Part shown: piece by piece, positions 1 to 64,000 of the stretch | How positions within the stretch are numbered: position 1 is the first letter of the stretch | Layout: every line of letters starts with the position of its first letter | DNA from: Blastocatellales bacterium | Lineage (GTDB): Bacteria; Acidobacteriota; Blastocatellia; RBC074 | Direction of reading: 5' to 3' | Length of the DNA stretch: 64,000 nucleotides | Assembly: GCA_050247435.1 (NCBI GenBank) | Contig: JBFWUF010000008.1 | Coordinates: 22,704-86,703 of the forward strand | Program-made: the position numbers and the translations under genes | Notes under the pieces: generated by a model | The model's input: the letters and a program-made list of their open reading frames with translations, nothing else | Database searches by the model: none | Told to the model about the DNA's origin: nothing

Positions 1-308
1 TGTCTCAAACGGCTGCCGATCTGCTCAAAGAAATTGAAAATGCGAGCGACGGCAAGCTGCGGTTTCTGCGCTGGGCAATGTACGGGAACAATCAGCCACA
101 GCACCCAATTCACAAATTGTCCTCTCAGGAAGCGGAAAGAGTTTGGGAAGCCATCAAAAGCAAGCCTGCCAGACCCTATGCAATGGCGGCGTGAGTCAGT
201 TCAAAGCGCCATCCCGTTCACAAAGACAACCAAAGGAATCGAGCGGGAGATAAGCCGTGCGATTCGCAACCAACTCATCATTCACATTTACCAGAAAGGA
301 ACAACATC

Positions 309-725
309 ATGTCAGCATACGCAGTTATCTCGGGGCGTCTTGGCGTTGAGCCAGAATTGCGGTTCACGAACAGCGGCACGCCGGTCATCAATCTTTCCAT
401 CGCCAATAATCGCAGCGTCAAAGTTGGCGACAAGCGTGAATCAATTGCCGATTGGTTCAAAGTGACGGTTTTCGGGCGCGACGCCGAGATCATCAATCAG
501 CACGCGAGAAAAGGTAGCGCGCTCGCTTTCAACGGGCGATTGCAGAACGAGAAGTACGTAGATCGTGACGGCAACCAGCGCACCTCGACCATTCTCGTGG
601 CGAGCAGCTTTGAGTTCATGCCGACGGCGAAGCGTGACGAGGGCAATGCAGACGGCGCGACCAAGAATGACACCGGAGTCGAGACTGTCGTGGGAAAAGA
701 AACCGAGGACGACATTCCGTTTTGA
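309..725 (+). CDS. ssb: single-stranded DNA-binding protein
   Basis: 138 aa with an OB-fold-like N-terminus and an acidic C-terminal tail ending in DDIPF, the canonical SSB tail. AAAGGA RBS before the ATG. Confidence 0.9.
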   Translation: MSAYAVISGRLGVEPELRFTNSGTPVINLSIANNRSVKVGDKRESIADWFKVTVFGRDAEIINQHARKGSALAFNGRLQNEKYVDRDGNQRTSTILVASSFEFMPTAKRDEGNADGATKNDTGVETVVGKETEDDIPF

Positions 726-758
726 AGCGCCGCCCAAAACGAGCGTTCTTCGCTTTGA

Positions 759-792
759 GGATGCTTCTGCTAACTGTGGAAGCATCCTTTTT
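759..792 (+). terminator. rho-independent terminator after ssb
   Basis: Stem GGATGCTTC (759-767) pairs with GAAGCATCC (779-787), with an 11-nt loop. A TTTTT run follows at 788-792. Confidence 0.5.
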
Positions 793-867
793 CGCAGAGA
801 GTGGTCTGTTAATGTCTCAGGTATTGGCGGTTGGTAATTGGGCAAAAAACAGAAAGGAGTTTTTGCT

Positions 868-1365
868 GTGATTACCATCGTCAATCGAAAGACCTGGCGT
901 GGCGAGAGCGTCTACGTTGGGCGACCAAGTGTTCTGGGAAACCCATTTTGCATCGGCAAAGATGGGGAGCGTTCAACCGTAATTTCGAAGTATCGCCGCT
1001 GGCTTTGGAATGAACTCCAACGAGGATCGGGTCTCGTCTTTGATGAGCTTCACCGGCTTGCGAAGTTGGCCAAGTCTGGTGATCTCATTCTTGCTTGTTG
1101 GTGTTTTCCCGAAAAGTGCCACGCCGAAACTATCAAAGCGGCCGTTGAATGGATCAGCAGTCAATCTCAACAGAAACGGAGTGAAACTATGTCGGACAAT
1201 CAGAATGAAATTACCGTAGAGAGACAATGCCATTGCTGCGGAAGCTACGATGGCGACCCATACGCGATTTTGAGCAACGGATACTGCATCCCGTGTGATG
1301 AGGGCGCGAAAATCTCGTGCCTCGAAACCATCAGCCAACAACAATCATCGCCAGGCTTACAATGA
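868..1365 (+). CDS. DUF4326-family protein with a C-terminal Cys-rich (zinc-ribbon-like) extension
   Basis: Motifs VYVGRP, GNPF and ACWCFPEKCH are typical of DUF4326. The C-terminus contains C-x-CC...C-x2-C. The GTG at 868 has an AAAGGAG RBS 8 nt upstream; the ORF-track start at 838 is a TTG without an RBS. Confidence 0.6.
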   Translation: MITIVNRKTWRGESVYVGRPSVLGNPFCIGKDGERSTVISKYRRWLWNELQRGSGLVFDELHRLAKLAKSGDLILACWCFPEKCHAETIKAAVEWISSQSQQKRSETMSDNQNEITVERQCHCCGSYDGDPYAILSNGYCIPCDEGAKISCLETISQQQSSPGLQ

Positions 1366-1396
1366 AACCGCGGCCATCGTTGTGATGCGAGCGGTC

Positions 1397-1762
1397 TCAT
1401 TGCTGCGATCTCGGAAAGGCATCGCTGGATGATTCTGCCTTTCCATCAGAGAGCGGCTTTTCAAGCTTCGCGGGTTTCTCAACTTTCGCAGGTTTCGTTT
1501 TGTTCCGGCTCTCGCTGTTCTTCTTTTGCAGCCACTGCCGGAAGCCCTTGTCCGCATCGAACAGCCGCCGCATTCCCTTGTCAACCACATCGTCAGGAGT
1601 GGTTTCTCGGCCAGTCACATCCCTGACGTAGGCGACGTAATCCCGTAGGTTTGCCAACACTGTCCAACTCAGCTTGAACGACTCTCTTTCAGCGGCGATT
1701 TCATCGAAGTTGATCAGCGGAACCGAGGCGCCGCCCGTTTCTTTTTTCTTTCCTGTCGGCAT
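1397..1762 (-). CDS. hypothetical protein (leading-region gene)
   Basis: 121-aa ORF starting MPTGKKKE with an AAGGAG RBS 8 nt upstream. Lys/Glu-rich C-terminus. No recognizable motif. Confidence 0.4.
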   Translation of the reverse strand: MPTGKKKETGGASVPLINFDEIAAERESFKLSWTVLANLRDYVAYVRDVTGRETTPDDVVDKGMRRLFDADKGFRQWLQKKNSESRNKTKPAKVEKPAKLEKPLSDGKAESSSDAFPRSQQ

Positions 1763-2141
1763 AAATTCATCTCCTTGATGATTGGTTTTCGGGAACAAAT
1801 CCTGCTCTGGATTTGAAGACACTTCCCATTGAGCAAGAGCCATTCCATCGGAGTTTTCCTACTCGCCATTTCCAGCCGGATCAGATTAGGTTGTCACGTT
1901 GCATAAAGGGTTTTGAGCTAAAGGAGCCACTCTCAGCGAAGGGATTAATGCTCGCCGCAAATGGGTGAAGGGCGACGACAACATTTCACCAGACCTGCCT
2001 CAAAATGACCCGACATTTTTCCAGAGCAGCGGCAAAAGCGATTGGTACACCTGAGCGCAAATCATCTGCTAACAAGTGGGGCAGTGGATGAGGTCTACCA
2101 ATGCTCGCAAATCAAAGCCGCTACAAGCGTTATCAGGTCTT

Positions 2142-2176
2142 TCAGGTCTGCGATTGTATTTGCTGGGCAGACCTGA
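2142..2176. promoter_or_regulatory. candidate oriT / nic-site hairpin
   Basis: Perfect 10-bp inverted repeat: TCAGGTCTGC (2142-2151) and GCAGACCTGA (2167-2176), with a 15-nt loop. It is preceded by a CAGGTCT direct repeat. It lies in the 450-bp intergenic region just upstream of the RHH-like gene and the relaxase. Confidence 0.3.
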
Positions 2177-2296
2177 CGCGCCAAATGAATCAAAGGCTGA
2201 AGATAGCCGGAGACCGACGGCACGATGGTTGCCCATTTGTCATTACTGGCGAGGCTCAAGGAAAGCCGCATTCAATGAAGCGATGGAGGGCTGACA

Positions 2297-2857
2297 ATGC
2301 CGATTCGGAACAGGCCAAGACTGGTGGCTTCCACGTCGAGTACGACCAAACTTTTCGTGGACGATCTGCGCGAGGTCGGCAGCCTTTCGCGTGACGAAGA
2401 AAAGAGCCGGAGCGACGTAATTCGAGAGCTTGTCCACGAGGCATTGCGCCAACGCAGATTGCGCGCGCTGGGGCGAGACGAGAGCGAAAACCACGTGCGC
2501 AAAATCTATCAGGAGACCGTCGCCGAAGCCATCGCCCCAGTGATAAAGGAATTCGCCGATCTTCGTCAGCAATTGGCAATCGTGGCGGCGCAATCCGAAG
2601 TGAGTGTGACGTCAGACGGCGCGACAAAAAACTACGAGGTGATGCTGACGCTCTTATCGCATCTGCTGCGCCGGTCAATCGTGACCGACAACGTTGTCAA
2701 GGTGCTGATGACCGTCGGCATGCAAAAGGACGGCGTTGATTCCGAAGAGATCAGAAAACAACTCGCGGTTCAGGATGAGACAGCGATACAACAGGCACGC
2801 GAATTGATTCAGAAGCTTCCCGGAGATTACCCACACGCGATTCTGTCTGAAGGTTGA
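2297..2857 (+). CDS. hypothetical protein, possible ribbon-helix-helix relaxosome accessory protein
   Basis: 186 aa, directly upstream of the relaxase. The segment SRSDVIRELVHEALRQRR resembles RHH/CopG-type DNA-binding helices. Weak evidence. Confidence 0.4.
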   Translation: MPIRNRPRLVASTSSTTKLFVDDLREVGSLSRDEEKSRSDVIRELVHEALRQRRLRALGRDESENHVRKIYQETVAEAIAPVIKEFADLRQQLAIVAAQSEVSVTSDGATKNYEVMLTLLSHLLRRSIVTDNVVKVLMTVGMQKDGVDSEEIRKQLAVQDETAIQQARELIQKLPGDYPHAILSEG

Positions 2858-2872
2858 TGAGAACTACGAGAT

Positions 2873-5245
2873 TTGCGCGAAGAGCAGCAGCAGGTCAATG
2901 CGATGAAAGTTGTCGTCGTCGTCAAAAAGGGATTGGGAGGCAGCGGCGTCAGTCAGGCGGCTCGCTACGTTTCCACACGTGAGCGCGACGAAGAGCGCGA
3001 AGGTCAGGAAGCGCGCAAGCTCTTCTCAGAGAATGAAGAGCGATTGAACCATTCTCAGGCCAATCGTCTGCTCGGCGATGGACGCGATCCGAAGACGGAT
3101 GACGTGCTGCATCTCGTCATCAGCTTTCACCGGGAAGAAGATTTCAATCAGTTGGGAATGGATGAGGAATCACGGCTCGACGGAGTTCGGAAAACGACGC
3201 GCGGCACGCTGAAAGAGATGACCGATGCGCTTCACGCAGAGAGGCTGCGCTGGGTCGCTGGCATTCACCGCAATACCGACAATCCGCATGCTCATCTGCT
3301 CATCCATCGTGACTATGTTGATCGGCAGACGGGACGCACAAAACGTTTGGACACTTTGCCCAAAGAATTGCGCGTTAGCTGGGAGAAAGCGCCGGACGGA
3401 AAGCGCATCATCAATCCCGGCCTGTTCAGCCAGACCTTTGAAAAACATCTCGATCAGAACATCAAGCAGTTCACGAACGAGCAGCAAAGAAAAAGCCAGG
3501 AAGAACGAGTAGAACGCACCACACTCGGCCAGGCGATGGTCGCCTCCGACCGCATTGAGCAATTGCGGGAATCTTTCCGGGCGGCTGTCACCTTTGGCGA
3601 GTGGCGTCGCTACCAGGTGGTTGATGAGCAGGGCCGGAGCCGATTGATTTCTGAATACGATCTGCGGCAAAGAGCCGGTGCGATTGGCAGGCAGATGACG
3701 GCGCAGATAAAGTTCAACCTGCCTGCCGAGACACGCGCACAAATGCGGTGGGAAGCTGAAGCGCAGGAGATCGGCAGGTATGGCGGCGTGATCAAAAAGA
3801 TTCATGTCATGCGTCTGGCCGATCTCAACTCTGCCGAGTTGAATTTGCAACAAGCCATCTCAGCTTCGCGGCCCGCCATAAGCAAATCGGTTGCAATCAG
3901 AGAAAAGTATGGAACTGCCGGATTGCCGATTTCAACGCCGATCCTTTCACGCGCAGACCTGGGACAGTTGCAGAACCGCGCGATCTTTCTTGCAGATGCA
4001 GAGAAGCTGAACAAGCTGGAGGAGATTCGTGTGACGCTGGCCACTGAAAAAGGCGAGCCAGCGCGCCTGGACACGGAAACAGGGCGGCTGCGAGCGCAGC
4101 GTTTCGTCGCGCGCTCACGCCTGGTCGTCGAGCAGCAAACTGCTGCCCGCTTTGAAGAGGCAAAACACATTCGGCAATGGGGTGTTGGCAACTGTGAACA
4201 CCAGACGAAATATTCTCTCGCCGGAATTGAATCGGCGCTGGCTTCCGCGTCCGACCAAGCAAAGTTTATCGGCGCGCGAAGCCTTCACTGGAACGACGAG
4301 AAGCGTGAAGTGGCGCGCGAGAAAGCCGATGAGTTGAGCCGGCAGCGCGTCGAAGTCCTGAGCCGGATTGCAGACGAGCGCGGGAAGCTTTCAGAAGAAG
4401 TAAAGCGCCGCGCTGAAGTGGTCAAAGCCCTTGATGAAATTTATGCAGGAGAGAAAGAACGATACCGCAAGGAAGGCCGCAAATTGCCAGCGATGCTCTT
4501 CACCGAGCAGGATTTGAGAGAACTCGATGCACACGCCGTTCGTCGTCACGATCCGGGAGTTTATCGAACGCTGACAACCATCGAACGGGATTACGATGCG
4601 CACAGCCATCGCGATCCGAAGGAGGTTGTCCGTGAGCGATTAAGCTGCGCCGGCGCGCGCGAACTAATGGCCGGAATTGAGGTGCGTGAGTCCCAGGCAA
4701 AGCTGGAAAGATTCAACGAACGCCGCACCCAGATGATGGTGATTACGCAAGAAGGACACGGGCCAGAAATCACGCTCGCCCGCTTGGCTGACGTTGAGCC
4801 GAAATCGCCGCTGGAGCAGCTCTTCAAACCTTTGCTGACACGAAGCGAGAAGTATCAGCGAGTCGCGGCAGCGGTCGAAAAATACGGCGAGCGCCTTCAG
4901 CAACAACACAAACAAAACCAAGCCACGTTTGCCGTGCTGGCTGAAGCCGCCCGGAGCTACGAGCAGGATTTCATCCGGTTGAATCCGGGGCAGCCAAACC
5001 CACGTCCGCAATTCACGGCTCGTGAAATCAGCAGGCTCGAATTACAGATCATCAAAGAGAACGATCCGGCGCTTCGTGAACACTATGCGAAGTTCTATCA
5101 CGAGGCGTTGGAAGAACCGCGTCCAGGGTTTTCACGCGCAATCACTCTCAACCCGACAGAAGGCAAACAGATTCTTGATCTGAAGCGCGACGTGCCGCTC
5201 TTCAGAGATGCTGATCACCAGCACGCGACAAGTCTTGAACGGTGA
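2873..5245 (+). CDS. conjugative relaxase (MobA/VirD2-type, MOBP/MOBQ-like) with a long uncharacterized C-terminal extension
   Basis: N-terminus MKVVVVVKKGLGGSGVSQAARYVSTRE carries a candidate catalytic Tyr. The three-His relaxase motif is HRNTDNPHAHLLIHRD. The true start is probably the ATG at 2903; the ORF-track start is a TTG at 2873. About 480 aa after the relaxase domain have no recognizable motif. Confidence 0.8.
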   Translation: MREEQQQVNAMKVVVVVKKGLGGSGVSQAARYVSTRERDEEREGQEARKLFSENEERLNHSQANRLLGDGRDPKTDDVLHLVISFHREEDFNQLGMDEESRLDGVRKTTRGTLKEMTDALHAERLRWVAGIHRNTDNPHAHLLIHRDYVDRQTGRTKRLDTLPKELRVSWEKAPDGKRIINPGLFSQTFEKHLDQNIKQFTNEQQRKSQEERVERTTLGQAMVASDRIEQLRESFRAAVTFGEWRRYQVVDEQGRSRLISEYDLRQRAGAIGRQMTAQIKFNLPAETRAQMRWEAEAQEIGRYGGVIKKIHVMRLADLNSAELNLQQAISASRPAISKSVAIREKYGTAGLPISTPILSRADLGQLQNRAIFLADAEKLNKLEEIRVTLATEKGEPARLDTETGRLRAQRFVARSRLVVEQQTAARFEEAKHIRQWGVGNCEHQTKYSLAGIESALASASDQAKFIGARSLHWNDEKREVAREKADELSRQRVEVLSRIADERGKLSEEVKRRAEVVKALDEIYAGEKERYRKEGRKLPAMLFTEQDLRELDAHAVRRHDPGVYRTLTTIERDYDAHSHRDPKEVVRERLSCAGARELMAGIEVRESQAKLERFNERRTQMMVITQEGHGPEITLARLADVEPKSPLEQLFKPLLTRSEKYQRVAAAVEKYGERLQQQHKQNQATFAVLAEAARSYEQDFIRLNPGQPNPRPQFTAREISRLELQIIKENDPALREHYAKFYHEALEEPRPGFSRAITLNPTEGKQILDLKRDVPLFRDADHQHATSLER

Positions 5246-5272
5246 GAAGCGCGTGCAGCCGTCATAGCAATC

Positions 5273-8023
5273 ATGAGTGACAGAGAAACTTTCAATTCGG
5301 ATTTGAGGTTGATGGAACTAGCCGCGCGCAACCCTTCGCTCGGCGGGCGCGAACTGTTCCAAGAAATCATCGAACGCGGCCCTGTACTGGAAGTGATCGA
5401 GCATCCTCAGGCGCGAAATCCGCGCGCAGCATTCATTTCAAATGAGATTGACCATCCTGATCATCGAACTCCGGTTGAGCAAGCGAACTGGCTGAACGAA
5501 CAGAGTCAGGCCATGCGTGACCTGTATGAACGTGGGGCCGGGATCAAAGGCGAGGTGTTGGTCATTCCCACTGAAGAATACGAACTGAGCGAAGAACGCG
5601 AGACGCCGTTCATCACGACTCTTTCCTATGCGCTGAGAAAGATTGGCGACGTTGAGAGGGCACGTGAGTTTCACGCGCTGGCGCTCGCTATCAGCGGTGA
5701 AACGGCTGACGCACGCACACAGATCGCAGTGTTCAAAACCTACTATGACCGGATCGCGCGTGGCGAACGAGAACAGCGTTTCCGCAAAGGAAATGAGGCT
5801 GAACGAGCCGGAGCATTGACGCAGACGCTTGAGGAGATGCGTGTGATCGCTGCTGAGATGGCGAGGCTTGAAACCCGAGAAAGCGTAGACGCCGTTCAAA
5901 CAGCAGAAGATCGAGAAGATGACATTCCAGAAAACCGGCGGAACACTGCTGCGCACCGAATCAGTTTGCGCGATGAATCGCTACGCCTGCCCGCAGGGTT
6001 GAGCTATGAACAGAAAGAACGACTCGTCAGCAGAACGATCCCGGAAATTGATCGCCGACTTGAGCGCGGCGTTAATCGTGAAGCTCTCTTCAAGGCGATT
6101 GACAGAGCGATGTTCCGGCCCGATCCAGCCAAATATAGGCGTAAACTCGCAGAGCTTACTGGCACGCCCAAAGACGAGAACCCCGAACGTGCGGTCAGCA
6201 AAGATGAGTATCTCGAAAGCCAGCGGACATTGCTCCAGTTGTGTGAAGAAGAGCGTCTTCATCTGCGCGAATTGAAGGCCACGCACGATGGGAATGAACT
6301 GGAACCTCACCAGTATGGGCGTCTCAGCCAGGTTGATAATCTGGCTCGTCGGCTCAGACAAGGGATAGGCAGAAATGTTTCGGATGAGAGGCCTGATAGC
6401 GCCGCGCATTCGCGCCTGTTTGTGAGCGTGCCGGAACGGGGTGTCGGGGAGAATGCGCTTCGTCTGCCCGTGAGTAGCGTAAAGGTCTACGAGACGATGG
6501 CAAAGATTGCAGCAGGAGAGAAACTATCCCTGCAAACCTGGGCTGGCAAGGATGGCCCCGAAGTCAGGCTGGCTTTGACGGAACGTGAGGCCGATGAGCG
6601 AAGCAGAATCGGGGCTTTCCTCAAGAACTATGTTGGTGAGCGATTGCGCGATCCGGAGACGCGCTCACTCAACACTTCTTCTGTTTTCCGAGATGCACGT
6701 GCCGCAATCTTTAGCGCTACTACACCAGAAGCACTGGGCCGCGTCGCGGCTGATTTGCTGCGCGTCAATGAACGCCGAAGCGGGGAATTACGACAGCATC
6801 GCGTCGCGCCGGAGAAGTATCCGCTTCCGATAGTGATGCCGCTGAACACACGGGAGCGAAATCTGCTTTTCAATGGCCGTGCGCCGGAGCATCACACGCC
6901 GGAAATGCGCGAGCTACGGCTGAATTATGGGCTGTCAAGAAGGGAGCGTACTGCGCGGATCGCCGACCTTCGTGAAGGAAGGATAGAATCATCTGAAGTT
7001 CTCAAGACGATGCTTAAAGAACTGGAAACAAGAACAACAGCCAAGGCCATCGCGCATTTTCAGGCGAGCATCATCAACGAAAAGATGAACAGCGAAGGAA
7101 GCGTGAATCTTCACCTGCTGAATCAAAGAATCGCGCCCCACGAGCGGACCTTCCTTTATGAGCTTAGTGAAGAAAGAAAGAGAGAGTTAGTGAGATTGCC
7201 GTCTGCTGGGCGATCCGAAGTTGTCAGAGACAACGACCTTGCCGAACCGCCTGTCACTCGCGTCTTCGGTGCGATTCCCAGAGAAAACCGCACCTTTCGT
7301 GAATACATGGCGAATATGGGAAGCATCGAACGGCAACTGCTGAGTGAAGCATTGATTAAGCGAGGAACTGAGTTTGAAAAAGCAGTTTCAGAACAATCCA
7401 GGGACAGGCTGACCATCACCGAAGCGCGCGCGTTACTTCCTGAAGCGCAGCAACGAGAAATCCGCTTGCGCGCCAGAAATCTGGCGTGGCAAAGTCTCGT
7501 GCCGGAGGAGACGTTCGACCGTAATCCTTCGCCCGAAGCCGTGCGGATCAGCGAGACAATCGCTCACATCCAGGAGCATCTTCAGGAAAGAGCGAGCATC
7601 GCCCGAACTGTCCGCACTGATTTTACGGCTGAGCGGATTCGCTCAGAAGAAACAGCAAGGCAAGCGCCAGGGGCGCACAGGCTGGTGGAGCTTGATCGTT
7701 ACGCGGCGCAGACTCGAGAAGATGTCTATCATGCTTTTGAACTGCTTGATATTCAGCGCCGCGACCTTGAATTTGCTCGCACACATCACACTGGCCGAGT
7801 TAAACAAGAAGACATTTGGGATCGCGGCACAGGTGTCCGACCGGAAATATCAAAGGAATCAAACTCGATTTCCACCTCGATGTACGTCACCTCAGATCGT
7901 GAATGGCATTTCGACAGTTTGCGTGAAGCGCTCAATGTTGAGTTGAGCAGATTGCAACCCGAAGAAAGAGGGCGCGAGATTGGACGGCACCACCAGGTGG
8001 ATGATTTAACGCGAGATCATTGA
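5273..8023 (+). CDS. large (916 aa) hypothetical protein downstream of the relaxase
   Basis: Long ORF rich in charged residues (R/E), predicted helical. No Walker A motif, nuclease motif or TM segment was recognised. Clean codon usage; 27 nt after the relaxase stop. Confidence 0.5.
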   Translation: MSDRETFNSDLRLMELAARNPSLGGRELFQEIIERGPVLEVIEHPQARNPRAAFISNEIDHPDHRTPVEQANWLNEQSQAMRDLYERGAGIKGEVLVIPTEEYELSEERETPFITTLSYALRKIGDVERAREFHALALAISGETADARTQIAVFKTYYDRIARGEREQRFRKGNEAERAGALTQTLEEMRVIAAEMARLETRESVDAVQTAEDREDDIPENRRNTAAHRISLRDESLRLPAGLSYEQKERLVSRTIPEIDRRLERGVNREALFKAIDRAMFRPDPAKYRRKLAELTGTPKDENPERAVSKDEYLESQRTLLQLCEEERLHLRELKATHDGNELEPHQYGRLSQVDNLARRLRQGIGRNVSDERPDSAAHSRLFVSVPERGVGENALRLPVSSVKVYETMAKIAAGEKLSLQTWAGKDGPEVRLALTEREADERSRIGAFLKNYVGERLRDPETRSLNTSSVFRDARAAIFSATTPEALGRVAADLLRVNERRSGELRQHRVAPEKYPLPIVMPLNTRERNLLFNGRAPEHHTPEMRELRLNYGLSRRERTARIADLREGRIESSEVLKTMLKELETRTTAKAIAHFQASIINEKMNSEGSVNLHLLNQRIAPHERTFLYELSEERKRELVRLPSAGRSEVVRDNDLAEPPVTRVFGAIPRENRTFREYMANMGSIERQLLSEALIKRGTEFEKAVSEQSRDRLTITEARALLPEAQQREIRLRARNLAWQSLVPEETFDRNPSPEAVRISETIAHIQEHLQERASIARTVRTDFTAERIRSEETARQAPGAHRLVELDRYAAQTREDVYHAFELLDIQRRDLEFARTHHTGRVKQEDIWDRGTGVRPEISKESNSISTSMYVTSDREWHFDSLREALNVELSRLQPEERGREIGRHHQVDDLTRDH

Positions 8024-11000
8024 TGACTCGGTCTTTGTGCCCAGCGCCGTGACAGTAGCTTTCCGTTCCAACTTGCCCCAACCAATAATCGCTCCTTTCA
8101 TTGCCGTCCAGACAGAGCGCGCCATGACGTAATACATTACCTGGCGATAACAGAATCGCTGCAGGAACAGCCACGACAGCAGGCTCCATTGCTCGCGTTT
8201 TTCGAGCAGAAACGCGAAGCCAGCGGCCATCCAATCCACTGCCAGAAATAGCGCATAGTAAAAGAGCGCCTGTTTGAGATTGGTGATCGCGTATTCGCCT
8301 GGATGTTCCCATCGCTCGAGCGCTGCTGAAATTAGCGTCCATACGAACATCAAATCCATAAGTGGCGAAATCAACGGAAAAAGAATCTGAAAAATCCAGA
8401 CGTTTGGCATAGCGACGAAACCTAGCGCGCCGTATCGCGAATTGAAGAGCGCATCGCGATGTTTCCACATACACTGCAACGTGCCAAACGACCAGCGAAA
8501 TCGTTGTTTGGCCAACCCGCGCACCGTATCAGGAGCTTCCGTCCAGGCAACCGCGTCTTCTTCATATCCGATCCTGTAACCAAGCTTGCGAACTTTAAGC
8601 GTCAGATCCTGGTCCTCGGCCAGCGTGTCTGAGGCGAAACCGCCGAGTTGTTTGAGCAGGTCGCGCCGCCACGCGCCGACCGCGCCTGGCACGACCGTGA
8701 TGCAGTTGAGCGCGGCGAAGGCGCGGCGATCTAGATTCTGCGCCGTGATGTATTCGAGCGCCTGCCAGCGCGTCACCAGATTGATGCGATTGCCGACTTT
8801 GGCGTTCCCGGCAATCGCCCCGACGCGCGGATCGTCAAAGCGGCGGGCGAGCGCGCCGACCGTTTGCGGAGGAAAGATCGTGTCGGCGTCCAGCGCGACA
8901 ACGATTTCGCCTTGCACGAATTGCAACCCGAAATTTAGCGCTTCGGCTTTGCCGCCGTTAGTTTTAGTCAGCAGACGCACGCGCGATTCGGCGGCGAACT
9001 GTTCACGCACAACCTCGCTCGTGCCGTCGGGCGAACCGTCGTCCACGACGATGATTTCGAAGCGGGGATAGTCCGACGCCAGCAAACTGTGGATCGTTTG
9101 CGCGATCACTTTCTCTTCGTTGTAGGCGGCGATGATAACGGAAACGAAGGGCGCTTCTGCGGCGCTCACAGTTTCCCGCGTTCGCCGCCTTGACCGTCGT
9201 TGTTGCGCCAGCGCCAGCGCGCCGATGAAGACGAGGCGCGCCAAACCGAGCACGATGCCGATCAGGAAAACCCAGCGCAGCGCCCAACCTCCAACCGCCA
9301 TTGCATAAAAGGTCACGGCGTCGGCTTTGGAAAAGAAGCCTCTCTCGGGCGGTAGCGGCGGCATAGCCTGATCGCGCGTCATCCCGGCCAGTTGTGAAAC
9401 CGTCGTAAAGCGATAGCCTTTGGTGCGCAGATCGCGAATCAACCTCGGCAACGCCTCGACGGTTTGCGCGCGGTCGCCTCCGCCATCGTGCAGCAATACC
9501 ACCTGTCCGCGCTCGTCGGGGTTGGGGTTTTCGATTCCCGCCATCGTGCGCTGGACGATGGCGTCCGCACCGGGCAAAGTCCAGTCGTCGGGATCCACGC
9601 GGAGTCCGGTGATGATGTAACCCAGGCGATTCGCAATCGCCGCCGGCTCGACTTCGTCCGGCGTTTGAGGTTCAGCGTCGCCGAAATACGGCGCGCGAAA
9701 CAGCCGGGTTGACCTTCCGGTTAGCGATTCGATCAACCGCTGCGTCGCGTTGAGTTCCAGTTCGGTGATGCGGCCCGGAATTTCGCCGAGGTTCGGATGC
9801 GTGTACGAATGATTGCCGATGTCGTGGCCTTCGGCGACGATGCGTTTGACGAGACCGGGATTCCCCTGCCCGTTCTGGCCGATGATGAAGAATGTCGCGG
9901 GAACGTTTTCGCGTTTGAGGATATCGAGGATTTGCGGCGTCCACTTCTCGTCCGGCCCGTCGTCGAAGGTCAAGGCGACCTGGCCCGGACGCCAGCCCGT
10001 GCGTCGAATGACGTAAGAGGAGGGAATGCTCAGGTATTGCGCGGAACGAATCAGCCCGCTCTTCGCATCCAGCGTGATTTCCCGCGAGCCTTCCCTGGGC
10101 GAAGCCTCGAATTGCAGAACCTCGCCCATCCCCTCGAAGTCCACGTCGTAACCGTACACAATCTGCTTCAATCCATCAGGAGAAGCCTCCATCTGCTGAT
10201 TGCCGAAAATAGCCCATAGCGACGGGTCTTCGGAACCCATCCGCCAGAGCGCGAATCCCGCGACGTTGTAGCCGCGCGCAACGCGCATCTGGTTGAAAGC
10301 GGTCACGCCGTCGAGAAACCAAACCGTATGCTCGGCGCCGCCTTCATCTCCGTAGCGGAAATAAGGATTGCGAGTCGCCGGATCGAACTTGATGCTGGCC
10401 TCGCTGTCGCGCGCTTCGAGTACGGCTTCCTGAAAAGTCAGCTCTTCGGTTTCTTTGCCTTTGCTCCAGCCATAGCCGTAGCCGCCGATGCAGACGACCG
10501 TTTTCGCGGGATCGAGTTCTTTCATTCGTTTGGCCAGCGTCGCCTCGAACCAGGGCTGCCCGGCGATGCTGCCCGGATCGCTTTCATTCCAATGCTCGTC
10601 GTAGGCCATCAAGAGGAGAGAATCATTGGCTGCGGCGTAATCCCGGTAATTCCACGCCGGGTCGTCGAAGGGCGCGGCCTGCATCACCGTCCAGTTCCGC
10701 GCCTTGAATGCTGCGTGAAGCTGTCGCACGAACGCAAGCAGATTTTTCTGCGAAGTGTTCGGGACTTCCTCAAAGTCAATGCAAACACTCTGGAAGCCAT
10801 TGTCGCCGACTACGCGCGTCAGTTCACTGACCAGCCGCGTGCGCGCGGTTTCATCGCTGATTTGTTGGGCGAGCGTTTGCGGTTCCCACTTCCCATCCTT
10901 CGAATTGTGAATCATCGGGATGATCGGCAAGTCGGAACGTTGTTTGCGAACCAGATTGAGCGCGCGCGGATCAACTTCAAGCGCCAATGGATGATCGCCC

Positions 11001-11449
11001 GTTTGCAGCCGAATCCATTCGGGGATCAATTGGTCAAGTTGCGGCAAATGGCGTTTGAGCGATTGGTAGCTCGAATCGTCCCAGTTGACATAAAACCCGC
11101 TGGCCAGCGGGCGCGTGGGCGAATGACTCACGCTCACGGCCGGCGTGGGCGTTTTGCCTTGATGAGCTATCGTCGCCCGGTCAAGCGCGGCCCGTGCACG
11201 CGCGGCTTTCCGCTCGCGGCGATCAGCGATCAACTGCGGCGCTTGCGGTTTGGCGTCCACCACGCCGGGCAGGACGGACAACTGTCGCAGATTCAATTGC
11301 GGCAATGTCGGATTGATGAGTATGCTGGCGACGAAGATCGCTGCAAGCGCCGTGACGATGGCGGCCAATGGCCAACCGGCGCGGCGCAGGTTGCGGCTTC
11401 GGCGGCCCAGTGGATCGTAAAAAACAGGAAGACTTTTGCCAGTTTGCAT
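8006..11449 (-). CDS. multidomain exopolysaccharide synthase: N-terminal GH18-like domain + CE4 (NodB) polysaccharide deacetylase + GT2 processive glycosyltransferase (PgaB/PgaC-like fusion)
   Basis: N-terminal TM anchor. GH18-like motifs YVNWDD and CIDFEEV. CE4 motifs TFDDGPD, HSYTHP and RAPYFG. GT2 motifs VSVIIAAYNEE, VVDDGSPDG, LDADT and QRFRW (the QxxRW motif). C-terminal TM helices. Confidence 0.85.
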   Translation of the reverse strand: MQTGKSLPVFYDPLGRRSRNLRRAGWPLAAIVTALAAIFVASILINPTLPQLNLRQLSVLPGVVDAKPQAPQLIADRRERKAARARAALDRATIAHQGKTPTPAVSVSHSPTRPLASGFYVNWDDSSYQSLKRHLPQLDQLIPEWIRLQTGDHPLALEVDPRALNLVRKQRSDLPIIPMIHNSKDGKWEPQTLAQQISDETARTRLVSELTRVVGDNGFQSVCIDFEEVPNTSQKNLLAFVRQLHAAFKARNWTVMQAAPFDDPAWNYRDYAAANDSLLLMAYDEHWNESDPGSIAGQPWFEATLAKRMKELDPAKTVVCIGGYGYGWSKGKETEELTFQEAVLEARDSEASIKFDPATRNPYFRYGDEGGAEHTVWFLDGVTAFNQMRVARGYNVAGFALWRMGSEDPSLWAIFGNQQMEASPDGLKQIVYGYDVDFEGMGEVLQFEASPREGSREITLDAKSGLIRSAQYLSIPSSYVIRRTGWRPGQVALTFDDGPDEKWTPQILDILKRENVPATFFIIGQNGQGNPGLVKRIVAEGHDIGNHSYTHPNLGEIPGRITELELNATQRLIESLTGRSTRLFRAPYFGDAEPQTPDEVEPAAIANRLGYIITGLRVDPDDWTLPGADAIVQRTMAGIENPNPDERGQVVLLHDGGGDRAQTVEALPRLIRDLRTKGYRFTTVSQLAGMTRDQAMPPLPPERGFFSKADAVTFYAMAVGGWALRWVFLIGIVLGLARLVFIGALALAQQRRSRRRTRETVSAAEAPFVSVIIAAYNEEKVIAQTIHSLLASDYPRFEIIVVDDGSPDGTSEVVREQFAAESRVRLLTKTNGGKAEALNFGLQFVQGEIVVALDADTIFPPQTVGALARRFDDPRVGAIAGNAKVGNRINLVTRWQALEYITAQNLDRRAFAALNCITVVPGAVGAWRRDLLKQLGGFASDTLAEDQDLTLKVRKLGYRIGYEEDAVAWTEAPDTVRGLAKQRFRWSFGTLQCMWKHRDALFNSRYGALGFVAMPNVWIFQILFPLISPLMDLMFVWTLISAALERWEHPGEYAITNLKQALFYYALFLAVDWMAAGFAFLLEKREQWSLLSWLFLQRFCYRQVMYYVMARSVWTAMKGAIIGWGKLERKATVTALGTKTESSMISR

Positions 11450-11461
11450 CAGCGCCTCTCT

Positions 11462-11653
11462 CTACTTCAGTCTTTCCGCTGCGTTCTTCTTTTCCGCTTC
11501 TGGTTCGTTGATTTCGTTGACGCCCCGCTTAAAGCCGCGAATCGCTTCGCCCAGGCCCTTGCCGAGTTCCGGCAACTTCTTCGGGCCGAAAACGAGCAGC
11601 ACGATGCCGAGCACGATGATCAGATGCAACGGTTGAAAGAGTCCTTCAAACAT
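11462..11653 (-). CDS. tatA: twin-arginine translocase subunit TatA/E
   Basis: [44 protein letters not shown] is the canonical TatA TM and amphipathic helix. ATG at 11653. Ends 12 nt before the start of the fusion synthase. Confidence 0.85.
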
Positions 11654-11673
11654 GTTTGTTCCTTTCCCTTCAA

Positions 11674-11865
11674 TCAGACGGTTTGCGGTTGCGCGAACAG
11701 CGCGGCAAACTCGACGCGCGGATTTACTCGTCGCGCCTGCCGTTTGCGTACCCACTCGCTGACCGTGAACTGCACTTGCGGAGTATTTGCCGTGTGGGCT
11801 TGTGGCTGATCGGTCTGTTCCTGCTTCAACACTTCTCCACGTTTGATCAATTTTGGTTTGTTCAT
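11674..11865 (-). CDS. small hypothetical protein (63 aa) upstream of tatA
   Basis: ATG at 11865 with an AGAGG RBS 7 nt upstream. The sequence [17 protein letters not shown]... is basic. Same strand as tatA and 20 nt upstream of it. Confidence 0.35.
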
Positions 11866-12337
11866 CTTGTGACCTCTTTTTTTCAGTTCGTTGCAGTCAA
11901 TCGCTTTGGTTGCGGCGCGACATTTATCAGCCTGGGCAACCGTTGTGCCAGATGAGCACGGCGGTGGTTTCATTTGTAAAAACGCTGGAAACCTCGTCTG
12001 TATGCGCGTTTTCGTGAGGCGGGTTGGAATGGATGGCCGACTGCATTGCAGATCAGCCACGAAAGTAATTACAGGTTGGGAGCGACGCTGGTCGCCGCGT
12101 GCGAGGCATTTTGGCTCCGGCTTGGGAATGACGGCCAGATCGCCACAAATGAAAGCCGAAGGCTGGCGATTTCAGCTTGAATTTAGCGTTCTTTCCATCA
12201 GGCACGGCGCTTGCTCAACGAGTGAGCGAACATCGTCGGGCAACGCGCTCGATGATCCATCGCAGGTTCAACGCAGGCAGGAATCACGATGGGTTCGATG
12301 ACTTCAAACCACCGCAAAAAGAAAGAGGAAACAGCAC

Positions 12338-12730
12338 ATGAAGACAATGACAAAAACGCTTGCCGGGTTGGCGCTCGCGGGAATGATCGCAATGGGCGTC
12401 GCCGCGCAAACCCCGGCTCCGGCTAAACCCATGACAGCGCCAAAGCACATGACCAAAACTGCGCATGTGACCAAGAGCGATTCGGACATTCAGGCAGACA
12501 TTCAAAAACGGCTTGCCGCCTCGCCGAAGCTGAAATCGGAAAACATCAGCGCCAGCGTTTCGGGCGGCGTCGCCATCTTCACCGGCGCGGTCAAGAACGC
12601 GGGCAGCAAGGGCGGCGTGACCAGACTGGCGAAAGCCGCCGGCGCGAAATCCGTCGTCAACAACATCACGGTCGAGCACGCGGCCAAACCGATGCCCGCC
12701 GCGAAGCACGCGAATCCAGCGAAGAAGTAG
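12338..12730 (+). CDS. BON domain-containing secreted protein
   Basis: Signal peptide MKTMTKTLAGLALAGMIAMGVAAQ. The C-terminal ~70 aa have a BON-like pattern (SVSGGVAIFTGAVKN...VNNITV). Confidence 0.7.
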   Translation: MKTMTKTLAGLALAGMIAMGVAAQTPAPAKPMTAPKHMTKTAHVTKSDSDIQADIQKRLAASPKLKSENISASVSGGVAIFTGAVKNAGSKGGVTRLAKAAGAKSVVNNITVEHAAKPMPAAKHANPAKK

Positions 12731-12862
12731 TAAACATCAATGCATTGAATCGCGATTGGAGGGCGAAACCCCGATAACGTCTAATTCCACTTACAGGAGG
12801 ATAAAAGAAGAGCGCGTCGCGGCGGCATCCTTGTTGCGGCGCGTTTTTCATTTGGATCAGTC

Positions 12863-13453
12863 ATGAAGTTGATGTCACTGTTTTTTTCAGGCGCGATGTA
12901 CGACATGTTTGCGCTTGCGCTGCCCATCGCGGAGAAAATGCTCCGTCCGGTGATCGTTTACGTGTTTCTGGTCGTCGCCTTGCGCGTCTTCGGCAAACGC
13001 GAACTGGCGCAACTCAATCCTTTCGATTTGGTCGTACTGCTGTCGCTGTCGAACACCGTGCAGAACGCCATCATCGGCGATGACAACTCAGTGACCGGCG
13101 GTTTGATCGGCGCGTTCACGCTGCTGGCGACGAACTATCTGGTCGTGCGCTTTCTGTTTCGCCATCGCAGGCTGGATCAGATCGTTGAGGGGGCATCAAC
13201 CGTGCTGATCGAGAACGGGCGCATTCGGCGCCAGGCGTTGGCGAAAGAGTTGTTGACGGAATCGGAATTGCTGAGCGTCGCGCACCGGCAGGGATTCAAG
13301 AATCTGAGCGAGATCAGTCGCTGCGTGCTCGAACCCGGCGGGGTGTTTTTCATCGAAGCCAAAACGCCGCCCATCGCCGAACGGCAACATGCTGAATTGC
13401 TCGCGCAACTGGAACAGATCAAAAACCAGCTCGCTCAACTCAACCGCGCTTGA
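12863..13453 (+). CDS. DUF421 (YetF-like) membrane protein
   Basis: N-terminal TM helices followed by the conserved DUF421 core (LAQLNPFDLVVLLSLSNTVQNAIIGDDNSVTGG). Confidence 0.7.
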   Translation: MKLMSLFFSGAMYDMFALALPIAEKMLRPVIVYVFLVVALRVFGKRELAQLNPFDLVVLLSLSNTVQNAIIGDDNSVTGGLIGAFTLLATNYLVVRFLFRHRRLDQIVEGASTVLIENGRIRRQALAKELLTESELLSVAHRQGFKNLSEISRCVLEPGGVFFIEAKTPPIAERQHAELLAQLEQIKNQLAQLNRA

Positions 13454-14240
13454 TCGCGCATTGTTCGCGGTAAGCGCACACCCTGCACTTCCAGTATTCC
13501 GCCGGAGCGGGTAGTTTGCCGGAATCAATCTCTTCAAAACGGGCGAGCGCGGAGTGGGCATTTTCGGCGTTCACGTCGCTTTCAAACGTTTCGATGGCAT
13601 TGGCATCTTCGGCCAGAATCTGAATCCGTTTGCGCGGGCGTTTGAAAAACAGCCCATAGAGGTCGCCCTGCAGTTCGGCTATTCGCTTCGAGACCACCAA
13701 ATATGCTCGCCTGCGCGTGGTTTTGAATTCGTAAACGAAGTCACGAGCCAGTCCGTCCGGGATTCCAAGCGCGACATAGCGCGAATATTCAAAACCCCAT
13801 CTCACAGTGGCGTATTTCTCCGCAAACGCGCTTTGGTTCGCTCTTCCGCGTTCATAAGGATCAGCCGATTGGCTGAAACAGGCTTTTGATTTAGGCGGAA
13901 CTCCGATCTTGCGCCGTCGCGTTCCTTTCGGTTCGACAAGCTCCAACCGGGCAATCTGTTCGAGTAGTTTCAACGGCGCGATACGCTTTTCAATGCCCAC
14001 TGTTTCCTGTAAACGCTCCAGGCGATCTGCAAGGTACGCGCCGAAGTATCCAGGTTCCTTCTCTTTATTCCTGAACCAGGATTGCATCGCGCACCACTCC
14101 ATTTGCGCCAGGTCATGCATGCCAATGAATACGAGAGCGTCAGGCAGAGCGCCGCGCCGCTCTTTCTCGATTGGCAACAGTTGGTCAGAATTTACGCCCA
14201 CCTGAAACAGATAATCGAATAGCGTGTACGTTTTTTTCAT
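13440..14240 (-). CDS. Cas4/RecB-like PD-(D/E)xK nuclease with 4Fe-4S cluster cysteines (DUF83-like), solo
   Basis: N-terminal Cys (MEWCAM). Motif II GIPDGL. Motif III EFK. QGDLY (the QxxxY motif). C-terminal C-x2-C-x5-C (CRVCAYREQC). No cas1/cas2 or CRISPR repeats nearby. Confidence 0.7.
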   Translation of the reverse strand: MKKTYTLFDYLFQVGVNSDQLLPIEKERRGALPDALVFIGMHDLAQMEWCAMQSWFRNKEKEPGYFGAYLADRLERLQETVGIEKRIAPLKLLEQIARLELVEPKGTRRRKIGVPPKSKACFSQSADPYERGRANQSAFAEKYATVRWGFEYSRYVALGIPDGLARDFVYEFKTTRRRAYLVVSKRIAELQGDLYGLFFKRPRKRIQILAEDANAIETFESDVNAENAHSALARFEEIDSGKLPAPAEYWKCRVCAYREQCAIKRG

Positions 14241-14476
14241 AGCAGTTAATTGGATCCTCTTTCGTTCTGGGTCAGCCGCAATCTTTGCTTACGAGGAAAC
14301 TACAAGCCAGCAAGCATTAACGGATTCGCTTTGCGTAATAGTGCCCGCGCCATTGTTCCAGTGATGAAGGTGAATTGTCTTGCGCCACCGAGTCAATCTA
14401 GACAAAATGCTTTTTCCCCTCTCGCAGTTCAATCTCGTATTACCAGCTACAATTCGATGATGGGAGCATCACTAAG

Positions 14477-15790
14477 ATGGAGCATGCTGAAGTAGAAGTC
14501 GCCAGTCCGGCAATTCAACCAGCCGCGCAAAACCATACGCAACCCGGTCCGGTGCGACGTTTCTTCCGCAATCTCGGTCCGGGGCTGATTACAGGCGCGG
14601 CGGATGACGACCCGTCGGGCATTTCGACTTATGCGACGGCGGGCGCGGCCTTTGGCTATGGAATGTTGTGGACGGCGTGGTTCAGTTTGCCGTTGATGGC
14701 GGCGGTGCAGTTGATGTGCGCGCGCATCGGCCTGGTGTCGGGGCGCGGACTGGCGGCGGTGCTACGACGCTACTATTCGCGGCGCGTGCTGTGGTTTGCC
14801 TGCGCGTTGTTGCTGGTCGCCAACACCGTCAACATCGCGGCGGATCTGGGCGGGATGGCCGAAGCAATGCAATTGCTGACCGGGATAAACTCGCTCTGGT
14901 TCCATCTGCCCTTCGCCGCGCTGATTGTCGCGCTGCTTTTTTTCACGTCCTATCGCACGATGGCGAACATCTTCAAATGGATCACGCTGGTGTTGTTCGC
15001 CTATTTCATCGCGGCGTTTCTCGCGCATCCCCACTGGCCGGACGTGCTCAAGGCGACTTTCCAGCCGCGCCTCAGCTTGAACCGTGATTACCTGATGACG
15101 CTCGTGGCGATTCTCGGCACGACGATTTCACCTTACCTCTTTTTCTGGCAGGCGGCGCAACTGGTGGAGGAAGAAAAAGCCGCCGGCAAGAATACGGTCG
15201 GCAAGCGGATGGGCGCGACGCGCGAGGAACTGCGCGCCGTTCACGCGGATGTCATCACGGGCATGACGATTTGCGTCGCCGTCTTTTACTTCATCATCCT
15301 AACGACAGGCGCGACGCTTTACGCCAACGGGCAACGCGAAATCGAGACCGCGCGGCAGGCTGCTGAAGCCCTGCGCCCGCTCGCGGGTGAAGCGGCGTAT
15401 GCGCTGTTTGCGTTGGGCCTGATCGGCACGGGGATGCTGGGCGTGCCCGTGCTGGCGGGTTCGGCAGCTTATGCAGTAGCTGAAGCCTTCGCCTGGCGCA
15501 GTGGGATGAATGAGCGACCACGCATGGCGCCAAAGTTTTATGCCGTGATTGCCGTGGCGATGGTTGCCGGAGTGCTGCTCGATTATTCCGGCTTCAATGC
15601 GATCAAGATGCTTTTCTGGTCGGCGGTGCTCAACGGATTGCTTGCGCCGCCGCTGATCGTGATCATCCTGATTGTCTGCAACAATCCGCGCGTGATGGGC
15701 GAACATGTGAACGGGCGCTGGCTCAACTGGCTGGGCATCGGAGCGGCGTTGGTGATGACGGTTGCGGCAATAGCAATGTTTTGTGGATAA
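14477..15790 (+). CDS. mntH: NRAMP-family divalent metal (Mn2+/Fe2+) transporter
   Basis: Nramp signature GPGLITGAADDDPSGI. 11-12 TM helices. 437 aa. Confidence 0.9.
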   Translation: MEHAEVEVASPAIQPAAQNHTQPGPVRRFFRNLGPGLITGAADDDPSGISTYATAGAAFGYGMLWTAWFSLPLMAAVQLMCARIGLVSGRGLAAVLRRYYSRRVLWFACALLLVANTVNIAADLGGMAEAMQLLTGINSLWFHLPFAALIVALLFFTSYRTMANIFKWITLVLFAYFIAAFLAHPHWPDVLKATFQPRLSLNRDYLMTLVAILGTTISPYLFFWQAAQLVEEEKAAGKNTVGKRMGATREELRAVHADVITGMTICVAVFYFIILTTGATLYANGQREIETARQAAEALRPLAGEAAYALFALGLIGTGMLGVPVLAGSAAYAVAEAFAWRSGMNERPRMAPKFYAVIAVAMVAGVLLDYSGFNAIKMLFWSAVLNGLLAPPLIVIILIVCNNPRVMGEHVNGRWLNWLGIGAALVMTVAAIAMFCG

Positions 15791-15796
15791 GAAGCG

Positions 15797-16663
15797 ATGC
15801 TTAACACGAAAATCATCCTGTGGCTTTGCTTCCTGTTGCTGGCGACTCATCAGGCCGCCGCGCAACAGCCGCCGTCTACGACCGCTGCGCCGCAGTCACA
15901 AACCGCCTCGCAAACCAGCCCGGCGGACGATCAATTCAATTTCAAATCGCGGCGCAGGCGTGTTTCCAAACCTGCTGAATTTCAAGGCGCGGGAGTCCTG
16001 CAACTCGATTACGGCTACAACGGCGATTTTCGCGCGCGCCAGATGCAGGCTGCGCAAGCTGCCACACTCAACTTGAATTTTGCCCTGACAGACAGTCTGC
16101 TACTCGAATTCTCGAATGATAACCTTGCCAGCCAGACCGACACGGCAAATCTGCGACAGACAGGTATCGGGAACACATCCCTGGGCTTTCAGTGGACAGC
16201 ATTGGAAGAGAAGGAGCAACGCCCGTCCTTGGGCTTTGCCTATCTGGCGACTTTGCCGACCGGCAGTCAGGGAAAAGGCTTCAACAACGGGCGCGCGATG
16301 CATAAGGTGACCGGGTTAGCGAGTAAACAGGTGAGCAAGACCGATGTCGATTTCAATGCCTCGTTATTACTCAACGGTATTGAAGGGCAGCGTAGTTATG
16401 ACAAAGGTTTACAGTTGGCCTTGGGATTTACGCGCAATCTTAAGCGCGGTTTCGGCCTGCAATGGGAAATTGCGGGCCAAACGCTGGATGCCGATGAACC
16501 GAAAGGCGCATTCGCCCTCTGGACACTGACCTGGCAACCCAATGTGCGGATCCAATTCGACGCCGGAATGCGGTATGGGCTGACCGCCAGTGCGCCTCGC
16601 TATGGCATCTTCTTCGGAGTCAACTTGGCGGTCACCAACCTGTATCCCAGCCGCCGGAGATAA
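15797..16663 (+). CDS. secreted protein, putative outer-membrane beta-barrel, co-transcribed with mntH
   Basis: Signal peptide (LLLATHQAAAQ). The mature part has alternating hydrophobic patterns and is Gly/Asn/Thr/Gln-rich, which is porin-like. Starts 7 nt after the mntH stop. Confidence 0.5.
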   Translation: MLNTKIILWLCFLLLATHQAAAQQPPSTTAAPQSQTASQTSPADDQFNFKSRRRRVSKPAEFQGAGVLQLDYGYNGDFRARQMQAAQAATLNLNFALTDSLLLEFSNDNLASQTDTANLRQTGIGNTSLGFQWTALEEKEQRPSLGFAYLATLPTGSQGKGFNNGRAMHKVTGLASKQVSKTDVDFNASLLLNGIEGQRSYDKGLQLALGFTRNLKRGFGLQWEIAGQTLDADEPKGAFALWTLTWQPNVRIQFDAGMRYGLTASAPRYGIFFGVNLAVTNLYPSRRR

Positions 16664-16743
16664 TTTCGTTCAGAGGCCACCTGCCTTTGGCGTTTGAGGT
16701 CGCATCCGCCCTTACCAAAACAGACGATACTTAAGTCCATTCC

Positions 16744-19700
16744 TTAAGATTGGGCTGGCCGCTTCGTCGCGCCAAAGCGCAGGTAAAGCGCCGGCATCAG
16801 AAAGAGATTCAGCGCCGTTGAACTGAACAGCCCGCCCAAAATCACCACAGCCAGCGGGTGTTCAATCTCGTGTCCGGGTTTATTGCCGCCGATGACGATG
16901 GGCAGCAGCGCCAGGCCTGTCGCCAGCGCCGTCATCAGGATCGGCGCCAACCGTTCTTCAGAGCCGCGCAGGACAAGCTCCTGACCGAACTCCTGACCTT
17001 CTTCGGTTTCCAGGTGGCGGTAGTGGCTGACCAGCATGATCCCGTTGCGCGCGGCGATGCCCAGCACCGTCACAAATCCCACCAGCGAACCCAGCGATAG
17101 AATCCCACCTGTCAACAGCGTGGCCGCGACTCCGCCAACGAGCGCGAATGGCAGGCTGAAGAAGACCAGAGCCACCAACCGGGGCGAGCGAAAATCGGCG
17201 TGCAGCAAAAGTAGAATGCCGAGCAGCGCCAGCCCGGAAAGCGCCAGCAGCCGGTTACGCGATTCCTGCCGGGCCGCGTATTCGCCCAGGAATTCCGGGT
17301 GATAGCCGCGGTCGAATGACAGCGATTTGACTTTGGTTTCGATCTGGCGTGCCACGCTGCCCAGGTCGCGCCCTTTCACGTCGCAGGTCACGTCAATGCG
17401 GCGGGACGCGCCTTCGCGTTGCACGATGTTCAGCGCGGGCGCGATCTGCACGTCCGCCACATCGCCCAAAGGAACATCACCGCCCGCTGCCAAGCTGATT
17501 CTCAACCTGCGCACGGCTTCCAGGTCAGTGCGCGTGCTCGGCGCGCCCCAGACGACCACGTCATTGATTTGCTGCGCCTCGTAAAGCTCTCCGACTTTCT
17601 GTCCCTTGATCAGCGTAGTCGCCGCGCGGCGCACATCGCCCGGCGTCAGGCCGAACCGCGATGCTGCGTCTTGCCGCAACCGCACTTCGATCTGCGGAAC
17701 CAAAACCTGCTGTTCGATTTTCAGATTGGATACGCCTTGCACACCGCCGATTGTCTTACCGACTTCGGCAGCTTTCGTGCGCAGCCCCTCCAATTCGGGG
17801 CCGTAAATGCGCACGACGATGGAAGCGCCCGCGCCGGTCAGGACTTCCTTGATGCGCTCCTTCAAATAGGTCAGCAGGTCGCGCACCAACCCTGGATACC
17901 CGTCCACGACTTCCTGGATTTTGGTTACGGTCGGCTCGTAAGGCGCGTTCGGGTCAATGCTAATCCACAACTCGGTGAAGTTCGGACCGACGACTTCGTC
18001 CGCGACTTCGGCGCGGCCAATGTGCGAGCCAAAGTTGCGCACGCCGGGAATGGCGCGCAGTTCCTTACTCACCGCGATGGTGATGCGGTCCATCGCTTCG
18101 AGCGACGTGCCGGGCTTTTCAACCCAGTGCATCAGGAAGTCCGTCTCCTTGAAGTTCGGCAGAAACTCTTCGCCTAGTAACGGAACCACCGCCGCCGTCA
18201 GTCCGAACAGGACGAGCATCGAGATGACGGCTGTTTTCGGCTTGTTGATGAACGAGGGCAGCAGGCGGCGGTAGTGGCGTTTGAGAAAGCGAGTCAGCGC
18301 AGGCTCCGGGCGCTCGCAGTTCGCCGCGCGCGGCAACAGCAGCAATGACAGCGCGGGCGTCAGCGTCAGGGCCACGCCCAGCGACGCCAGCACCGCCAGC
18401 ACGTAAGAAATCGCCAGCGGGCGGAAGAACGAACCCGACAGCCCGTCCAGAAAAAAGATCGGCAGGAAGACCATCACCACGATCAGTGTGGCGAAGACGA
18501 TGGCGCTGCGTACTTCCAGCGAGGCTTTCAACACCACCGAGAATGCAGATTCAGGATTTCCCGCTTCGCGGTTCAGCCGCAGCCGCCGCATGATGTTTTC
18601 GACATCAATGATGGCGTCATCCACGACTTCGCCGAGCGCAATCACCAAGCCCGCAATGACCATCGTGTTGATCGTGTAGCCGCGCCAATACAAGACAAGC
18701 GTCGCCGCCAACAGCGAGAGCGGAATCGCCGATAAACTGATGACCGCCGTTCGCCACTCAAACAGGAAAGCGACCAGCACGGCGATGACCAGCAAACAGC
18801 CGATGAACAACGCCGTCCGCAAATTCCGCAGCGCCACTTCAATGAAAGTCGCAGGGCGAAAGATGGTTGGATCCACTTCGACATCTTTCAATCCGGGCTT
18901 GAGCGCATTGAGCGCGGCTTCGACATTGCGCGTCACGTCCAGCGTGTTGCCTTCCGGTTGCTTTTCGACGATCAGCAGGATGCCGGGGCCGTCGTTGATG
19001 ATCGCGTCGCCGATCGGCGGCGGATGGCCTTCGACGATCTCGGCGACGGCGCCCAGGGCGAGCGGCGCGCCGTTGCGGAAGGCAACGGGAACGCGCGCCA
19101 GGTCCTGCGGCTGTGTAACGGCGGCCAAGTGCGCGACGGACAATCGCTGATTCGGCGTGTCCACGAAACCACCCGCAGCGACGGCTACGGCATCGCGGGT
19201 CGCGCGCTCGACATCGGCCAGCGTGACGTTGTGCGCGCGCAACCGCTCCGGATCAACCAGCACCTGCATCTGGCGGTCGCGCTGGCCCCAGATCGCCACG
19301 TTCGCCACGCCGGGCACGGCCATCAAGCGCGGGCGAAGCGTCCAGCGAGCCAACGCTGAAAGCTCCATCTGTGAAAGCGTTTTCGATGACAGGCCGATCT
19401 TCATCGCGCGGCTGGTGGAGGATAGCGGCTGCAAGATAACGGGCGGGTGCGCCGCCCCAGGCAGTTGCGGGGCGACCAGCGCCAGCCGCTCCTGCACGCG
19501 CTGCCGCGCCGGCATCAGGTCCGTGTCCTGCTGGAAGATCAAAACCACCGACGACAGGCCGAGCACGGATTTCGAGCGCAGCGTCTTCAATTGCGCCGTG
19601 CCGTTCAGCGCGTTCTCAATCGGCACGGTGATCAGGCTTTCGACTTCGGCGGTCGAAAAGCCAGGCGCTTCGGTCTGAATCTCGACCAGCGGCGGCGCGA

Positions 19701-19821
19701 ATTCGGGGAACACGTCAAGCGGCGTCGTGCGCACCACGCGCAGGCCGACGATCATCAACAGGATCGCGACGACGACGACGATGACGCGCAGTTGCAGAGA
19801 GGTTGAGACGAGCCAGTTCAT
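16744..19821 (-). CDS. czcA: CusA/CzcA-family heavy-metal efflux RND permease
   Basis: 1025 aa with 12 TM helices and two large periplasmic loops. The N-terminus ([24 protein letters not shown]) is the HME-RND hallmark. Confidence 0.95.
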
Positions 19822-19827
19822 TCAGAA

Positions 19828-21051
19828 TTATTTTCCCGTGCCGAATTCCGTACCGAAGATTTCAGCGGCTCCGGCGGTGACGACTTTTGCGCCCAAAGCC
19901 GGGCCGCGAGCCAGCACGGCCCGCGAATCCACGACGCGGCGCACTTCCACGCGGCGGCGCACATATTGCTGCGGCGCGGTGTTTTCATAAACCCAAGTCC
20001 CGCCATGGATGTCGTGCAAAACTGCCGACCACGGAACGACCAGGCTCTCTGCTGACGCTTTTTCCAAAAGCGTCACACTCATCTTCTGACCGGGCCGTAG
20101 GGAGCCGTCTGTGTTGGCCAACTCAAAATATAGGTCGGCGGTGTCGTTGGCGGGGTTGGCGGTAGGTGGCGCGTTTACTGGCCGAGCAACGCGCGATGGC
20201 GCGCCGAGCGGATCATTCAGCATCCGCACGCGCGCGGTCTGATTGCGATGGATCGCGTTCAAATCACCGACGTATACCGGCACGCGAATCCAAACCACGG
20301 CGAGGTTGACGACTTCGAACAGCGGTGCGCCGCCGGTCACGGTCTGGCCCGGACTGACGAACAATTTCTGGATCATCCCGTCGCGCGGGGCGACGACGGT
20401 GACCGCGACATCGCCGGAAATGGGCGCTTTGTCGTAACGCTCAAGCCGCGCGCGCGCCGTTTTCAAATCATTTTCTGCGACGTTTAATTCTTCGCGCGCC
20501 TGCTCAACGGCTTTCTCGCTGCCGGCGCGATCGCGCAGCAATTGCTCGGCGCGGTTGAAGCGAACGCGCGCGGCGTCCACGCGCGTCTGCGCATTGGTCA
20601 CATCGCGATCCAGTTGCACGCGCAGGTCACGCTCCGGCGCGAGCAGCGGCGTCAGGCGAAAAACCACCTGTCCTTTGCGCACAAACATCCCGACCGACGG
20701 CGGCGCGTCGGACAAAAGCGTCCCGCCCAACGGCGCCGACACGCTAATGGTTCGATCCGGCGGAAGTGTGATCTCTCCGGCAAAGGTGCGTGCCTCAGCG
20801 ACTCTTTCGATTGCAACTGGCGAGGTTGTGACGCCCAATCGTTGTTCAGCCTGCGGCGAGAGTTTAACCGTGGCCAAGTCAGTTTCTTTGACCGCGTTCT
20901 CGACTTTGGCAGCGGGCGCGGTTTTCTGACTTTCGGCTGCTTGTGGTTTTGAACAGCCTGACAGCCAGAGCGTAGAAGTTATGATGATCAGAATTTGCCC
21001 AATCATCACTTGCAAGAGGAGTGGGCGGCGCGCGGGATCAATGATTCGCAA
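19828..21051 (-). CDS. czcB: RND efflux periplasmic adaptor (CzcB/CusB-like)
   Basis: Lipoprotein-like N-terminus (LSGCSKP). Coiled-coil hairpin region, beta-barrel and MP domains. Immediately upstream of czcA. Confidence 0.85.
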   Translation of the reverse strand: MRIIDPARRPLLLQVMIGQILIIITSTLWLSGCSKPQAAESQKTAPAAKVENAVKETDLATVKLSPQAEQRLGVTTSPVAIERVAEARTFAGEITLPPDRTISVSAPLGGTLLSDAPPSVGMFVRKGQVVFRLTPLLAPERDLRVQLDRDVTNAQTRVDAARVRFNRAEQLLRDRAGSEKAVEQAREELNVAENDLKTARARLERYDKAPISGDVAVTVVAPRDGMIQKLFVSPGQTVTGGAPLFEVVNLAVVWIRVPVYVGDLNAIHRNQTARVRMLNDPLGAPSRVARPVNAPPTANPANDTADLYFELANTDGSLRPGQKMSVTLLEKASAESLVVPWSAVLHDIHGGTWVYENTAPQQYVRRRVEVRRVVDSRAVLARGPALGAKVVTAGAAEIFGTEFGTGK

Positions 21052-22450
21052 TCAGCCTCCTTCCGACGCTGCGCTCCAACGCGATTAGCGCGCGCTTGGT
21101 GGCGACCTGGAAATCGGCCTCGCGCAGGCGTTCATCGGAGTAGCGGCGCGCGGTTTCGAGCACGAAAAGATAAGCCACGTCGCCTGAGCGGTAAGAGGTT
21201 TGAGCCAGGCGAATGTCCTGTTCCAGCGGTGGCAGCACACGCGCGCGCCACAGATCGTGCGCCGCACGCGCCTGTCTGAGTTGTGCGTATGCCTCTCTCA
21301 CTTCCGAAACGATTCGTTGCCGGGCGGCAATCAATTGTTTGGCGGCGCGCTCGATCTCAGCCTCGGCGCGCGAAATATTGCCTTGATTCCGGTTGAAGAT
21401 CGGCAGATCAATCAGCAGGCCAGGCCCCTGCTCGAAGCCATTCGTCCCGCGTCCGTACTCTTTGGCGATGGCTGTGACGTTGACGATGCGCGAGCGTTCC
21501 CACTTAGCGCGCGCGCCGGCGGCTTCAATAGCCAACTCTCCAGCTATGACCTCCGGTCTGGCGTCGAGCGCCTGTTTGATCAATTCGTTGAGCGATTCTG
21601 ATTCGGAGACAGTGGGGAGCGGCGGTACTGCAGACGCCTGTACGCTGATGATCCGATCAGGCGCGGGCGTCAGCGATGTTTGCGGGACGATCAGATTCAG
21701 GTCTGGGGATTCAACGCCGAACCCTAACAACGAGCGCAATCGCTCTTTGGCCAGTTCGGCGTCTTGCGTGAAGCGGGCCTCGCGCTCTTCCGCCAGGCGC
21801 GCGTCGGTGATGGCGGCGCTCGTTTCCAATTCGCTGATGTCGCCCGCGCGCAGCCGGGCGTTGATGATAACGGCGATTTCCCGGCGCTCGTGCGTGATCT
21901 CCTCGGCGATGCCTGCGCGCGTATGGGCCGCCGCGTACTCGGCGTAAGCCAGCCGCACGTCGCGCGCCAGGTCGAGCGCGCGCGACACCAGGGTTTCGGC
22001 GACGCGTTCCTGCTCCAGTTTGGCCGCCGCCACGCGTCGGGGCCGTTGCCAGATCGCTTCGATCGGCCAGTTGGCGACTGCTTCCAGGATGCGGAAGCTG
22101 AAGGGAAAGATCATTGTCAATTGCGGGTTGGAAAGCAGCCCGGCTTGGATCACGTCGGCGCGCGCCACACCCAGCGCCGTCATCTCGGCTTGCAGCGCCG
22201 GACTGTTCCACAACGCAATCGCCACAGCCTCGTCTTCCGTCACGCCGTCGCCAAGAGAAATGCCTTCGGGCAGCGCCGGAACCTCTGACTTCGTCGCCGG
22301 GTGAAGTTTATGCCCGATTCGGCTTTCAACCTCTTTCGACACGTCGGCGGGCTGTCGTCCGGCCTGTGCCAGTACGCACGCTGGGAGCAGCATCATGGAA
22401 AAGACAATCACCAGGGGCTTCATCGTTCGTCTCCAACCTGCGCGGTTCAA
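21038..22450 (-). CDS. czcC: TolC-family outer membrane efflux protein (CzcC-like)
   Basis: 470 aa with a signal peptide and two repeats of alpha-helical coiled-coil plus beta segments. Overlaps the czcB start. Confidence 0.85.
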   Translation of the reverse strand: MNRAGWRRTMKPLVIVFSMMLLPACVLAQAGRQPADVSKEVESRIGHKLHPATKSEVPALPEGISLGDGVTEDEAVAIALWNSPALQAEMTALGVARADVIQAGLLSNPQLTMIFPFSFRILEAVANWPIEAIWQRPRRVAAAKLEQERVAETLVSRALDLARDVRLAYAEYAAAHTRAGIAEEITHERREIAVIINARLRAGDISELETSAAITDARLAEEREARFTQDAELAKERLRSLLGFGVESPDLNLIVPQTSLTPAPDRIISVQASAVPPLPTVSESESLNELIKQALDARPEVIAGELAIEAAGARAKWERSRIVNVTAIAKEYGRGTNGFEQGPGLLIDLPIFNRNQGNISRAEAEIERAAKQLIAARQRIVSEVREAYAQLRQARAAHDLWRARVLPPLEQDIRLAQTSYRSGDVAYLFVLETARRYSDERLREADFQVATKRALIALERSVGRRLIANH

Positions 22451-22962
22451 TTGGGCAGCGGCTTGCCGTCAGGATCAACTTTGATTTCCGAAATCTTGCC
22501 TGCTGTCCGGACATGCGCTTCGTAAGCGACGATCGCATTGTTCTTCGTAATGGATTCGATCAGCAGTATCCTGCCCTTGCCAGCCTGCTTGACGATCTCG
22601 GCCTTGGCGGCGGGCGGAAGCGAAGCCAGCGTGACTTGTTCTTCCACTTCAACGACAGCGCCGTTGGCATCCATCAGAACGTCTTTGAGATGGCCTTTGA
22701 CGCGCAGCGACGCTTCGTAAAACGTCTGGCCGTCCTTCGTTTCCATCGAAAGACCGCGCAGCGTCGCCCCTTTGCTCTGTTCCCGCACCGTGGCCTGCGC
22801 CGCCGGCGGGAGGTCTTTCATCTTCACAGGACGCTCAGTTTCCTGAGCCAGAGAATGCTGCGCGCAAAGGGCGAGCAACAGAACCGCAACGCAGGCCGTC
22901 AAGCGCCGGCGCGCAAGAAGCACGGTTATTTTTGTGATGCGTTTCATCATGCCATTCCTCAC
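22447..22962 (-). CDS. periplasmic tandem PepSY-like domain protein
   Basis: Signal peptide. Two internal repeats (LPPAAQATVREQSKGATLRGL and LPPAAKAEIVKQAGKGRILLIE) typical of PepSY_like/BLIP-like domains. Confidence 0.6.
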   Translation of the reverse strand: MRNGMMKRITKITVLLARRRLTACVAVLLLALCAQHSLAQETERPVKMKDLPPAAQATVREQSKGATLRGLSMETKDGQTFYEASLRVKGHLKDVLMDANGAVVEVEEQVTLASLPPAAKAEIVKQAGKGRILLIESITKNNAIVAYEAHVRTAGKISEIKVDPDGKPLPN

Positions 22963-22986
22963 TGGTTGAAATTAGGACTGGATCGT

Positions 22987-23598
22987 TCACTGGCGAGCCG
23001 GTGCGAGCTTGCCCTGCTGTGCCTGGGCGCGAGCTTGAAGGCCGCGGTAATAATCGTAGACGTAATCCTTGTAAGAGCCGTGCCCCCAACTGGTGTAGAA
23101 GTCGTACTGCTTCATCTCCTTGTATGCTTGATCAATGTTCCACCCATCTACCGACATTCGATAAACGGCTGTCATCGCGCCAGTGCGGTGCCGCCCGCCC
23201 GCGCAGTGGACGTAGACCGGCCAGTTAGCCTGGTTGTTGACCGTTTCCAGGAAGCGCGTTGCGGTGTCGGCTTGAGGATAGCTTTTCTCCTTCATTGGCA
23301 GGTTGATGTAACGCAGCCCCGCGCGCTCTGCGTTTGCCCGCGCCTCGGAATCAGCGTCTTCGCGCAAGTCAACAATCGTTTTGACGCCGAGCGCGGCCAG
23401 TTGCTCATAGTTGCGCCCCTTAGGCTGCGCGCCGCGATAGAAATGGTCATTGACCTTTCCGAAGTTTTCAATGTCCACTGCAGAACCACTTGCCCGCTTA
23501 TGATCCGAAAGGGCGCTAGTTGTTAGCGCCGTTGCGCAGATCAGTGCGGCCACCAGAGCCGCGCTCCACGTCCTGTGAAAAAGGATTCTATGTTTCAT
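22987..23598 (-). CDS. secreted Cys-based phosphatase (CX5R; tyrosine/dual-specificity phosphatase-like, Y_phosphatase2/3-like)
   Basis: Signal peptide. Catalytic loop HCAGGRHRTG. An upstream D (general acid) region. ATG at 23598 with a GGGAG RBS; the ORF-track start 23628 is further upstream. Confidence 0.75.
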   Translation of the reverse strand: MKHRILFHRTWSAALVAALICATALTTSALSDHKRASGSAVDIENFGKVNDHFYRGAQPKGRNYEQLAALGVKTIVDLREDADSEARANAERAGLRYINLPMKEKSYPQADTATRFLETVNNQANWPVYVHCAGGRHRTGAMTAVYRMSVDGWNIDQAYKEMKQYDFYTSWGHGSYKDYVYDYYRGLQARAQAQQGKLAPARQ

Positions 23599-23741
23599 TG
23601 ATGCTCCCGTTGAGAATTTCGCCAACATGGTCGCCGTTGGCCAGGAAACTTATTCCGTCTTTTGCTTTTCCGCGCATCAGACCGGCCATGAACAGGCCAG
23701 CCGAATGAATGCGCCAATCAATCGCATTGTAACGAAGAGGA

Positions 23742-23759
23742 GATAAACAGAGGATAAAC
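23742..23759. promoter_or_regulatory. candidate OmpR-family response-regulator box GATAAAC-N4-GATAAAC (copy 2 of 5)
   Basis: GATAAAC at 23742-23748 and at 23753-23759, phased 11 bp. Lies upstream of the phosphatase/PepSY/czcCBA operon. 31 bp nearly identical to the box at 43301-43318. Confidence 0.45.
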
Positions 23760-23795
23760 AGGAGTTGTAAATCGAATTTGATGAGCAGCCGCCAC

Positions 23796-25226
23796 TTATC
23801 CAAATTGCTTCGCGGGTAAAGTGACGCGAAATTGGCTGCCTGTAGAGTCAGAATGTTGCAAAGTCAATGACCCGCCGTGCGCTTCGGCAATCCAGCGGGC
23901 GATGGAAAGCCCTAATCCCGCGCCGCCGCCATTTCCGTGCGCCGCGCGAGAGCGGGCCTTATCGGCCCGATAGAAACGCTTGAAGATGTGCGGCTGCGCT
24001 TCGACGGGGATGCCGGCTCCGGTGTCATCCACGACAACGGAATAGATCGAATCCTCACGTATCAATCTGAGGGCGACTTGCCCGCCGGCGGGCGTGTGCT
24101 TAACAGCGTTATCGAGAAGGTTGAGCAGCATCTGGCGCAGCAAGGGTTCGTCGCCGCGGTAGGGTGATTCCACTGCCTCTTCAAATTGGACCGCGACCTG
24201 TTTGCGCGCAGCCAGAACGGCTGCAGCGCGCGCAGTCTCGGCGAGCAATTCCTCCAGGTAAAAATCGCTCGGCTCCAGCTCGCGCTGTTCGGCGTCGGCG
24301 CGGGCTAGTGTGAAAAGGTCTTCGACGATTTTGTTCAGACGGCGCGTCTGTTCGTTGATGATCCTCAGCGTCTCGTGGTACTCGCTCGCTTCACGCCGCG
24401 GAGGCTCAAGCATCACTTCCGTCGCGGTGTGAATCACGTGCAATGGCGTCCGCAACTCGTGCGAGGCGTCGGCCACAAACTGGCGCTGCTGCGCGAACGA
24501 TTCCTGCAAGCGGGCCAACAATTCATTGAACGTCGCGGCCAATTGCCCCAGTTCATCGCGCGGATTGGCGATCGGCAGCCGTTCCCCCAATCTTTCCGCG
24601 CTAATGCGCCGCGCGCTTTGCGACATCTCCGAAACCGGAGTCAGACTTTTGCGGACCAAAAACCATCCGCCGAACCCGGCCAGGATCAATGCAATAGGCG
24701 CTGCCGCCAGAAAGATGCCGCGCAATCCGGCCAGGTCTTCCGACATCGCCCTGAGCCGCTGGCTGACGACAATCACGTAGCTTTTGTTTTCGCGCACAAA
24801 TGTCACCCGCCGCGCAGCGACGCGCAGGTTTTCTTCCACACCGTTGACTTTGCCTGGAATGTTCAAAAATTGAATTTCGTCGCCCGTGGGCAGAGATCGC
24901 CCGGCAGGCAAGTCGGCGCGAAGATTATCCGGCGACGCTTTTTCTTCCAGCAACCGGCCCTGCGCGTCGAAGATCGCCGCCGCTTGCTCGGGAAAGTAAT
25001 GCTCATTGAGCGCGCTGTGGACGGCCTGCGCTTCGCTCTCGCCTTCCGCAAGTTCGTAGACCAGCAACCGCGAAATGCCTTCGACGGTCGTTCGCACTCC
25101 GGCGTCCAAGCGCCGGTGAAGCTGGCTGGCCGCCAGCAGATACACGCCCACGCTGAACGCGATCAACACGAATGCCAGCGTCCCCGTATGCCACAGCGTC
25201 AATCTTGTCCGTACTGAATCAAACAT
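23796..25226 (-). CDS. heavy-metal sensor histidine kinase (CusS/CzcS-like)
   Basis: TM1, ~140-aa periplasmic domain, TM2, HAMP, HisKA (SHELRTPL) and HATPase_c (DTGAGIP, GGAGLGLSI). Confidence 0.9.
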   Translation of the reverse strand: MFDSVRTRLTLWHTGTLAFVLIAFSVGVYLLAASQLHRRLDAGVRTTVEGISRLLVYELAEGESEAQAVHSALNEHYFPEQAAAIFDAQGRLLEEKASPDNLRADLPAGRSLPTGDEIQFLNIPGKVNGVEENLRVAARRVTFVRENKSYVIVVSQRLRAMSEDLAGLRGIFLAAAPIALILAGFGGWFLVRKSLTPVSEMSQSARRISAERLGERLPIANPRDELGQLAATFNELLARLQESFAQQRQFVADASHELRTPLHVIHTATEVMLEPPRREASEYHETLRIINEQTRRLNKIVEDLFTLARADAEQRELEPSDFYLEELLAETARAAAVLAARKQVAVQFEEAVESPYRGDEPLLRQMLLNLLDNAVKHTPAGGQVALRLIREDSIYSVVVDDTGAGIPVEAQPHIFKRFYRADKARSRAAHGNGGGAGLGLSIARWIAEAHGGSLTLQHSDSTGSQFRVTLPAKQFG

Positions 25227-25230
25227 AGAA

Positions 25231-25926
25231 TCATAACGGCAAATGATCGTTTCCCGCCGCCAGCAAATAGCCCTCGCCGCGCAGCGTGCGAATCAACTTC
25301 GGTTCCCGCCCTTCGTCAATCTTGCGCCGCAGCCGTTGAATGTAGACTTCAATCAGGTTTGAAAACGGGTCGAAGCTTTCGTCCCAGACGTGTTCGGCGA
25401 TCTCCGCGCGGGAAACGAGATGACCAGCTCGGCGCGCCAGGAACTCCAGCAGCGCATATTCTTTGGCAGTCAGCGCAATCAATTGTCCGGCGCGCTCGAC
25501 GGCATGCGAGCGAGTGTCGATCTTCAGGTCGCCAGCTTCGATCGTTTCCGGTTGTATGGATTGGCTTCGCCGCAAGAGCGCGCGCACGCGCGCCAGCAAT
25601 TCGTGAAAATCGAAGGGCTTGACCAGGTAATCGTCCGCGCCTGAATCCAGCCCGGCGATGCGGTCGCGCACGGCATCCCGCGCCGTCAGCATCAACACGG
25701 GCACACTCGCTCCAGCGGCGCGCAGTTCGCGGCAGACCTCAAGACCATCTTTCAAAGGCAGCATCACATCGAGGATGATCAGGTCGTAGTTGTTGATACT
25801 CGCCAAGTAGACGGCTTCCTCGCCTTCGGCGGCAACATCGACCGCGAACGCCCGCTCCCGCAACCCTTTCGCCAGCAAGCGCGCCGCATCAGGTTCATCT
25901 TCGACCAGCAAAACACGCATCTTCAC
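25231..25926 (-). CDS. OmpR-family response regulator (CusR/CzcR-like)
   Basis: REC domain (LLVEDEP, D in ILDVMLP, KPFD) plus a winged-helix DNA-binding domain ([22 protein letters not shown]). Confidence 0.9.
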
Positions 25927-26000
25927 TCCAACGTATCTGAAACCCGGACAGCCTTATGGAATCAGAGACAATCAACCGTCAAGCATCATATTACATCCCG

Positions 26001-26018
26001 GATAAACGTAAGATAAAC
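26001..26018. promoter_or_regulatory. candidate response-regulator box upstream of the RR/HK operon (autoregulation; copy 1 of 5)
   Basis: GATAAACGTAAGATAAAC. Two GATAAAC half-sites phased 11 bp, about 75 bp upstream of the RR start at 25926. Confidence 0.45.
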
Positions 26019-26251
26019 GCAAGGCCCTCGCCCGCCGCCGACTTCCGCCAACCGTCCGCCGCTCAAATCTTGTTGAGAATTGGCTCGCCTATGCATTGCG
26101 CCACAATCTTTTTATCTTCAACGCCATCACCCCGGTGAATCCCGCCGGATCGAACGCGCCCATCACAGCGTAGATTATTCGCAGCCGGATGCCTTGCTTC
26201 TCCTACCGCATCCGAACTGTCGTAAACGCCGATTACTTTTGCCATTTGATC

Positions 26252-27115
26252 TCAAAATGGGTACGCCACAATTTCAACCGTCTCCGTCGTCCAATGCGAT
26301 GCTCGCGTTCGACCGGCGTGACGATCCTGGCGACGTTTGATCCATTGCATCCCCTGTTGCAAGGCGGCGAAGAACCCGTCGCGATTGCTCGCAAAACTGT
26401 GGTTGTTCGCGTGAATCAATAAGAAACGTTTCGGACGTTTCGTCGTCACGAACAAGGCTTCCGCCTCGTCGTTTGGGATAAATTGGTCACTGCTCGATTG
26501 AATGACGAAGACCGGCAGCGGCGCGATCTTCGGCAGGTAATCGTCGCTTTGAAAGGTCGGTTCATTGGGCAGTTTTCCGGTCAGGCAGGTGAAGTTGTCC
26601 ACCCAGCGCCAACCGAGAATGTTCGTTTTGCCCAGCGAAACGGCGATCAGGCCGTCGTAGCCCGCCTTGTTCGCATCCGCCGCCGCCAGCGCCGCCAGTC
26701 CCGCGCCAGTTGACCATCCGGCCAGCGTGATCTTCTCGTCGAAACCGCCTGTAACGATACCGGCAAGCTGGTGGAAATCGGTCATCACATCAGCCGCCGT
26801 CAGATGCGTTTTGCCGGTGAAGCTCGACAGGTAATGTCTGGTATCGAGCGCGTACAGGTCGTAGCCCATCCCGGCCAGCTTTTCGGCGATCGTAATGGCA
26901 AAGCCCCGATGCCCGCCGTCGCCCGGCGCGAAGAGTACTTTGTGATGCGCGCCCACGCCTGCGCCAGGATAGAAATAAAGCTTCTGCCGCTGACCGCGAA
27001 TCGCGATTGTATTTCGACCGGCTTTGATCTCCGGCGTCGCAGTTTGCGCGAAGGCTGGCGGCAGACACAGCGTTGTAAGCAGCAAAATCAGCGCAGGCGA
27101 AAATAATCTTTTCAT
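26252..27115 (-). CDS. AcvB/VirJ-family alpha/beta hydrolase (putative lysyl-phosphatidylglycerol hydrolase)
   Basis: Signal peptide. Paralogous to 28354-29133: both share VLFAPGDGG(W/H)RG and GWSEGAG/GWSTGAG (the nucleophile elbow GxSxG). ATG at 27115 overlaps the stop of the upstream small ORF (ATGA). Confidence 0.7.
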   Translation of the reverse strand: MKRLFSPALILLLTTLCLPPAFAQTATPEIKAGRNTIAIRGQRQKLYFYPGAGVGAHHKVLFAPGDGGHRGFAITIAEKLAGMGYDLYALDTRHYLSSFTGKTHLTAADVMTDFHQLAGIVTGGFDEKITLAGWSTGAGLAALAAADANKAGYDGLIAVSLGKTNILGWRWVDNFTCLTGKLPNEPTFQSDDYLPKIAPLPVFVIQSSSDQFIPNDEAEALFVTTKRPKRFLLIHANNHSFASNRDGFFAALQQGMQWIKRRQDRHAGRTRASHWTTETVEIVAYPF

Positions 27116-27315
27116 ATTGGTTTCCGGCGACAGAGCCATAACAGAGCGGCTCCGAGCGCGATTGCGATGGATGACGCTCCCACAACCGAACCGATAAAAT
27201 TCTCTGCGAAGAACACGCGTTCGATCAGCGAAAAGAACAACACGGCCGCGCCCAGCATCAGGCAAAAGACGCCCAGCGTCAGGACAATGAATCTGGAGTT
27301 TTCATTCAACCGCAT
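27112..27315 (-). CDS. small two-TM membrane protein (67 aa)
   Basis: ATG at 27315 with a GGGGAG RBS. Two hydrophobic helices. Its stop overlaps the start of the downstream VirJ-like gene. Confidence 0.4.
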   Translation of the reverse strand: MRLNENSRFIVLTLGVFCLMLGAAVLFFSLIERVFFAENFIGSVVGASSIAIALGAALLWLCRRKPI

Positions 27316-27349
27316 GCTCGTCTCCCCTTCAGCCGCATTTGCTCCGCGC

Positions 27350-36405: not shown

Positions 36406-38085
36406 CTAGCCCTCGTCGCCCAACTCAGAGATGCGGCTCAGCGCCAGCCCCAGTTTGGGCAGATCGAAGACGTTGCGATAGACGACGTAGCGCGGCTCCC
36501 AGAAATCGGCGAACTTCGCCTTGTAAGTCTTCAGCCCGCTGAAGCTGAAGAGAAAGTTCAACCGCTGGAAAAACGAATGCACGGCTTTTTCTGCCGCCGA
36601 AGCCTCTTCGCGTTCCTGGAACCCTGCCATCGGAGCCATTCCCAGGTTGAAGCGCGTGAAGCCCTGCTCCTTGCACACCAGGAAGAGCTTGATGAAAAGG
36701 TAATCCATGATTCCGTTCGGCGCTTGCAATCGGTGGCGCATCAGGTCAATCGTCACTTCGCCGGGGTGATACGATTGGATCAGGTTGACGAAGGCGAGAA
36801 CCCGTCCCTCTTGATCTTCCGCCGTGAAAACAGGCGTCGTGCGCAGGTAATCCGGCTCGAAGCGTCCGAGCGTGAATTTGCGCTCGCGCTTGCCTGGGAG
36901 TTGCAGCCATTCATCCGACACTTCGCGCAATCGCCCGATCAACTCGTCTGGATTCGGCGCGTCGTATCGCCGCAAATGCACGCCTTGTTTTTCGAGCTGG
37001 CCCACGCGCTGGCGAAATCGCTTCATCTCCCTGCCTTCCAGCGTGAACGTCGTTAGGTCAACGATGGCGTCGTCGCCGATCTTCAGCTTCTTGAACCCAG
37101 CCTGACGATAGAGTGGCAGCAGATCAGGCAGCGTCTGATGCCAGGCGACGGCCCAGCCGTTCTCTTCGCAAAATTGTTTGAACGCGCGGATCGTTCCAGC
37201 CAGACTCTCCGCCGGGCCGGTCGGATCGCCTAGCGTGACCGCCACATTCGCGCCGACGCTATAGGCGATGAAGCAGTCCCTTGTCGAATTGAAGAAGTAA
37301 GACTTGTCCGGCCACAGCTTGAAATAATCCAGCGAGGTGCGCCCGTATTGATCGAGCAACTCTTTCGCGCGTTCCCGCTCCCGCGGCAGGGCGCCAAAGC
37401 GATAGAGGATTGGGCGAAAGAGCGAAAACAAACCATAGCCGATGAGCACAATCGTCAACACATTCAGCGAATCGAGAAACCACGCGGCATAGCGCGTCTG
37501 AGGCGCGAGCGTTGGATCTCCGACGAGGAGCAGATACAGCAACGTGCGATGAATCGAATCCAGCCAGTCGAAGTTGACGCCAAACTCATGGGGTTCGAGC
37601 AGCCAGAAACCCGCGACGCCGTAAGCGAACGCCGCCAGCACGGCGACCACAAAACGCAACCCGGCGGTGCGCCAGTTCATTCCGCGACTCCTGACCGTGA
37701 AACTTCGCCGCGCGTAAAGCAGCGCGGCGACGAGCGCCAGCGAAAAGACCGCCTGCCACTGGTGATGGTCTTTGAACAGATGAAACAGGGCTGAGAAACA
37801 GGCCAACCCCAGCACAATCTGCCAGGCGCGCCGTTTCCGCCGGTAAACGTTGACCGCCGAAACGATCAGCGCCAAACCGATTAGCAACGCGAAGGAACGA
37901 GGGATGTGGAAGAACTCGAACGGGACGATCTCACGCAAAAACGGATGGGGCGTGTGCCGCGCGGGGTGAACCGCCGTGTACAAGTTCATCAATCCGCTCA
38001 GCAGCGTAATCAGTGTGATAGCGAAAATTGATGCATTCTTTCTGGTCATGAACATTGAGATTCCTTTCGCGAAACTTCGGAGCAA
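36406..38085 (-). CDS. mprF: short MprF-like phosphatidylglycerol lysyltransferase (TM region + C-terminal DUF2156 aminoacyl-PG synthase domain)
   Basis: 559 aa with ~6 N-terminal TM helices. The C-terminal domain has the pattern of the LPG-synthase C-domain (FLDSLNVLT...DYFKLWPDKSYFF...GDPTGP...FNLGMAPMAG). Confidence 0.8.
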   Translation of the reverse strand: MLRSFAKGISMFMTRKNASIFAITLITLLSGLMNLYTAVHPARHTPHPFLREIVPFEFFHIPRSFALLIGLALIVSAVNVYRRKRRAWQIVLGLACFSALFHLFKDHHQWQAVFSLALVAALLYARRSFTVRSRGMNWRTAGLRFVVAVLAAFAYGVAGFWLLEPHEFGVNFDWLDSIHRTLLYLLLVGDPTLAPQTRYAAWFLDSLNVLTIVLIGYGLFSLFRPILYRFGALPRERERAKELLDQYGRTSLDYFKLWPDKSYFFNSTRDCFIAYSVGANVAVTLGDPTGPAESLAGTIRAFKQFCEENGWAVAWHQTLPDLLPLYRQAGFKKLKIGDDAIVDLTTFTLEGREMKRFRQRVGQLEKQGVHLRRYDAPNPDELIGRLREVSDEWLQLPGKRERKFTLGRFEPDYLRTTPVFTAEDQEGRVLAFVNLIQSYHPGEVTIDLMRHRLQAPNGIMDYLFIKLFLVCKEQGFTRFNLGMAPMAGFQEREEASAAEKAVHSFFQRLNFLFSFSGLKTYKAKFADFWEPRYVVYRNVFDLPKLGLALSRISELGDEG

Positions 38086-38270
38086 TCAATTGAGCAAGCG
38101 AAATGCCAGTGTCCAAAACGCCGAAATCCTTTTACTTTCGCGCCGCAGTGGTCTTCGACAACGACTCTTCCGCCACGTTCCGTGCGCGTCCTGACATTTG
38201 CGCCTCAAAGAGCGCCGCGGCGCTCAAATCCGCGTGATGAGTTGATTCGGCTTTGCTACGATAGGCGTGA

Positions 38271-40595
38271 ATGAAACCCCTCAGATTGCATACAAAAACG
38301 GCTTTCCTCGTGTCGGCCATTACGCTGGCGATGTTCATGGCGACGCTGCTCCTGGTCAGCGTGCGAATGGCCAGTCTGGTGAGCGAAGACGAAAAGGCGC
38401 TGGCCCGATTGCAGGCGATCAGTCTGGCGGAACAGATCAGCCTGATGCCGGCGTCGCGCAACCAGGACGACATCAATCGCGCGGTTTCGCAGGCGCGCGC
38501 CGCGCGTCCGAACGTAGTTTCCGTGCGCGTTTGGAAGCAGACCGGCGATGGGCTGGTCGAAAGCGCCGCCGCTGGTGATTTCGCTGCGCAGGAGAATCCG
38601 CCGAAAGAGATACATGATTACGCGACTGCCGCGATACACCGTCGCGACGGAGCGACCGGAATCATCCCGCCGCGCGATTTCACAGTCGAGAAAGAGCATG
38701 AAATTCATTACCACGTTTTTACGCCGGTCACCGAGCAAGGCAGGTTTTATGGAATCGTGGAGGTGACGGAGCGGCTGGATAACATTCCCTCCATCGTCCG
38801 GCGGTTCGCCCAAACAGCCGCGTTGCTTGCGCTCACCGCTTTCGTGTTGACGATGCTCGCGATTTACACGTTGTTCCGGTATCTGATCTACCGCCCGATG
38901 AATGAACTTGACGGGGCGATGGAGCAGGTCAAAGAAGGCTCGCTTGAAATACGAATTCCGGTTTCGAGTGAAGACGAATTTGGTCGCCTGGCAGCAGGAT
39001 TCAACCGGATGATCAGGCGCATCCGCGAATTGACCCGCGAGCGCGAGGCGCAAGCCGTGACCTTGCAAGAGCGCGTCCGCGAGGCGACCGCCGAAACCCG
39101 CGCGGCGGCGGAACGCTATCGCCTGATCTTCGACAGCAACCCGTTGCCGATGTGGGTTTATGATTCCACAACCCTGCGGTTTTTTACTGTGAATGAAGCC
39201 GCCGTGCAAAATTACGGCTGGACGCGCGAGGAGTTTCTGCGGATGACCGTCGAAGACATCTGCTTGCCGGAAGACCGCGCCAAACTGCTGGCGGATGTGG
39301 CGCGGCATCAACGAAAAGACGAATCGTTGATTGACGTGGAGCTTTTGTCGCACGACCTGATGTTCGAAGGGCGGCGGGCGCGTCTGGTGATTGCGGCGGA
39401 TGTGACGGAAAAGAAGCGCATCGAGGCCGGCTTGATGCGTTCTCAGCGGCTCGAATCCCTGGGCACGCTCGCCAGCGGCATCGCGCACGATCTCAACAAC
39501 ATCCTTTCGCCGCTCTCGATCTCGACTTTTCTGTTGCGTTCGAAAGTCTCCGACCGGAGCGGGCAGCAGACGCTCGACACCATGGAAGAAGTCGTCGAAC
39601 GCGGCAGCCAACTGGTCAAACAGGTGCTCTCGTTCGCCCGCGGCGCGGAGGGCGAGCGCGTCCCGCTCGATCCAAAACGCGTACTTGGCGAAGTGGCCGG
39701 CATTCTCAAAGAGACTTTCCCGAAATCCATTCGTATTCAATGCAATGGGGCTGGAGTGCGCGGAACCGTGCTCTGCGACCCGACGCAACTGCATCAGGTG
39801 TTGATGAACCTTTGCGTCAACGCGCGCGATGCAATGCCGCGGGGAGGCGACCTGGAGATCACGGCGGAGGATGTCGAGCTTGACGAGCATTCCGCGCAAT
39901 TGCTGCCGGGCGCGAAACCGGGCAGGTATGTGATGATCTCGGTCAGAGACGCCGGCGTGGGCATTCCCGCGCGGGTGATGGACAAAATCTTCGATCCGTT
40001 CTTCACGACAAAAGAGCAAGGCAAAGGCACGGGCCTGGGCCTGTCAACCAGCCTGGGCATCGTGCGCGGCCACGGCGGATTCATCAACGTTTACAGCGAA
40101 CCCGGAACCGGCACGCTGTTCAAAGTCTATTTGCCAACGCTCGACGCCGGGGCCGAGGCATCGGAACAGAAGGCGGAGGACGAAGCGCCACTGGGCACCG
40201 GCGAATTGATTCTGCTGGTAGACGACGAAGAGCCGATCCGCCGCACCACGCGCGGCCTGCTCGAAGCGTCCAATTACCGTGTCATCACGGCTTCAGACGG
40301 CGGCGAGGCTTGCGCGCTGTATCGCGAGAGGCAAGAGGAGATCAAACTTGTGCTGACCGATATGATGATGCCGGTGATGGATGGCGCGGCGGCGATCAAG
40401 GAACTGCGCCGCCTCAATCCACGCTTGCCGATCATTGCCAGCAGTGGGTTGGCTGAAACCGGCAAGGAAGGGCAGGCGCTGGCCTCGGGCGCGCAAAAGT
40501 TTTTGTCGAAGCCATACACGGCTGTGCATTTGTTGCGGGCTGTGCATAAATTGCTGCGCGACGGCCACCCCAACTCCGATCAAGAGGAAAAATAG
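38271..40595 (+). CDS. hybrid sensor histidine kinase/response regulator (TM-HAMP-PAS-HisKA-HATPase-REC)
   Basis: TM and HAMP. PAS ([14 protein letters not shown]). HisKA ([14 protein letters not shown]). HATPase ([16 protein letters not shown]). C-terminal REC ([18 protein letters not shown]). Confidence 0.9.
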
Positions 40596-41972
40596 ATGAA
40601 ACGCATTCTGATCATTGATGACGACCGCGCATCGTGCAACCTTTTGCGTGAGTTGTTCAAATCCCAGGGCTGGGAAGCTGAAACCGCGCAGACGCCGCAA
40701 CAGGCGTTGGATTTGGTCTCGCGCGGGAAATTCGATCTGCTGCTGAGCGACATCAACCTGCAAGCCGAACTGTCGGGCATTGATTTGTTGAAGCAGTTGC
40801 GAGGCGAGGCTCCGGTGATCCTGATGACGGGCTACGGCACGCTCGACACTGCTGTCGCCGCTGCGCGTGAAGGCGCATGGGACATCATCTCGAAGCCGAT
40901 TAAGCCGCACGAACTGCTGGCAATGGTCGAGCGAGCGATTGAAAGCAAGTCGAGGCAGGATGAAGAATCCGAGGCTGCCAACGCGCCGGATGATAATCAG
41001 GCGATGGTCGGACGCTCGCCCGCCATGCTCGAACTTTATAAACAGATCGCCAGGGTTGCGCCGTCGCGTTCCACCGTGCTGATCGTTGGCGAATCTGGCA
41101 CGGGCAAGGAACTCATCGCCCGTTCGATTCACCAGCACAGCGAGCGCCCCAAAGGCCCCTTCGTGCCGGTCAACTGCGGCGCGCTGACGGAAACCCTGCT
41201 CGAAGCCGAACTCTTCGGATTCGTGAAAGGCTCGTTCACCGGCGCGGCGGCGGATCGTAAGGGGCTGTGGGAAGAGGCTGCGGGCGGCACACTCTTCCTG
41301 GATGAGATCGGCGAAACGTCTCCGGCGATGCAGGTCAAGCTGCTGCGCGCTCTGCAGGAGAAAGAGATTCGCCGCGTCGGCTCGACAAAAAATATCAAGG
41401 TGGACGCCCGCGTCGTCGCCGCAACCAACCGCGACCTGGAAAAAGAAGTCGCGGCGAAAACCTTCCGCGAGGATTTGTTCTACCGCCTGAGCGTGGTCGC
41501 GTTGCAGGCACCTGCATTGCGCGAGCGACGCAGCGACATCCCGCTGCTCGCCGCACGGTTTCTCAGCAGCGCGGCGGAAAACGCGCGGCGCGACACACTC
41601 ACGCTTCCCGAGGAAACCATCAAGACGCTGGCCGCTTACGACTGGCCGGGCAATGTGCGCGAATTGGAATCAGCGATTGAATATGCCGCGCTGCAATCTC
41701 GCGGAGCCGAGATCACGCCCGCCGACCTGCCGCCGAAACTGCAATCCGACGAAGTGCGCGAGGCCGCCGAGCGTTCGCCGCTCACAGCCTTGTTTGACGA
41801 TCTCCCCACGCTCGATGAACTCGAACGCCGCTACCTGCTGCACGTCCTGGAAGTGGCCGGCGGCAGTCGAACGAACGCCGCAAAAGTGATGGGCATTGAC
41901 CGGCGCACGCTGTACCGCATGGCGGAACGTTTCAAAATCAGGCTGGATGAGGGCGAGAACGAGAGCGAATGA
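40596..41972 (+). CDS. sigma-54-dependent Fis-family response regulator (NtrC-like enhancer-binding protein)
   Basis: REC (ILIIDDD, LLLSDINL). AAA+ sigma-54 interaction domain (GESGTGKE, ESELFGFVKGSFTGA, TLFLDEIG). C-terminal Fis-type HTH (TNAAKVMGIDRRTLYR). Confidence 0.9.
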   Translation: MKRILIIDDDRASCNLLRELFKSQGWEAETAQTPQQALDLVSRGKFDLLLSDINLQAELSGIDLLKQLRGEAPVILMTGYGTLDTAVAAAREGAWDIISKPIKPHELLAMVERAIESKSRQDEESEAANAPDDNQAMVGRSPAMLELYKQIARVAPSRSTVLIVGESGTGKELIARSIHQHSERPKGPFVPVNCGALTETLLEAELFGFVKGSFTGAAADRKGLWEEAAGGTLFLDEIGETSPAMQVKLLRALQEKEIRRVGSTKNIKVDARVVAATNRDLEKEVAAKTFREDLFYRLSVVALQAPALRERRSDIPLLAARFLSSAAENARRDTLTLPEETIKTLAAYDWPGNVRELESAIEYAALQSRGAEITPADLPPKLQSDEVREAAERSPLTALFDDLPTLDELERRYLLHVLEVAGGSRTNAAKVMGIDRRTLYRMAERFKIRLDEGENESE

Positions 41973-41974
41973 GT

Positions 41975-43207
41975 CTACCTCTTGGCGCTTTTGTGTTTGA
42001 CTTTTACGATCTGGCCATCGTCCGCGCTGATTCCAATTTCGGTGACTTCCATCTCTGAGCGAATCTTGAACTCGTAAACAAGCTTGCCGTCTTTGCGTTT
42101 CATCTCGCTGCTTTCGACTGTGCCGGGAACCGTTTTGAGCGCGATCGTTCGCGCTTCCTCCCGGGTCATTTTTATCGCGGCGGGCGAAGTCGTTTTAACG
42201 GTTGCGACGGCTGGCTGAGAATCCAGCGGCGGTTTGGCCTCTTGAAGCACTGGGGACGACGTCGGCCTGGCGACTTCCGCGGCGATGGCTGCCAATGCCA
42301 GGCTGCGCCCTCTCGTAATCGCCCCTTGATCGAGAATGTTGCCCGCCGCGTCCACCGCCCGGAAAGAGAGTTTTTCGGGCGCTATCTCAACGTACATAAA
42401 ACTGCCAACTTCGTCGTTTCCGGCGGCAAAGAACTCGCTTCGGCGGTTGAGGTCGCCGCGTCGCAACTTTCCGCTGCCCGCGCCCGCGACAAAATACTGA
42501 ACGCCTTGTTGCGGTTTTACGCGCTCGTAAACGTGATCGTGGCCGGAGAAGACCGCAGCCACTCCGAAGCGCACGAAGAGCGGCTCAAGCTGCCTGCGCA
42601 GATTCAGGTCCGAGCCGTGCGTCCTTCCTGACGAGTAAAGCGGGTGATGAAAATAAACGATTTTCCAACTCGCTTTTGACGCGACCAGCGCATCCGTCAG
42701 CCATTTCAATTGCGCGCTGTCGAACGCCGTAGAATCGAGCGCGAAGAACTCAACCAGACCGTCGCCCTTGGTGAATGAATAGTAGGCTCGCCCGCCCATG
42801 TTGAACTGAGAATAGTTGATCTGCGCTTCGCGTCCTCTCCGGACGTCGTGATTGCCGAGCGAGGCGTAAAAGTGAACGCCGCTTCGCAACAACTCCGCAT
42901 ACGGTTTTTCAAACTTCGCCGGGAGGTCAGCCGAATTTCCGTCGGGATAAATGTTGTCGCCCAGTGTTAGCGCCGTGTCGAAATGGTATTCCATTTGATA
43001 AACGGCCATTCGTCTGGCTAGGGCGTATTGATCGCTGTCGCCGGTTCCCATATCGCCGAACGCAATGAATCGCACAACAGGCTCCTGCGTTCGATCAACC
43101 TTCCGAACATTATTGACGAGGCTGCCGCCGTTGCTCTGTGCGAAAGCGTATGCCGTGAATGCTAAAAGCAGGGCGATAGAGTTGAGGATCCCGATTCTCC
43201 TGTTCAT
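41975..43207 (-). CDS. secreted calcineurin-like metallophosphoesterase with C-terminal PepSY domain
   Basis: Signal peptide. Motifs GDMG, GDNIY and GNHD. The C-terminal ~70 aa (EARTIALKTVPGTVESSEMKRKDGKLVYEFKI...) are PepSY-like. Confidence 0.8.
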   Translation of the reverse strand: MNRRIGILNSIALLLAFTAYAFAQSNGGSLVNNVRKVDRTQEPVVRFIAFGDMGTGDSDQYALARRMAVYQMEYHFDTALTLGDNIYPDGNSADLPAKFEKPYAELLRSGVHFYASLGNHDVRRGREAQINYSQFNMGGRAYYSFTKGDGLVEFFALDSTAFDSAQLKWLTDALVASKASWKIVYFHHPLYSSGRTHGSDLNLRRQLEPLFVRFGVAAVFSGHDHVYERVKPQQGVQYFVAGAGSGKLRRGDLNRRSEFFAAGNDEVGSFMYVEIAPEKLSFRAVDAAGNILDQGAITRGRSLALAAIAAEVARPTSSPVLQEAKPPLDSQPAVATVKTTSPAAIKMTREEARTIALKTVPGTVESSEMKRKDGKLVYEFKIRSEMEVTEIGISADDGQIVKVKHKSAKR

Positions 43208-43300
43208 TTCTCCTCCATGAATTCTGGTTGACTTAGGTTCGCGCCAGGGGCAATGCGGCGCGAGAGATCACTGACTGAGACGAGAGAGTACCAAGGAGTA

Positions 43301-43318
43301 GATAAACAGAGGATAAAC
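43301..43318. promoter_or_regulatory. candidate response-regulator box (copy 3 of 5) upstream of the metallophosphoesterase gene
   Basis: GATAAACAGAGGATAAAC, with the flanks GGAG...AGGAGTTG shared with the box at 23742. About 94 bp upstream of the ATG at 43207. Confidence 0.45.
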
Positions 43319-43492
43319 TCAGGAGTTGCGGCTTGTTGGATTGATGAATGTCGGTTCTTCGAGCTTGTCGCCTAATCTCCAATCGAAGCCTTTTCTCCCT
43401 CATCGGCGAGACGACGCGGTGAAAGTTTCCCTCTTGCCTCGCCAAACTTCTTCACAGTTTCGAGCGAGCTCGTAACTGTGAAGACGAGGTGA

Positions 43493-46400
43493 TTAGTCAC
43501 CCGTGGAAGCCAGTTCTCCCCCATCGCCATATTTATCCGTTGTAGCCAGTACCGCTGCCTCTCCGTATTTCAGATATAACGCGGGGATCACGATCATATT
43601 CAGCAAGGTCGAAGTGACGATGCCGCCGAGAATGACGACGGCCATCGGCTGCTGAATCTCGCGGCCCGGCTGGCCGGCGCCAAGCGCGAGCGGGACGAGG
43701 CCGATGCCGGTGACAAGCGCCGTCATCAGGATTGGGCTCAAGCGTTCCATTGATCCCTGCACAATCGCCTCGCGGAAGCTCAGGCCTTCTTCTTCCATCA
43801 AGTGTTGGTAATGGCTGATGAGCATGATCCCGTTGCGCGTGGCGATGCCGAAGAGCGTAATGAAGCCGACGAGCGAGGCAATCGAGAGCGTGCCGCCCGA
43901 CAGGAAGACCATCACCACGCCGCCGATCAGCGACAGCGGCAGGTTCGCCATCACCAGCAGCGCCGGGCGCACCTGTTTAAGCGCCATATAAAGTAGCAGG
44001 AAGATGCCGCCGACAGCGACAATGGAAAGCAACGTGATCTGGCGCGCAGCCTTCTCCTGCGCCTCGAACTGCCCGCCGTACTGCACGAAGTACCCTTGTG
44101 GCAGCGCGACTCTGCCGGTGATAGCGGCGCGTACGTCGGCGATGACGCTCCCCAAATCCCTGCCCGCGACGTTGGCCTGGACAATGATGCGTCGCTGCAC
44201 GTTTTCGCGGTTGATCGTGTTCGGCCCCTGATCGGTGCGGACTTCGGCGACCTGGGCGACGGGGACTTTCGCGCCCGAGGGCGTGTCAAGCAGCGTGCGG
44301 CTGATCGCCTCGACAGACTGGCGGGCGGAATCGTTGAAACGCACCATCACGTCGTATGTCCGCTGCTCTTCCAGCACCTGTGAAACTGCTTCGCCATTGA
44401 AGGCGATTTCAACCGTTTGGGCGAGATCCGCGGCGCTCAAGGCCACGGCGGCGGCGGCTTGGCGGTTCAGGTTGATCTGCACCTGCGGCACGCCGACCTG
44501 CGGCTCGACCAGCAGGTCAACGACGCCGGGCACGGTCGCCATCGCGTCACGAATCTCCCCCGCTTTGTTGCGGAGCGTGGCGAGGTCAGGGCCGAAGAGC
44601 TTGATCGCAATCTGCGCGCGCGTGCCGGAAAGCAGGTGGTCAATGCGGTGCGAGATGGGCTGACCGACTTCCGCCTCGACGCCGGGAATCTGCGCGAGTT
44701 TCTGCCGCACTTCTTCCATCACTATGGAATGTTTCCGGTCGGCTTCTTTTGTGACGACTTCAAGCTCGCTGGTGTTGACACCCGCCGCGTGCTCGTCGAG
44801 TTCGGCGCGCCCCGTGCGTCGGGTCGTCGTGACGACTTCGGGAACCTGGCGCAGCACTCCCTCGATGATATTGCCGATGCGGTTCGACTCCTGCAGCGAT
44901 GTGCCGGGCGGCAGGTTCGCGTTGATGTTCAGCGTGCCTTCGTTGAAGGGCGGCAGGAACTCGCGGCCCATTAACGGGAATAACGACACAGCAATGAGCA
45001 GCATCATCGCCGAAGCCCCAATGATCCGGTACGGGTGGCGCAACGTCCAATCGAGCAGACGCGCGTAGTGGCGCTTGAGCCAGGTGACGAGCCACGAATC
45101 CTTTTCGTCGTGCAGCACTTCGGCGCGGCGCAGCAAGTAAAAGCACAGCACTGGCGTGACGGTCAGCGCGACGACAAGCGAGGCCGCAACCGAAATGATG
45201 TAGGCGAAGGCGAGCGGCGCGAACATCCGGCCTTCAAAACCGCTTAAGGAAAAGAGTGGCAGGAAGACCAGCACGATAATCAGCGTGGCGAAGACGATTG
45301 AATTCCTGATCTCGCTCGACGCCCGGAAGATAACCCTGGCGACGGGTTCGGGCGCGGGTAAGTGCGCGTTCAGCTTCAAACGGCGGAAGACGTTCTCGAC
45401 ATCCACAATCGCGTCGTCAACCAACTCTCCGATGGCGATGGCCAGCCCGCCCAGCGTCATCGTGTTGATGCTGATGCCGAAGTAACTCATCGCCAGAATC
45501 GCGGTGATGAGCGAGAGCGGGATCGCCGTCAGACTGATGAACGTCGTGCGGAAGTTCATCAGGAACAGGAACAGCACGACGGTCACGAGAACGCCGCCTT
45601 CGACGAGCGCGCGGTTGACGTTGCCGATGGCTCGTTTGATGAAATCGGCCTGCTGGAAGGCTTTTGTGTCAATCATCACATCGGGCGGCAGCGAAGTTTT
45701 CAGGTTCGCCAGCGTGGTTTCAATTTGTTCGGAGACCTCAAGTGTATTGGCGTTCGGCTGTTTCTGGATTGTCGCCACGACCGCCGGTTGCCCGTTGAAG
45801 CTGCCGTCGCCGCGCTTGAGCGCCGCGCCCGTTTTCACCTCCGCCACATTCTTGACGAGGATCGGCGCGCCGTCGCGCACGGTGATGACTGAGTCCGCCA
45901 AATCGTCGGGCGAGTAGACGCGCCCGCGCCCGCGAATCAGAAACTCTTCGTTCGGTTGTTCGAGGAAGCCGCCCGCCGCATTCGCGTTGGACGCGCTCAC
46001 GGCCTTCGTCACTTGATCGAGCGTCAGGCGATAGTCCGCGAGCTTCGCCGGATCAACCAGCACCTGATATTGCTTCTTCTGCCCGCCGATAATCATCACC
46101 TGCGAGACGCCCGCGACGCCCAGCAGACGCGGGCGCACGACCCAGTCGGCGAGCGAACGCAGTTCCATCGGCGATGTCTGTTTGCTTGTCATCGAGATGA
46201 GCATGATCTCGCCCATCGTCGAGGAGATCGGCCCCAACACGGGCGGCGTCACTCCGGTGGGCAGACGCACTTGCTGCAATTTCTCGGTGACAAGCTGGCG
46301 CGCGCGGTAAATATCCGTGCCAAAGCTGAACTCGACGAAGACGATGGAGATGCCGATGGCCGAATTGGAGCGCACGCGAAAGACGCCCGCCGTGCCGTTC

Positions 46401-46618
46401 ATTGCCGATTCAATTGGCAGCGTAACCAGCGCTTCGACCTCTTCAGGCGCGAGGCCGTGCGACTCGGTGAGAATCGTCACGGTCGGCGCAGTCAGGTCTG
46501 GAAAGACATCTACCGGCGAGCGTAATGCGACGATGCCGCCGTAAATCAGCAGCGCGACGGCGGCCACGATCACGAGCAATCTGTTATTGAGCGACCACTG
46601 GATGATTTTGTTCAACAT
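43493..46618 (-). CDS. czcA: CusA/CzcA-family heavy-metal efflux RND permease (paralog 2)
   Basis: 1041 aa with HME-RND architecture. N-terminus LRSPVDVFPDLTAPTVTILTESHG. Confidence 0.95.
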   Translation of the reverse strand: MLNKIIQWSLNNRLLVIVAAVALLIYGGIVALRSPVDVFPDLTAPTVTILTESHGLAPEEVEALVTLPIESAMNGTAGVFRVRSNSAIGISIVFVEFSFGTDIYRARQLVTEKLQQVRLPTGVTPPVLGPISSTMGEIMLISMTSKQTSPMELRSLADWVVRPRLLGVAGVSQVMIIGGQKKQYQVLVDPAKLADYRLTLDQVTKAVSASNANAAGGFLEQPNEEFLIRGRGRVYSPDDLADSVITVRDGAPILVKNVAEVKTGAALKRGDGSFNGQPAVVATIQKQPNANTLEVSEQIETTLANLKTSLPPDVMIDTKAFQQADFIKRAIGNVNRALVEGGVLVTVVLFLFLMNFRTTFISLTAIPLSLITAILAMSYFGISINTMTLGGLAIAIGELVDDAIVDVENVFRRLKLNAHLPAPEPVARVIFRASSEIRNSIVFATLIIVLVFLPLFSLSGFEGRMFAPLAFAYIISVAASLVVALTVTPVLCFYLLRRAEVLHDEKDSWLVTWLKRHYARLLDWTLRHPYRIIGASAMMLLIAVSLFPLMGREFLPPFNEGTLNINANLPPGTSLQESNRIGNIIEGVLRQVPEVVTTTRRTGRAELDEHAAGVNTSELEVVTKEADRKHSIVMEEVRQKLAQIPGVEAEVGQPISHRIDHLLSGTRAQIAIKLFGPDLATLRNKAGEIRDAMATVPGVVDLLVEPQVGVPQVQINLNRQAAAAVALSAADLAQTVEIAFNGEAVSQVLEEQRTYDVMVRFNDSARQSVEAISRTLLDTPSGAKVPVAQVAEVRTDQGPNTINRENVQRRIIVQANVAGRDLGSVIADVRAAITGRVALPQGYFVQYGGQFEAQEKAARQITLLSIVAVGGIFLLLYMALKQVRPALLVMANLPLSLIGGVVMVFLSGGTLSIASLVGFITLFGIATRNGIMLISHYQHLMEEEGLSFREAIVQGSMERLSPILMTALVTGIGLVPLALGAGQPGREIQQPMAVVILGGIVTSTLLNMIVIPALYLKYGEAAVLATTDKYGDGGELASTGD

Positions 46619-46623
46619 AGATC

Positions 46624-47928
46624 TCAGGTCTCGTGCGTGTGCGCGCCAGCATCCGCCGGGCGCAGTTCCTGCAGCTTGATCTGATACGCGCCCTGCGTGA
46701 CGACGCGCTCACCCGGCTTCAGCCCCGCCAGTACGGCCACCTTGTCGCCGTACTCATCGCCCAACTGCACCTCGCGCCGCTGGAATTCTTCGCCCGACAG
46801 CAACACATAGACAATCTTTTTGCCTTCGTGTTCGAGTACTGCTTCCTTTGGAATGGTGACGGCCTCGACGCTCTCCCCGGCGTCGAGCCGCACATCGGCC
46901 TGCATCCCAATGCGCAGCGCTCGCGCCTGATTCGGAACTTCAAAGACGACTGTCGCGGCGCGCGTCTGCTCGTTGACGATTGACCCGATGTTGATAACCA
47001 CGCCTTTGAACTCAGTCCCGGAATAAGCGGGCGTTGTGAAAACTGCGCGCGTCCGGTTGCCGAGCCGCGACAGATCGCGCTCGAAGATCGGGGCTTCCAC
47101 CCAGACAGTTTCCAGGTTGGCGATCTCAATGATTGCTTCGCCGGGCGCAACCTGTTCGCCGATATTTTTATTCACCTTCGTCACGATGCCGCTGATCGGC
47201 GCTCGCGCCAGGTAAGTGCCGCCGCCGTTTCCCACGTTGATTTTGACAGGCTCAACTTTGTCGGCGGCGCCAAGCGCCTTGCGCCGCGCCGTTGCCGCAG
47301 CGAAATTGGCCTGCGCTGATTTCAGTTCGGCTTCGGCGACATCAAGTTGCTGCTTCGGCAGAATCCCTTGCTCAAACAGTTTGGCGGTGCGTTCGGCTTC
47401 ACGGCGGGCCAGATCCAATCGCGCACGGGTAGACTCGATCTCTCCATCAGCGGTGCGCCGTTCGGCGTCAAGACGCGCCGCGTCAAGAGCGACCTGCGCA
47501 TTCTGCGATTCTGCCTGCGCCGTCGCGGCTCGTACCTGAGCCTGCTCGGCGGAAGTCGAGGTCTGTTGCAGCGTGGCAATTATCTGCCCGGCTGAAACGT
47601 TCTGGCCGATGCGGGGCAGTTGCCCGCGCAAGATGATCCCGCCGACCGGCGGCGCGACAAGAGCCTGATGATTGGCCGCCGCAATGACGCGGCCTGTGGC
47701 AGTGATCTGTCGCGCAAGCGGGCGCGATTCGGCCTGCGCCAGCTTCATTCTGATGAGCCATTGCTGCTCCATCAAAAATTTCACTGTGCCAGTCGCCTCC
47801 TGAGCGGCAGGCGCGGCAGCTATTTCTCCCTGTGAAGGCCGACGTAAGAATAAGAAGCCTGCTGCGGTGGCAATGGCGAGAAGCACAACAACTGCGAAGA
47901 TGGCGGTGGGGCGAATGTTTTTAGTCAT
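46624..47928 (-). CDS. czcB: RND efflux periplasmic adaptor (CzcB-like, paralog 2)
   Basis: 434 aa membrane-fusion protein with a TM anchor and a coiled-coil hairpin. Directly upstream of czcA. Confidence 0.85.
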   Translation of the reverse strand: MTKNIRPTAIFAVVVLLAIATAAGFLFLRRPSQGEIAAAPAAQEATGTVKFLMEQQWLIRMKLAQAESRPLARQITATGRVIAAANHQALVAPPVGGIILRGQLPRIGQNVSAGQIIATLQQTSTSAEQAQVRAATAQAESQNAQVALDAARLDAERRTADGEIESTRARLDLARREAERTAKLFEQGILPKQQLDVAEAELKSAQANFAAATARRKALGAADKVEPVKINVGNGGGTYLARAPISGIVTKVNKNIGEQVAPGEAIIEIANLETVWVEAPIFERDLSRLGNRTRAVFTTPAYSGTEFKGVVINIGSIVNEQTRAATVVFEVPNQARALRIGMQADVRLDAGESVEAVTIPKEAVLEHEGKKIVYVLLSGEEFQRREVQLGDEYGDKVAVLAGLKPGERVVTQGAYQIKLQELRPADAGAHTHET

Positions 47929-47933
47929 TGAAC

Positions 47934-48416
47934 CTACTCCACTTTGAAATCGGCGAGCGGCAGACGCTCATCAAGCCTGGTGTTTTTGATGTGGAACTCG
48001 ATGTCGTAATCGCCGCGTTGGGGGATCATCAAGTCGGCGACGTAAATGCCTGTCACCTTGCCCACGCGCGCTTTTGTCTGCACGGCTTGCGCGCCGCCTT
48101 TGGCGCGAACCGTGAGCGTCACCTCGGCCTGCTCAACCGGCGACCCGTCGCGGAGGTCGGTCAAGTGGATGCGGAACTGGCTCGGCTTGGCCGCTTTCAA
48201 CGGCTCATACTCAAAGAAGTTCTCGACCCGCTCGGTGAACTCCGTGCGCGCGACGGCCTCCTCAGCTTCTTCTTTCGGGCTTCTGGTTCCAGCCGTTTGC
48301 CACGCGCCGCATGCTGCCAGACTGATTGAGACTGCCAGCAGCAGGAGCGCCCCCGCCCTCTGACGACCGGCGGTAGTTTTTGCAAGGGAAATGAAAGACG
48401 AACGGGATGGCATCAA
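47934..48416 (-). CDS. lipoprotein, possible Ig-like periplasmic metal-binding accessory protein
   Basis: Lipobox LAAC. Mature domain ~120 aa, predicted beta-rich. Lies between the M56 protease gene and czcB. Family not recognised. Confidence 0.5.
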   Translation of the reverse strand: MMPSRSSFISLAKTTAGRQRAGALLLLAVSISLAACGAWQTAGTRSPKEEAEEAVARTEFTERVENFFEYEPLKAAKPSQFRIHLTDLRDGSPVEQAEVTLTVRAKGGAQAVQTKARVGKVTGIYVADLMIPQRGDYDIEFHIKNTRLDERLPLADFKVE

Positions 48417-48430
48417 TTGGAATCACCTTT

Positions 48431-49501
48431 CTATTTGAGAACGTGGATCAGAGCCTCGGTCGCTTCGTGAACGGCAAGCGGCGCGGCAAGGGAAACGACA
48501 AGCAGTGTGAGTACGGAGAGCGTGGCAATAAAGACGGCTTTGTAACCATACGGGCGTGAGAGCGCAGCCAAGCGCGTAGGAGCCGGCAGCGCGTCACTCA
48601 AATCCAGCAGCCGCTGAACGCGCCGCTCCAAGTCCAGCGCACTGACGGGGAAGAACCCTGAAGCAATTGCCGGAGCAGGCATAATTGTCCTGCGCTTCAG
48701 CTTCACCAGCGCCTCGGCGAGGTCGAGTGGGACTGCCGTCCGCGCCGCAGCCATTTCGTCACACAGCAACTCCACCTGTTCCGCCCGGTATTTTAGAATC
48801 AGGCGCGTGAGCGGGAAGGCCAGCGAGGCGTAACCGAACAGCGACAACACGAGCTTCGCCAGATTATCGCGTCGCGAATCATGCGCCGCCTCGTGAGCAA
48901 TGACCCCGCGCAGTTCATCCGGCGTCAGCATATTGAGCAGCCCCGACGACAGCACCAGCCGTGAGCGGTGAAAACCCCACACGAACGAAAAAGGGTGGTC
49001 GCTCATTACCAGCCCGATCCGCAACTTGCTATGCGCGGAGGCGCTTTTAATTAGCGCCAGTTGCTCCGGCAACGGCGGCTGTGCCTTAACGTCCAGCCGT
49101 TCAATCAACGCGTTCAACCGCAAGTAGCCGCGCACGCTAAGCCAAGCCACTGAAATTGCTGAGAGCAACACCAGCGACACTGTCACATAAGCGAGCGCCG
49201 GTTCCAGCTTCGCCGTCAGTTCTCCGAGCAGGTGAAGTTGATGGAGCGGCTGCGGGTGCGCGGCGTCAAAGGCTGCTTCGCCCAGCCACCATTCCGGCAG
49301 GAAGGCCGCCGACGTCAGCCAGGCCGCAACCAGCGGCGGCAGGACGACCGCCGCCGAATAAATCCGAGTCAGCGTTTCAGGCTGCCATTGCCGCCAGCCG
49401 CATTCAGTCGCCGCGCGTACGGCGATGGCGACGGCAAAGCCGCATAGAGCCAGCAGCGTGCTGAAGAGAATAAAATTTTCGATGACGGCGATGAATCTCA
49501 C
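48431..49501 (-). CDS. M56-family (BlaR1/MecR1-like) membrane zinc metalloprotease lacking the C-terminal penicillin-binding sensor domain
   Basis: 356 aa. Four TM helices. HExxH at VIAHEAAHD. No PBP/transpeptidase-like sensor domain. Overlaps the blaI-like stop. Confidence 0.8.
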   Translation of the reverse strand: MRFIAVIENFILFSTLLALCGFAVAIAVRAATECGWRQWQPETLTRIYSAAVVLPPLVAAWLTSAAFLPEWWLGEAAFDAAHPQPLHQLHLLGELTAKLEPALAYVTVSLVLLSAISVAWLSVRGYLRLNALIERLDVKAQPPLPEQLALIKSASAHSKLRIGLVMSDHPFSFVWGFHRSRLVLSSGLLNMLTPDELRGVIAHEAAHDSRRDNLAKLVLSLFGYASLAFPLTRLILKYRAEQVELLCDEMAAARTAVPLDLAEALVKLKRRTIMPAPAIASGFFPVSALDLERRVQRLLDLSDALPAPTRLAALSRPYGYKAVFIATLSVLTLLVVSLAAPLAVHEATEALIHVLK

Positions 49502-49947
49502 TTGCCCTGTTTCCTCCGGCCTTGTGCCTCGCGTTTGGCGCGTATCATCTCTTCGAGTTGGTCGAGTTTGCCAGCATCCGTGCCCACGAGGTCAACGAAA
49601 GCCGAAATCGCCGGCGCATGAAACTGGCCAATCAACGCGCCCAGCACCTCCTCGACCATCACGCGTTCGAACTCCTCGTGGGAGTAACGCGGCGAATAAA
49701 CGAAGGCCTTGCCCTGCTTCTCGCGCAGCAGAAAGCCCTTGCGGTGCAGGCGATCGAGCGTTGTCAGCACCGTCGTATGAGCGATCTCGCGGCGCTTTCT
49801 CAGCTTTTCTTCGACCTCGTTAACCGTCCGCGGCGATTCTCGCCAGAGCAGTTCCATTACGGCAGTCTCCAATTCACCGAGGACATGGCTCGCGCCGCGT
49901 CTGCCGGGTTTGAATCCGCGTAAAGTGATTTTCGGTCGCATAGACAT
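49498..49947 (-). CDS. BlaI/MecI/CopY-family transcriptional repressor
   Basis: Winged helix (LGELETAVMELLWRESPRTVNEVEEKL...HTTVLTTLDRLHRKGFL) and a C-terminal dimerization domain. ATG at 49947 (MSMRPK). Confidence 0.85.
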   Translation of the reverse strand: MSMRPKITLRGFKPGRRGASHVLGELETAVMELLWRESPRTVNEVEEKLRKRREIAHTTVLTTLDRLHRKGFLLREKQGKAFVYSPRYSHEEFERVMVEEVLGALIGQFHAPAISAFVDLVGTDAGKLDQLEEMIRAKREAQGRRKQGK

Positions 49948-50095
49948 ATCAGTATGCTGGCTACAACTCTTGATCTTTGTAAGACTACTGCTGATAGTTA
50001 CATGGCGGAAAGAGGGAGTCAATGGCTCATTCTCCTTGCATTCGCGGTTCGCTGAGATGGCACAGAGCAACGTGAAATGGGCTGTGCCATCTCTT

Positions 50096-53000
50096 TCAAA
50101 AGATAGCTGCTTCCACGCGCGATTCCCGCTCCGAATCCAGTGGAGACTTTCTTGTTAACTCCGCCATTGAAGGCGGCTTTCCGAACTTCAAATAAAGCGC
50201 AGGCAGCACGATCATATTGAGCAGCGTTGAAGTGAGCAGCCCGCCCAGAATCACCACGGCCATCGGCTGCTCCAACTCGCGTCCGGGTTTGCCCGCGCTC
50301 AAGGCCAGCGGCAACAAACCAAGTCCCGCCGTGAGCGCCGTCATCAGGATCGGCGAGAGCCGCTCCATCGCGCCGCGCGCCACCAGATCGCGCCCGAACT
50401 TCATGCCCTCTTCCGCCATCAGGTGGTTGTAATGCGTAACGAGCATAATCCCGTTGCGCGTGGCGATGCCGAAAAGCGTCACAAAGCCGACGAGTGAAGC
50501 GACGGATGTTTCGCCCTCACTCGCAATCAACACCGCCGCCACGCCGCCAATCAGCGCCAGCGGCAGGTTCGCCATCACAAGCAGCGATTGCCTGAGCGAG
50601 CGGAACGCGAGGAAAAGCAGCAGGAAGATGCCCACGACCGCAGCGGCGCTGAGCAGCAAGATTTGGCGAAACGCTTTCGACTGCGCTTCGTACTGTCCGC
50701 CGTAAACGACGTAGTAGCCCGCTGGCAATTGCACTTTTTCACTGACGCGACGCTGGATGTCGCCGACCACTTCGGTCAGGCTGCGCTCGCCCGTGACGTT
50801 GCACGTGACGACGATGCGGCGCTGGGCGTTCTCGCGGTTGATCGTGTTTGGGCCGTTGACGATCTCGATATCGGCGAGCGCGCCGAGCGGGACTTTCGCT
50901 CCGACAGGCGTGTCCACGAGCGTCTCGCGCATCGTTCGCAGATCGCTCGCCGCGTTCGGTTCGTAGCGGACGAGGATGGCGAACGATTTTTGCCGCTCGA
51001 ACACGTCGGAGACTTTCACGCCGTAAAAAGCCGCGCGCATCATCTCGGCCAAGCCAGCGCTGTTGAGGCCGTATTGCGCCATCGCGTCGCGCTTGAAGCT
51101 GACATGAACTTTCGGCACACCGGTCTGTTGTTCGACGCTGAGGTCGGTGATGCCCGGCGCATCGGCCATCGCGCGTTGAATCTCTACGGCTTTTTCCGCC
51201 AGCGCATCCAGGTCGGGGCCGAAGAGCTTGACGACAATCGTGGCCGTCGTGCCCGACAAAACTTCTTCGATTCGCTCGGAGATGAATTGATTGATGCCGA
51301 AAGCGAAGCCTTTGAAGTCGGCCAGCTTGCGACGCACGTCCTCGATGACTTCATCGCGCGTGCGGTCGCTCTCTTTCAAAGCGACGTGCAACTCGGTGAG
51401 ATTCGGGCCGAAGGTGTCTTCGCTAAGTTCGGCGCGCCCTGTCTGCTGCGTGACTTTGACGACTTCGGGGATTTCAGCCAATCGTTGTTGGGCGAGCGCG
51501 CCAACCCGCATGGACTCTTCCAGCGAAAGACCGGGCACGCCGCTCATGCGTATGATCAGATTGCCTTCGTTGAATTCCGGCAGGAACTCTCCGCCGAGAA
51601 ACGGTGTGGCGGCGAGTGTGAGCGCAAGCAATGCAGCCGAGACGGCGATGATCGCGCGCGGATACCTGAGCGCCGGATTGATGATTCGCGCGTAAGCTCG
51701 CTTGAGCAATCGCACCGTCAACGTCTCCTCCGACCTCACTCTTCCGTTCATCGCCAATCGCGGCAGCAGCGCGTAACAGAGCGCGGGCGTGATTGTGAGC
51801 GCGACGACGAGCGAAGCGAGGATCGAGATGATGTAAGCAAGCCCGAGCGGGGCGAAGATGCGCCCGGCCAGGCCGGAAAGTGAAAAGATCGGCAGGAAGA
51901 CCAGCGCGACAATGGCCGTCGCGTAGACCACTGAACTGCGCACTTCGCTCGACGCGTGATAGATCACCGAGAGGACTGGCTCCGGATGTTCCTTCAAGCG
52001 GTTTTCGCACAGCCGCCGCCAGACGTTTTCGACATCAATAATCGCGTCGTCCACAACTTCGCCAATCGCTATCGCCAATCCGCCGAGCGTCATCGTGTTG
52101 ATCGTCGCGCCGAACCAGCGCAGGATGATGATCGCCACCAACAACGAGAGCGGAATCGCCGTCAGGCTGATCAACCCCGCGCGCCAATTGAAGAGAAACA
52201 ACGCAAGCACGAGCACCACCAGCAACCCGCCTTGCAGGATCGCCCAGTTGATGTTGGAGATTGAACGTTCAATGAAATCGGCCTGGCGAAAAATGCCGGG
52301 GTCCAGCACGACATCGCGGGGCAGCGCGGCCCTCAACTCGCCGAGCGCCGCTTCGACCGCGCGCGTCGTCTGAAGCGTATTGGCCCAGGGCTGTTTGAGT
52401 ACGATCACAATCACACTCGGTTGGCCTGCCGTCGAGGAGTCGCCAACTTTGTATTCGGCGCCGAACTGTACGCGCGCGACCTGCCCGATCTTCACCGGCA
52501 GATTGTTTTTGACCGCGACGACGGCATTCTCCAGATCGCTCAAGGCGCGCACGCGGCCTTCGCCCTGAATGACCATCGTCTGCCCGGCGGTGTCGAGGAA
52601 GCCTGCCGCCGCATTTTGATTCGCCGACCGCGCGGCGTTCATCACCTCGCCCAGCGTCACACCAAAATCCTTCAACTTCGCCGGGTCAACGATGACCTGA
52701 TACTGCCTGACCTCGCCGCCGAAGACGATGATCTGCGAGACGCCCGGCACGGCCAGCAAGCGCGGGCGGATCGTCCAATCGGCGAGCGTGCGCAAATCCA
52801 TCAACGAAGTTTCTTTGGCCGTCAGGCTGACGCGCAGCAGCGTGCCGACTGGCGGGCTGATGGGCGTCATCTGCGGCTCGTTCGCGCCTTCGGGCAAACG
52901 CGCGCGCGCGATCTGCAACTTCTCGCCGACCAGTTGCCGCGCGCGAAAGATGTCCGTGCCTTCCTCAAAAGTGCAGGTGACGACCGCGAGGCCGGCGGCT

Positions 53001-53257
53001 GAAGACGAACGAATCACTTCCAGATTGCTCGTGCCGTTGAGCGCCGTCTCAAGCGGCAGCGCGATGAGTTGCTCGGTCTCTTCGGCGGAGAAGCCGGGCG
53101 CTTCGGCCTGAATCACGACTTGCGGCGGCGCAAAATCCGGGAAGACATCGAGCGGCGCATTCATTGCCGTCCGCATGCCGAAGACTATCAATAGCGCGGC
53201 GAGCACGATGACGACCAGCCGGTTGCGCAACGACCAGAGGATGATCCGGTTGAGCAT
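50096..53257 (-). CDS. czcA: CusA/CzcA-family heavy-metal efflux RND permease (paralog 3)
   Basis: 1053 aa. N-terminus MNAPLDVFPDFAPPQVVIQAEAPG. Confidence 0.95.
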   Translation of the reverse strand: MLNRIILWSLRNRLVVIVLAALLIVFGMRTAMNAPLDVFPDFAPPQVVIQAEAPGFSAEETEQLIALPLETALNGTSNLEVIRSSSAAGLAVVTCTFEEGTDIFRARQLVGEKLQIARARLPEGANEPQMTPISPPVGTLLRVSLTAKETSLMDLRTLADWTIRPRLLAVPGVSQIIVFGGEVRQYQVIVDPAKLKDFGVTLGEVMNAARSANQNAAAGFLDTAGQTMVIQGEGRVRALSDLENAVVAVKNNLPVKIGQVARVQFGAEYKVGDSSTAGQPSVIVIVLKQPWANTLQTTRAVEAALGELRAALPRDVVLDPGIFRQADFIERSISNINWAILQGGLLVVLVLALFLFNWRAGLISLTAIPLSLLVAIIILRWFGATINTMTLGGLAIAIGEVVDDAIIDVENVWRRLCENRLKEHPEPVLSVIYHASSEVRSSVVYATAIVALVFLPIFSLSGLAGRIFAPLGLAYIISILASLVVALTITPALCYALLPRLAMNGRVRSEETLTVRLLKRAYARIINPALRYPRAIIAVSAALLALTLAATPFLGGEFLPEFNEGNLIIRMSGVPGLSLEESMRVGALAQQRLAEIPEVVKVTQQTGRAELSEDTFGPNLTELHVALKESDRTRDEVIEDVRRKLADFKGFAFGINQFISERIEEVLSGTTATIVVKLFGPDLDALAEKAVEIQRAMADAPGITDLSVEQQTGVPKVHVSFKRDAMAQYGLNSAGLAEMMRAAFYGVKVSDVFERQKSFAILVRYEPNAASDLRTMRETLVDTPVGAKVPLGALADIEIVNGPNTINRENAQRRIVVTCNVTGERSLTEVVGDIQRRVSEKVQLPAGYYVVYGGQYEAQSKAFRQILLLSAAAVVGIFLLLFLAFRSLRQSLLVMANLPLALIGGVAAVLIASEGETSVASLVGFVTLFGIATRNGIMLVTHYNHLMAEEGMKFGRDLVARGAMERLSPILMTALTAGLGLLPLALSAGKPGRELEQPMAVVILGGLLTSTLLNMIVLPALYLKFGKPPSMAELTRKSPLDSERESRVEAAIF

Positions 53258-54564
53258 CAGCGTTTCTCCTCTTTCTCGTCATCTTCGCTTTCAATCTGGC
53301 CTTTCAACGTCTCGCTGCGCAACGAAGCCGCGCCGACCGACACCACTTTCTCACCTGCTTTGAGTCCGCTGCTGATGACGACACTGTCGCCGTTGCGCTC
53401 GCCCAGGGTGACGCGGCTACGCTGGTAAACGCCCGGCTGCACCTCGACGAAGACAATGGACTGGCTCTCTTCGGTAAGCGCGGCGGAAGCCGGGATGAGC
53501 AGCGCTTGTATGCGTGCGCCGCCCGGAATGCGCGCTTCGGCTGTCATCCCGATTTTGAGCGCGCCGTTAGGATTGCCGGCTGCGAAGATCACCGTCGCGT
53601 TGCGATTGGCCGGGTCAATCACGCCGTTGATAGTGACGAGTTGGCCGGTGTATGCGCGGTCGGGATCGGCGGGCGTCGTAAATGTCACGCGCGCGGCGCG
53701 GCGCACCGCCCGAAGCTGGCTTTCGTGAACGGCGACCTCAATCCAGACGCGGCTCAAATCAACAATCGTCAACAGACTTTTCGCCGGGTCAATTTGCTGT
53801 CCGGCGGTAAGTTCGGCGGCGACGACCATGCCGGAAATCGGCGCTCGCAGTGGGACGCGCGGCGGCGTGCTGGTTTGTTGTTGCTGGGCTGCTTCGGATT
53901 GCGCTCTGGCCGCTTCGTACTGTTCTTTGGCGCGCCTGGCTCCATCGAGGCTGGCCTGCGACTGCCGCAACTTGAACTCGGCGGTCTGAAGTTGTTTGAG
54001 CGAAATCGCGCCGCCGTCGTAGAGCCGCTTGGCGCGCTCCACTTCAATCTGTTGAAACGCGACCTCGTGCCGTGCCTGCTCAATCGTGGCCTGAAGCTGC
54101 GCCGCCGTTGCGCTCAATTGCGCCGCCGTCCCGCCGAACTGCGCCGCCGCCGCCCTCAATTGCGCCTGCTCGGCGGCGGTGAGCATCTGTTCGACTTCGG
54201 CGATGACCGCGCCCTGTTTGACGAAGCTGCCGATGCGCGGCAAGCGAGCCGGATCGGCGACCAAGCGCCCGGCGAAGGGCGAAAAGACTTGCGCTTCGCC
54301 GCCCGCGCGCGCCGTCACCCGCCCAATGGCCGTGATGGTCGAAACAATTTCCTGCTCGGTCGCAGCGGCGGTTTGAATGCCATTGGCTTTGATCTGCTCC
54401 GGCGTCAAACGAATCGCGCCATCCGGCGCATCGTCTGTCTTTGTCTCAGCCTCGCGCGCCGGTTCGGGTTTGCGGTCTGTTTTTGAACCGCAGCCCGCGC
54501 ATAACAAGCTCGAGCCGCAAAGCAGCGCGCTCAACAACACAATGATGAAATTGCAATTTGGCAT
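53257..54564 (-). CDS. czcB: RND efflux periplasmic adaptor (CzcB-like, paralog 3)
   Basis: 435 aa. Lipoprotein-like N-terminus (LLCAGCGSK). Coiled-coil plus beta-barrel domains. Confidence 0.85.
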   Translation of the reverse strand: MPNCNFIIVLLSALLCGSSLLCAGCGSKTDRKPEPAREAETKTDDAPDGAIRLTPEQIKANGIQTAAATEQEIVSTITAIGRVTARAGGEAQVFSPFAGRLVADPARLPRIGSFVKQGAVIAEVEQMLTAAEQAQLRAAAAQFGGTAAQLSATAAQLQATIEQARHEVAFQQIEVERAKRLYDGGAISLKQLQTAEFKLRQSQASLDGARRAKEQYEAARAQSEAAQQQQTSTPPRVPLRAPISGMVVAAELTAGQQIDPAKSLLTIVDLSRVWIEVAVHESQLRAVRRAARVTFTTPADPDRAYTGQLVTINGVIDPANRNATVIFAAGNPNGALKIGMTAEARIPGGARIQALLIPASAALTEESQSIVFVEVQPGVYQRSRVTLGERNGDSVVISSGLKAGEKVVSVGAASLRSETLKGQIESEDDEKEEKR

Positions 54565-54621
54565 ATTTCCCGGCGTGGCCCCGCAGGATCGCTCCTTGAG
54601 CGTGCAATCTAACGAGAGTTG

Positions 54622-54639
54622 AATAAACAGCGGATTAAT
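54622..54639. promoter_or_regulatory. degenerate response-regulator box (copy 4 of 5) upstream of czcB paralog 3
   Basis: AATAAACAGCGGATTAAT. 14 of 18 positions match GATAAACAGAGGATAAAC, with the same 11-bp phasing. About 58 bp upstream of the czcB start at 54564. Confidence 0.35.
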
Positions 54640-54663
54640 TTGCGGGGAACAAAGGAGAAGAGG

Positions 54664-56109
54664 TCAGCTTGCGATGGGAGCAGGCAGCGTAGCGACAAAC
54701 GTACTGCCGCATTGGTCGGAGTGGCGCAGCTCAAGGCATCCGTGATGCGCCTCCGCAATCCAGCGCGCGATGGAAAGGCCGAGTCCCGCGCCTCCGTTCG
54801 CGCAGGTTTCGGTTCGCGTGCGTGATTTATCCGCGCGGTAGAAACGCTCAAAAATGCGCGACTGGGCTTCCGGCGGAATGCCCGCGCCGGTGTCGGTTAC
54901 GGTGATTTCGTGCGTGGAATCGTGTTGCGCCAGACTGACCCGGACCGCCCCGCCTGCCGGCGTGTATTTGACGGCATTATCGAGCAGGTTTAAGAGCATT
55001 TGCCGCAGCAAGCCTTCGTCGCCGCGATACGGCGTTTCGCCTGCCGGCGCGACCTCGACTTTCACGCCTTTTCGTTCTCCCAGTATTTGCGCGGCCCGCG
55101 CGGTCTCCGCCACCAATTCATCGAGGTAAAGGTTTCTGCTTTGCGGCTTGCGTTGTCCGGCGTCGGCGCGCGCGAGCGTGAACATGTCCTCGACGATGCG
55201 CGTCAGATGCCGCGTCTGTTGATTGATCATCGCCAGCGCCTCACGGTATTCGCCCGCTTCGCACTGCTCCTGATCCATCGTCACTTCGCCTGCCGTCCGC
55301 ATCACATAAAGCGGCGTGCGCAACTCGTGCGAAGCATCGGCCATAAATTGTCGCTGTTGTTCAAAGGCGCGCTGTTGTTGTGCAAAAGTGTCGTTGAGGC
55401 GCGCGAGCAGTTCGTTGAAAGTCGTGGCGAGTTGACCGAGTTCATCGCGCGGGTTGATGACCGGCAAACGCTGGTCGAGGTTTTCGGCGCTGATCCGCCG
55501 GGCGCGTTCCGACATCGCTACCACCGGCGCCAGGCTCTTGCGCGCCAGAAACCAACCGATTGCCGCGACTCCTAGCAGGGCAAAAGGAACGGCCAGGACG
55601 AGGATGCCGCCGAGCAATTCGAGGTCGTCCGACACATCTTCATACGGCTGGCTGATGACCAGGAAGATGGCGCTCTGCGGTCCGGTTTTGATGCGCTCCA
55701 CCGCCACCCGCAAACCATCATCAACACCGGTTTGCGCTTCCGGCAGCGAGTAATATTGCCGCCCCTCCCGGTCGAGCGCCGGGATGCCGGCGGGCAGCGT
55801 GGCGTGAACCTCGCCGAGCGTCTTTTCTTTCAGCAAGCCGCCGTTGTGATCGAAGAAGGCCACCGCCTGGCGCGGGAAATAGGATTTGCGCAGCGCGCTC
55901 CCCGCCGCATACTCATCCGTCTCGCCCTCCTCTTTTTCATGCAAGATGAGCCGCACAACGCCTTCGCTGGCGACGCGCAATCCTGCATCCAACCGGCTTT
56001 GCAGCTTGCGCGCCATCAGCGCGTAGACGCCCATGCTGAAAACGATCAGGACCAGCGCCAGCAAACCGACGTACCACAACGTCAATTTTGTGCGGACGGA
56101 GTCAATCAT
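54664..56109 (-). CDS. heavy-metal sensor histidine kinase (paralog 2)
   Basis: Same architecture as 23796-25226. N-terminus MIDSVRTKLTLW (copy 1 has MFDSVRTRLTLW). ATG at 56109 overlaps the RR stop (ATGATTGA). Confidence 0.9.
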   Translation of the reverse strand: MIDSVRTKLTLWYVGLLALVLIVFSMGVYALMARKLQSRLDAGLRVASEGVVRLILHEKEEGETDEYAAGSALRKSYFPRQAVAFFDHNGGLLKEKTLGEVHATLPAGIPALDREGRQYYSLPEAQTGVDDGLRVAVERIKTGPQSAIFLVISQPYEDVSDDLELLGGILVLAVPFALLGVAAIGWFLARKSLAPVVAMSERARRISAENLDQRLPVINPRDELGQLATTFNELLARLNDTFAQQQRAFEQQRQFMADASHELRTPLYVMRTAGEVTMDQEQCEAGEYREALAMINQQTRHLTRIVEDMFTLARADAGQRKPQSRNLYLDELVAETARAAQILGERKGVKVEVAPAGETPYRGDEGLLRQMLLNLLDNAVKYTPAGGAVRVSLAQHDSTHEITVTDTGAGIPPEAQSRIFERFYRADKSRTRTETCANGGAGLGLSIARWIAEAHHGCLELRHSDQCGSTFVATLPAPIAS

Positions 56110-56791
56110 TGGTCTCCTCGCCTTCGGCGGCCAGCACATAGCCCGCGCCACGCCGCGTGCGAATCAGTTTCAGCGCGTAACCTTCATCGAGTTTGCGCCG
56201 CAACCGTTGGACGTAGACTTCGATTGAATTGGTGAATGGATCGAACGATTCATTCCAGACGTGCTCGGCGATGTCGGCGCGGCTCACCACTTCACCGGCG
56301 CGCCGGGCCAGATACTCCAGCAACGCGTACTCTTTGGCCGTCAATTCGATCTGTCGATCTCCACGCCTCACCTGCTGCGCGCGCGTGTCGATCACCAGAT
56401 CGGCGACGGTCATCGTCTCAGGCCGCAGCGCCTGCCCGCGCCGCAGCAACGCCCGCACGCGCGCCAGCAGTTCATGAAAGTCGAACGGTTTAACCAGGTA
56501 ATCATCCGCGCCGAGGTCGAGTCCGGCGATGCGATCCTGCACCGCGTCGCGCGCCGTCAGCATGAGAATCGGCGTGGTTGCTCCTGCCGCTCGCAATTCG
56601 CGGCAGACCTCAAAACCATCCTTCAGCGGCAGCAGCACATCGAGAATGACGAGGTCATAGTCGTTGACGCTCGCTAGATAAAGAGCCTCCTCGCCGTCGG
56701 CGGCGACATCCACGGCGTAAGTCCGTTGCCGTAGCCCTTTCGCCAGCATCCGCGCCGCGTTGGGTTCGTCCTCAACCAGTAAAATGCGCAT
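56102..56791 (-). CDS. OmpR-family response regulator (paralog 2)
   Basis: About 80% identical to the RR at 25231-25926 by eye, including an identical recognition-helix region (IEVY.QRLRRK). Confidence 0.9.
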   Translation of the reverse strand: MRILLVEDEPNAARMLAKGLRQRTYAVDVAADGEEALYLASVNDYDLVILDVLLPLKDGFEVCRELRAAGATTPILMLTARDAVQDRIAGLDLGADDYLVKPFDFHELLARVRALLRRGQALRPETMTVADLVIDTRAQQVRRGDRQIELTAKEYALLEYLARRAGEVVSRADIAEHVWNESFDPFTNSIEVYVQRLRRKLDEGYALKLIRTRRGAGYVLAAEGEETND

Positions 56792-56864
56792 CTTGATTCT
56801 CCGGAATCGGCAATATCCCCATCAACCGTTCGGCGCACAGCCTTAGCCGATTCCATCAATCGCG

Positions 56865-58028
56865 CTAAATGCCGTTGATCATATCGCCGGTCACCGCATT
56901 GTAGAGGAGCGTCACACCGTCAGCCAGAACGACTTCGTACACGGTTTCCGTATGACCTTTTATTTGCTTTAGCTCCATTTCCATTACGGTTTGGCTGCGA
57001 CTCGTCTCAGCCTTGCGGATGATCTCCTGGAAGGTCAGCAGCCTGCTTTTCTCCAGCCCGAGCGGAGAGAGGACTGCGAGTTTGTTCGGAGCCTTTGGCT
57101 TCGTTCCCAGGAGCTTGCCTGAGGTAGCCTCAATTTCATACTCGTTGCCCGAAGAGAAGGTCACATCCCAGGTCGTGACCGAACGGGCCGGATCCCATTC
57201 GAGATCAACTTTGAGCACCTCGCCGCTACCGCCTTCGGCCTGTGCGCGCCTGATCGCTTCCACCACGGTGATATATCCCGCCTCGGCTGAAAGCCCTGCG
57301 GTTGTGCGAGCCTGCGGTGTCGAGGCTTTGGCAATCGGCGCTTCCTTCACCTCGTCGTCGTCTTTCTTGGCCTTCGCCAGCTTATCCTCTTTCTTCTTTT
57401 TCTCCTTCGATGAGGACTTGCCCCGATCTTTGTCGTCCGAGGCCGAACGCGCGCTCGAATCTCCTCGATCCGCTCGCGAGCCATAGACGTAAGCGTAAAG
57501 CTCCGGGTGTTCTTCCGGCGTGCCGAAGCCATAGGATTGCTGCTCAGCCCAGGCGCGATCTTTTGCCCAGCCCTGAACGCGCATCCGGTAAAGCGCGGCA
57601 ATGCTGCCGGCGCGATGCTTGCCAGCCGAGCAATGCACGTAGACTGGCTCTTTAGCGTTTTGGATGATCGAGAGAATTGCGCTGACGGCCTTGTCATCGG
57701 GAGTGTCGTGGCCGGTCATCGGGAAATTGAAATACTTGATCCCGTTGCGCTGGCTGACTGCGGGTTCATCGGCGTTCGGGTTATCCCTCAGATCAATGAT
57801 CGTGCGTACGCCCATTGCCGCAAGGCTTTCAATGCCGGTTGGTGTTATGGCCCCGCCGCGAAAGTAGCGCTCCGTCACCCGCCCGAAATTCTTCACGCCT
57901 TCGACCTGCTCGCGCCCGCTCTGCGCGAATGTTGCTGGTGAGGAGAGGACGACGAATGTCAGGAGTGAAAGAATGATCTGCGGCAGCCGCTGGCCGGCGG
58001 TTTTACTCCGGTTGATTAACGCGCTCAT
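56865..58028 (-). CDS. secreted Cys-based phosphatase (CX5R) fused to two C-terminal PepSY-type domains
   Basis: Signal peptide. Catalytic loop [10 protein letters not shown], paralogous to 22987-23598. Lys-rich linker. Two PepSY-like repeats at the C-terminus. Confidence 0.75.
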
Positions 58029-58103
58029 AAGTTCTCCTAATATGTTGCCAACTTTACTTGATGATCTCCTGTAAGGAAGCGGCGTGAATCATACTCTGGG
58101 AAA

Positions 58104-58121
58104 GATAAAAAGAAGATTAAT
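58104..58121. promoter_or_regulatory. degenerate response-regulator box (copy 5 of 5) upstream of the phosphatase-RR-HK operon, paralog 2
   Basis: GATAAAAAGAAGATTAAT. 14 of 18 match to the consensus, with 11-bp phasing. About 76 bp upstream of the ATG at 58028 and 3 bp from the IS left inverted repeat. Confidence 0.3.
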
Positions 58122-58123
58122 CG

Positions 58124-59480
58124 CTTTATTATAATACTGTGGACATTTTTCAGTGTGGGGATGAAATGAAACGGGCCGTTTGGCAAACTGAAGGTGTGTT
58201 CCAATACTCCTTCGCTCTCCGCACGACCCGTGACAATTGTCACGGCCACCTTAAATCAGTTGCCTTCGCTCGCCAAGCCGCAGCGCAAATTTCTGGCGGC
58301 TCTGATCGCAACCATTCTGGCTTTGCGAGGGCGGTTGAACTATCGGAATCTGGCTCGCTATGGCACCTACTCCGAGCGCACTTATTCGCGTCAATTTCAG
58401 CGCAGCTTTCCGTGGCTTGAGTATCACGCCAAAGTCATTCAGGCAGCGCTGCCTTCGTCGCACGAACTGATTGCCGCGCAGGACGCTTCCTTCATCCCCA
58501 AGAGAGGCAAGAAGACTTACGGGCTTGATCGCTTTTACAACGGTTGCGCCGGTCGTCCCGAACGCGGCCTGGAGATCAGCGCCCTGGCCGTGGTGGATGT
58601 CACGCAAAAAGGCGCTTATCTGGCCGCCGTGGCTCAGACGCCTGCGGCGCCCGAATTGAAAAAAGAACAGGCCGCTGCGACACGGCTTGATCAGGCCATC
58701 GAGCAGATGCGAGCGGCGCGCCCGCTCTTGCCTGAGGTCGTCAAGTACTTGGCCGCCGACGGCTGGTACGCCAAACAAAAGTACGTGGGCGCGGCCTGCG
58801 CAGAAGGCTTGCACGTGGTGACCAAACTTCGCTCGGATGCCAACATGCGATTTCGCTACACGGGCGAGCGCACCGGCAAACAAGGCCGCCCGAAAACCTA
58901 CGACGGCAAAGTTGACTGGCAGGACTTGAGCCGCTTTGACAAGGTTGATGCGTCGGGACTCGATGCGGAGCAAGAGGTCGAAATCTACACCGCCGAGTTG
59001 TATCACGCGACGATCAAACGCTGGCTGCGAATCGTCGTCTTGGTCTGGTACACGGCTGATGGCAAACGCCATCACGCCATTCTGGCAACGACCGATTTGA
59101 AAGCGACCGCCGTCGATGCGCTGCGGATTTATCAAGCTCGATTTCAAATCGAGTTTTTGCTGCGCGATGGCAAACAACACGCGGGCTTGACCGAATGCCA
59201 GGCTCGGAACAAAGAAGCCTTAGATTTTCACTTCAATGCTTCGTTGGCAACGGTCAGCGCGGCGCGAGCCGCCACCGCCGTGGCTCAGACGAGCGAAAAG
59301 CCGTACGTGTTTTCGTTGGCGACACAAAAACAAATCGCCTTCAATGAACATTTCCTGGCAGAAATTTCTGCCAGGTACGATTACGACCTGAATTGCTGGA
59401 AAAACCACCCAGCATATGAAGAACTCAGAACTTACGGCGCGCTAGCCGCCTAATTTCTGTCTACAGTATTGTTATTAAGA
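58124..59480 (+). mobile_element. IS4-family insertion sequence (~1.36 kb) with imperfect 22-bp terminal inverted repeats
   Basis: Left IR CTTTATTATAATACTGTGGACA (58124-58145). Right IR TGTCTACAGTATTGTTATTAAG (59458-59479), reverse complement. 18 of 22 positions match. A single transposase ORF lies inside. Confidence 0.7.
58194..59453 (+). CDS. DDE transposase, IS4 family
   Basis: C-terminal IS4 signature Y-x2-R-x3-E-x6-K (YQARFQIEFLLRDGK). DDE_Tnp_1-like core. The N-terminal start is uncertain. Confidence 0.8.
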   Translation: MCSNTPSLSARPVTIVTATLNQLPSLAKPQRKFLAALIATILALRGRLNYRNLARYGTYSERTYSRQFQRSFPWLEYHAKVIQAALPSSHELIAAQDASFIPKRGKKTYGLDRFYNGCAGRPERGLEISALAVVDVTQKGAYLAAVAQTPAAPELKKEQAAATRLDQAIEQMRAARPLLPEVVKYLAADGWYAKQKYVGAACAEGLHVVTKLRSDANMRFRYTGERTGKQGRPKTYDGKVDWQDLSRFDKVDASGLDAEQEVEIYTAELYHATIKRWLRIVVLVWYTADGKRHHAILATTDLKATAVDALRIYQARFQIEFLLRDGKQHAGLTECQARNKEALDFHFNASLATVSAARAATAVAQTSEKPYVFSLATQKQIAFNEHFLAEISARYDYDLNCWKNHPAYEELRTYGALAA

Positions 59481-59562
59481 ACCTCTGCTTTATCTGGGCG
59501 CAATTAGTCTGGGAATTTCGATCTTGGCGATGAATGTCGCGACAAAATCGGATTTGTATGGG

Positions 59563-62500
59563 TCAACGCGCCCTGCGATACAGCATTGCATAGACCGTCG
59601 GCGTCACGACGAGCGACAGCAACAGCGCCACTGCCAGCCCGCCAATGACGGCGATGGCGAGCGGCTGCAGCAACTCCGCGCCCGACCCGATCGCCATCGC
59701 TAGCGGCAGCATCCCGAGAATCGCGGCGAGCGAGGTCATCAGCACCGGTCGGAACCGCCGTCGTCCGGAGCGCACCAGCGCCTCGTGCAGCGCGTCGCCC
59801 GACGCGAGGTGCTCTTCCACGGCGTCGAGCATAAGGATGCCATTTTTGGCGACGATTCCAACGACCATGATCATACCCATCATTGAAACCACGTTGAGGG
59901 TCGTGCCAGTCAAAAACAGTCCGAGCAGCACCCCGCCCAGCGCCAGCACCGCCCCGCCGACAATCGCGGTCGGATGCGCGAATGAGCGGAACTCGATGAG
60001 GAGTGTCAGAAACACAAGCGTAATCGCCAGCACGAGCGCCAACGCGAGTTCGGCGAAACTCGCCTGCTGTTCGCGGTACAGCCCGCCGTACTCGACGGTC
60101 ATTCCCGGCGGCAGCTTCACGTCTCTTGCCAGCGCGGTCTTGATTTGCGAGATGGCCGTGCCCAGATCGCTGCCCGACAATCGCGCGGTGACGGCGACCG
60201 ACTGGCGCAGACCATCGCGCTCGATCTCCGTCTGCCCGGCGTCGTATTCGACGTCCGCGAGCTGGTCGAGGCGGAACTGTGAGCCGGCCGTCGCCGACCT
60301 GACCAGTAATCCTCGCAACGTGTCCAGCGAGGCGCGCGACGAGGCGGGCAGAACAACGCGCACTGTAATCAGCCGCCCTTGTTGCAGAATGGCGGAAGCC
60401 GGATCACCCGTCATGGCGGTCGTCACGGTGTTGGCGACATCGGCGGCCGTTACGCCGAAGCGGGCGGCGCGCGGCGGATCAATTTTGAATGTAATGGCCG
60501 GGCCGCTGACGACCACACCGTTGAACGTGTCTACCACGCCCGGGACTTTTTTGATTGCCTCCTCGATCTGACTTGCTGTCCGGTGCAGCGCGACCGCGTC
60601 TTCGCTGAAGAGTTTGATCTCGACCGGCGCGGGCGAACTGGTCAGGTCGCCGATCAAGTCGGAGAGGATGCCGACGAACTCGATCCGCAGCGCCGGTTCT
60701 GATGACTCGATCTTTCCGCGCAGTTCCGCCGTGACATCGTCAGTCGTGCGTTTGTGACCGTGCTTCAGCTTGACGAGAAAATCGCCCGTATTCGGCTCAG
60801 TGATCGAAAGACCGAGTTGCAGCCCTGTGCGGCGCGACCAACTCTCGACCTCCGGCGTCTCCTTCAGGAATTGCTCGACGTGGCGCAGCATTCGGTCGGT
60901 CTCTTCGAGCGACGTGCCCGGCGGCGCGGCGTAATCGAGCACGAATGCGCCCTCGTCGAAAGCCGGTAGAAATTCCGAACCGAGATGGCGATAGAGGAAG
61001 AACGAACCGACTAGCACGCCCGCCGCCAGCAATAACACCAGCCGTGGGCGGTTGAGGGCGACACTCAGCACCTGCTCGTAGCGTCGCACAATCGCCCGGA
61101 GGATCGGGCCGTTTTCTTCTTCTTCCCGCTCACTGCCTTCACTGACGGGATCGCGCCGCCGGGCTTTGACGAATCGCTCCGCCAGCACCGGCGTGAAGGT
61201 CAGCGCCAGCACAAGCGAAGTCAGCAGCGCCACCGTCATCGTCAGCGCCAGTGAACGGAAGAACACGCCCGTTACGCCCGTCAGCAACGTCAGAGGTAAA
61301 AACACCACGACCGGAGTAATCGTCGAGCCGATGATGGGAATGGTAATTTCCGAGATGGCGCGCTCGACGGCTTCGCGCCGCGATTGCCCGCGCGCCAGAT
61401 GGGAGTAGATGTTCTCCACCACGACAATCGCGTCGTCAATCACCAGCCCGATTGCCGCCGCCACTCCGCCCAGCGTCATCAGATCGAACGACAGACCGAC
61501 CAGATACATCGCCAGAAAAGTTGCCAGGACGGTCACCGGAATGACCAGGATGGCCACGAATGTCGTTCCCCAGTTCCGCAGGAAGGCGTACAGAATCACG
61601 ACCGACAGCAGTAAGCCAATCAGGATCGCGTCGCGCACGGATTTCATCGAATCGCGCACGAGCAGCGACTGATCGTAGAAAGGCGCGATCTTCACATCCT
61701 TCGGAAGCTGCGTTTGAATGGCGGCGAGTTCTTTTCTGATCTCGTCCGTGACGGTGACGGTGTTGGCGTCGGGCTGGCGCAGGATGTTGAGCAGTACTGC
61801 CGGACGCCCGTCGGCGGTGACGATGGTGTATTGCGGCTCGACGCCCGCGCCCACAGTGGCGATGTCGGCAATCGTCACGGGCGCGTTGTTGACGGTCGCC
61901 ACGATGATCGAGTTGAGTTGTTCGGGACTGGTCGCCTGCCCGCTGACGAGCGTTAGTTCGAGCTTGTGGTTTTCTTCAATCAAACCGGGCGAAGCGAGGA
62001 TGTTGGAATTGCGCACGCCGTCCGCGACCTGCTGCAAAGACAGCCCGCGCGCCGCCAGCCGCTCCGGGTCAACCGTTACGTAGTACTCGCGCACTTTGCC
62101 TCCGGCGACGGCGACATTGGCCACGCCGGAGAGCCGCGCCAGTCGCGGTCTGATCGTGTACGCCGCCATATCCCGCAAACCCGCCGGGTCGCGTGTTTCC
62201 GATGTCAGGCTGTATCCAGTTACCGGAAAGACCGCGAAGGTCAGCCGATCCACGCGGCGAATCGCGGCGGTCGGCGGCAGGCTCGCGGTCAGTTGCGAAA
62301 GACGCGCCTGCACCAGTTGCAGTGATTGCAGAATGTCTACGCTCCAATTGAAGAACAGATTGATGTCGGCGCTGCCGCGCGCGGTGGTGGATTTGATGCG
62401 GACAATGCCGGGGATGCCGTTCATCGCCTCTTCGATGGGGCGTGTCACCGAGACGAGGATTTGCGGCGCGGGTACAACGCCGTTGTCCACAATGATGACG

Positions 62501-62634
62501 ATGCGAGGAAAGTCCGTCTGGGGAAAGATCGCGGTCGGCAACTGCCATGCGGCATAGATACCAGCAGCGCACAGCAAAACCACTATCACGATCACCGCGC
62601 GTGACTGGCGGGCGATAAGTCGCGCGAGGTTCAC
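59563..62634 (-). CDS. RND efflux permease, HAE1/AcrB-like multidrug type
   Basis: 1023 aa with 12 TM helices and two periplasmic loops. The N-terminus TAIFPQTDFPRIVIIVDNG is AcrB/MdtB-like rather than the CzcA-like VFPEF. Confidence 0.9.
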   Translation of the reverse strand: MNLARLIARQSRAVIVIVVLLCAAGIYAAWQLPTAIFPQTDFPRIVIIVDNGVVPAPQILVSVTRPIEEAMNGIPGIVRIKSTTARGSADINLFFNWSVDILQSLQLVQARLSQLTASLPPTAAIRRVDRLTFAVFPVTGYSLTSETRDPAGLRDMAAYTIRPRLARLSGVANVAVAGGKVREYYVTVDPERLAARGLSLQQVADGVRNSNILASPGLIEENHKLELTLVSGQATSPEQLNSIIVATVNNAPVTIADIATVGAGVEPQYTIVTADGRPAVLLNILRQPDANTVTVTDEIRKELAAIQTQLPKDVKIAPFYDQSLLVRDSMKSVRDAILIGLLLSVVILYAFLRNWGTTFVAILVIPVTVLATFLAMYLVGLSFDLMTLGGVAAAIGLVIDDAIVVVENIYSHLARGQSRREAVERAISEITIPIIGSTITPVVVFLPLTLLTGVTGVFFRSLALTMTVALLTSLVLALTFTPVLAERFVKARRRDPVSEGSEREEEENGPILRAIVRRYEQVLSVALNRPRLVLLLAAGVLVGSFFLYRHLGSEFLPAFDEGAFVLDYAAPPGTSLEETDRMLRHVEQFLKETPEVESWSRRTGLQLGLSITEPNTGDFLVKLKHGHKRTTDDVTAELRGKIESSEPALRIEFVGILSDLIGDLTSSPAPVEIKLFSEDAVALHRTASQIEEAIKKVPGVVDTFNGVVVSGPAITFKIDPPRAARFGVTAADVANTVTTAMTGDPASAILQQGRLITVRVVLPASSRASLDTLRGLLVRSATAGSQFRLDQLADVEYDAGQTEIERDGLRQSVAVTARLSGSDLGTAISQIKTALARDVKLPPGMTVEYGGLYREQQASFAELALALVLAITLVFLTLLIEFRSFAHPTAIVGGAVLALGGVLLGLFLTGTTLNVVSMMGMIMVVGIVAKNGILMLDAVEEHLASGDALHEALVRSGRRRFRPVLMTSLAAILGMLPLAMAIGSGAELLQPLAIAVIGGLAVALLLSLVVTPTVYAMLYRRAR

Positions 62635-63998
62635 GGTGTCTTCCCTCCGGCCTCACCTGTCGCTTCGCCTTTGGATTTGGCAACCTGCACTTTAGTGCCA
62701 TCGGGCAAAGCATAATTGCCTTCGATAATGACGGTCTCGCCCGGCTGCACGCCTGAAACAATCTGAATCAACTCAGTTGTGCGGATGCCCGTCGTCACTT
62801 TGACTTCGCGCGCAACCGAATCCTTGCCAACCGTCATGACCGTTCCCTGATCGGAGTTGCTGGCGTCAAGGGTGACGGCAGTAGTCGGCACAACGACGGC
62901 GTCCATTTCCTGTTTGCGCGTGACGATCGTGCGGACGGCGTCGCCCGCGCGTAATCGCCCGCCAGGGTTTTTCAAGCTGATCCAGACCTCGACCGTGCGA
63001 TTGAGTGGATCGTTGGCGCGGCTGACGAGCGAGACGGTTCCCGTCATCTGCTCGCCCTGCACATCCTGCGGCTCGATCATCGCCGTGTCGCCTTTGTCGA
63101 GTTCGATGATGACGTTGTCGGCGAACTGCGCTTTGACGATGACTTCGCTCAGGTCGGCGATGGTCACGAGCTTCGCGCCCGGCATGGCGAATTCTCCTTC
63201 GTAAGTGAACTGCTCCGTGATGATGCCGGAAATGGGCGCGCGGATGGTGGCGTAACCTAACTGCGCGTCGAGCGCCGCCAGTCGTTGTCTGGCTTGCTCG
63301 ATCTGTACTGTCGCCAAAGCCACCTGATTCGGCGAGATAGACAAAGCCCGGAGCCTGGCATTGTTCTCCGAAAGCCGTAGTTCGTCTTCGGCCAGCGTCA
63401 GCGCCAGTCTCGCCGCTTCGAGGTCTTTTTCGGCGATCCCGCCTTTGGTGTAAAGCTCGCGGCGTCGTTCATACTGCGCGCGAGCGGTCGTGACATTGGC
63501 GCGCGCATCGCGCAAGGTTTTCTCTTCCTGCGCGCCGGCCTGCGGAATGGTTCCGGTTTTCAAGCCTTCCAGATTGAGCGTCGCTTGTCGGAGAGCGTGC
63601 TCGGCTTCAGCACGCTGCGCCTGCAAATCGTGCGATTCGAGAACGGCAATGACATCGCCGGCCTTCACCATACGATTTTTCAAGAGCGCCATTTGTTTGA
63701 TCTGCGAACTGATTTTCGCGCTGACAGTCGCCTGCTCGCGCGGGAAAACCGTGCCAAGCGCGGCAGCTTGAGCCGCAATCGTTTTGCGCTCCACCTTGGC
63801 CACCCGCACGCTCACCGCCACCGCTGTTTCCGCAGCCTGGTCAACGGTCTGTGGTCCACTCCAGAACCACCACGCCGCAAACGCTGCCGCAAACAGCGCG
63901 CCGGCGAAGCTCGCCCATTTCCACGCCTTTTGTGGGCGGACTACGCGCGGCAGCCCGTTGTCGGCATTCTCCTGATTCCGCTCCGGCTTATGATCCAT
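62631..63998 (-). CDS. RND efflux periplasmic adaptor (HlyD/AcrA-like)
   Basis: 455 aa with a TM anchor, a long coiled-coil hairpin and beta-barrel domains. Overlaps the RND permease start. Confidence 0.85.
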   Translation of the reverse strand: MDHKPERNQENADNGLPRVVRPQKAWKWASFAGALFAAAFAAWWFWSGPQTVDQAAETAVAVSVRVAKVERKTIAAQAAALGTVFPREQATVSAKISSQIKQMALLKNRMVKAGDVIAVLESHDLQAQRAEAEHALRQATLNLEGLKTGTIPQAGAQEEKTLRDARANVTTARAQYERRRELYTKGGIAEKDLEAARLALTLAEDELRLSENNARLRALSISPNQVALATVQIEQARQRLAALDAQLGYATIRAPISGIITEQFTYEGEFAMPGAKLVTIADLSEVIVKAQFADNVIIELDKGDTAMIEPQDVQGEQMTGTVSLVSRANDPLNRTVEVWISLKNPGGRLRAGDAVRTIVTRKQEMDAVVVPTTAVTLDASNSDQGTVMTVGKDSVAREVKVTTGIRTTELIQIVSGVQPGETVIIEGNYALPDGTKVQVAKSKGEATGEAGGKTP

Positions 63999-64000
63999 GC

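Follow-up and report, generated by a model that had tools for sequence, protein, structure and literature searches.

A relaxase apparently divided between two genes in mobile elements centred on Acidobacteriota

In the window analysed here (a stretch of 64,000 nucleotides), a relaxase gene is followed by a gene for a large helical protein, ORF2, and we consider it probable that the two represent one relaxase split over two genes in Acidobacteriota-centred conjugative or mobilizable elements, with ORF2 acting as a scaffold subunit and the element being mobilized in trans. An earlier sequence-only reading had taken most of the two proteins as a long stretch of unknown function. About 1,500 residues indeed have no known domain, but judging from sequence comparison they are two modules of one split relaxase and not independent mysteries, because the ORF2 module is fused to the relaxase in sister elements. 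Structure searches assigned these residues to no helicase, primase or other solved fold, and this attempt to refute the earlier claim failed.

The two genes that had been proposed at 2873-8023 were recovered at exactly these positions, and both ORFs are intact. The relaxase ORF covers 2873..5245 (+) and would encode 790 aa if begun at TTG 2873; the true start is probably the ATG at 2903, with the TTG as an alternative, because most homologues have 780 aa and open with MKVVV, which is the commonest form among them. About 90-100 or more homologues were found for each protein at E<=1e-3 (93 for ORF2), many with E=0, so that, on the evidence of homology, the gene pair is well beyond chance. The two ORFs share a frame in the window, with one stop codon and 9 codons between them; stop-codon read-through joining them was considered and ruled out, since the frame relation is not conserved in other loci (L002, L006, and L011 differ).

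ORF1 is an HUH relaxase of the MOBP/MobL class. The three-histidine motif and N-terminal tyrosine pointed out earlier are both there: ORF1 contains HRNTDNPHAHLLIHRD, with the metal-binding triad of HxDxxxPHxH type read as HRNTDNPHAHLLIH, and Tyr22, the putative catalytic tyrosine, is invariant in the relaxase alignment, as are His70, Ser74, His122, Asn124, Thr125, His129, and His131 across 55 relatives (780-aa numbering). Pfam profiles for MobL (33.1 bits vs. a cutoff of 28.5, covering positions 57-172 only of 383) and Relaxase (26.3 bits vs. 24.6) were matched, and the scores for NCBIfam MobP3 (42.4 bits vs. 150) and MobP2 (32.3 bits vs. 200) fell below these subfamily thresholds. The protein already carries the NCBI name 'relaxase MobL'. 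Fold searches with the predicted model returned TrwC, TraI, MobA, MobM, and NES, in agreement with an HUH fold, which stops near aa 172 of the model. As residues 1-185/204 are also the only relaxase part common to the fusion proteins described below, the relaxase domain comprises ~200 aa, shorter than the ~300 aa first estimated, and the C-terminal extension grows from ~480 to ~575 aa.

This extension is basic (pI 9.3), and its repeats of ~190 aa (about aa 205-395, 396-585, and 586-760) each consist of a beta-hairpin and long helical hairpins. It contains no P-loop and gave no helicase match in Pfam or by fold, and neither Pfam nor fold search found a primase domain where the three helical repeats lie. 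Outside its core, the relaxase matched nothing in Pfam, NCBIfam, PHROGs, or PDB sequences, with single sequences or profiles. The possibility that the extension and ORF2 are paralogues was rejected, as BLAST and hhalign show no relation between them when fused members are compared without their relaxase domain.

ORF2 had been described as charged and helical, without an ATPase or transmembrane signature, and this description holds: 34% of its residues are charged, its AF2 model is nearly all helical (pLDDT 80), no Walker A motif or P-loop and no metal- or nucleotide-binding signature is present, and no hydrophobic segment was found (maximum Kyte-Doolittle 19-mer 0.85). No match was obtained in Pfam, NCBIfam, PHROG, or PDB by sequence (single and profile) or fold, the fold searches yielding generic helical matches only. 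Its core (aa 73-204) is paralogous to the N-terminal domain of p470, a protein encoded at the left edge of the window (hhalign of the two families: probability 97.2, E 4.6e-11). Public annotation truncates ORF2.

The C-terminal tail of ORF2 (aa 849-916) is predicted to be disordered (pLDDT <50) and holds a short motif with the near-invariant residues W878 and L883, referred to here as the WHFD peptide. The motif was detected in 40 standalone ORF2 proteins, 10 relaxase-ORF2 fusions, and none of 15 giant relaxases, in which the repeat domain follows at this place; that is, it is present only where ORF2 is the C-terminal module, and it may be regarded as a candidate docking or recognition peptide. 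It cannot simply tether ORF2 to the repeats, because the relaxase-ORF2 fusions have no repeat domain at all.

The main argument for a divided relaxase comes from the arrangement of the same modules in relatives, where they are shuffled among one, two, or three genes. Single-chain relaxase-ORF2 proteins of ~1000 aa were found 22 times, and the 15 giants, ordered relaxase-ORF2-repeats, range from 1200 to 2845 aa; additional Pfam domains were sought in the giants and none was found. In still other relatives the ORF2 module is joined to DUF4326, YpsA-SLOG/DprA-like, or DUF7831+DUF488 heads, with coupling-protein genes alongside, which would suit a hub. The layout of the window, a relaxase-plus-repeats gene followed directly by an ORF2 gene, occurs at ~45 loci in Acidobacteriota families with 25-82% identity, a count that is biased in that most loci were retrieved via ORF2. 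An independent look-up starting from a distant relaxase (L076) also revealed an adjoining ORF2-family gene. ORF2 is not universal, since at one locus (L075), where a type IV secretion system (T4SS) adjoins a relaxase-plus-repeats gene, an ORF2 gene could not be detected within 10 kb. Nearly all members of the family come from Acidobacteriota, and a literature search found no description of it.

Table 1. Features of the conserved module and of the two proteins (positions in the window unless given as residues).
Feature	Position	Strand	Remarks
p470 gene, 3' end	1..195	+	~470 aa in relatives; cut by the window edge
Single-stranded DNA-binding protein (SSB)	309..725	+	138 aa; acidic tip DDIPF at its end
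DUF4326 protein	868..1365	+	Rhodanese-phosphatase superfamily clade; CxxC...CxxC tail
Small divergent gene	1397..1843	-	148-aa ORF; in relatives mostly 109-121 aa, but 159 aa in L072
Intergenic region, candidate origin of transfer	1844..2296	.	Two direct TCAGGTCT repeats and an inverted repeat (2142-2151/2167-2176)
Putative relaxosome accessory protein	2297..2857	+	186 aa; weak ribbon-helix-helix signal
Relaxase catalytic domain	2903..3514	+	aa 1-204; HUH-type, MOBP/MobL class; Tyr22, His122/129/131
C-terminal extension of relaxase	3515..5245	+	Three tandem repeats and a short disordered tail
ORF2, putative detached relaxase module	5273..8023	+	916 aa; 93 homologues; fusions to relaxase domain
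O2a	ORF2 aa 1-284		Acidic
Variable insert	ORF2 aa 285-430		
O2b	ORF2 aa 431-850		Basic; near-invariant PLNxRERNLLFxGRAPEHHTxEMRELR
SDxEWHFDSLRExL motif	7892..7933 (ORF2 aa 874-887)	+	Within the disordered C-terminal tail
Right end of conserved module	8024..8030	.	Similarity to all related elements stops

The gene pair had been placed in the core of a mobile element, and comparison with related loci bears this out (Table 1): the relaxase and ORF2 are the rightmost genes of a conserved DNA-processing module of ~12-13 kb, whose order is RecD-like helicase, p470, SSB, DUF4326, small reverse gene, accessory protein, relaxase, and ORF2. The element also extends upstream of the window, as had been suspected, as the window starts inside the p470 gene (tblastn with p470 of L002: 92% identity at 3-191); in seven loci, 82-85% identical over window positions 1-7644, the RecD-like helicase, a bPH_2 gene, and a 90-aa gene lie further upstream. 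Exact matches to the window's own proteins were sought as a route into the upstream region, and none is on record. The syntenic SSB genes of four loci (L002, L006, L007, and L008; 82-85% identical at the nucleotide level) carry PF00436. The DUF4326 gene, which likely starts at GTG 868 just 3' of AGGAG, matches Pfam DUF4326 (E 1e-19) and phrog_464 (E 8.6e-29). The position of the small reverse gene is kept in L001, L002, L006, L007, L008, and L072, and its Pfam matches are sub-threshold only (DUF2274, E 0.0087; Sigma70_r2, E 0.056). In the intergenic region that follows, two direct repeats and then an inverted repeat occur at the same position in five related loci with different sequence, and this region is tentatively proposed as the origin of transfer; its hairpin can be put forward only tentatively, because its energy alone is not significant (z = -1.46). 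The accessory protein scores just below the cutoff of Pfam RHH_1 (E 5e-4, 20.3 vs. 20.5 bits), and a gene of 167-204 aa lies directly upstream of the relaxase in related loci with gene calls there.

The element boundary suggested near 8023 is real: blastn similarity to four related loci (L011, L072, L015, and L012) ends at window position 8026, the flanks differ between genomes, and G+C content steps up from 0.52-0.56 to 0.59-0.60. A convergent GH18-deacetylase-GT2 gene (8006..11449) overlaps the ORF2 stop. The left end of the element is situated beyond both the window and the 10-kb flanks; for it, position 8411 of L072, inside a sigma-like gene, was considered and set aside as a recombination or cargo junction that is not a clear element end. 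Members of the family adjoin metal-resistance and phage-defence cargo.

Helicase-less DNA processing, one of the functions suggested earlier, is a misleading description, as in relatives within the window's clade the relaxase is preceded, at a distance of ~5 kb and just beyond the window edge, by a separate gene for an SF1B RecD-like helicase. Synteny of this gene holds in 12 loci, among them all six window-clade loci from the genome scan with long enough flanks. On the other hand, it had been correctly noted that the window itself has no transfer apparatus: no coupling protein was detected by tblastn with two coupling proteins of related elements or by Pfam on large ORFs, no T4SS family was seen among the large ORFs scanned with Pfam (which gave RND pumps, two-component systems, MprF, Nramp, and similar), and three proteins from the T4SS neighbourhood of L009, namely an AAA protein (VirB11-like), a 477-aa protein (TrbI/VirB10-like), and a 394-aa protein, had no tblastn match. 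Across the 72 sequences searched (71 loci and the window), a coupling protein and VirB1-, VirB8-, VirB10-, and VirB11-like genes adjoin the relaxase or ORF2 in 29, including loci with the split layout of the window (e.g., L045-L071); in L009, weak VirB1-, VirB8-, VirB10-, and VirB11-like matches are accompanied by a gene with a faint TraG P-loop (VirB4-class). In the clade of the window, the 10 kb around each locus yielded neither a T4SS nor a coupling protein. More generally, the helicase was never accompanied by a coupling protein within 10 kb, and wherever a coupling protein occurs the helicase is missing. In line with the earlier remark on the boundary near 8023, there is no tRNA in the window and no integrase among the ORFs tested, a set that stops short of five large ORFs in RND-type operons. 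A plasmid, offered earlier as an alternative, is unlikely because the source contig is 172 kb long with chromosome-like genes and neither the relaxase nor ORF2 had a tblastn match in PLSDB (72,556 plasmids).

Taken together, the following mechanism can be proposed. By homology, the relaxase domain would nick the element's origin of transfer and stay on the 5' end via Tyr22. ORF2 would associate physically with the relaxase in the window as a non-covalent subunit, since the ORF2 module shares a polypeptide with the relaxase in sister elements. In the predicted models, neither the extension nor ORF2 appears to have a catalytic fold, and their role is most likely to hold DNA and partner proteins in the relaxosome and to present the relaxase-DNA complex to the coupling protein. 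Of the candidate functions named earlier, a scaffold fits best, and a primase-like function is excluded by the lack of an alpha/beta catalytic fold. The WHFD peptide on the disordered tail of ORF2 may be a docking element, and unwinding would be provided by the separate RecD-like helicase. As no transfer apparatus lies within reach of the window copy, its mobilization probably depends on a T4SS encoded elsewhere, be it on a remote stretch of the same element or on another element of this family residing in the same cell.

Several other explanations should be weighed. It is possible, though rather unlikely, that ORF2 is a carrier module of the T4SS that is recognized by the coupling protein and takes attached or bound heads into the recipient to protect or establish the strand, similar to polyvalent proteins and anti-defence in spirit. 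Some ORF2-family proteins (1500-2137 aa) do bear N-terminal DUF4326, YpsA-SLOG/DprA-like, or DUF7831+DUF488-N3a heads, and these adjoin coupling-protein genes or stand just after the relaxase. A role in conflict systems, namely the processing of phosphates derived from ADP-ribose, has been proposed for DUF4326, which frequently occurs in fusion with SLOG, Macro, or NADAR domains (PMC9503650), polyvalent proteins transferred with DNA are known from conjugative elements (PMC5512222), and ORF2 has a conserved peptide in its disordered tail. In a more explicit version, to which we assign the same rather low likelihood, the ORF2 module would be a hitherto unrecognized, phylum-restricted substrate or carrier domain of a divergent VirB-like T4SS, escorting interchangeable heads into recipient cells together with the transferred strand, and the WHFD peptide would be the element that is recognized. 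However, ORF2 of the window has no enzymatic head of its own, a translocation signal is not recognizable by sequence, and a donor-side relaxosome hub fits the same data equally well. The anti-defence giant protein suggested earlier survives only as a minority reading, by way of the DUF4326/SLOG fusions.

It seems improbable that ORF2, the repeat domain, or both are new-fold enzymes missed by standard profiles, such as a nuclease, a strand-transfer or religation factor, or a nucleotide-modifying enzyme. ORF2 resembles no solved structure, its core recurs as an independent domain in p470, and several charged blocks (RDLYERGA, IPAEExEL, GETAD, RDPETR, and GRAPEHHTxEMRELR) are near-invariant among relatives with 25-80% identity; the near-invariant polar residues R82, E86, D146, R457, T463, R473, and H540 could mark an unrecognized active site. 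The confident models, however, are nearly all helical with long hairpins typical of scaffolds, signatures for metal or nucleotide binding are lacking, and an active site would not usually be expected in a triplicated unit such as the repeat domain.

Still less probable is a non-conjugative nature of the helicase-bearing clade, including the window, in which the element would replicate or transpose by a rolling circle like Helitrons (HUH nuclease, SF1B/Pif1-like helicase, and SSB), the helical modules serving this process. The mutual exclusion of RecD/Pif1-like helicase and coupling protein within 10 kb, the sharp right boundary at the ORF2 stop with genome-specific flanks, the fact that no integrase was seen in or beside the conserved module, and the presence of several family copies per genome are consistent with such a lifestyle. 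Nevertheless, copies in the same genome are only 74-80% identical and hence do not stem from recent transposition, the clade branches within a set of relaxases that adjoin T4SS genes, the relaxase is preceded, as in relaxosomes, by an accessory gene and an intergenic region rich in repeats, and the flanks read extend 10 kb on each side. Finally, the idea that the pair is what is left of an old conjugative element in decay, with a giant relaxase simply broken in two, might draw on the missing T4SS and the single stop codon and 9 codons between in-frame ORFs, but it is very improbable and largely refuted by the conserved layout, as both ORFs are intact and full-length in a split arrangement kept at ~45 loci of 25-82% identity, the shared frame is not conserved, and the repeats precede ORF2 here and follow it in the giants, a difference in domain order that a single stop codon cannot explain.

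Relaxases are key to the classification of mobile elements and the prediction of transfer. To our knowledge, their non-catalytic parts are poorly understood, and the gene-transfer machinery of Acidobacteriota, an abundant soil phylum, has barely been described. Two large modules without a Pfam family or solved-structure match are defined here, in a family that includes giant relaxases of up to 2,845 aa, and their shuffling offers a natural series of fissions and fusions in which the function of relaxase accessory modules can be studied. Tools trained on plasmids would see a weak MobL match only, and new profiles for both modules would make conjugative and mobilizable elements easier to detect in soil metagenomes.

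Like polyvalent proteins (Iyer et al. 2017, PMC5512222), the family contains very large multi-module proteins beside relaxase and T4SS genes, and ORF2 relatives combine DUF4326, SLOG, and DUF488 heads in one chain; unlike them, ORF2 of the window has no recognizable effector domain, the presence of several effectors applies only to some relatives, and the common module is a helical region matching no Pfam family. MOBH TraI of the gonococcal genetic island likewise combines a relaxase with a large, conserved C-terminal domain (TraI_2_C) to which no function has been assigned (PMC6736028); its catalytic family is HD/alternative 3H, without sequence relation to the present one, and no split or fusion series is known to have been described for it. 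In contrast to MOBF relaxases (TraI of F and TrwC of R388), what is attached to the relaxase here contains neither P-loop nor helicase fold, the helicase being a separate gene ~5 kb upstream in relatives, and, unlike in the relaxase-primase MobA of RSF1010, no primase domain follows the relaxase domain of the window. In the catalytic part, the resemblance is to MOBP relaxases (TraI of RP4) and MobL (PF18555, prototype RelLS20 of pLS20): the C-terminal 575 aa differ in being an unrelated triple repeat, whereas the HUH fold, the N-terminal tyrosine, the serine motif, the HxDxxxPHxH-type triad, and the small accessory gene upstream are shared.

The relaxase and the 916-aa protein encoded by the next gene (ORF2) are, judging from their homologues, best read as a single modular relaxase that is split over two genes and includes two undescribed modules, because fusions between them provide strong evidence of joint action. 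Segment HMMs run over 450 retrieved proteins distinguished 86 proteins of the window type (relaxase followed by a C-terminal repeat extension), 145 standalone ORF2 proteins, 22 proteins of ~1000 aa that lack the repeats and run from the relaxase domain (aa 1-185) straight into the ORF2 module, and 15 giants of 1205-2845 aa in the order relaxase, ORF2 module and repeats, which had no further Pfam domains. A neighbour-joining tree built on the relaxase domain placed the window clade (the window and its close relatives, which carry a RecD-like helicase upstream) inside a large relaxase-repeats group, itself sister to the relaxase-ORF2 fusions, with the giants on another branch. Fusion and fission have thus recurred; it is less likely that the gene pair is the product of simple decay. 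The relaxase-repeats gene was directly followed by an ORF2 gene in ~45 loci, a biased set since it was retrieved through ORF2. Two look-ups from distant relaxases showed an ORF2-family gene immediately downstream in one locus (L076) and none detectable within 10 kb of the relaxase in the other (L075), where the relaxase directly follows coupling protein and T4SS genes, implying that ORF2 is a non-universal partner of this relaxase type.

Both reading frames were confirmed where the sequence-only reading had placed them, and its description of the pair holds except for the domain sizes: the relaxase domain occupies only the first ~200 aa rather than about 300, leaving ~575 aa. Most relaxase homologues have 780 aa and begin with MKVVV, so that the ATG at 2903 is the likely start. 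As annotated publicly for the source MAG (Blastocatellales, 172-kb contig), ORF2 starts at residue 182 and has 735 aa; since homologues and fusion proteins conserve residues 1-181 as well, the ATG at 5273 is the better start and the deposited gene call is truncated. The two genes share a reading frame, with one stop codon and 9 codons between them. Programmed read-through was rejected, as this frame relation is not kept in related loci and is probably due to chance.

The relaxase passed the Pfam cutoffs for MobL (33.1 bits) and Relaxase (26.3 bits) and scored below those of NCBIfam MobP3 and MobP2. Tyr22, His70, Ser74 and the His122/129/131 triad were invariant in an alignment of 55 relatives, from which AlphaFold2 produced a confident model (pLDDT 89, pTM 0.75). 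The extension, which matched generic helical proteins only, is basic (pI 9.3) and consists of three tandem repeats of ~190 aa (profile self-comparison, E 4e-15 and 2.7e-5), each, in the model, a beta-hairpin leading into long helical hairpins; no P-loop was found in it. ORF2 is unrelated to the extension by direct comparison and has no internal repeat. Neither its own sequence nor a profile of its family matched anything in Pfam, NCBIfam, PHROGs or PDB sequences. Its conserved blocks include RDLYERGA, GETAD, RDPETR and PLNxRERNLLFxGRAPEHHTxEMRELR. A short peptide in its disordered C-terminal tail, SDxEWHFDSLRExL, is conserved in standalone ORF2 and relaxase-ORF2 fusions and occurs in none of the 15 giants, where the repeat domain follows; its restriction to proteins that end with the ORF2 module suggests a candidate docking element. 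In addition, ORF2 (aa 73-204) shares a core of ~115-130 aa with p470 (aa 28-142), a ~470-aa protein of the same elements (hhalign probability 97.2, E 4.6e-11), so each element encodes two proteins with this core.

Since the extension and ORF2 look like helical scaffolds, neither has a catalytic fold or nucleotide-binding motif, and a candidate docking peptide is present, a structural role is favoured. The earlier interpretation, where a scaffold was one of several candidates, is partly supported. The two modules would organize the relaxosome and present the relaxase-DNA complex to a coupling protein, and unwinding would come from the separate RecD-like helicase. It is also possible that the ORF2 module is a carrier taking different heads into the recipient: in other long ORF2-family proteins, the relaxase is replaced at the N-terminus by DUF4326, by YpsA-SLOG/DprA-like plus DUF4326, or by DUF7831 plus DUF488-N3a. 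DUF4326, a separate gene in the window, is a rhodanese-phosphatase clade for which processing of ADP-ribose-derived phosphates has been proposed (PMC9503650); in two relatives (L002 and L074) this region was called as two overlapping genes (112 and 56 aa). If true, the carrier hypothesis would make the finding of greater interest. That either module is a cryptic enzyme is less likely, given the lack of a catalytic fold.

Positions 1-7644 share 82-85% nucleotide identity with seven other loci. Compared across loci, the conserved module reads 90-aa gene, bPH_2, RecD-like SF1B helicase, p470, SSB, DUF4326, small reverse gene, accessory protein (~180 aa, weak RHH signal), relaxase and ORF2. As the window begins within p470, its helicase probably lies just upstream of the edge. 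Similarity ends at 8026, right after the ORF2 stop, with a G+C step from 0.52-0.56 to 0.59-0.60. Beyond it, flanks vary by genome: a GH18-deacetylase-GT2 gene (window), whose last 6 codons overlap the ORF2 end and therefore lie inside element-derived sequence, Czc efflux, an SNF2-DUF1156-DUF499 defence island, FtsH and HtrA, or an IS element. Defence genes (SNF2 with DUF1156 methylase and HEPN/DUF499, AbiE, BrxC-like, SMC_N/AAA_23, NACHT, DruA) were abundant in relatives' flanks, where metal resistance (Czc, Mer) was also found.

The remaining window genes encode RND pumps, two-component systems, MprF, Nramp, phosphatases and one DDE transposase. The 64 kb contain no tRNA, and none of the ORFs tested was an integrase. 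Efflux density beside the element was unusually high, with apparently four RND-type operons and histidine kinases nearby; Pfam searches bore out two pumps, a membrane-fusion gene and an outer-membrane-factor gene, and the other two operons were inferred from gene sizes and order only. MprF-type domains were split between two genes 8 kb apart, one carrying a TM region alone and the other the C-terminal synthase with a lysyl-tRNA-synthetase-like TM region.

Coordinates of features in the window and, where a locus is named, in related loci
Feature	Position	Strand	Remark
p470, 3' end	1-195
p470 in L002	3531-4943		between helicase and SSB
DUF4326 gene	868-1365		zinc-ribbon-like tail, CxxC...CxxC
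Relaxase	2873-5245	+	NCBI: start TTG 2873, "relaxase MobL"
Relaxase/ORF2 junction	5243-5275
ORF2	5273-8023	+
ORF2 residues 1-181	5273-5815
SDxEWHFDSLRExL	7892-7933		ORF2 aa 874-887
GH18, NodB-type polysaccharide deacetylase, PgaC-like GT2 synthase	8006-11449	-	1147 aa
RND-type efflux operons	16744-22450, 43493-47928, 50096-54564, 59563-63998
MprF-type lysyl-phosphatidylglycerol synthase domains	27350-28366, 36406-38085	-
DDE-family transposase (DDE_5/DDE_Tnp_1)	58194-59453	+	between two RND operons
Coupling protein, T4SS genes, relaxase	L075:370-10500
Defence/metal flanks	L011:13222-22926, L001:9414-16057, L073:790-2700, L075:14008-20500

When 1.84 billion representatives were searched with a profile, 259 clusters matched, and the 61 genome loci identified came almost exclusively from Acidobacteriota MAGs; PLSDB plasmids gave no match, and no description of this family was found in the literature. 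A few loci carried odd taxon labels (Heliomicrobium, Heliobacteriaceae, one Gammaproteobacteria and one Actinomycetota). Elements from MAGs labelled Heliomicrobium, Heliobacteriaceae or Clostridia (L011, L013, L014, L016-L020, L029, L034) were near-identical to Blastocatellales ones (protein up to 100%), so these labels look unreliable. Several diverged copies per genome were frequent; in the source genome itself, the pair is accompanied by another relaxase-ORF2 pair (ORF2 74% identical) and one more relaxase (80% identical).

The family as a whole is conjugative. In L009, a giant relaxase directly follows a coupling protein, with a TraG-type P-loop protein and weak VirB1-, VirB8-, VirB10- and VirB11-like signatures upstream. 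Among 72 sequences searched (71 loci and the window), 29 had a coupling protein no more than 10 kb from ORF2, including loci of Pyrinomonadaceae and Chloracidobacterium MAGs with exactly the window's split layout. The window itself contains no coupling protein or T4SS gene over its 64 kb, as had been claimed, and none of the window-clade loci had a coupling protein within 10 kb; these carry the RecD-like helicase in its place, and no 20-kb view among the 72 sequences showed both. In at least one MAG the two kinds of element coexist, one of the window clade alongside a relative that has a coupling protein (L017 and L034). A Helitron-like, non-conjugative lifestyle of the helicase-bearing clade is less likely, since its relaxases are nested among ones that lie beside T4SS genes.

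Follow-up and report, generated by a model that had tools for sequence, protein, structure and literature searches.

A single-chain GH18-CE4-GT2 membrane protein as a probable poly-GlcNAc synthase-deacetylase-hydrolase in a soil acidobacterium

How can a hydrolase and a deacetylase of the periplasm be arranged in one chain with a glycosyltransferase of the cytoplasm, and do a Tat component and a small basic protein encoded next to such an enzyme belong to it? These questions are raised by a locus in 64,000 nucleotides of DNA (hereafter the window) from a Blastocatellales MAG, a soil acidobacterium and a diderm host. An earlier note on this DNA had proposed an operon of three ORFs on the minus strand, encoding a 63-aa protein, TatA and an 1147-aa fusion protein. 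All three ORFs were found in place.

Domains and topology of the fusion protein

The fusion gene occupies 8006..11449 on the minus strand and starts with ATG. From short motifs it had been read as encoding a hydrolase, a deacetylase and a GT2 domain in one inner-membrane chain. All the motifs quoted are present in the translation, and the three domains are recognized by profile, with catalytic motifs that are intact and conserved. Among 160 non-identical relatives of full length, which span many phyla, the catalytic residues of the three domains are each kept in 156–160.

The hydrolase domain (residues 115–415; 10205..11107, minus strand) contains YVNWDD (120–125) and CIDFEEV (223–229), with the catalytic pair D225-x-E227. 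The earlier note had asked whether it is a GH18 or a GH153-like domain. The Pfam GH18 profile PF00704 matches it with 54.0 bits at a cut-off of 29.6, and residues 119–405 correspond to positions 5–315 of the 317 in the profile. D225 is conserved in 158, E227 in 156 and W402 in 159 of the 160 relatives, and the M-x-Y-D signature is kept as well (Y283 in 153, D284 in 158). The first two Asp of D-x-x-D-x-D-x-E are missing, as in the SleL/YdhD subgroup. PDB entry 3cz8 is matched at 3e-25, and the IDFE of the fusion aligns with the IDFE of YdhD. A Foldseek search with the structure model, in which this domain has a pLDDT of 80–95, matched the (beta/alpha)8 GH18 fold: SleL at 2e-23, C. violaceum chitinase 5jh8 with a TM-score of 0.85 and YdhD with 0.76. 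Neither PgaB nor GH153 is among the best 50 Foldseek matches. A GH153 identity was rejected; BLASTP against E. coli PgaB returned only a 34-aa fragment of the CE4 domain (E=1.3). Judged by profile, catalytic signature and fold, the hydrolase domain is a true GH18 of the SleL/YdhD type. To our knowledge, GH18 enzymes act solely on beta-1,4 GlcNAc bonds. Bacillus SleL/YaaH/YdhD are the best match to residues 115–415 in both sequence and fold, and the I-D-F-E motif is common to them and the fusion. However, these are soluble or LysM-anchored spore enzymes that act on cortex peptidoglycan, whereas the GH18 domain described here is part of the same chain as a polysaccharide synthase and is present in non-sporulating phyla.

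The CE4 (NodB-homology) de-N-acetylase domain (residues 489–690; 9380..9985, minus strand) carries TFDDG (494–498), HSYTHP (547–552) and RAPYFG (585–590). It matches Polysacc_deac_1 (PF01522) with 114 bits and PgdA-type deacetylases of the PDB at 1e-34. Five CE4 motifs are invariant in the 160 relatives: TFDDG, H-x-x-x-H, R-x-P-Y, D-x-x-D-W and L-x-H. The best NCBIfam matches are PdaB (147 bits), NodB (134) and PgdA (134), and no PgaB or IcaB model is found among the 25 NCBIfam matches listed. Assignment to the PgaB/IcaB type was rejected on these matches and on the BLASTP result with PgaB. The processive GT2 domain (residues 765–1000; 8450..9157, minus strand) matches Glyco_tranf_2_3 with 131 bits. 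Its motifs DDGS (803–806), DAD (854–856), AED (944–946) and QRFRW (982–986) are invariant in the 160 relatives, and TM helices flank it on both sides. The best membrane GT2 matches in Foldseek are hyaluronan synthases.

How these domains share one chain had been left as a topology question, and the predicted membrane segments answer it. Near its N-terminus, the protein has a cytoplasmic motif, P-V-F-x-D-x-x-G-R-R, followed by TM1 (together residues 8–45; 11315..11428, minus strand; hydropathy peak at 27–45). Relatives from different phyla keep this motif, with F10 in 148 and R17 in 149 of the 160. After the two periplasmic domains, hydropathy places TM2, at about 716–747, and then a cytoplasmic QQRRSRRRTR stretch (the segment is residues 712–748; 9206..9316, minus strand), and the model has a long helix at 705–758 around TM2. 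C-terminal membrane helices, presumably the polymer channel, follow the GT2 domain (residues 1009–1133; 8051..8425, minus strand). Hydropathy peaks lie here at 1009–1040 and 1064–1082, and the model places helices, with low confidence, at 1010–1048, 1058–1082 and 1094–1133. The inter-domain geometry of the model is unreliable (pTM 0.45). The prediction from hydropathy and the model settles the arrangement: TM1 and TM2, with K/R-rich cytoplasmic sides, lie on either side of the GH18 and CE4 domains, which are periplasmic, and the GT2 domain is cytoplasmic.

The predicted transcription unit and its promoters

The small ORF (11674..11865, minus strand) starts with ATG and, as had been suggested, is preceded by an RBS, as are tatA (11462..11653, minus strand) and the fusion gene; the RBS types ahead of the three starts are AGAGG, GGAAAGGAA and GAGAGG. 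The gaps are 20 nt between the small ORF and tatA and 12 nt between tatA and the fusion gene. The latter is the spacing given before; the small ORF does lie upstream of the fusion gene on the same strand, but at 224 nt rather than 230 nt. No terminator-like sites of any strength were found between the small ORF, tatA and the fusion gene.

A sigma-54 (-24/-12) promoter, TGGCACAACGGTTGC, lies at 11936..11950 on the minus strand and would head the transcription unit. It matches TGGCAC-N5-TTGC exactly, and the ATG of the small ORF is 70 nt downstream. The element is aligned and conserved in the related loci L082, L083, L087 and L097 (five loci with the window), and in the aligned loci it always precedes the gene that leads the unit, irrespective of which one that is. 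Such an element is also present in L090 and L092/93; nine close-clade loci carry one, at a background frequency of sigma-54 sites of 0.024 per kb. Given the short gaps and the conserved sigma-54 element ahead of the first gene, the three genes are predicted to be very probably co-transcribed. The operon proposed by the earlier note very probably stands as a unit with a shared promoter, but the link of tatA with the synthase is lineage-restricted. We infer from the promoter that the unit depends on sigma-54 in vivo.

A divergent sigma-54-type promoter, AGGCACGGCGCTTGC, is located at 12200..12214 on the plus strand and faces a BON-domain protein gene (12338..12730, plus strand; Pfam BON 8.5e-13), the ATG of which is 123 nt downstream. 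This promoter has one mismatch to the consensus, and its columns are invariant in five of five aligned loci. L082, L083 and L087-89 have the BON gene at the corresponding place. The 249 nt between the two promoters (11951..12199) contain conserved blocks in the alignment, TGTGGCG ... CGCC[TA]C[GA], and this region is a candidate enhancer-binding site. Among the ORFs scanned in the window, there is no rpoN and no cognate enhancer-binding protein. The conserved sigma-54 promoter heading the unit and the divergent one toward the BON gene are new here.

tatA and the small protein as neighbours of the synthase gene

The tatA/E-family gene encodes 63 aa from an ATG start and is well supported. Its product matches TatA_B_E with 64 bits (63.7 at a cut-off of 21; 9e-18) and TIGR01411 tatAE with 72.7 bits (cut-off 53.9). 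The N-terminal TM segment, the F-G hinge and the amphipathic helix are intact, and dN/dS is 0.15–0.22 relative to L081, L082 and L097. The scanned ORFs of the window include no TatC. The earlier note had regarded the pairing of a Tat component with an exopolysaccharide synthase as unusual. It turned out that tatA is near the fusion gene only in the window, L081, L082 and L097, i.e., in 4 of about 170 related loci, and we saw no sign of a functional connection between Tat and the synthase. If tatA were coupled to the synthase, the GH18-CE4 module, which is large and metal-dependent, might fold in the cytoplasm and be moved across by Tat, with the Arg-rich N-terminus as a signal-anchor. The 12-nt spacing, the shared promoter, the distance of at most 1.3 kb kept between the two genes in four rearranged contexts, and the GRRSRNLRR that precedes TM1 are in line with such a route. 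However, the other loci (about 165) have no tatA within 4–6 kb, and L087, at 83% identity, is one of them. The N-terminal sequence of the fusion, G-R-R-S-R-N-L, does not fit the twin-arginine signal S/T-R-R-x-F-L-K. The first Arg of the pair is R in 96 of the 160 relatives and K, A or T in the others. The pair is often K-R, S-R or Q-R, and the flanks are off the Tat motif. Moreover, the same N-terminal motif is present in relatives from Bacillus, Kocuria and Streptomyces. We know of no description of a polytopic protein inserted by Tat first and Sec later. Coupling of this kind is highly improbable.

The 63-aa protein (net charge about +6) has no match in Pfam or NCBIfam. Nevertheless, it has eight close homologues of 61–65 aa, and, at E<=1e-3, its family comprises at least 143 cluster representatives. 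Almost all of these are 58–72 aa long, and the common start is M-x-K-A-R-L-I-K-R. Compared with L087, the gene has a dN/dS of 0.16, which corresponds to purifying selection. By its homologues and this selection, the small ORF is real, and doubt about its conservation can be set aside; its family, as far as these homologues reach, is unannotated and Blastocatellia-wide. The protein has no TM segment and is modelled as three short helices with a pLDDT of about 70. There are several paralogues per genome, in unrelated contexts such as an ECF sigma operon, GH43/GH1 genes and a UPF0102 neighbour. The family gene usually sits first behind a sigma-54 promoter, and a -24/-12 element precedes it in 7 of 10 contexts. 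In one relative, a Sigma54_activat gene adjoins the small-protein locus.

The suggestion of the earlier note that the small protein may be a regulatory or accessory peptide of the synthase does not hold up, since a multi-copy family in unrelated contexts argues against a synthase-specific accessory. In its strongest form, the suggestion would make the 63-aa protein a dedicated subunit, a functional analogue of PgaD/IcaD/MatA. Its gene does adjoin the synthase gene directly upstream in three lineages (the window, L087-89 and L097) and is under purifying selection. It is, however, absent from the relatives with 86%, 79% and 76% identity. The protein has no TM helix, whereas PgaD and IcaD are membrane proteins, and it shows no similarity to PgaD. 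As the sole small neighbour, it leaves the locus without a PgaD/IcaD-like co-subunit, and a putative MatA-like module is already part of the fusion protein. Such a role is very unlikely. Neither tatA nor the small gene looks like a dedicated synthase partner; both look like co-regulated passengers.

The probable polymer and the family of the fusion

The closest studied system is MatAB of Streptomyces (SCO2963/SCO2962), for which a PNAG product was reported; the polymer is reportedly dispersin-B-sensitive and reactive with anti-PNAG antibodies (PMC5972031). MatB is a CE4-GT2 fusion, and its CE4 domain is likewise nearest to PgdA/NodB (PMC5972031). The order is the same as here: an extracellular CE4 domain, a TM helix and an intracellular PgaC-like GT2 domain. 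Over about 650 aa (residues 488–1133), the fusion is collinear with, and has 41% identity to, [quoted passage not shown] proteins of Streptomyces and Kocuria, although the Streptomyces homologues compared are plasmid-borne and may not be MatAB themselves. The PVFxDxxGRR motif with its TM segment recurs in the Kocuria CE4-GT2 protein and in small membrane proteins encoded just upstream of MatB-like genes in two Streptomyces loci (pair E=0.002), which may not be MatA itself. Neither system has PgaA/PgaD-type partners. In contrast to MatAB, which has no hydrolase domain, the fusion has a GH18 domain of about 300 residues between TM1 and CE4, and it is one polypeptide in a diderm acidobacterium.

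The fusion as such had been considered unusual. Its CE4-GT2 part has a studied counterpart in MatB, and, as a sequence, the whole GH18-CE4-GT2 fusion is common. At least eight phyla have full-length relatives, for which "glycosyltransferase" is the only annotation. The hosts, monoderm and diderm, include soil Acidobacteriota, Proteobacteria, Bacteroidota, Gemmatimonadota, Bacillota and others. Across 167 loci, no conserved partner gene surrounds the fusion gene, which is consistent with a self-contained enzyme, and no outer-membrane export partner for a diderm host is evident at these loci. We found no characterized member of the three-domain family in the searchable literature. Some pgaB-like clades of Gram-negatives contain IcaB-like deacetylases fused to GT domains, in operons with no detectable pgaA or pgaD and with an unconfirmed product; the terms GH18 and Acidobacteria each have zero occurrences in that study (Bundalovic-Torma et al. 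2020, PMC7112194). As a rule, synthase-dependent EPS systems include a hydrolase (PMC5933820).

A PNAG-type product, as the earlier note had assumed, is plausible. The best-scoring curated GT2 family is TIGR03937 PgaC_IcaA, with 199.7 bits, which does not reach the equivalog cut-off of 422.3; NodC scores 100.5 bits. On the other hand, the CE4 domain is not of the PgaB/IcaB type. The likeness to PgaABCD of E. coli and IcaADBC of staphylococci consists in a processive GT2, partial de-N-acetylation by CE4 and limited hydrolysis; the difference is that PgaA porin and PgaD/IcaD are lacking here, the activities are fused and the hydrolase is a GH18.

Another reading is that the enzyme makes beta-1,4 poly- or oligo-GlcNAc, chitin- or chitosan-like. 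Its synthase, deacetylase and GH18 parts, all in one chain, would then resemble NodC, NodB and chitinases, respectively. The fold and D-x-E motif of the GH18 domain are of the SleL/YdhD/chitinase type, and the best CE4 matches (PdaB, NodB, PgdA/chitin deacetylases) are all enzymes of beta-1,4 GlcNAc. Adjacent nodB-nodC genes on Rhizobium plasmids are collinear with residues 471–992 (about 31% identity), although rhizobial NodB and NodC are separate proteins with no GH18 and no TM-bracketed periplasmic module. NodB is cytoplasmic, and the product of NodC is short beta-1,4 oligomers. The identity with NodC (30.4%, 102 bits) equals that with E. coli PgaC (29.7%, 139 bits). The curated-family scores are, however, about two-fold higher for PgaC/IcaA than for NodC, and MatB, with the same CE4 flavour, is reported to make the dispersin-B-sensitive, anti-PNAG-reactive polymer, although the MatB authors could not separate 1,4 from 1,6 linkage by sequence (PMC5972031). 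We regard a beta-1,4 product as a real but rather unlikely alternative; to the same degree, the whole family may be a single-polypeptide chitin/chitosan synthase-editor with a partly de-acetylated beta-1,4 polymer.

It is also conceivable that peptidoglycan, rather than the nascent polymer, is the target of the periplasmic GH18 and CE4 domains, which would open or modify the sacculus locally for passage of the polymer. Their nearest relatives are peptidoglycan enzymes, namely the cortex-lytic GH18s SleL/YaaH/YdhD and the deacetylases PgdA, PdaA, PdaB and PdaC. Against this, every relative has the two domains covalently joined to the synthase and held between TM1 and TM2, which speaks for activity on the chain as it emerges. 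The family is found in monoderm as well as diderm hosts, and MatB has the same CE4 type within a PNAG system. We consider action on the sacculus very improbable.

Thus, we favour, as probable, a sigma-54-dependent three-gene unit, the core of which is a self-contained poly-GlcNAc synthase-deacetylase-hydrolase. The most likely product is a partially de-acetylated poly-beta-1,6-GlcNAc, i.e., a PNAG-like polymer. The GT2 domain would polymerize UDP-GlcNAc and thread the chain through its own membrane helices, and the chain would exit beneath the two periplasmic domains tethered between TM1 and TM2. There, CE4 may remove part of the N-acetyl groups, giving a cationic, adhesive polymer. GH18 may cut GlcNAc bonds by substrate-assisted catalysis and so trim, release or clear the chain, a role that would be that of PgaB-GH153, PelA, BcsZ and AlgL in other synthase systems. 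In evolution, a MatA/MatB-like system may have been fused to one chain and GH18 added, and tatA and the 63-aa gene would ride on the same sigma-54 promoter as passengers rather than serve as dedicated subunits. The analysis shows the genes and domains, the conservation of catalytic residues and of the promoter, a topology based on hydropathy, and the phyletic spread. What the polymer is made from, how it is linked, in which order the periplasmic steps run and what tatA and the small protein do is what we infer. If the product is PNAG, the GH18 domain would be the first GH18 that cleaves beta-1,6 GlcNAc bonds, and either linkage, if true, would be new enzymology. Moreover, with all activities in one chain, synthesis, modification and cleavage could be imaged as coupled steps in a single particle.

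The fusion protein: domains, catalytic residues and topology

The minus strand at 8006-11865 contains three ORFs. They encode a small basic protein of 63 aa (11674-11865, with AGAGG before the ATG start), TatA (63 aa, 11462-11653, matching Pfam TatA_B_E) and an 1147-aa GH18-CE4-GT2 fusion (8006-11449), and the gaps between them are 20 nt and 12 nt. The earlier note had described this unit as an operon with an all-in-one PNAG-type synthase, and all the motifs it named were found in the translation. A protein search returned a record identical over 1147 aa from a Blastocatellales (Acidobacteriota) MAG. A 493-aa plus-strand ORF at 10328-11809, antisense to all three ORFs, was without support. On the plus strand, positions 838-8023 resemble a mobilisable element with DUF4326, a ribbon-helix-helix protein, a MobL/MobA-type relaxase (790 aa, 2873-5245) and a 916-aa protein that matches no family (5273-8023). 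This last ORF runs towards the synthase gene and shares 18 nt with its 3' end; in relatives, Transgly_assoc and MacB/FtsX genes are found at this place instead. The final ~14 residues of the synthase depart from the family consensus.

In Pfam, residues 119-405 of the fusion match GH18 (54 bits, cut-off 29.6), residues 489-588 match Polysacc_deac_1 (114 bits), and several GT2 families match residues 769-1039. In a PDB sequence search, residues 170-415 grouped with the SleL/YaaH/YdhD GH18 enzymes, and the catalytic I-D-F-E aligned to IDFE of YdhD. Residues 486-690 grouped with PgdA-type and chitin deacetylases, and residues 764-1063 with membrane GT2 synthases. An AlphaFold model was built from 17 input sequences (mean pLDDT 69, pTM 0.45). 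In this model, definition is good for the GH18 barrel (pLDDT 80-95) and acceptable for the CE4 and GT2 cores, while the relative placement of the domains is unreliable. A Foldseek comparison of the N-terminal domain with the PDB gave SleL (2e-23), C. violaceum chitinase (TM 0.85) and YdhD, and PgaB/GH153 chains were absent from the top 50 matches. The question of whether this domain is GH18 or GH153-like is thus settled in favor of GH18. The GT2 and membrane part matched hyaluronan synthases.

To assess conservation, we used 160 non-identical full-length relatives extracted from the fetched loci. The GH18 residues D225 (158 of 160), E227 (156), M-x-Y-D (158) and W402 (159) are retained almost everywhere. 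All five CE4 motifs are invariant, as are DDGS, DAD, AED and QRFRW of the GT2. Such conservation of catalytic residues suggests that all three domains are maintained as active enzymes.

Hydropathy places TM1 at residues 27-45, after a tail with six K/R in 24 residues, and TM2 at approximately 716-747, followed by QQRRSRRRTR; more membrane helices begin from residue 1009 on. The long helices of the model (16-45, 705-758, 1010-1048, 1058-1082 and 1094-1133) match this profile. We thus predict a cytoplasmic N-terminus, TM1, periplasmic GH18 and CE4, TM2, cytoplasmic GT2 and a C-terminal helix bundle. Since the alignment with PgaC begins at PgaC residue 75, GH18 and CE4 would in effect be inserted into the loop between helices 1 and 2 of a PgaC/HAS-like synthase. 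The motif P-V-F-x-D-x-x-G-R-R, cytoplasmic and directly before TM1, forms with this helix a module (residues 8-45, 11315-11428) that is kept across phyla, from Acidobacteriota to Bacillus, Kocuria and Streptomyces. The motif could be a regulatory or ligand-binding site.

Relation to MatAB and the probable polymer

The Streptomyces and Kocuria proteins match only residues ~488-1135 of the fusion, with 40-41% identity, and appear to have the MatB architecture. MatB of Streptomyces consists of an extracellular CE4 domain, nearest to PgdA and NodB, and an intracellular PgaC-like GT2 with a TM helix between them, and PNAG production has been reported for MatAB (PMC5972031). The matA gene, located just upstream and translationally coupled, encodes a membrane protein (PMC4391728). 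In two Streptomyces loci, PVFVDxSGRRQR and a TM helix after it are encoded by the ORF immediately preceding the MatB-like gene; residues 8-45 of the fusion form this same module. Compared through these homologues rather than the authentic MatA and MatB sequences, the window protein can be read as a fused MatA/MatB-type system, to which, in contrast to MatAB, a GH18 domain has been added. A survey of operons lists deacetylase-glycosyltransferase fusions without pgaA and pgaD as uncharacterised and does not mention GH18 (PMC7112194). The PVFxDxxGRR motif was also seen in the fetched loci L170 (3900-4667), L172 (2970-3716), L173 and L171; in Streptomyces it lies on a separate small protein. In L173, a Kocuria rosea plasmid, a "chitinase" gene (5984-6970) stands tail-to-tail with the MatB-like CE4-GT2 gene. 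Its product has no detectable similarity to the GH18 domain of the fusion, and so it gives no support for a GH18 link.

What polymer could the fusion make? We lean, without great confidence, towards a PNAG-like product. The best curated GT2 family is PgaC_IcaA with 199.7 bits compared to 100.5 for NodC, although this score is below half of the equivalog cut-off of 422.3. E. coli PgaC scores 139 bits against the fusion and NodC 102, while the identity to both is the same, about 30%. Together with the MatAB precedent, these scores count for a beta-1,6 linkage. The same protein has features expected of a chitin- or chitosan-like (beta-1,4) product, which we consider rather unlikely. Its CE4 domain resembles NodB, PgdA and PdaB and not PgaB or IcaB. 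Activity of GH18 enzymes is known for beta-1,4 GlcNAc bonds only, as is that of NodB-type CE4 domains. Even with a PNAG-like product favored, there is a specificity puzzle: a beta-1,4-type GH18 and a NodB-type CE4 are joined to a synthase whose nearest studied relatives are reported as beta-1,6. This question of linkage gives the family real experimental interest.

Predicted sigma-54 promoters, the small protein and tatA

An Rfam scan of 7500-13000 (E<=1) gave a sub-threshold ctRNA match only, with no riboswitch, c-di-GMP type included, upstream of the unit. A scan for sigma-70 promoters found no promoter-like site, and terminator-like sites were at chance level. An alignment of the intergenic regions that precede the unit's first gene in the window and four relatives showed a conserved TGGCAC-N5-TTGC element of the sigma-54 (-24/-12) type. 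In the window it is an exact match and stands at 11936-11950, 70 nt upstream of the small-ORF ATG. The element heads the unit whichever gene comes first: the small ORF (window and the relatives L087 and L097), tatA (L082) or the synthase gene (L083). A longer, GTG-start version of the small ORF (11674-12060) was dismissed, because its start would precede this promoter. A second sigma-54-type element at 12200-12214, on the opposite strand and invariant in the five loci, is directed at the divergent BON gene (in L097, at YetF). The conserved blocks that lie between the two promoters may be an enhancer. Among 105 loci with enough upstream sequence, such elements cluster in the close clade (identity of 68% or more), with a background of 0.024 per kb. 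Sigma-54 control of surface polysaccharides is a known theme (PMC3162934); the conserved control predicted for the synthase unit is new here.

An inverted repeat, GGTTTC-N16-GAAACC (11963-11990, minus strand), lies just upstream of the -24 element and is not conserved in the aligned relatives. Sigma-54-type sites also occur just upstream of several minus-strand envelope genes at 28300-38110: at 29186 before Hydrolase_4/VirJ-like and LPG_synthase_TM genes, at 30851 (CGGCACGATGCTTGC) before a second BON gene (30155-30739), at 34718 before DUF4136 and at 36171 before a PP2C phosphatase gene. Sites at 32936 and 38094 (MprF-like LPG_synthase_C), on the same strand, are more doubtful. Together with the two sites near the synthase unit (11936 and 12200), they give the impression of a dense sigma-54 "cell envelope" regulon. 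In L083, LPG synthase, DUF4136, BON and MacB genes, the same set as at 28300-38110, also surround the synthase gene. A sigma-54-like site, CGGCACGATGGTTGC (2218-2232, plus strand), is found 64 nt before the ribbon-helix-helix gene at the head of the relaxase operon. Its sequence is nearly that of CGGCACGATGCTTGC, maybe by coincidence. A 266-aa ORF (13440-14240, minus strand) is a lone gene flanked by YetF/DUF421 and Nramp transporter genes; it has C-terminal cysteines and weakly matches a Cas4/PD-(D/E)XK nuclease model (TIGR00372, E=7e-5, under the cut-off), and no CRISPR context was seen.

The small ORF is a real gene, because its dN/dS is 0.16 relative to L087, eight close homologues (61-65 aa) have invariant ends, and a profile search of 1.8 billion representatives gave 143 clusters, nearly all of 58-72 aa and matched end to end. 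All members that carry a name are hypothetical proteins from MAGs of Blastocatellia or Acidobacteriota, and one MAG (locus tags AB7P14_) has at least two paralogues. The protein is predicted to form three short helices and has no TM segment. Pfam and NCBIfam gave no match to the ORF, alone or as an alignment, and neither did BLASTP against PgaD. The earlier note had suggested a regulatory or accessory peptide. A synthase-specific role does not fit the contexts of the family, which are unrelated to each other: before the synthase gene; before GH43 and GH1 genes; beside UPF0102; after ECF sigma and 296-aa genes, with msrB, katG and dps as neighbours; and as the last gene of a Ysc84 operon, with a sigma-54 activator adjacent. 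Two further contigs (L176, L177) are too short to inform about neighbours. A -24/-12 element precedes the ATG by 67-132 nt in 7 of 10 independent contexts. We conclude that the small protein is probably a sigma-54-regulon protein, not a synthase subunit; recognition of its family is new here, and the promoters flag it as a marker of that regulon. One subgroup ends in C-T-E-C (L084, 6001-6186; L086, 6001-6189). It directly follows the ECF sigma and 296-aa genes beside msrB, DUF547, katG, dps and fur, suggesting a possible link of these members to redox or stress.

The tatA gene encodes a normal TatA/E (above the NCBIfam cut-off) under purifying selection (dN/dS 0.15-0.22). The window, L081 (86% identity) and L082 (79%) are the only loci in which it adjoins the synthase gene. 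In L097 (69%), tatA is ~1.2 kb upstream of the synthase gene, and a YetF gene separates the two. In all other loci, including L087 (83%) and L083 (76%), tatA is absent from the fetched flanks (up to 4-6 kb, less at contig ends). Synteny of tatA and the small ORF beyond the close clade was not found in 160 loci from genomes and metagenomes. We also rejected the synthase N-terminus as a Tat signal, because its arginine-rich stretch misfits such a signal and varies among relatives. Co-transcription of tatA with the synthase gene is likely, and no sign of functional coupling between them was found; the linkage is confined to the close clade. Both neighbours of the synthase gene are probably local and incidental.

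Distribution and significance of the fusion family

A protein search gave more than 120 clusters with 60-86% identity and the same Pfam set, the named ones all from Acidobacteriota. A scan of one genome per species gave 593 relatives, and metagenomes gave 558 more. The best 80 of the 593 are nearly all end-to-end matches; five are shortened, three of them at a contig end. These 80 include Pyrinomonadaceae, Terriglobia, Gemmatimonadota, a cyanobacterium, Armatimonadota, Anoxybacillus, Sphingomonas, Caulobacter, Rhizomicrobium, Rhodanobacter, Frateuria, Elizabethkingia, Mucilaginibacter and Chitinophagaceae. Plasmids or chromids of Sphingobium, Novosphingobium, Bacillus mycoides, Deinococcus and Prevotella also carry the fusion, annotated as plain "glycosyltransferase". 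The architecture is therefore common. Around 167 fusion loci we found no conserved partner gene, neither a porin nor a PgaD-like partner; the best candidate, an ArnT/PMT-like membrane protein of 640 aa, occurs in 25 loci, all acidobacterial. A literature search found no characterised GH18-CE4-GT2 protein and no acidobacterial PNAG.

The unit is thus real and was correctly described, and its novelty is less than had been thought, the architecture being widespread. By its domains and homologues, the fusion belongs to a widespread, uncharacterised variant of MatB/PgaC-type poly-GlcNAc synthases to which GH18 has been added. Databases already contain this gene family, the linkage to tatA is a local one, and current understanding is not overturned by these findings. 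In synthase-dependent exopolysaccharide systems, several proteins normally share polymerisation, de-acetylation and trimming between them, and the coupling of these steps is still a matter of debate. With its three active sites on one membrane protein, this widespread family offers a minimal model for such coupling and would suit cryo-EM and reconstitution, because no conserved partner genes are needed. In ecological terms, the gene is frequent in soil Acidobacteria, a group noted for producing matrix and difficult to work with genetically. The conserved predicted sigma-54 promoters suggest that matrix formation is under envelope or stress control.

Follow-up and report, generated by a model that had tools for sequence, protein, structure and literature searches.

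A predicted stand-alone iron-sulfur nuclease from a Blastocatellales bacterium belongs to an unnamed family between Cas4 and Exonuclease 5

Nucleases that resemble Cas4 and occur solo are common, and little of their biology is understood. A gene of a Blastocatellales bacterium raises the question of what such a protein is, and what it might do, when it stands alone between a DUF421 gene and mntH. Within the window, the whole stretch of 64,000 nucleotides analysed here, positions 13440..14240 of the minus strand hold an intact open reading frame (ORF) with an ATG start, 266 codons and a stop. The encoded protein matches the NCBI MAG entry AB7U82_14560 ('hypothetical protein, Blastocatellales bacterium') at 100% identity, and an exact-protein look-up found nothing on record for the nuclease. 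The complete 266-aa ORF appears to specify a Cas4/Exo5-like nuclease that stands alone and whose four cysteines would form an iron-sulfur 'staple'.

The motifs that suggest this assignment were read from the DNA and placed in an alignment of 188 family sequences (all coordinates on the minus strand). QMEWCAM (14085..14105) contributes W49 and C50, the predicted N-terminal ligand of an Fe-S cluster, and resembles the 'NWCELQ' motif of EXO5. E62 (14055..14057), 98% conserved in the family alignment, is a candidate for the acidic residue of motif I. Motif II, GIPDGL (13749..13766), provides the presumed catalytic D162, motif III, EFK (13722..13730), E171 and K173, and the QxxxY motif, QGDLY (13656..13670), Q191 and Y195. 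At the C-terminus, CRVCAYREQC (13458..13487) forms a C-x2-C-x5-C arrangement in which C252, C255 and C261 are the predicted cluster ligands; this region is the sole stretch that aligns to the Cas4 and EXO5 profiles. A further element, specific to the family, is the N-terminal motif LLPIEKERRG (residues 21-30; 14151..14180), which canonical Cas4 lacks, which falls in helix 18-28 of the structure model and whose K26 is 98% conserved. Residues 99-118 (13887..13946) are a low-confidence linker; at this position the majority of homologues have 30-110 additional, variable residues. Over the 188 sequences, conservation reached 97% for C50, D162, Q191 and Y195, 98% for E171 and K173, 96% for C252 and C255 and 93% for C261. 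The exceptions at these sites are mostly gaps from partial sequences. All motifs listed in the first-pass annotation are thus present in the DNA and, because the sites are 93-98% conserved across the family, they are not chance matches; the cysteines, whose loss in orthologues it had named as grounds for giving up its reading, are retained at 93-97% (C50, C252, C255 and C261; n=188). The window protein also has all 25 of the 25 invariant columns of the family alignment, and its predicted structure is confident and matches the folds of both Cas4 and EXO5.

The same annotation had credited the protein with the full Cas4/DUF83 signature. As far as motifs go this is borne out, since the protein has four conserved cysteines with C-x2-C-x5-C, together with D, ExK and QxxxY, in the order seen in a canonical Cas4 alignment that represents a single type I-A subfamily (A4; C18...D80...E94-x-K96...Q113-x3-Y117...C183-x2-C186-x5-C192), and its predicted fold agrees with that of Cas4 and also with that of the solved EXO5. 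Formal membership is a different matter, as the recommended search against Cas4/DUF83/AddB-type profiles left every curated model under its threshold: PF01930 (Cas_Cas4) reached 14.8 bits where 22.7 are required, with the match confined to residues 224-262; TIGR00372, 22.7 bits against 65 (E 7e-5); PF12705 (PDDEXK_1), 16.2 bits against 22, over the C-terminal 60 residues only; and PF09810 (Exo5), 9.4 bits against 25. The PADLOC Cas4 model gave an E-value of 1.9e-5 for the window protein, a weak signal in line with that of TIGR00372. Across the family, more members touch PF12705 (30 of 40 at E<=1) than any other Pfam model; PF01930 is touched by 20 of 40 (E<=1, best E 8.3e-5) and PF09810 by 19 of 40 (E<=1). 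Aligning the family alignment (A1) to A4 with hhalign returned a probability of 94%, confined to the C-terminal 73 columns that hold the Fe-S cysteines, and human EXO5 was the sole solved relative found when the family profile was run against PDB sequences (E 0.005). The sub-threshold curated models, the C-terminal-only profile match and EXO5 as the sole solved relative therefore mark a separate family, one that, judged by sequence, appears about equally distant from Cas4 and Exo5.

This family is small and sharply bounded, and it has no name among current Pfam and NCBIfam models. When its profile was searched against 1.84 billion representative proteins, 442, 351 and 239 matched at E<=1e-3, 1e-10 and 1e-30, respectively, corresponding to a family of ~350 clusters at 50% identity, and the window protein matched the profile in this search at 294.7 bits (E 8.4e-83). 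It has 39 homologues at E<=1e-31, the closest of which is no nearer than 46% identity. Five family-specific motifs (LLxLEKERRG, YWCAMKS, YLxDRxxYS, YPTIRWNFxW and FVYEFKTT) are all found in the window protein, and the long variable insert is a further family trait. Members are scattered over many archaeal and bacterial phyla, including CPR and DPANN lineages (Paceibacterota and Micrarchaeota), and the family tree intermixes bacterial and archaeal sequences. No additional Pfam domains were detected in ten long members of 385-453 aa, and the sole added domain seen is an HTH_23-like N-terminal extension in six of 40 homologues. Viral copies were sought in 2.9 million IMG/VR contigs and in INPHARED (50,697 phage genomes) without a match, and viral structure matches are no closer than cellular ones; a viral origin was accordingly rejected, and the link to phages raised by the first-pass annotation does not extend to this family.

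Set beside known systems, the family shares architecture with several and coincides with none. Relative to Cas4 (DUF83/PF01930/COG1468/TIGR00372; reference members Sulfolobus solfataricus Sso0001, PDB 4ic1, and a Cas4-Cas1 fusion, 7mi4), the window protein is ~60 aa longer, with the conserved N-terminal LLxLEKERRG helix, and separates motif II from the first cysteine by 112 residues, where the Cas4 alignment has 62; around that cysteine the family has YWCAMKS and Cas4 a motif of the YAYCP type, and the cas1/cas2 partners of Cas4 are not associated with the family. Likeness to EXO5 (PF09810; human, PDB 7lw7-7lwa) is not significant outside the cysteine motifs, and EXO5 is a eukaryotic repair enzyme whereas the family is prokaryotic only, as far as sampled. 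An iron-staple architecture is common to the family and PDDEXK_1 (PF12705; AddB-type and phage Cas4-like nucleases) (PMC3466216); no helicase fusion is present here. The Solo-Cas4 category is likewise Cas4-like, with four cysteines and a location outside cas loci, and has been suggested, though not established, to act in repair or defence (PMC5704561); the window gene similarly lies outside cas loci and recognised mobile elements, and its counting as a Cas4-family protein depends on which profile and cut-off are applied. Solo-Cas4 is, however, said to evolve mainly vertically (PMC5704561), unlike the present family with its interleaved bacteria and archaea, and the characterised M. mazei Solo-Cas4 lacks the RecB motif (PMC12501428) that the family retains. 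The Argonaute-associated ACE1 (PDB 9iab) is another case of a Cas4-family fold used outside CRISPR.

Inspection of the locus gave a plain context. The nuclease gene is convergent with a DUF421 gene (PF04239; 12863-13453, plus strand), overlapping its 3' end by 14 nt (13440..13453), and is divergent from the Nramp/mntH gene (14477-15790, plus strand), with which it shares an intergenic spacer of 236 nt (14241..14476), so that the arrangement first reported for this locus is correct. Within the spacer, an AGAGGA ends 14 nt upstream of the nuclease ATG; no sigma-70 consensus promoter was found there, and a promoter and terminator scan gave nothing above background. A functional link to mntH or DUF421 was considered and rejected, as neither the nuclease nor DUF421 lies next to mntH in any of 80 loci of MntH relatives (47-67% identity). 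The exact DUF421 protein occurs on one other contig only, from the same organism and with the same gene order, so that this comparison yielded no empty site. No integrase, tRNA or flanking direct or inverted repeats were found around the gene, and the only PADLOC defence match in the window is a sigma-54 activator (RtcR-type models), so that nothing in the window backs the suggestion that the gene is a remnant of a defence island. Its GC3 is 0.586 versus a window mean of 0.696 (SD 0.062), a deviation of less than 2 SD. The gene, for an accessory nuclease, stands by itself between DUF421 and mntH, and nothing around it points to an unusual system.

Elsewhere in the family, neighbourhoods are diverse. 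All-against-all BLASTP of 1,658 ORFs from 41 loci yielded no neighbour cluster common to more than four loci, and many loci are housekeeping regions, for example beside an RNA polymerase operon or among metabolic genes. A recurrent partner is a predicted 3'-5' exonuclease (PF13482), an immediate neighbour in four lineages, or about one in ten (~10% of loci), including a Planctomycetaceae copy; it accounts for four of 72 adjacent genes versus none of 426 other genes (Fisher p = 4e-4). A phmmer search of PDB sequences with this neighbour found no solved relative; it may be related to MrfB/YprB, a relationship that we do not put forward as a claim. About one fifth of loci adjoin restriction-modification, BREX, helicase or mobile-element genes (~20%, a raw count uncorrected for genome-wide background), which would fit a defence role equally. 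ORFs of 202 aa near two homologues are not related to each other.

Based on these observations, we propose that the ORF is a functional member of an unnamed family of stand-alone Fe-S PD-(D/E)xK nucleases that is intermediate in sequence and fold between Cas4 and Exonuclease 5, has an accessory role in repair or recombination and was gained horizontally. As a whole we regard this explanation as probable. Its strongest component is the biochemical identity as an Fe-S PD-(D/E)xK nuclease, which is very likely correct given the motifs and predicted fold. A [4Fe-4S] cluster bound by the four cysteines would fasten the N-terminal helix to the C-terminus, and the active site would use Mg2+ or Mn2+. 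The enzyme may engage free DNA ends and trim or degrade single-stranded DNA in the 5'->3' direction, as Sso0001 Cas4 and EXO5 do; the direction of degradation, the substrate and the kind of cluster are all carried over from relatives at <=20% identity. Sso0001 is a 5'->3' ssDNA exonuclease with ~4 Fe per protein (PMC3466216). Activities within the superfamily are not uniform, because the solo-Cas4 of M. mazei, which belongs to a different family, prefers supercoiled dsDNA and has a nuclease activity independent of its cluster (PMC12501428). In the window the enzyme would act alone, and elsewhere it may pair with the adjacent PF13482 exonuclease in about one tenth of lineages, in either case serving accessory DNA end processing in repair or recombination. 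We hold the repair or recombination role tentatively, at an even chance or a little below, as it rests mainly on the absent defence and virus signal and on the partner in ~10% of loci. The Blastocatellales lineage probably gained the nuclease by horizontal transfer as a single gene, because bacteria and archaea interleave in the tree, GC3 is slightly low and none of the 80 mntH-relative loci has the gene.

In a competing reading the enzyme defends against phages or plasmids, alone or as an accessory, by degrading the ends of invading linear DNA, either as a single gene or as a module plugging into restriction, helicase or Druantia/DISARM-type neighbours. The family is rare, patchily distributed and transferred across domains, as would be expected of such a nuclease, and genes within two positions of its members include type I and IIG methyltransferases, BrxL, Upf1-like helicases (matches to Mokosh MkoA-type models), an SNF2 helicase and a TraG/HerA ATPase. 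In one locus (L033) the gene comes immediately after that of a 1609-aa helicase of the YprA family (DEAD and MZB) which we suspect to be of the Druantia DruE type and whose best solved relative is a 2108-aa chain deposited only as 'DEAD/DEAH box helicase' (9tu7_Y, E 2e-73). Hudaiberdiev et al. (2017; PMC5704561) report that in defence islands Cas4-like nucleases are linked to helicases of COG1205/DUF1998, and a Thermofilaceae homologue lies ~200 nt from a 46-repeat type I-A array. However, there is no conserved defence partner, most loci, including the window, are housekeeping or efflux regions without PADLOC defence matches, the share of defence-type neighbours is the uncorrected count given above, and a lone, unregulated nuclease would have no evident means of telling self from non-self, so that we consider a defence function unlikely. 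We rate as very unlikely that the gene is cargo or a remnant of a mobile element (a plasmid, an integrated virus or an IS-associated cassette), serving the replication or recombination of the element or countering host defences, with the window copy a stranded leftover. Such an origin would agree with a homologue that occurs with an AEP primase and a canonical Cas4 in a 32-kb contig of many small co-directional ORFs, with another on the Thermoanaerobacterium megaplasmid pMU3262 that immediately precedes a tyrosine recombinase gene, with others beside DDE transposases, with the HTH_23-like extensions, with the slightly low GC3 of the window gene, and with three copies in a single Methanodesulfokora assembly, paralogues or strain variants, whose 94-96% identity is restricted to the gene, the similarity beginning ~10-25 nt before the ATG and stopping at the stop codon; a 1.9-kb insertion lies at the 3' end of the gene there. 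It is at odds with the empty searches of viral contigs and phage genomes and with the lack of an integrase, tRNA or flanking repeats in the window; moreover, the catalytic residues are all intact, which favours maintained function over decay.

The Thermofilaceae locus also bears on whether the protein could be a true Cas4 of CRISPR adaptation, working in trans with a cas1-cas2 module elsewhere in the genome. The Cas4-like fold and motifs are compatible with this, as is the COG1468 Cas4 label that IMG gives to three of 40 homologues, all three labelled hypothetical by NCBI. That type I-A locus, however, already carries its own canonical Cas4 and Csa1, and 39 of 40 distinct family loci are free of a CRISPR array within 10 kb. 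The first-pass annotation had seen no cas1/cas2 genes or repeats in the window, and our scans agree: no CRISPR-like array and no Rfam match were found in the 64 kb, and PADLOC gave no Cas match among its 40 ORFs of at least 150 aa, a scan size that a Cas2-sized ORF falls below. Members also occur in CPR and DPANN, lineages that often lack CRISPR. Together with scores below the Cas4 HMM cut-offs, this makes an adaptation role in trans highly improbable, and we disfavour it; the family is not linked to CRISPR-Cas. That the ORF is a chance reading frame or an inactive pseudogene, as its 'hypothetical protein' label and two homologues split into two ORFs each (L024 and L044) might hint, is refuted by the 39 homologues, the 351 representative clusters at E<=1e-10, the confident fold prediction and the presence of every conserved residue.

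Beyond the accessory repair or recombination nuclease that we prefer, a further reading makes the family a self-contained unit of one gene, either an immunity nuclease that works as a single protein or a self-spreading nuclease gene. We regard this as quite unlikely, yet it would explain both the gene-sized transfers between bacteria and archaea and the three near-identical Methanodesulfokora copies and, if true, the pairing with PF13482 would be a previously unrecognised two-nuclease end-processing module. For the window alone the finding is modest, namely an intact accessory nuclease that had been correctly spotted. The gene nevertheless points to a compact, well-conserved family whose sequence features link Cas4 with eukaryotic EXO5 and which appears to move between bacteria and archaea as a single gene.

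The nuclease ORF (266 aa, ATG start; 13440-14240, reverse strand) encodes a protein 100% identical to AB7U82_14560, a 'hypothetical protein' on a 172-kb contig of a Blastocatellales (Acidobacteriota) MAG. Reading its codons back from the DNA recovered, at the expected places, each motif for which the first-pass annotation had called it a solo Cas4-like Fe-S nuclease: QMEWCAM (C50), GIPDGL (D162), EFK (E171, K173), QGDLY (Q191, Y195) and CRVCAYREQC (C252-x2-C255-x5-C261). The surroundings described there were also borne out, with a DUF421 gene (12863-13453) convergent with the nuclease gene and overlapping it by 14 nt, and an Nramp/mntH gene (14477-15790) divergent from it across a 236-nt spacer. 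By this geometry, with the upstream gene divergent and the downstream gene convergent, the gene is monocistronic, and no flanking repeats were found around it. The reported absence of cas1, cas2 and repeats agrees with the lack of any CRISPR-like array in the 64-kb window and of any PADLOC Cas match among its 40 ORFs of at least 150 aa, a limit under which a Cas2-sized gene falls; the sole PADLOC matches in this set were RtcR-type models matched by a sigma-54 activator. Neither an Rfam family nor a tRNA was found in the 64 kb.

RND efflux operons and two-component systems make up most of the window. Four RND efflux pairs (ACR_tran and HlyD-type adaptor; 16744-21051, 43493-47928, 50096-54564 and 59563-63998) are unusually dense for 64 kb, with two-component systems and the sigma-54 activator interspersed. 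A 1147-aa fusion of GH18-like, polysaccharide deacetylase and family-2 glycosyltransferase domains (8006-11449, reverse strand) looks like an exopolysaccharide synthase-deacetylase, and a TatA-like gene (~11462-11755) comes next after it. Compared with the window ORF means (n=41; GC 0.587, SD 0.031; GC3 0.696, SD 0.062), the nuclease gene is ~1.7-1.8 SD low (GC 0.534, GC3 0.586), which is compatible with horizontal acquisition without proving it. Within the window GC3 is lowest (0.52) in a DUF4326 gene (838-1365, forward strand; E 1e-19), which may be another horizontally acquired gene. At 80 metagenomic loci with genes for MntH relatives, neither the nuclease nor DUF421 was encoded nearby, so the nuclease has no functional tie to manganese transport.

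The window protein has 39 homologues (E 1e-31 to 1e-52), all at ≤44% identity. In the resulting 40-sequence alignment W49, C50, E62, D162, G163, E171, K173, Q191, D193 and Y195 are invariant and C252, C255 and C261 nearly so. With 148 further representatives from an exhaustive profile search, the four cysteines were kept at 93-97% and D162, E171, K173, Q191 and Y195 at 97-98% among 188 family sequences, almost all exceptions being gaps in truncated sequences. The alignments indicate similarity and conservation beyond chance, and the protein has an intact catalytic set and four strongly conserved cysteines; the proposed four-cysteine site therefore stands, since its residues are conserved in orthologues.

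Its family assignment is less straightforward, as the window protein fell below the cut-offs of PF12705 PDDEXK_1 (16.2 bits vs 22), PF01930 Cas_Cas4 (14.8 vs 22.7), PF09810 Exo5 (9.4 vs 25) and TIGR00372 cas4 (22.7 vs 65). The earlier expectation of Cas4/DUF83 support thus failed at the thresholds of PF01930 and TIGR00372, but the E-values of TIGR00372 (7e-5) and of PADLOC Cas4 models (2e-5 to 1e-4, one match covering residues 43-263) suggest that the sub-threshold Cas4-type matches are statistically meaningful. Weak Pfam matches among the 40 members were to PDDEXK_1 (30/40), Cas_Cas4 (20/40) and Exo5 (19/40). Searched against every sequence in the PDB, the family profile matched human EXO5 alone (E 0.005, C-terminal 50 residues); EXO5 has the first-cysteine and C-terminal motifs in common with the family, its 'DLAEQNWCELQ' being faintly matched by 'DVAEYYWCAMKS'. 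Comparison by hhalign with an alignment of type I-A proteins representing canonical Cas4 gave 94% probability, but the aligned part comprised the C-terminal 73 columns only. Motif order is the same in that alignment (C18...D80...E94-x-K96...Q113-x3-Y117...C183-x2-C186-x5-C192), whereas the first cysteine lies 62 residues from motif II there, 112 in the window protein and up to ~220 in long-form homologues. By curated sequence criteria the window protein is a member of neither Cas4 nor Exo5; it belongs to a separate unnamed family below Cas4 thresholds.

An AlphaFold2 model run on the family alignment (mean pLDDT 85.1, pTM 0.81) has the Cas4/EXO5 fold, with residues 99-118, the site of the family's variable insert, as its sole disordered stretch. 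Lower-ranking structural matches were LHK-Exo, the DinG nuclease domain, MGME1, type I-C Cas4, Dna2, lambda exonuclease and RecE. Foldseek was in agreement, matching the model to 4ic1 (E 1.8e-6) and EXO5 (E 1.1e-5); viral predicted structures matched no better (E ~1e-6, identity ≤20%). From the matches to Cas4 and EXO5, the protein is predicted at fold level to be an iron-staple PD-(D/E)xK nuclease about as close to Cas4 as to Exo5. EXO5 structures bind ssDNA.

Among 1.84 billion representatives at 50% identity, the family profile matched 442 at E≤1e-3, 351 at E≤1e-10 and 239 at E≤1e-30, indicating a small, sharply bounded family whose profile does not extend into canonical Cas4, a far larger family. 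Peculiar to it are an N-terminal helix with LLxLEKERRG (K26 98%), YLxDRxxYS, YPTIRWNFxW and the variable insert, which is largely missing from the window protein. The family occurs in 38 loci of GTDB contigs (one genome per species), in archaea (Bathyarchaeia, Thermofilaceae, Heimdallarchaeota, Micrarchaeota, Methanosarcinales, Archaeoglobaceae, ANME-1, Korarchaeota and others) and in about ten bacterial phyla (Aquificaceae, Anaerolineales, Kofleriaceae, WOR-3, Acidobacteriota, Thermodesulfobacteriota, Planctomycetota, Verrucomicrobiia, Paceibacterota, Halanaerobium). In a neighbour-joining tree of star-like shape, bacteria and archaea interleave and the window protein sits on a long branch; among genome-derived proteins, its best relative comes from Planctomycetaceae (46% identity). 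Homologues split into two adjacent ORFs in a Thermodesulfobacteriota MAG (L024:9908-10876) and an Archaeoglobaceae MAG (L044:9944-10898) could reflect a frameshift, pseudogene or assembly error. A subgroup of homologues (P0007, P0011, P0012, P0013, P0015, P0020; also L010 and L011) carry an N-terminal extension of ~60 aa resembling HTH_23, a transposase-type helix-turn-helix, and a DDE transposase gene (L130:6774-7883) directly precedes that of P0013.

Cas4-like genes that stand alone form an established category whose suggested roles in repair or defence are unproven (PMC5704561), and the window gene fits it in spirit; mainly vertical inheritance was reported for solo-Cas4 (PMC5704561), whereas this family shows cross-domain transfer. 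The observation behind the first-pass annotation is confirmed and its interpretation partly supported: the protein belongs among the iron-staple PD-(D/E)xK solo nucleases, a known kind.

The family has no CRISPR link. An array lies within 10 kb of the gene in one of 40 distinct loci, the type I-A region of a Thermofilaceae MAG (L007:4879-7800, same contig as L019:6772-9668), where 46 repeats (GTATCAGTGAAGAATGAATTGAAAG) end ~200 nt upstream of the homologue; the adjoining cas3-HD-cas2-cas4-csa1-cas1 cluster already includes a canonical Cas4 and a Csa1. That the window protein is a trans-acting CRISPR Cas4 is very unlikely. A role in defence, or accessory to it, is the main rival to repair, and we regard it as rather unlikely. 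When ORFs from 41 loci (40 distinct) were clustered all against all, no cluster was common to more than four loci. Most of the 126 neighbours (±2 genes per locus) scanned with Pfam and PADLOC were metabolic or informational (for example the RNA polymerase operon, carbamoyltransferases, quinolinate phosphoribosyltransferase and biotin ligase), with scattered restriction-modification methyltransferases, BrxL, Upf1-like and SNF2 helicases and a TraG/HerA ATPase. The genes directly upstream of two Candidatus Methanodesulfokora washburnensis copies hint, taken together, at defence regions of the Druantia or Dpd type. One (L033:4992-9821) encodes a 1609-aa YprA-family helicase with DEAD and MZB(DUF1998) domains, most closely related among solved structures to a 2108-aa chain under the name 'DEAD/DEAH box helicase' (E 2e-73) and to YprA/MrfA; the other (L034:8838-9908) encodes a truncated protein resembling archaeosine TGT (E 3e-27 to 1iq8). 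Ranked after defence, and unlikely, is mobile-element cargo: copies occur on a 32-kb contig that also encodes an AEP primase and a canonical Cas4, on the Thermoanaerobacterium megaplasmid pMU3262 adjoining a tyrosine recombinase, and at loci adjoining DDE transposases. The three Methanodesulfokora copies (L033:9897-10771, L034:9908-10771, L035:1748-2625) share 94-96% nucleotide identity beginning just 10-25 nt before the ATG, with unrelated upstream flanks (the helicase, the TGT-family gene and an unrelated ORF), and may represent paralogues, strain variants or a gene-sized cassette that is mobile. Compared with L035, a 1.9-kb insertion lies exactly at the stop codon (L034:10767-12725; also L033:10767 to contig end), encoding in L034 two ORFs (138 and 164 aa) without a Pfam match. 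A degenerate ~45-nt copy of the nuclease gene 3' end (L034:12681-12725) recalls the att-type duplications that integrating elements leave behind.

We favour an accessory role in processing DNA ends during repair or recombination, at somewhat short of even chances, because most contexts are ordinary chromosomal ones, because viruses lack the family (no match in IMG/VR or INPHARED) and because the only recurrent partner is an exonuclease of predicted opposite polarity. This partner, PF13482 (RNase_H_2; PolB-exo-like, predicted 3'-5' exonuclease), is an immediate neighbour in four unrelated lineages: upstream on the same strand in Geoglobus (L028:8905-9903), upstream with an 11-nt overlap in ANME-1 (L038:610-1389), downstream with a 46-nt overlap in Planctomycetaceae (L036:10708-11832) and convergent in Heimdallarchaeota (L016:11084-11632). 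It accounts for 4/72 adjacent genes vs 0/426 other same-locus genes (Fisher p = 4e-4), the 426 having been screened only by a custom HMM made from three of the four partner proteins; the window has no PF13482 gene. Among characterised relatives, Sso0001 is a 5'->3' ssDNA exonuclease with ~4 Fe per protein (PMC3466216). The M. mazei Solo-Cas4 lacks the RecB motif and has a preference for supercoiled dsDNA (PMC12501428), a caution that activity need not be uniform within the superfamily. By analogy with Sso0001 and EXO5, a [4Fe-4S] cluster would staple the N-terminal helix to the C-terminus while a divalent-metal active site would trim DNA from free 5' ends, and where a PF13482 gene adjoins, the pair may form a two-nuclease module.

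Follow-up and report, generated by a model that had tools for sequence, protein, structure and literature searches.

The stretch of DNA analysed here (the window) is 64 kb from a soil acidobacterium of the class Blastocatellia, and all the genes described lie on its minus strand (Table 1). Three secreted phosphatases, either fused to PepSY-type domains or encoded next to one, share a conserved promoter motif with two metal-sensor-like two-component systems (TCS) and their efflux pumps. The positions given for the open reading frames by an earlier, sequence-only reading were all borne out. Signal peptides were assessed by eye only.

Table 1. Genes and promoter boxes in the window
Feature	Position	Strand	Evidence
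CzcCBA-like efflux system 1 (OEP 21038-22450, MFP 19828-21051, RND 16744-19821)	16744..22450	-	Pfam
P171, secreted tandem PepSY-like (DUF2874/BLIP-like) protein, 171 aa	22447..22962	-	homologue Pfam matches, AF2
PTP1, secreted stand-alone Cys-phosphatase	22987..23598 (ORF extendable to 23628)	-	Pfam, P-loop HCAGGRHRTG
Box before PTP1 (TTTATCCTCTGTTTATCT), 9 nt, then TACAAT	23741..23758	-	pattern match
HK1, HAMP-HisKA-HATPase sensor kinase, CusS/CzcS-like	23796..25226	-	Pfam
RR1, OmpR-family response regulator	25231..25926	-	Pfam Response_reg + Trans_reg_C
Putative response-regulator box before RR1 (TTTATCTTACGTTTATCC), 9 nt, then TATGAT	26000..26017	-	exact pattern match
MPE::PepSY, secreted metallophosphoesterase with C-terminal PepSY	41975..43207	-	Pfam Metallophos 64.9 bits, PepSY 43 bits
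Box 93 bp upstream of MPE::PepSY, identical to PTP1 box	43300..43317	-	pattern match, sequence comparison
MFP2-RND2, CusA/CzcA-family pump (MFP2 53257-54564, RND2 50096-53257)	50096..54564	-	Pfam
Box before MFP2-RND2 (TTAATCCGCTGTTTATTC), 9 nt, then TAGATT	54621..54638	-	pattern match
HK2	54664..56151 (likely ATG start 56109)	-	Pfam, NCBIfam
RR2	56102..56791	-	Pfam
PTP2::PepSY, 387 aa	56865..58028	-	Pfam, AF2, P-loop
Box before PTP2::PepSY (TTAATCTTCTTTTTATCT), 9 nt, then TATGAT	58103..58120	-	pattern match

The two TCS look like ancient paralogues, both of them CusRS/CzcRS-like OmpR/HK systems. RR2 is 77% identical to RR1 by pairwise comparison, close to the 80% estimated before, and HK1 and HK2 are 57% identical. 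The best NCBIfam match of RR1 is the heavy-metal response regulator family TIGR01387 (266.4 bits; RR2, 273.5 bits; cut-off 279.2), and HK1 scored 279.3 bits with TIGR01386 (cut-off 292.55). RND1 matched TIGR00914 (CusA/CzcA) best in NCBIfam, with 602 bits against a cut-off of 701, which RND2 exceeded with 791.9 bits. Because the kinase and regulators fall just below the heavy-metal cut-offs and RND1 falls below the HME cut-off, the signal is perhaps not a metal.

PTP1 and PTP2 exceeded the Pfam gathering thresholds of PTP-NADK, Y_phosphatase2, Tc-R-P, PTP-SAK and Y_phosphatase3 (for PTP1, 81 bits with PTP-NADK and 75 bits with Y_phosphatase2). The HMMs place both in the PTP superfamily, and both carry the HCX5R loop with its conserved Cys, in agreement with the earlier assignment of these CX5R proteins as phosphatases. 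Among the matches listed, the catalytic motif is kept in 120 of 120 PTP1 homologues, and the catalytic Cys in 112 of 120 when the fusion protein was the query. Among solved structures, TpbA (E 8e-13) and Siw14 (E 3e-11) come closest to PTP1. Its start is likely M11 of the longer frame, as placed before. PTP2::PepSY consists of a signal peptide, the Cys-phosphatase, a Lys/Asp-rich linker and a tandem PepSY; in MPE::PepSY a signal peptide and GDxG and GNHD motifs could be read. PepSY-type domains are joined to three phosphatase folds (DSP, Metallophos and LMWPc), so generic phosphate release fits better than one specific protein substrate.

The two PepSY-type repeats proposed at the C-terminus of PTP2 are supported by a Pfam match and by the AF2 model. 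Residues 253-309 match PepSY with 32.3 bits (cut-off 24), and residues 239-387 are modelled (pLDDT 93.8) as two alpha/beta repeats, which in structure most resemble the tandem-PepSY lipoprotein 4exr (E 5e-7). PTP::PepSY fusions are real and conserved: of the 120 clusters listed at the 90%-identity level, about 90 have Pfam matches to PTP as well as PepSY, down to about 42% identity. P171 follows PTP1 after 24 bp, and its ORF runs into the beginning of the czcC-like one, a spacing that fits an operon. A Pfam search with P171 itself gave no match; close homologues match PepSY_like (17/41) or PepSY (14/41), and its AF2 model (pLDDT 88) resembles tandem DUF2874/BLIP-like periplasmic proteins (E ~2e-5). 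These results support its prediction as tandem-PepSY-like. P171 and the PTP2 C-terminus showed no pairwise similarity, and hhalign gave a probability of 3%. They are different PepSY-type families linked at the fold level only, and the proposal that two ORFs of copy 1 were fused in copy 2 as a Rosetta stone does not strictly hold. P171 has a pI of 8.2 (not acidic), no Cys and few His, so direct metal binding as in UipA/LanP is not indicated.

The locus had also been described as a duplicated module. The TCS and the pumps do look paralogous; the phosphatases, the PepSY parts and the gene order do not follow. Copy 1 is arranged RR-HK-PTP-P171-czcCBA and copy 2 PTP::PepSY-RR-HK-czcBA. The catalytic domains of PTP1 and PTP2 are 36% identical in pairwise comparison. 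In a neighbour-joining tree they fall in different deep clades, PTP1 nests among stand-alone paralogues without TCS linkage, and TCS linkage occurs in three PTP clades. The deep separation of PTP1 and PTP2 together with the unlike gene orders argues against duplication of the whole module; the origin is repeated recruitment.

The promoter motif is an 18-bp direct repeat, TTWATCY-N4-TTTATYY, followed after 9 nt by TAnnnT. Five boxes were observed in the 64 kb (0.00-0.03 expected in the pattern search), and the TAnnnT hexamer lies exactly 9 nt after the box at all five. The pattern was built from four sites; the fifth, before MPE::PepSY, was not used in the definition. About 45 bp around this fifth box are homologous to the PTP1 promoter. 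We also searched 3.69 M strand-bases of 170 loci from other genomes, allowing up to one mismatch, which gave 33 matches (30 on the gene strand). Thirteen lie upstream of PTP genes, eight upstream of RR genes, two upstream of P171 and seven downstream of HK (six within ~90 bp of the HK stop and one before an OEP gene). Other contigs of Blastocatellia therefore have the box before genes for PTP, RR and P171 as well. Equivalents of the RR1 box occur in L002, L074, L085, L097, L098, L104 and L110, of the PTP1 box in 13 other loci, and of the PTP2::PepSY box in L081, L082, L085 and L094. The same box also precedes TonB-dependent-receptor-like and radical-SAM genes in other loci, so the regulon cargo is not exclusively efflux and phosphatase. 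This common box, a putative control element, connects the phosphatase genes with those of the TCS and the pumps, and it suggests that the response to metal stress includes phosphate chemistry in the envelope.

The adjacency of phosphatase, PepSY and TCS recurs outside this genome and has been seen in Blastocatellia only. The order RR-HK-MPE-PTP-P171-OMF-MFP-RND was found in L002 and L098, and in L001 and L074 as far as the contigs reach. Other arrangements are RR-HK-PTP-OMF-MFP-RND (L091), RR-HK-MPE-P171(-czcCBA) (L097, L171, L173), PTP::PepSY-RR-HK-OMF-MFP(-RND) (L081, L082, L094), RR-HK-PTP::PepSY (L085, L089) and RR-HK-DUF3616-PTP (L102, L105, L107). In L001, L002, L074, L098 and L173 an MPE orthologue stands between HK and PTP/P171; in other genomes MPE, not PTP, is the most constant upstream partner of P171. 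A TCS or pump lies near PTP1 relatives in only 9 of 80 loci (71 are without), and 5 of 10 PTP::PepSY contexts have neither an adjacent TCS nor the box. The view of phosphatase plus PepSY as a functional unit tied to the TCS gains from the box and the recurrence, but the linkage is facultative. The evidence comes from one class, and common ancestry inflates the counts.

We tentatively favour, as the best explanation, an RR-controlled periplasmic function that releases or removes phosphate alongside efflux, with PepSY as partner-binding module. It is doubtful, if conceivable, that the accessory genes serve signalling only, with PepSY binding the periplasmic sensor of the adjacent kinase and the phosphatase as co-sensor or modulator; the enzyme could act on a signalling protein, as proposed for periplasmic TpbA, or metal bound by the catalytic Cys could change how PepSY contacts the kinase. 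TpbA is the nearest solved relative of PTP1, P171 follows RR-HK in 10/10 loci with upstream sequence present and is the sole accessory gene in L104, and the accessory genes carry the putative regulator box, as a feedback element would. PepSY adjoining a TCS has been described as a widespread module, DbfQRS, with >60-fold enrichment beside TCS and direct binding of DbfQ to DbfS (PMC12714742). However, strict conservation of the full catalytic motif points to probable enzymatic activity, three unrelated phosphatase folds fill the same slot, and no TCS adjoins the fusion in half of its contexts. Nor is the periplasm known to contain ATP with which proteins could be phosphorylated.

A role in phosphorus scavenging or in polyphosphate metabolism, with no connection to metals, is unlikely; the enzymes would be extracytoplasmic organophosphate, phytate or polyphosphate hydrolases under an envelope or nutrient cue, and the pump adjacency incidental. 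Siw14-type Cys-phosphatases do hydrolyse PPi and polyphosphate (PMC10653929), PTPlike_phytase gave weak Pfam matches, TonB-dependent receptors and in one case PhoX adjoin fusion homologues, and PPK1 (16 loci) and DUF4956 (14 loci) lie near stand-alone paralogues. Yet in the TCS-linked clade same-strand efflux genes follow PTP, directly or past P171/MPE, wherever the contig suffices except in L004 (PTP between RR and HK). The czcBA2 pump has the same box, the L083 fusion sits among P-type ATPase, CDF, ZIP and PCYCGC genes, and the window showed no genes of the pho regulon (PstS, PhoU). That no functional unit exists, the adjacency reflecting common descent and hitch-hiking on islands among a small number of related genomes of Blastocatellia, is very unlikely. 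Every locus is from one class, accessory content varies, and transposases flank copy 2 here and likewise in L081 and L082; against this stand the conserved box immediately before PTP genes at 13 loci of several PTP clades, the differing gene orders with independent fusions to three phosphatase folds, and a fifth box found independently of pattern derivation. Non-phosphatase chemistry on the PTP fold, such as a DUF442/Blh-type sulfur-transferase Cys carrying persulfide for metal-sulfide formation, is highly improbable: TIGR01244 and BLH_phosphatase matched weakly and some homologues bear the JGI name DUF442 or TIGR01244, but TIGR01244 scored 24-28 bits, far under its 85.85 cut-off, and several phosphatase models were passed. 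The HCX5R loop with its G(K/R)HR is Siw14/PFA-DSP-like in our own reading, and the co-resident MPE belongs to a bona fide phosphoesterase family.

For the favoured phosphate-releasing or -removing function, the response regulators of both TCS most likely bind the 11-bp-spaced repeat, which would take the place of the -35 element at five promoters. The putative units are RR1-HK1, PTP1-P171-czcCBA1, MPE::PepSY, PTP2::PepSY-RR2-HK2 and czcBA2; three of the five start with the gene for a secreted phosphatase that carries, or is followed by, a PepSY-type domain. The kinases would sense stress, probably divalent metals, the HME-RND pumps would export cations during that stress, and phosphoester/phosphoanhydride hydrolases would be placed in the periplasm at the same time. 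Thiophilic metals typically inhibit phosphatases that work through a Cys, which is hard to square with their acting under Zn, Cd or Cu stress. The PepSY and PepSY-like domains may be protein-binding modules that regulate or position the phosphatase, or may feed back on the periplasmic sensor of the kinase, as DbfQ does on DbfS. The hydrolases might release orthophosphate that sequesters metal, as PbrB does for PbrA (PMC3431237). Alternatively, like PmrG under PmrAB (PMC8129183), they might take metal-binding phosphate off molecules of the envelope.

An ORF check found all of the genes named in the sequence-only reading on the minus strand. They form two units, each with a response regulator (RR), a histidine kinase (HK), a Cys-phosphatase (PTP1 or PTP2) and pump genes. 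Copy 1 also carries P171, a 171-aa protein, and in copy 2 the phosphatase is fused to PepSY repeats (PTP2::PepSY). Copy 1 is packed tightly, with 24 bp between PTP1 and P171, 6 bp between the MFP and RND genes, and overlaps of P171 with OEP and of OEP with MFP. P171 lies two genes away from HK1, and PTP2::PepSY adjoins RR2. The homologues of PTP1 start at the position of its Met11, which gives a protein of about 203 aa. The earlier list lacked a third phosphatase gene, which encodes a fusion of a metallophosphoesterase (MPE) with PepSY (MPE::PepSY; Metallophos 64.9 bits, PepSY 43 bits). Export of the phosphatases and PepSY proteins is predicted from signal peptides called by eye only.

Coordinates of the genes in the window and of DUF3616-like genes at loci fetched from other genomes or metagenomes
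Feature	Positions	Strand	Unit	Remark
RR1	25231-25926	-	copy 1	
HK1	23796-25226	-	copy 1	
PTP1	22987-23628	-	copy 1	ORF of 213 aa; P-loop HCAGGRHRTG
P171	22447-22962	-	copy 1	ORF of 171 aa
OEP	21038-22450	-	copy 1	
MFP	19828-21051	-	copy 1	
RND1	16744-19821	-	copy 1	
PTP2::PepSY	56865-58028	-	copy 2	ORF of 387 aa; P-loop [10 protein letters not shown]
RR2	56102-56791	-	copy 2	
HK2	54664-56151	-	copy 2	
MFP2	53257-54564	-	copy 2	
RND2	50096-53257	-	copy 2	
MPE::PepSY	41975-43207	-		410 aa; Metallophos + PepSY
BlaI-like repressor	49498-50070	-	BlaI/BlaR array	
BlaR1/M56-M48-like sensor peptidase	48431-49501	-	BlaI/BlaR array	
YtkA-like protein	47934-48416	-	BlaI/BlaR array	
MFP	46624-47928	-	BlaI/BlaR array	
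RND3	43493-46618	-	BlaI/BlaR array	CusA/CzcA-family
DUF3616-like	2486-3487		L102	
DUF3616-like	9541-10482		L105	
DUF3616-like	7715-8698		L107	
DUF3616-like	5887-6945		L172	

The top NCBIfam family was TIGR01386 (cztS_silS_copS) for both kinases, with 279.3 bits for HK1 and 266.5 bits for HK2, just under the cut-off of 292.55. For the regulators it was TIGR01387 (cztR_silR_copR), with 266.4 bits for RR1 and 273.5 bits for RR2, again just under the cut-off (279.2). The CusA/CzcA model TIGR00914 (cut-off 701.45) was passed by RND2 (791.9) and RND3 (881.9) and was the top match of RND1, which stayed under the cut-off with 602.1 bits. RND3 closes a tight same-strand array at 43493-50070 (minus strand) of BlaI-like, BlaR1-like, YtkA-like, MFP and RND genes; a BlaI/BlaR-type pair that apparently heads a heavy-metal RND operon is unusual. 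A fourth RND pump with its MFP lies at 59563-63998 (minus strand), and its top model is a multidrug RND rather than CusA/CzcA. An NRAMP metal-uptake transporter and a MetA-pathway-type outer-membrane channel adjoin the copy-1 pump on the opposite strand (14477-16663, plus strand). The stretch immediately before RR1, 26252-29133 (minus strand), encodes an alpha/beta hydrolase, a lysyl-phosphatidylglycerol-synthase TM region protein (PF03706) and a VirJ-like hydrolase, which may represent membrane-lipid charge-modification functions adjoining the regulon.

The assignment of the CX5R proteins to a phosphatase fold was borne out. Both PTP1 and PTP2 scored above the cut-off for the Pfam models PTP-NADK, Y_phosphatase2, Tc-R-P, PTP-SAK and Y_phosphatase3; PTP1 reached 81.4 bits with PTP-NADK and 74.7 bits with Y_phosphatase2 (cut-off 27), and PTP2 reached 65.5 and 50.7 bits, respectively. 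By sequence, the closest solved structures of PTP1 are TpbA of Pseudomonas aeruginosa (E 8e-13) and yeast Siw14 (E 3e-11). The Cys is conserved in the orthologues: among the matches listed, the HCX5R loop was kept in 120/120 relatives of PTP1 and in 112/120 proteins found with the fusion protein, and the H, C, G, H, R and G of the P-loop were invariant in the PTP alignment A1. On this sequence evidence PTP1 and PTP2 are members of the Cys-based PTP superfamily and predicted phosphatases. A DUF442 sulfur-transferase identity was rejected with scores far under the cut-off. The NCBI entry that is 100% identical to PTP2::PepSY is named just "tyrosine-protein phosphatase [Blastocatellales bacterium]".

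The C-terminus of PTP2 matched PepSY (PF03413, cut-off 24) at residues 253-309, with 32.3 bits in the whole protein and 36.2 bits in the C-terminal fragment. In the AF2 model (pLDDT 93.8), residues 239-387 form two alpha/beta repeats, and the top Foldseek match was the tandem-PepSY lipoprotein 4exr (E 5e-7, TM 0.69); the C-terminus is thus modelled as a tandem PepSY. P171 had no Pfam match of its own even at E 10, and it scored 21 bits against NCBIfam PepSY_MTB (cut-off 60). Its description as tandem PepSY-like was nevertheless right, as judged from the Pfam matches of its homologues and the fold of its AF2 model. Among 41 homologues 50-93% identical to P171 (at least 61% in all but one), 17 matched PepSY_like/DUF2874 (PF11396; best E 1e-11), 14 matched PepSY and 14 matched PepSY_2. 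The model (pLDDT 88, above 95 over the mature part) matched 3u1w, 4hbr, 4k61 and 4fr9, tandem DUF2874/BLIP-like periplasmic proteins of Bacteroides, with E about 2e-5 and probability 1.0; the match to 4exr was weaker (E 0.019).

Copy 2 had been taken as a Rosetta-stone fusion of the two separate genes of copy 1. This claim failed, since BLASTP (E 79) and hhalign of both family profiles (probability 3.4%) rejected a family-level homology between P171 and the C-terminus of PTP2. The cross-matches are at fold level only, and the two are different families of a common fold class. The composition of P171 (pI 8.2) and of the PTP2 C-terminus (pI 5.0) shows no obvious ligand clusters, and that of P171 gives no support to an acidic, UipA/LanP-like metal sponge. 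A P171-type domain, 81-85% identical to P171, does occur fused in two 296-aa metagenomic proteins, P0166 and P0189 (contigs of about 1.5 kb each), behind a signal peptide and an LMWPc-like domain with the motif VCEHGAAKS that scores 24.2 bits, barely above the cut-off of 23.2. A third phosphatase-like fold is joined there to the P171-type accessory.

The sequence-only reading also described the two units as a duplicated module. The TCS part of this stood, with RR1 and RR2 77% identical (about 80% had been stated) and HK1 and HK2 57% identical, but the phosphatase domains are only 36% identical and the gene order is unlike, the PTP gene lying downstream of the HK in copy 1 and upstream of the RR in copy 2. 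A neighbor-joining (NJ) tree of 112 PTP domains gave four groups. PTP1 fell in a clade of 11 stand-alone PTPs (the window, L001-L005, L027, L074, L091, L098 and L125), every one linked to a TCS or pump, which sits inside a large stand-alone paralogue family without such linkage. PTP2 fell in a separate clade of fusion proteins, and a third deep clade with the loop HCKDGVDRTG is TCS-linked too (L102, L105, L107). The tree, the low PTP identity and the gene order rule out duplication of the whole module. It is simplest to assume that related TCS-pump units took up phosphatases from different clades more than once. Such repeated recruitment weakens the case for duplication and strengthens that for selection on the association.

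A direct repeat with 11-bp spacing was found by eye in four intergenic regions, upstream of PTP1, RR1, PTP2 and MFP2; the four sites are at 23741-23758, 26000-26017, 58103-58120 and 54621-54638, respectively. The resulting 18-bp box, TTWATCY-N4-TTTATYY, matches the 64-kb window at exactly five sites, each of them on the minus strand, as compared to 0.00 expected from shuffles at no mismatch and 0.03 at one mismatch. The fifth box (43300-43317, minus strand), which played no part in defining the pattern, has the same sequence as the PTP1 site; it lies inside about 45 bp homologous to the PTP1 promoter and 93 bp upstream of MPE::PepSY. Of the five units that the box heads in the window, three therefore start with a gene for a predicted secreted phosphatase. 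All five sites carry a TAnnnT hexamer exactly 9 nt after the box. Activator sites of the OmpR/PhoB type, which take the place of the -35 element, typically have this layout, and we infer that the box is a putative site of this kind. No canonical sigma-70 -35/-10 promoters were found in the box-bearing intergenic regions, a result compatible with activator-dependent promoters and no evidence for them. Upstream of the fourth, multidrug-type RND pump no box was found in the window.

We searched 170 fetched loci (3.69 M strand-bases) for the box at up to one mismatch. Of 33 matches, 30 were on the gene strand: 13 upstream of PTP genes of several clades, 8 upstream of RR genes, 2 upstream of P171, and 7 downstream of HK genes, six of these within about 90 bp of the stop codon and one before an OEP gene. 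The arrangement of a putative site before a PTP gene is thus kept in other genomes. At related TCS loci that are free of phosphatases, the box directly after the HK precedes a TonB-dependent-receptor-like outer-membrane protein of about 1115 aa (L111 1838-5413, L115 8176-11661) or a radical-SAM enzyme (L106 7975-8770, L121 8511-9992). The same box before such genes indicates that the cargo of the regulon is variable.

All related loci came from Blastocatellia or Pyrinomonadaceae MAGs. The adjacency of phosphatase, PepSY and TCS recurred at several loci outside this genome; it is facultative and so far confined to Blastocatellia. In the survey centred on PTP1, a TCS or pump was near in 9/80 genome loci, the closest orthologues among them. 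The complete order RR-HK-MPE-PTP-P171-OEP-MFP-RND was found at L002 and L098, and L001 and L074 agree as far as their contigs reach; at the orthologous loci, the HK and PTP/P171 are separated by an MPE orthologue that lacks the PepSY tail. The survey centred on P171 covered 11 loci. RR-HK precedes P171 in all 10 with upstream sequence, and P171 directly follows a phosphatase gene (MPE and/or PTP) in 9/11. Among metagenome loci related to the HK1 sensor domain, the accessory genes form a mosaic: PTP only (L091), MPE+PTP+P171 (L098), MPE+P171 (L097), P171 only (L104), PTP::PepSY upstream (L094), MPE then PTP (L125), a DUF3616-like gene then a divergent PTP (L102, L105, L107), or no such accessory (L095/96, L115-L117, L121). 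A secreted DUF3616-like protein of about 310-350 aa recurs just after the HK, upstream of a divergent PTP or P171, and DUF3616 genes lie near the fusion gene at L085 and L086. The 352-aa protein upstream of P171 at L172 has no similarity to MPE and resembles the DUF3616-like proteins of L102, L105 and L107.

The PTP::PepSY fusion held up as a conserved architecture: of the 120 clusters (at 90% identity) that were listed, about 90 had Pfam matches to both PTP and PepSY, and these extended to identities as low as about 42%. Fusions of the MPE::PepSY type are rare: among the best 150 matches, the PepSY tail was covered by one other 50% cluster only, and MPE::PepSY was rejected as a common architecture. 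A TCS is adjacent to the PTP::PepSY gene in 5/10 contexts (the window, L081/82, L085, L089, L094). The others are a metal-transporter island without a TCS (L083), three contexts adjoining TonB-dependent receptors (L086-L088) and one after a MerR gene (L090). Two 171-172-aa neighbours of the fusion at L083 matched neither Pfam nor the P171 profile and were rejected as P171-like. A DDE transposase gene (58194-59453, plus strand) lies immediately upstream of PTP2::PepSY and divergent from it, and DDE_3 transposase genes lie on the same side of the orthologous module on two metagenome contigs (L081 6775-7347, L082 1130-1675). This suggests that the copy-2 module is in a mobile or rearranging context. 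The stand-alone PTP paralogues without TCS (L006-L080) often occur as tandem pairs, and their neighbours include a HEAT-repeat gene (24 loci), PPK1 (16 loci) and a DUF4956/MgtC-like membrane protein (14 loci), as at L059 3765-5969, L055 7308-8213 and L016 8868-9731. These neighbours hint at a polyphosphate connection of the wider family, or may reflect synteny from kinship. Taken together, the gene neighbourhoods argue for a real, recurrent and facultative association of predicted secreted phosphatases with PepSY-type domains, and of the two with this TCS family.

We tentatively postulate, giving it somewhat less than even chances, that the exported phosphatases alter envelope phosphate chemistry during the stress that the pumps relieve. 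The RRs would bind the box, and phosphatases, PepSY-type proteins and pumps would be co-induced. The phosphatases might then release orthophosphate that traps exported cations, as proposed for PbrB with PbrA, or strip cation-binding phosphate off envelope molecules, like PmrG under PmrAB; the PepSY parts would most likely be protein-binding modules. Three unrelated phosphatase folds occupy one slot, so generic phosphate hydrolysis fits better than a single protein substrate. Cys-phosphatases are usually metal-sensitive, which counts against the postulation, as do the putative nature of the metal signal and the cargo differing between genomes. Counting for it, Siw14-type relatives cleave PPi and polyphosphate (PMC10653929). 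Phosphorus scavenging, non-phosphatase chemistry and hitch-hiking of the phosphatase genes are less probable rivals of the envelope-phosphate postulation.

A purely signalling or co-sensor role is a further rival. The secreted phosphatase::PepSY proteins would be metal co-sensors and not detoxifying enzymes; the periplasmic metal load would be read by the PTP through its low-pKa catalytic Cys, or by the MPE through its dinuclear site, and PepSY would relay it to the sensor domain of the CusS/CzcS-like kinase. If true, this would extend the principle of the kinase-binding PepSY protein DbfQ to a phosphatase-fold co-receptor for a TCS, and would explain a metal-inhibitable Cys enzyme within a metal-efflux regulon. 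The constant position of P171 after RR-HK fits the DbfQ precedent. The fusion homologues without TCS suggest instead that the fused PepSY serves the enzyme itself. We consider the co-sensor role of the fusion proteins improbable.

Precedents are known for PepSY beside a TCS as a module, for DSPs in the periplasm (TpbA), and for phosphatases that take part in metal resistance (PbrB) or are controlled by a cation-linked TCS (PmrG). Full-text searches found no paper on PTP::PepSY proteins or on secreted PTP-type phosphatases as components of czc/cus-type loci, and a literature search found none that combined Acidobacteria, czc, tyrosine phosphatase and metal resistance; the hiuABC paper (PMC12424826), which contains both "PepSY" and "tyrosine phosphatase", was irrelevant. 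Of the new facts, the conserved box, the third phosphatase::PepSY gene and the recurrence across several clades and folds are the most useful. That PepSY proteins regulate TCS kinases is a recent finding, and bacterial periplasmic Cys-phosphatases have no agreed substrates. A conserved, promoter-linked association of three phosphatase folds and PepSY-type domains with a metal-sensor-like TCS and HME-RND pumps, in an abundant and poorly studied soil class, offers testable candidates for the envelope role of such phosphatases and for the binding partners of PepSY domains. Should RND efflux work together with the release of phosphate, or with its removal from the envelope, the standard model of czc/cus resistance would gain a component, and the link may be relevant to metal-phosphate biomineralisation in soil.

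Among known phosphatases, TpbA (PA3885) is a periplasmic dual-specificity enzyme of P. aeruginosa (PMC2691606, PMC4409338). It shares the signal peptide, similar size and CX5R loop of the window PTPs (HCKHGNNRTG in TpbA, HCAGGRHRTG in PTP1, [10 protein letters not shown] in PTP2), but it is linked to quorum sensing and c-di-GMP and not to a TCS, pump or PepSY. Siw14 and other PFA-DSPs hydrolyse inositol pyrophosphates, PPi and polyphosphate (PMC10653929). They have in common with the window PTPs the Y_phosphatase2 match and the G-K/R-H-R part of the P-loop; they are eukaryotic and cytosolic, whereas the window PTPs are bacterial, predicted secreted forms. UipA and LanP are tandem-PepSY metal-binding proteins (PMC8963506, PMC9988556). 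They resemble the proteins here in tandem PepSY, cell-envelope location and metal-related context, and 4exr, the top structural match of the PTP2 C-terminus, is also the top HHpred match reported for LanP. UipA and LanP are strongly acidic (LanP pI 4.6), as compared to pI 8.2 for P171 and 5.0 for the PTP2 C-terminus.

PmrAB is described as a metal-responsive TCS. Its periplasmic phosphatase PmrG takes the heptose-II phosphate off LPS (PMC8129183). As here, a TCS controls an envelope phosphatase, and PmrG alters surface charge; it belongs to another family and has neither PepSY nor an efflux pump in its unit. In the lead resistance of Cupriavidus metallidurans (PMC3431237, citing Hynninen 2009), the exporter PbrA works with PbrB, a membrane C55-PP phosphatase whose periplasmic-face activity supplies metal-precipitating phosphate. 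PbrB is regulated by the MerR-type PbrR and its partner is a P-type ATPase, whereas the units here combine soluble DSP-type, Metallophos and LMWPc-like enzymes with PepSY, under a TCS and beside RND pumps. PbrB is of the PAP2 family, and none of the enzymes here is by family of the C55-PP phosphatase type. In PbrAB and, as predicted, here, one determinant puts a metal exporter and an extracytoplasmic phosphatase under common regulation; by this analogy only the logic of co-regulated export and phosphatase would be common to both.

In DbfQ-DbfRS modules, a small periplasmic PepSY protein is encoded beside an OmpR/HK pair, as in Vibrio cholerae and in P. aeruginosa BqsRS with PA2658/PA2659; DbfQ binds its kinase at the sensor domain, and the enrichment of PepSY-TCS adjacency exceeds 60-fold (PMC12714742). 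Such modules were defined by a secreted PepSY-type protein within four genes of the HK or RR (PMC12714742), and both P171 and PTP2::PepSY lie within this distance. Unlike the single PepSY of DbfQ, the domains here are tandem, fused to or right after secreted phosphatases, with pumps in the unit; P171 is of the PepSY_like/DUF2874 and not the PF03413 type, and its kinase binding is only putative. Like DbfQRS, the loci place a gene for a secreted PepSY-type protein one or two genes from an OmpR-family RR and a HAMP-HisKA kinase, apparently in one regulon.
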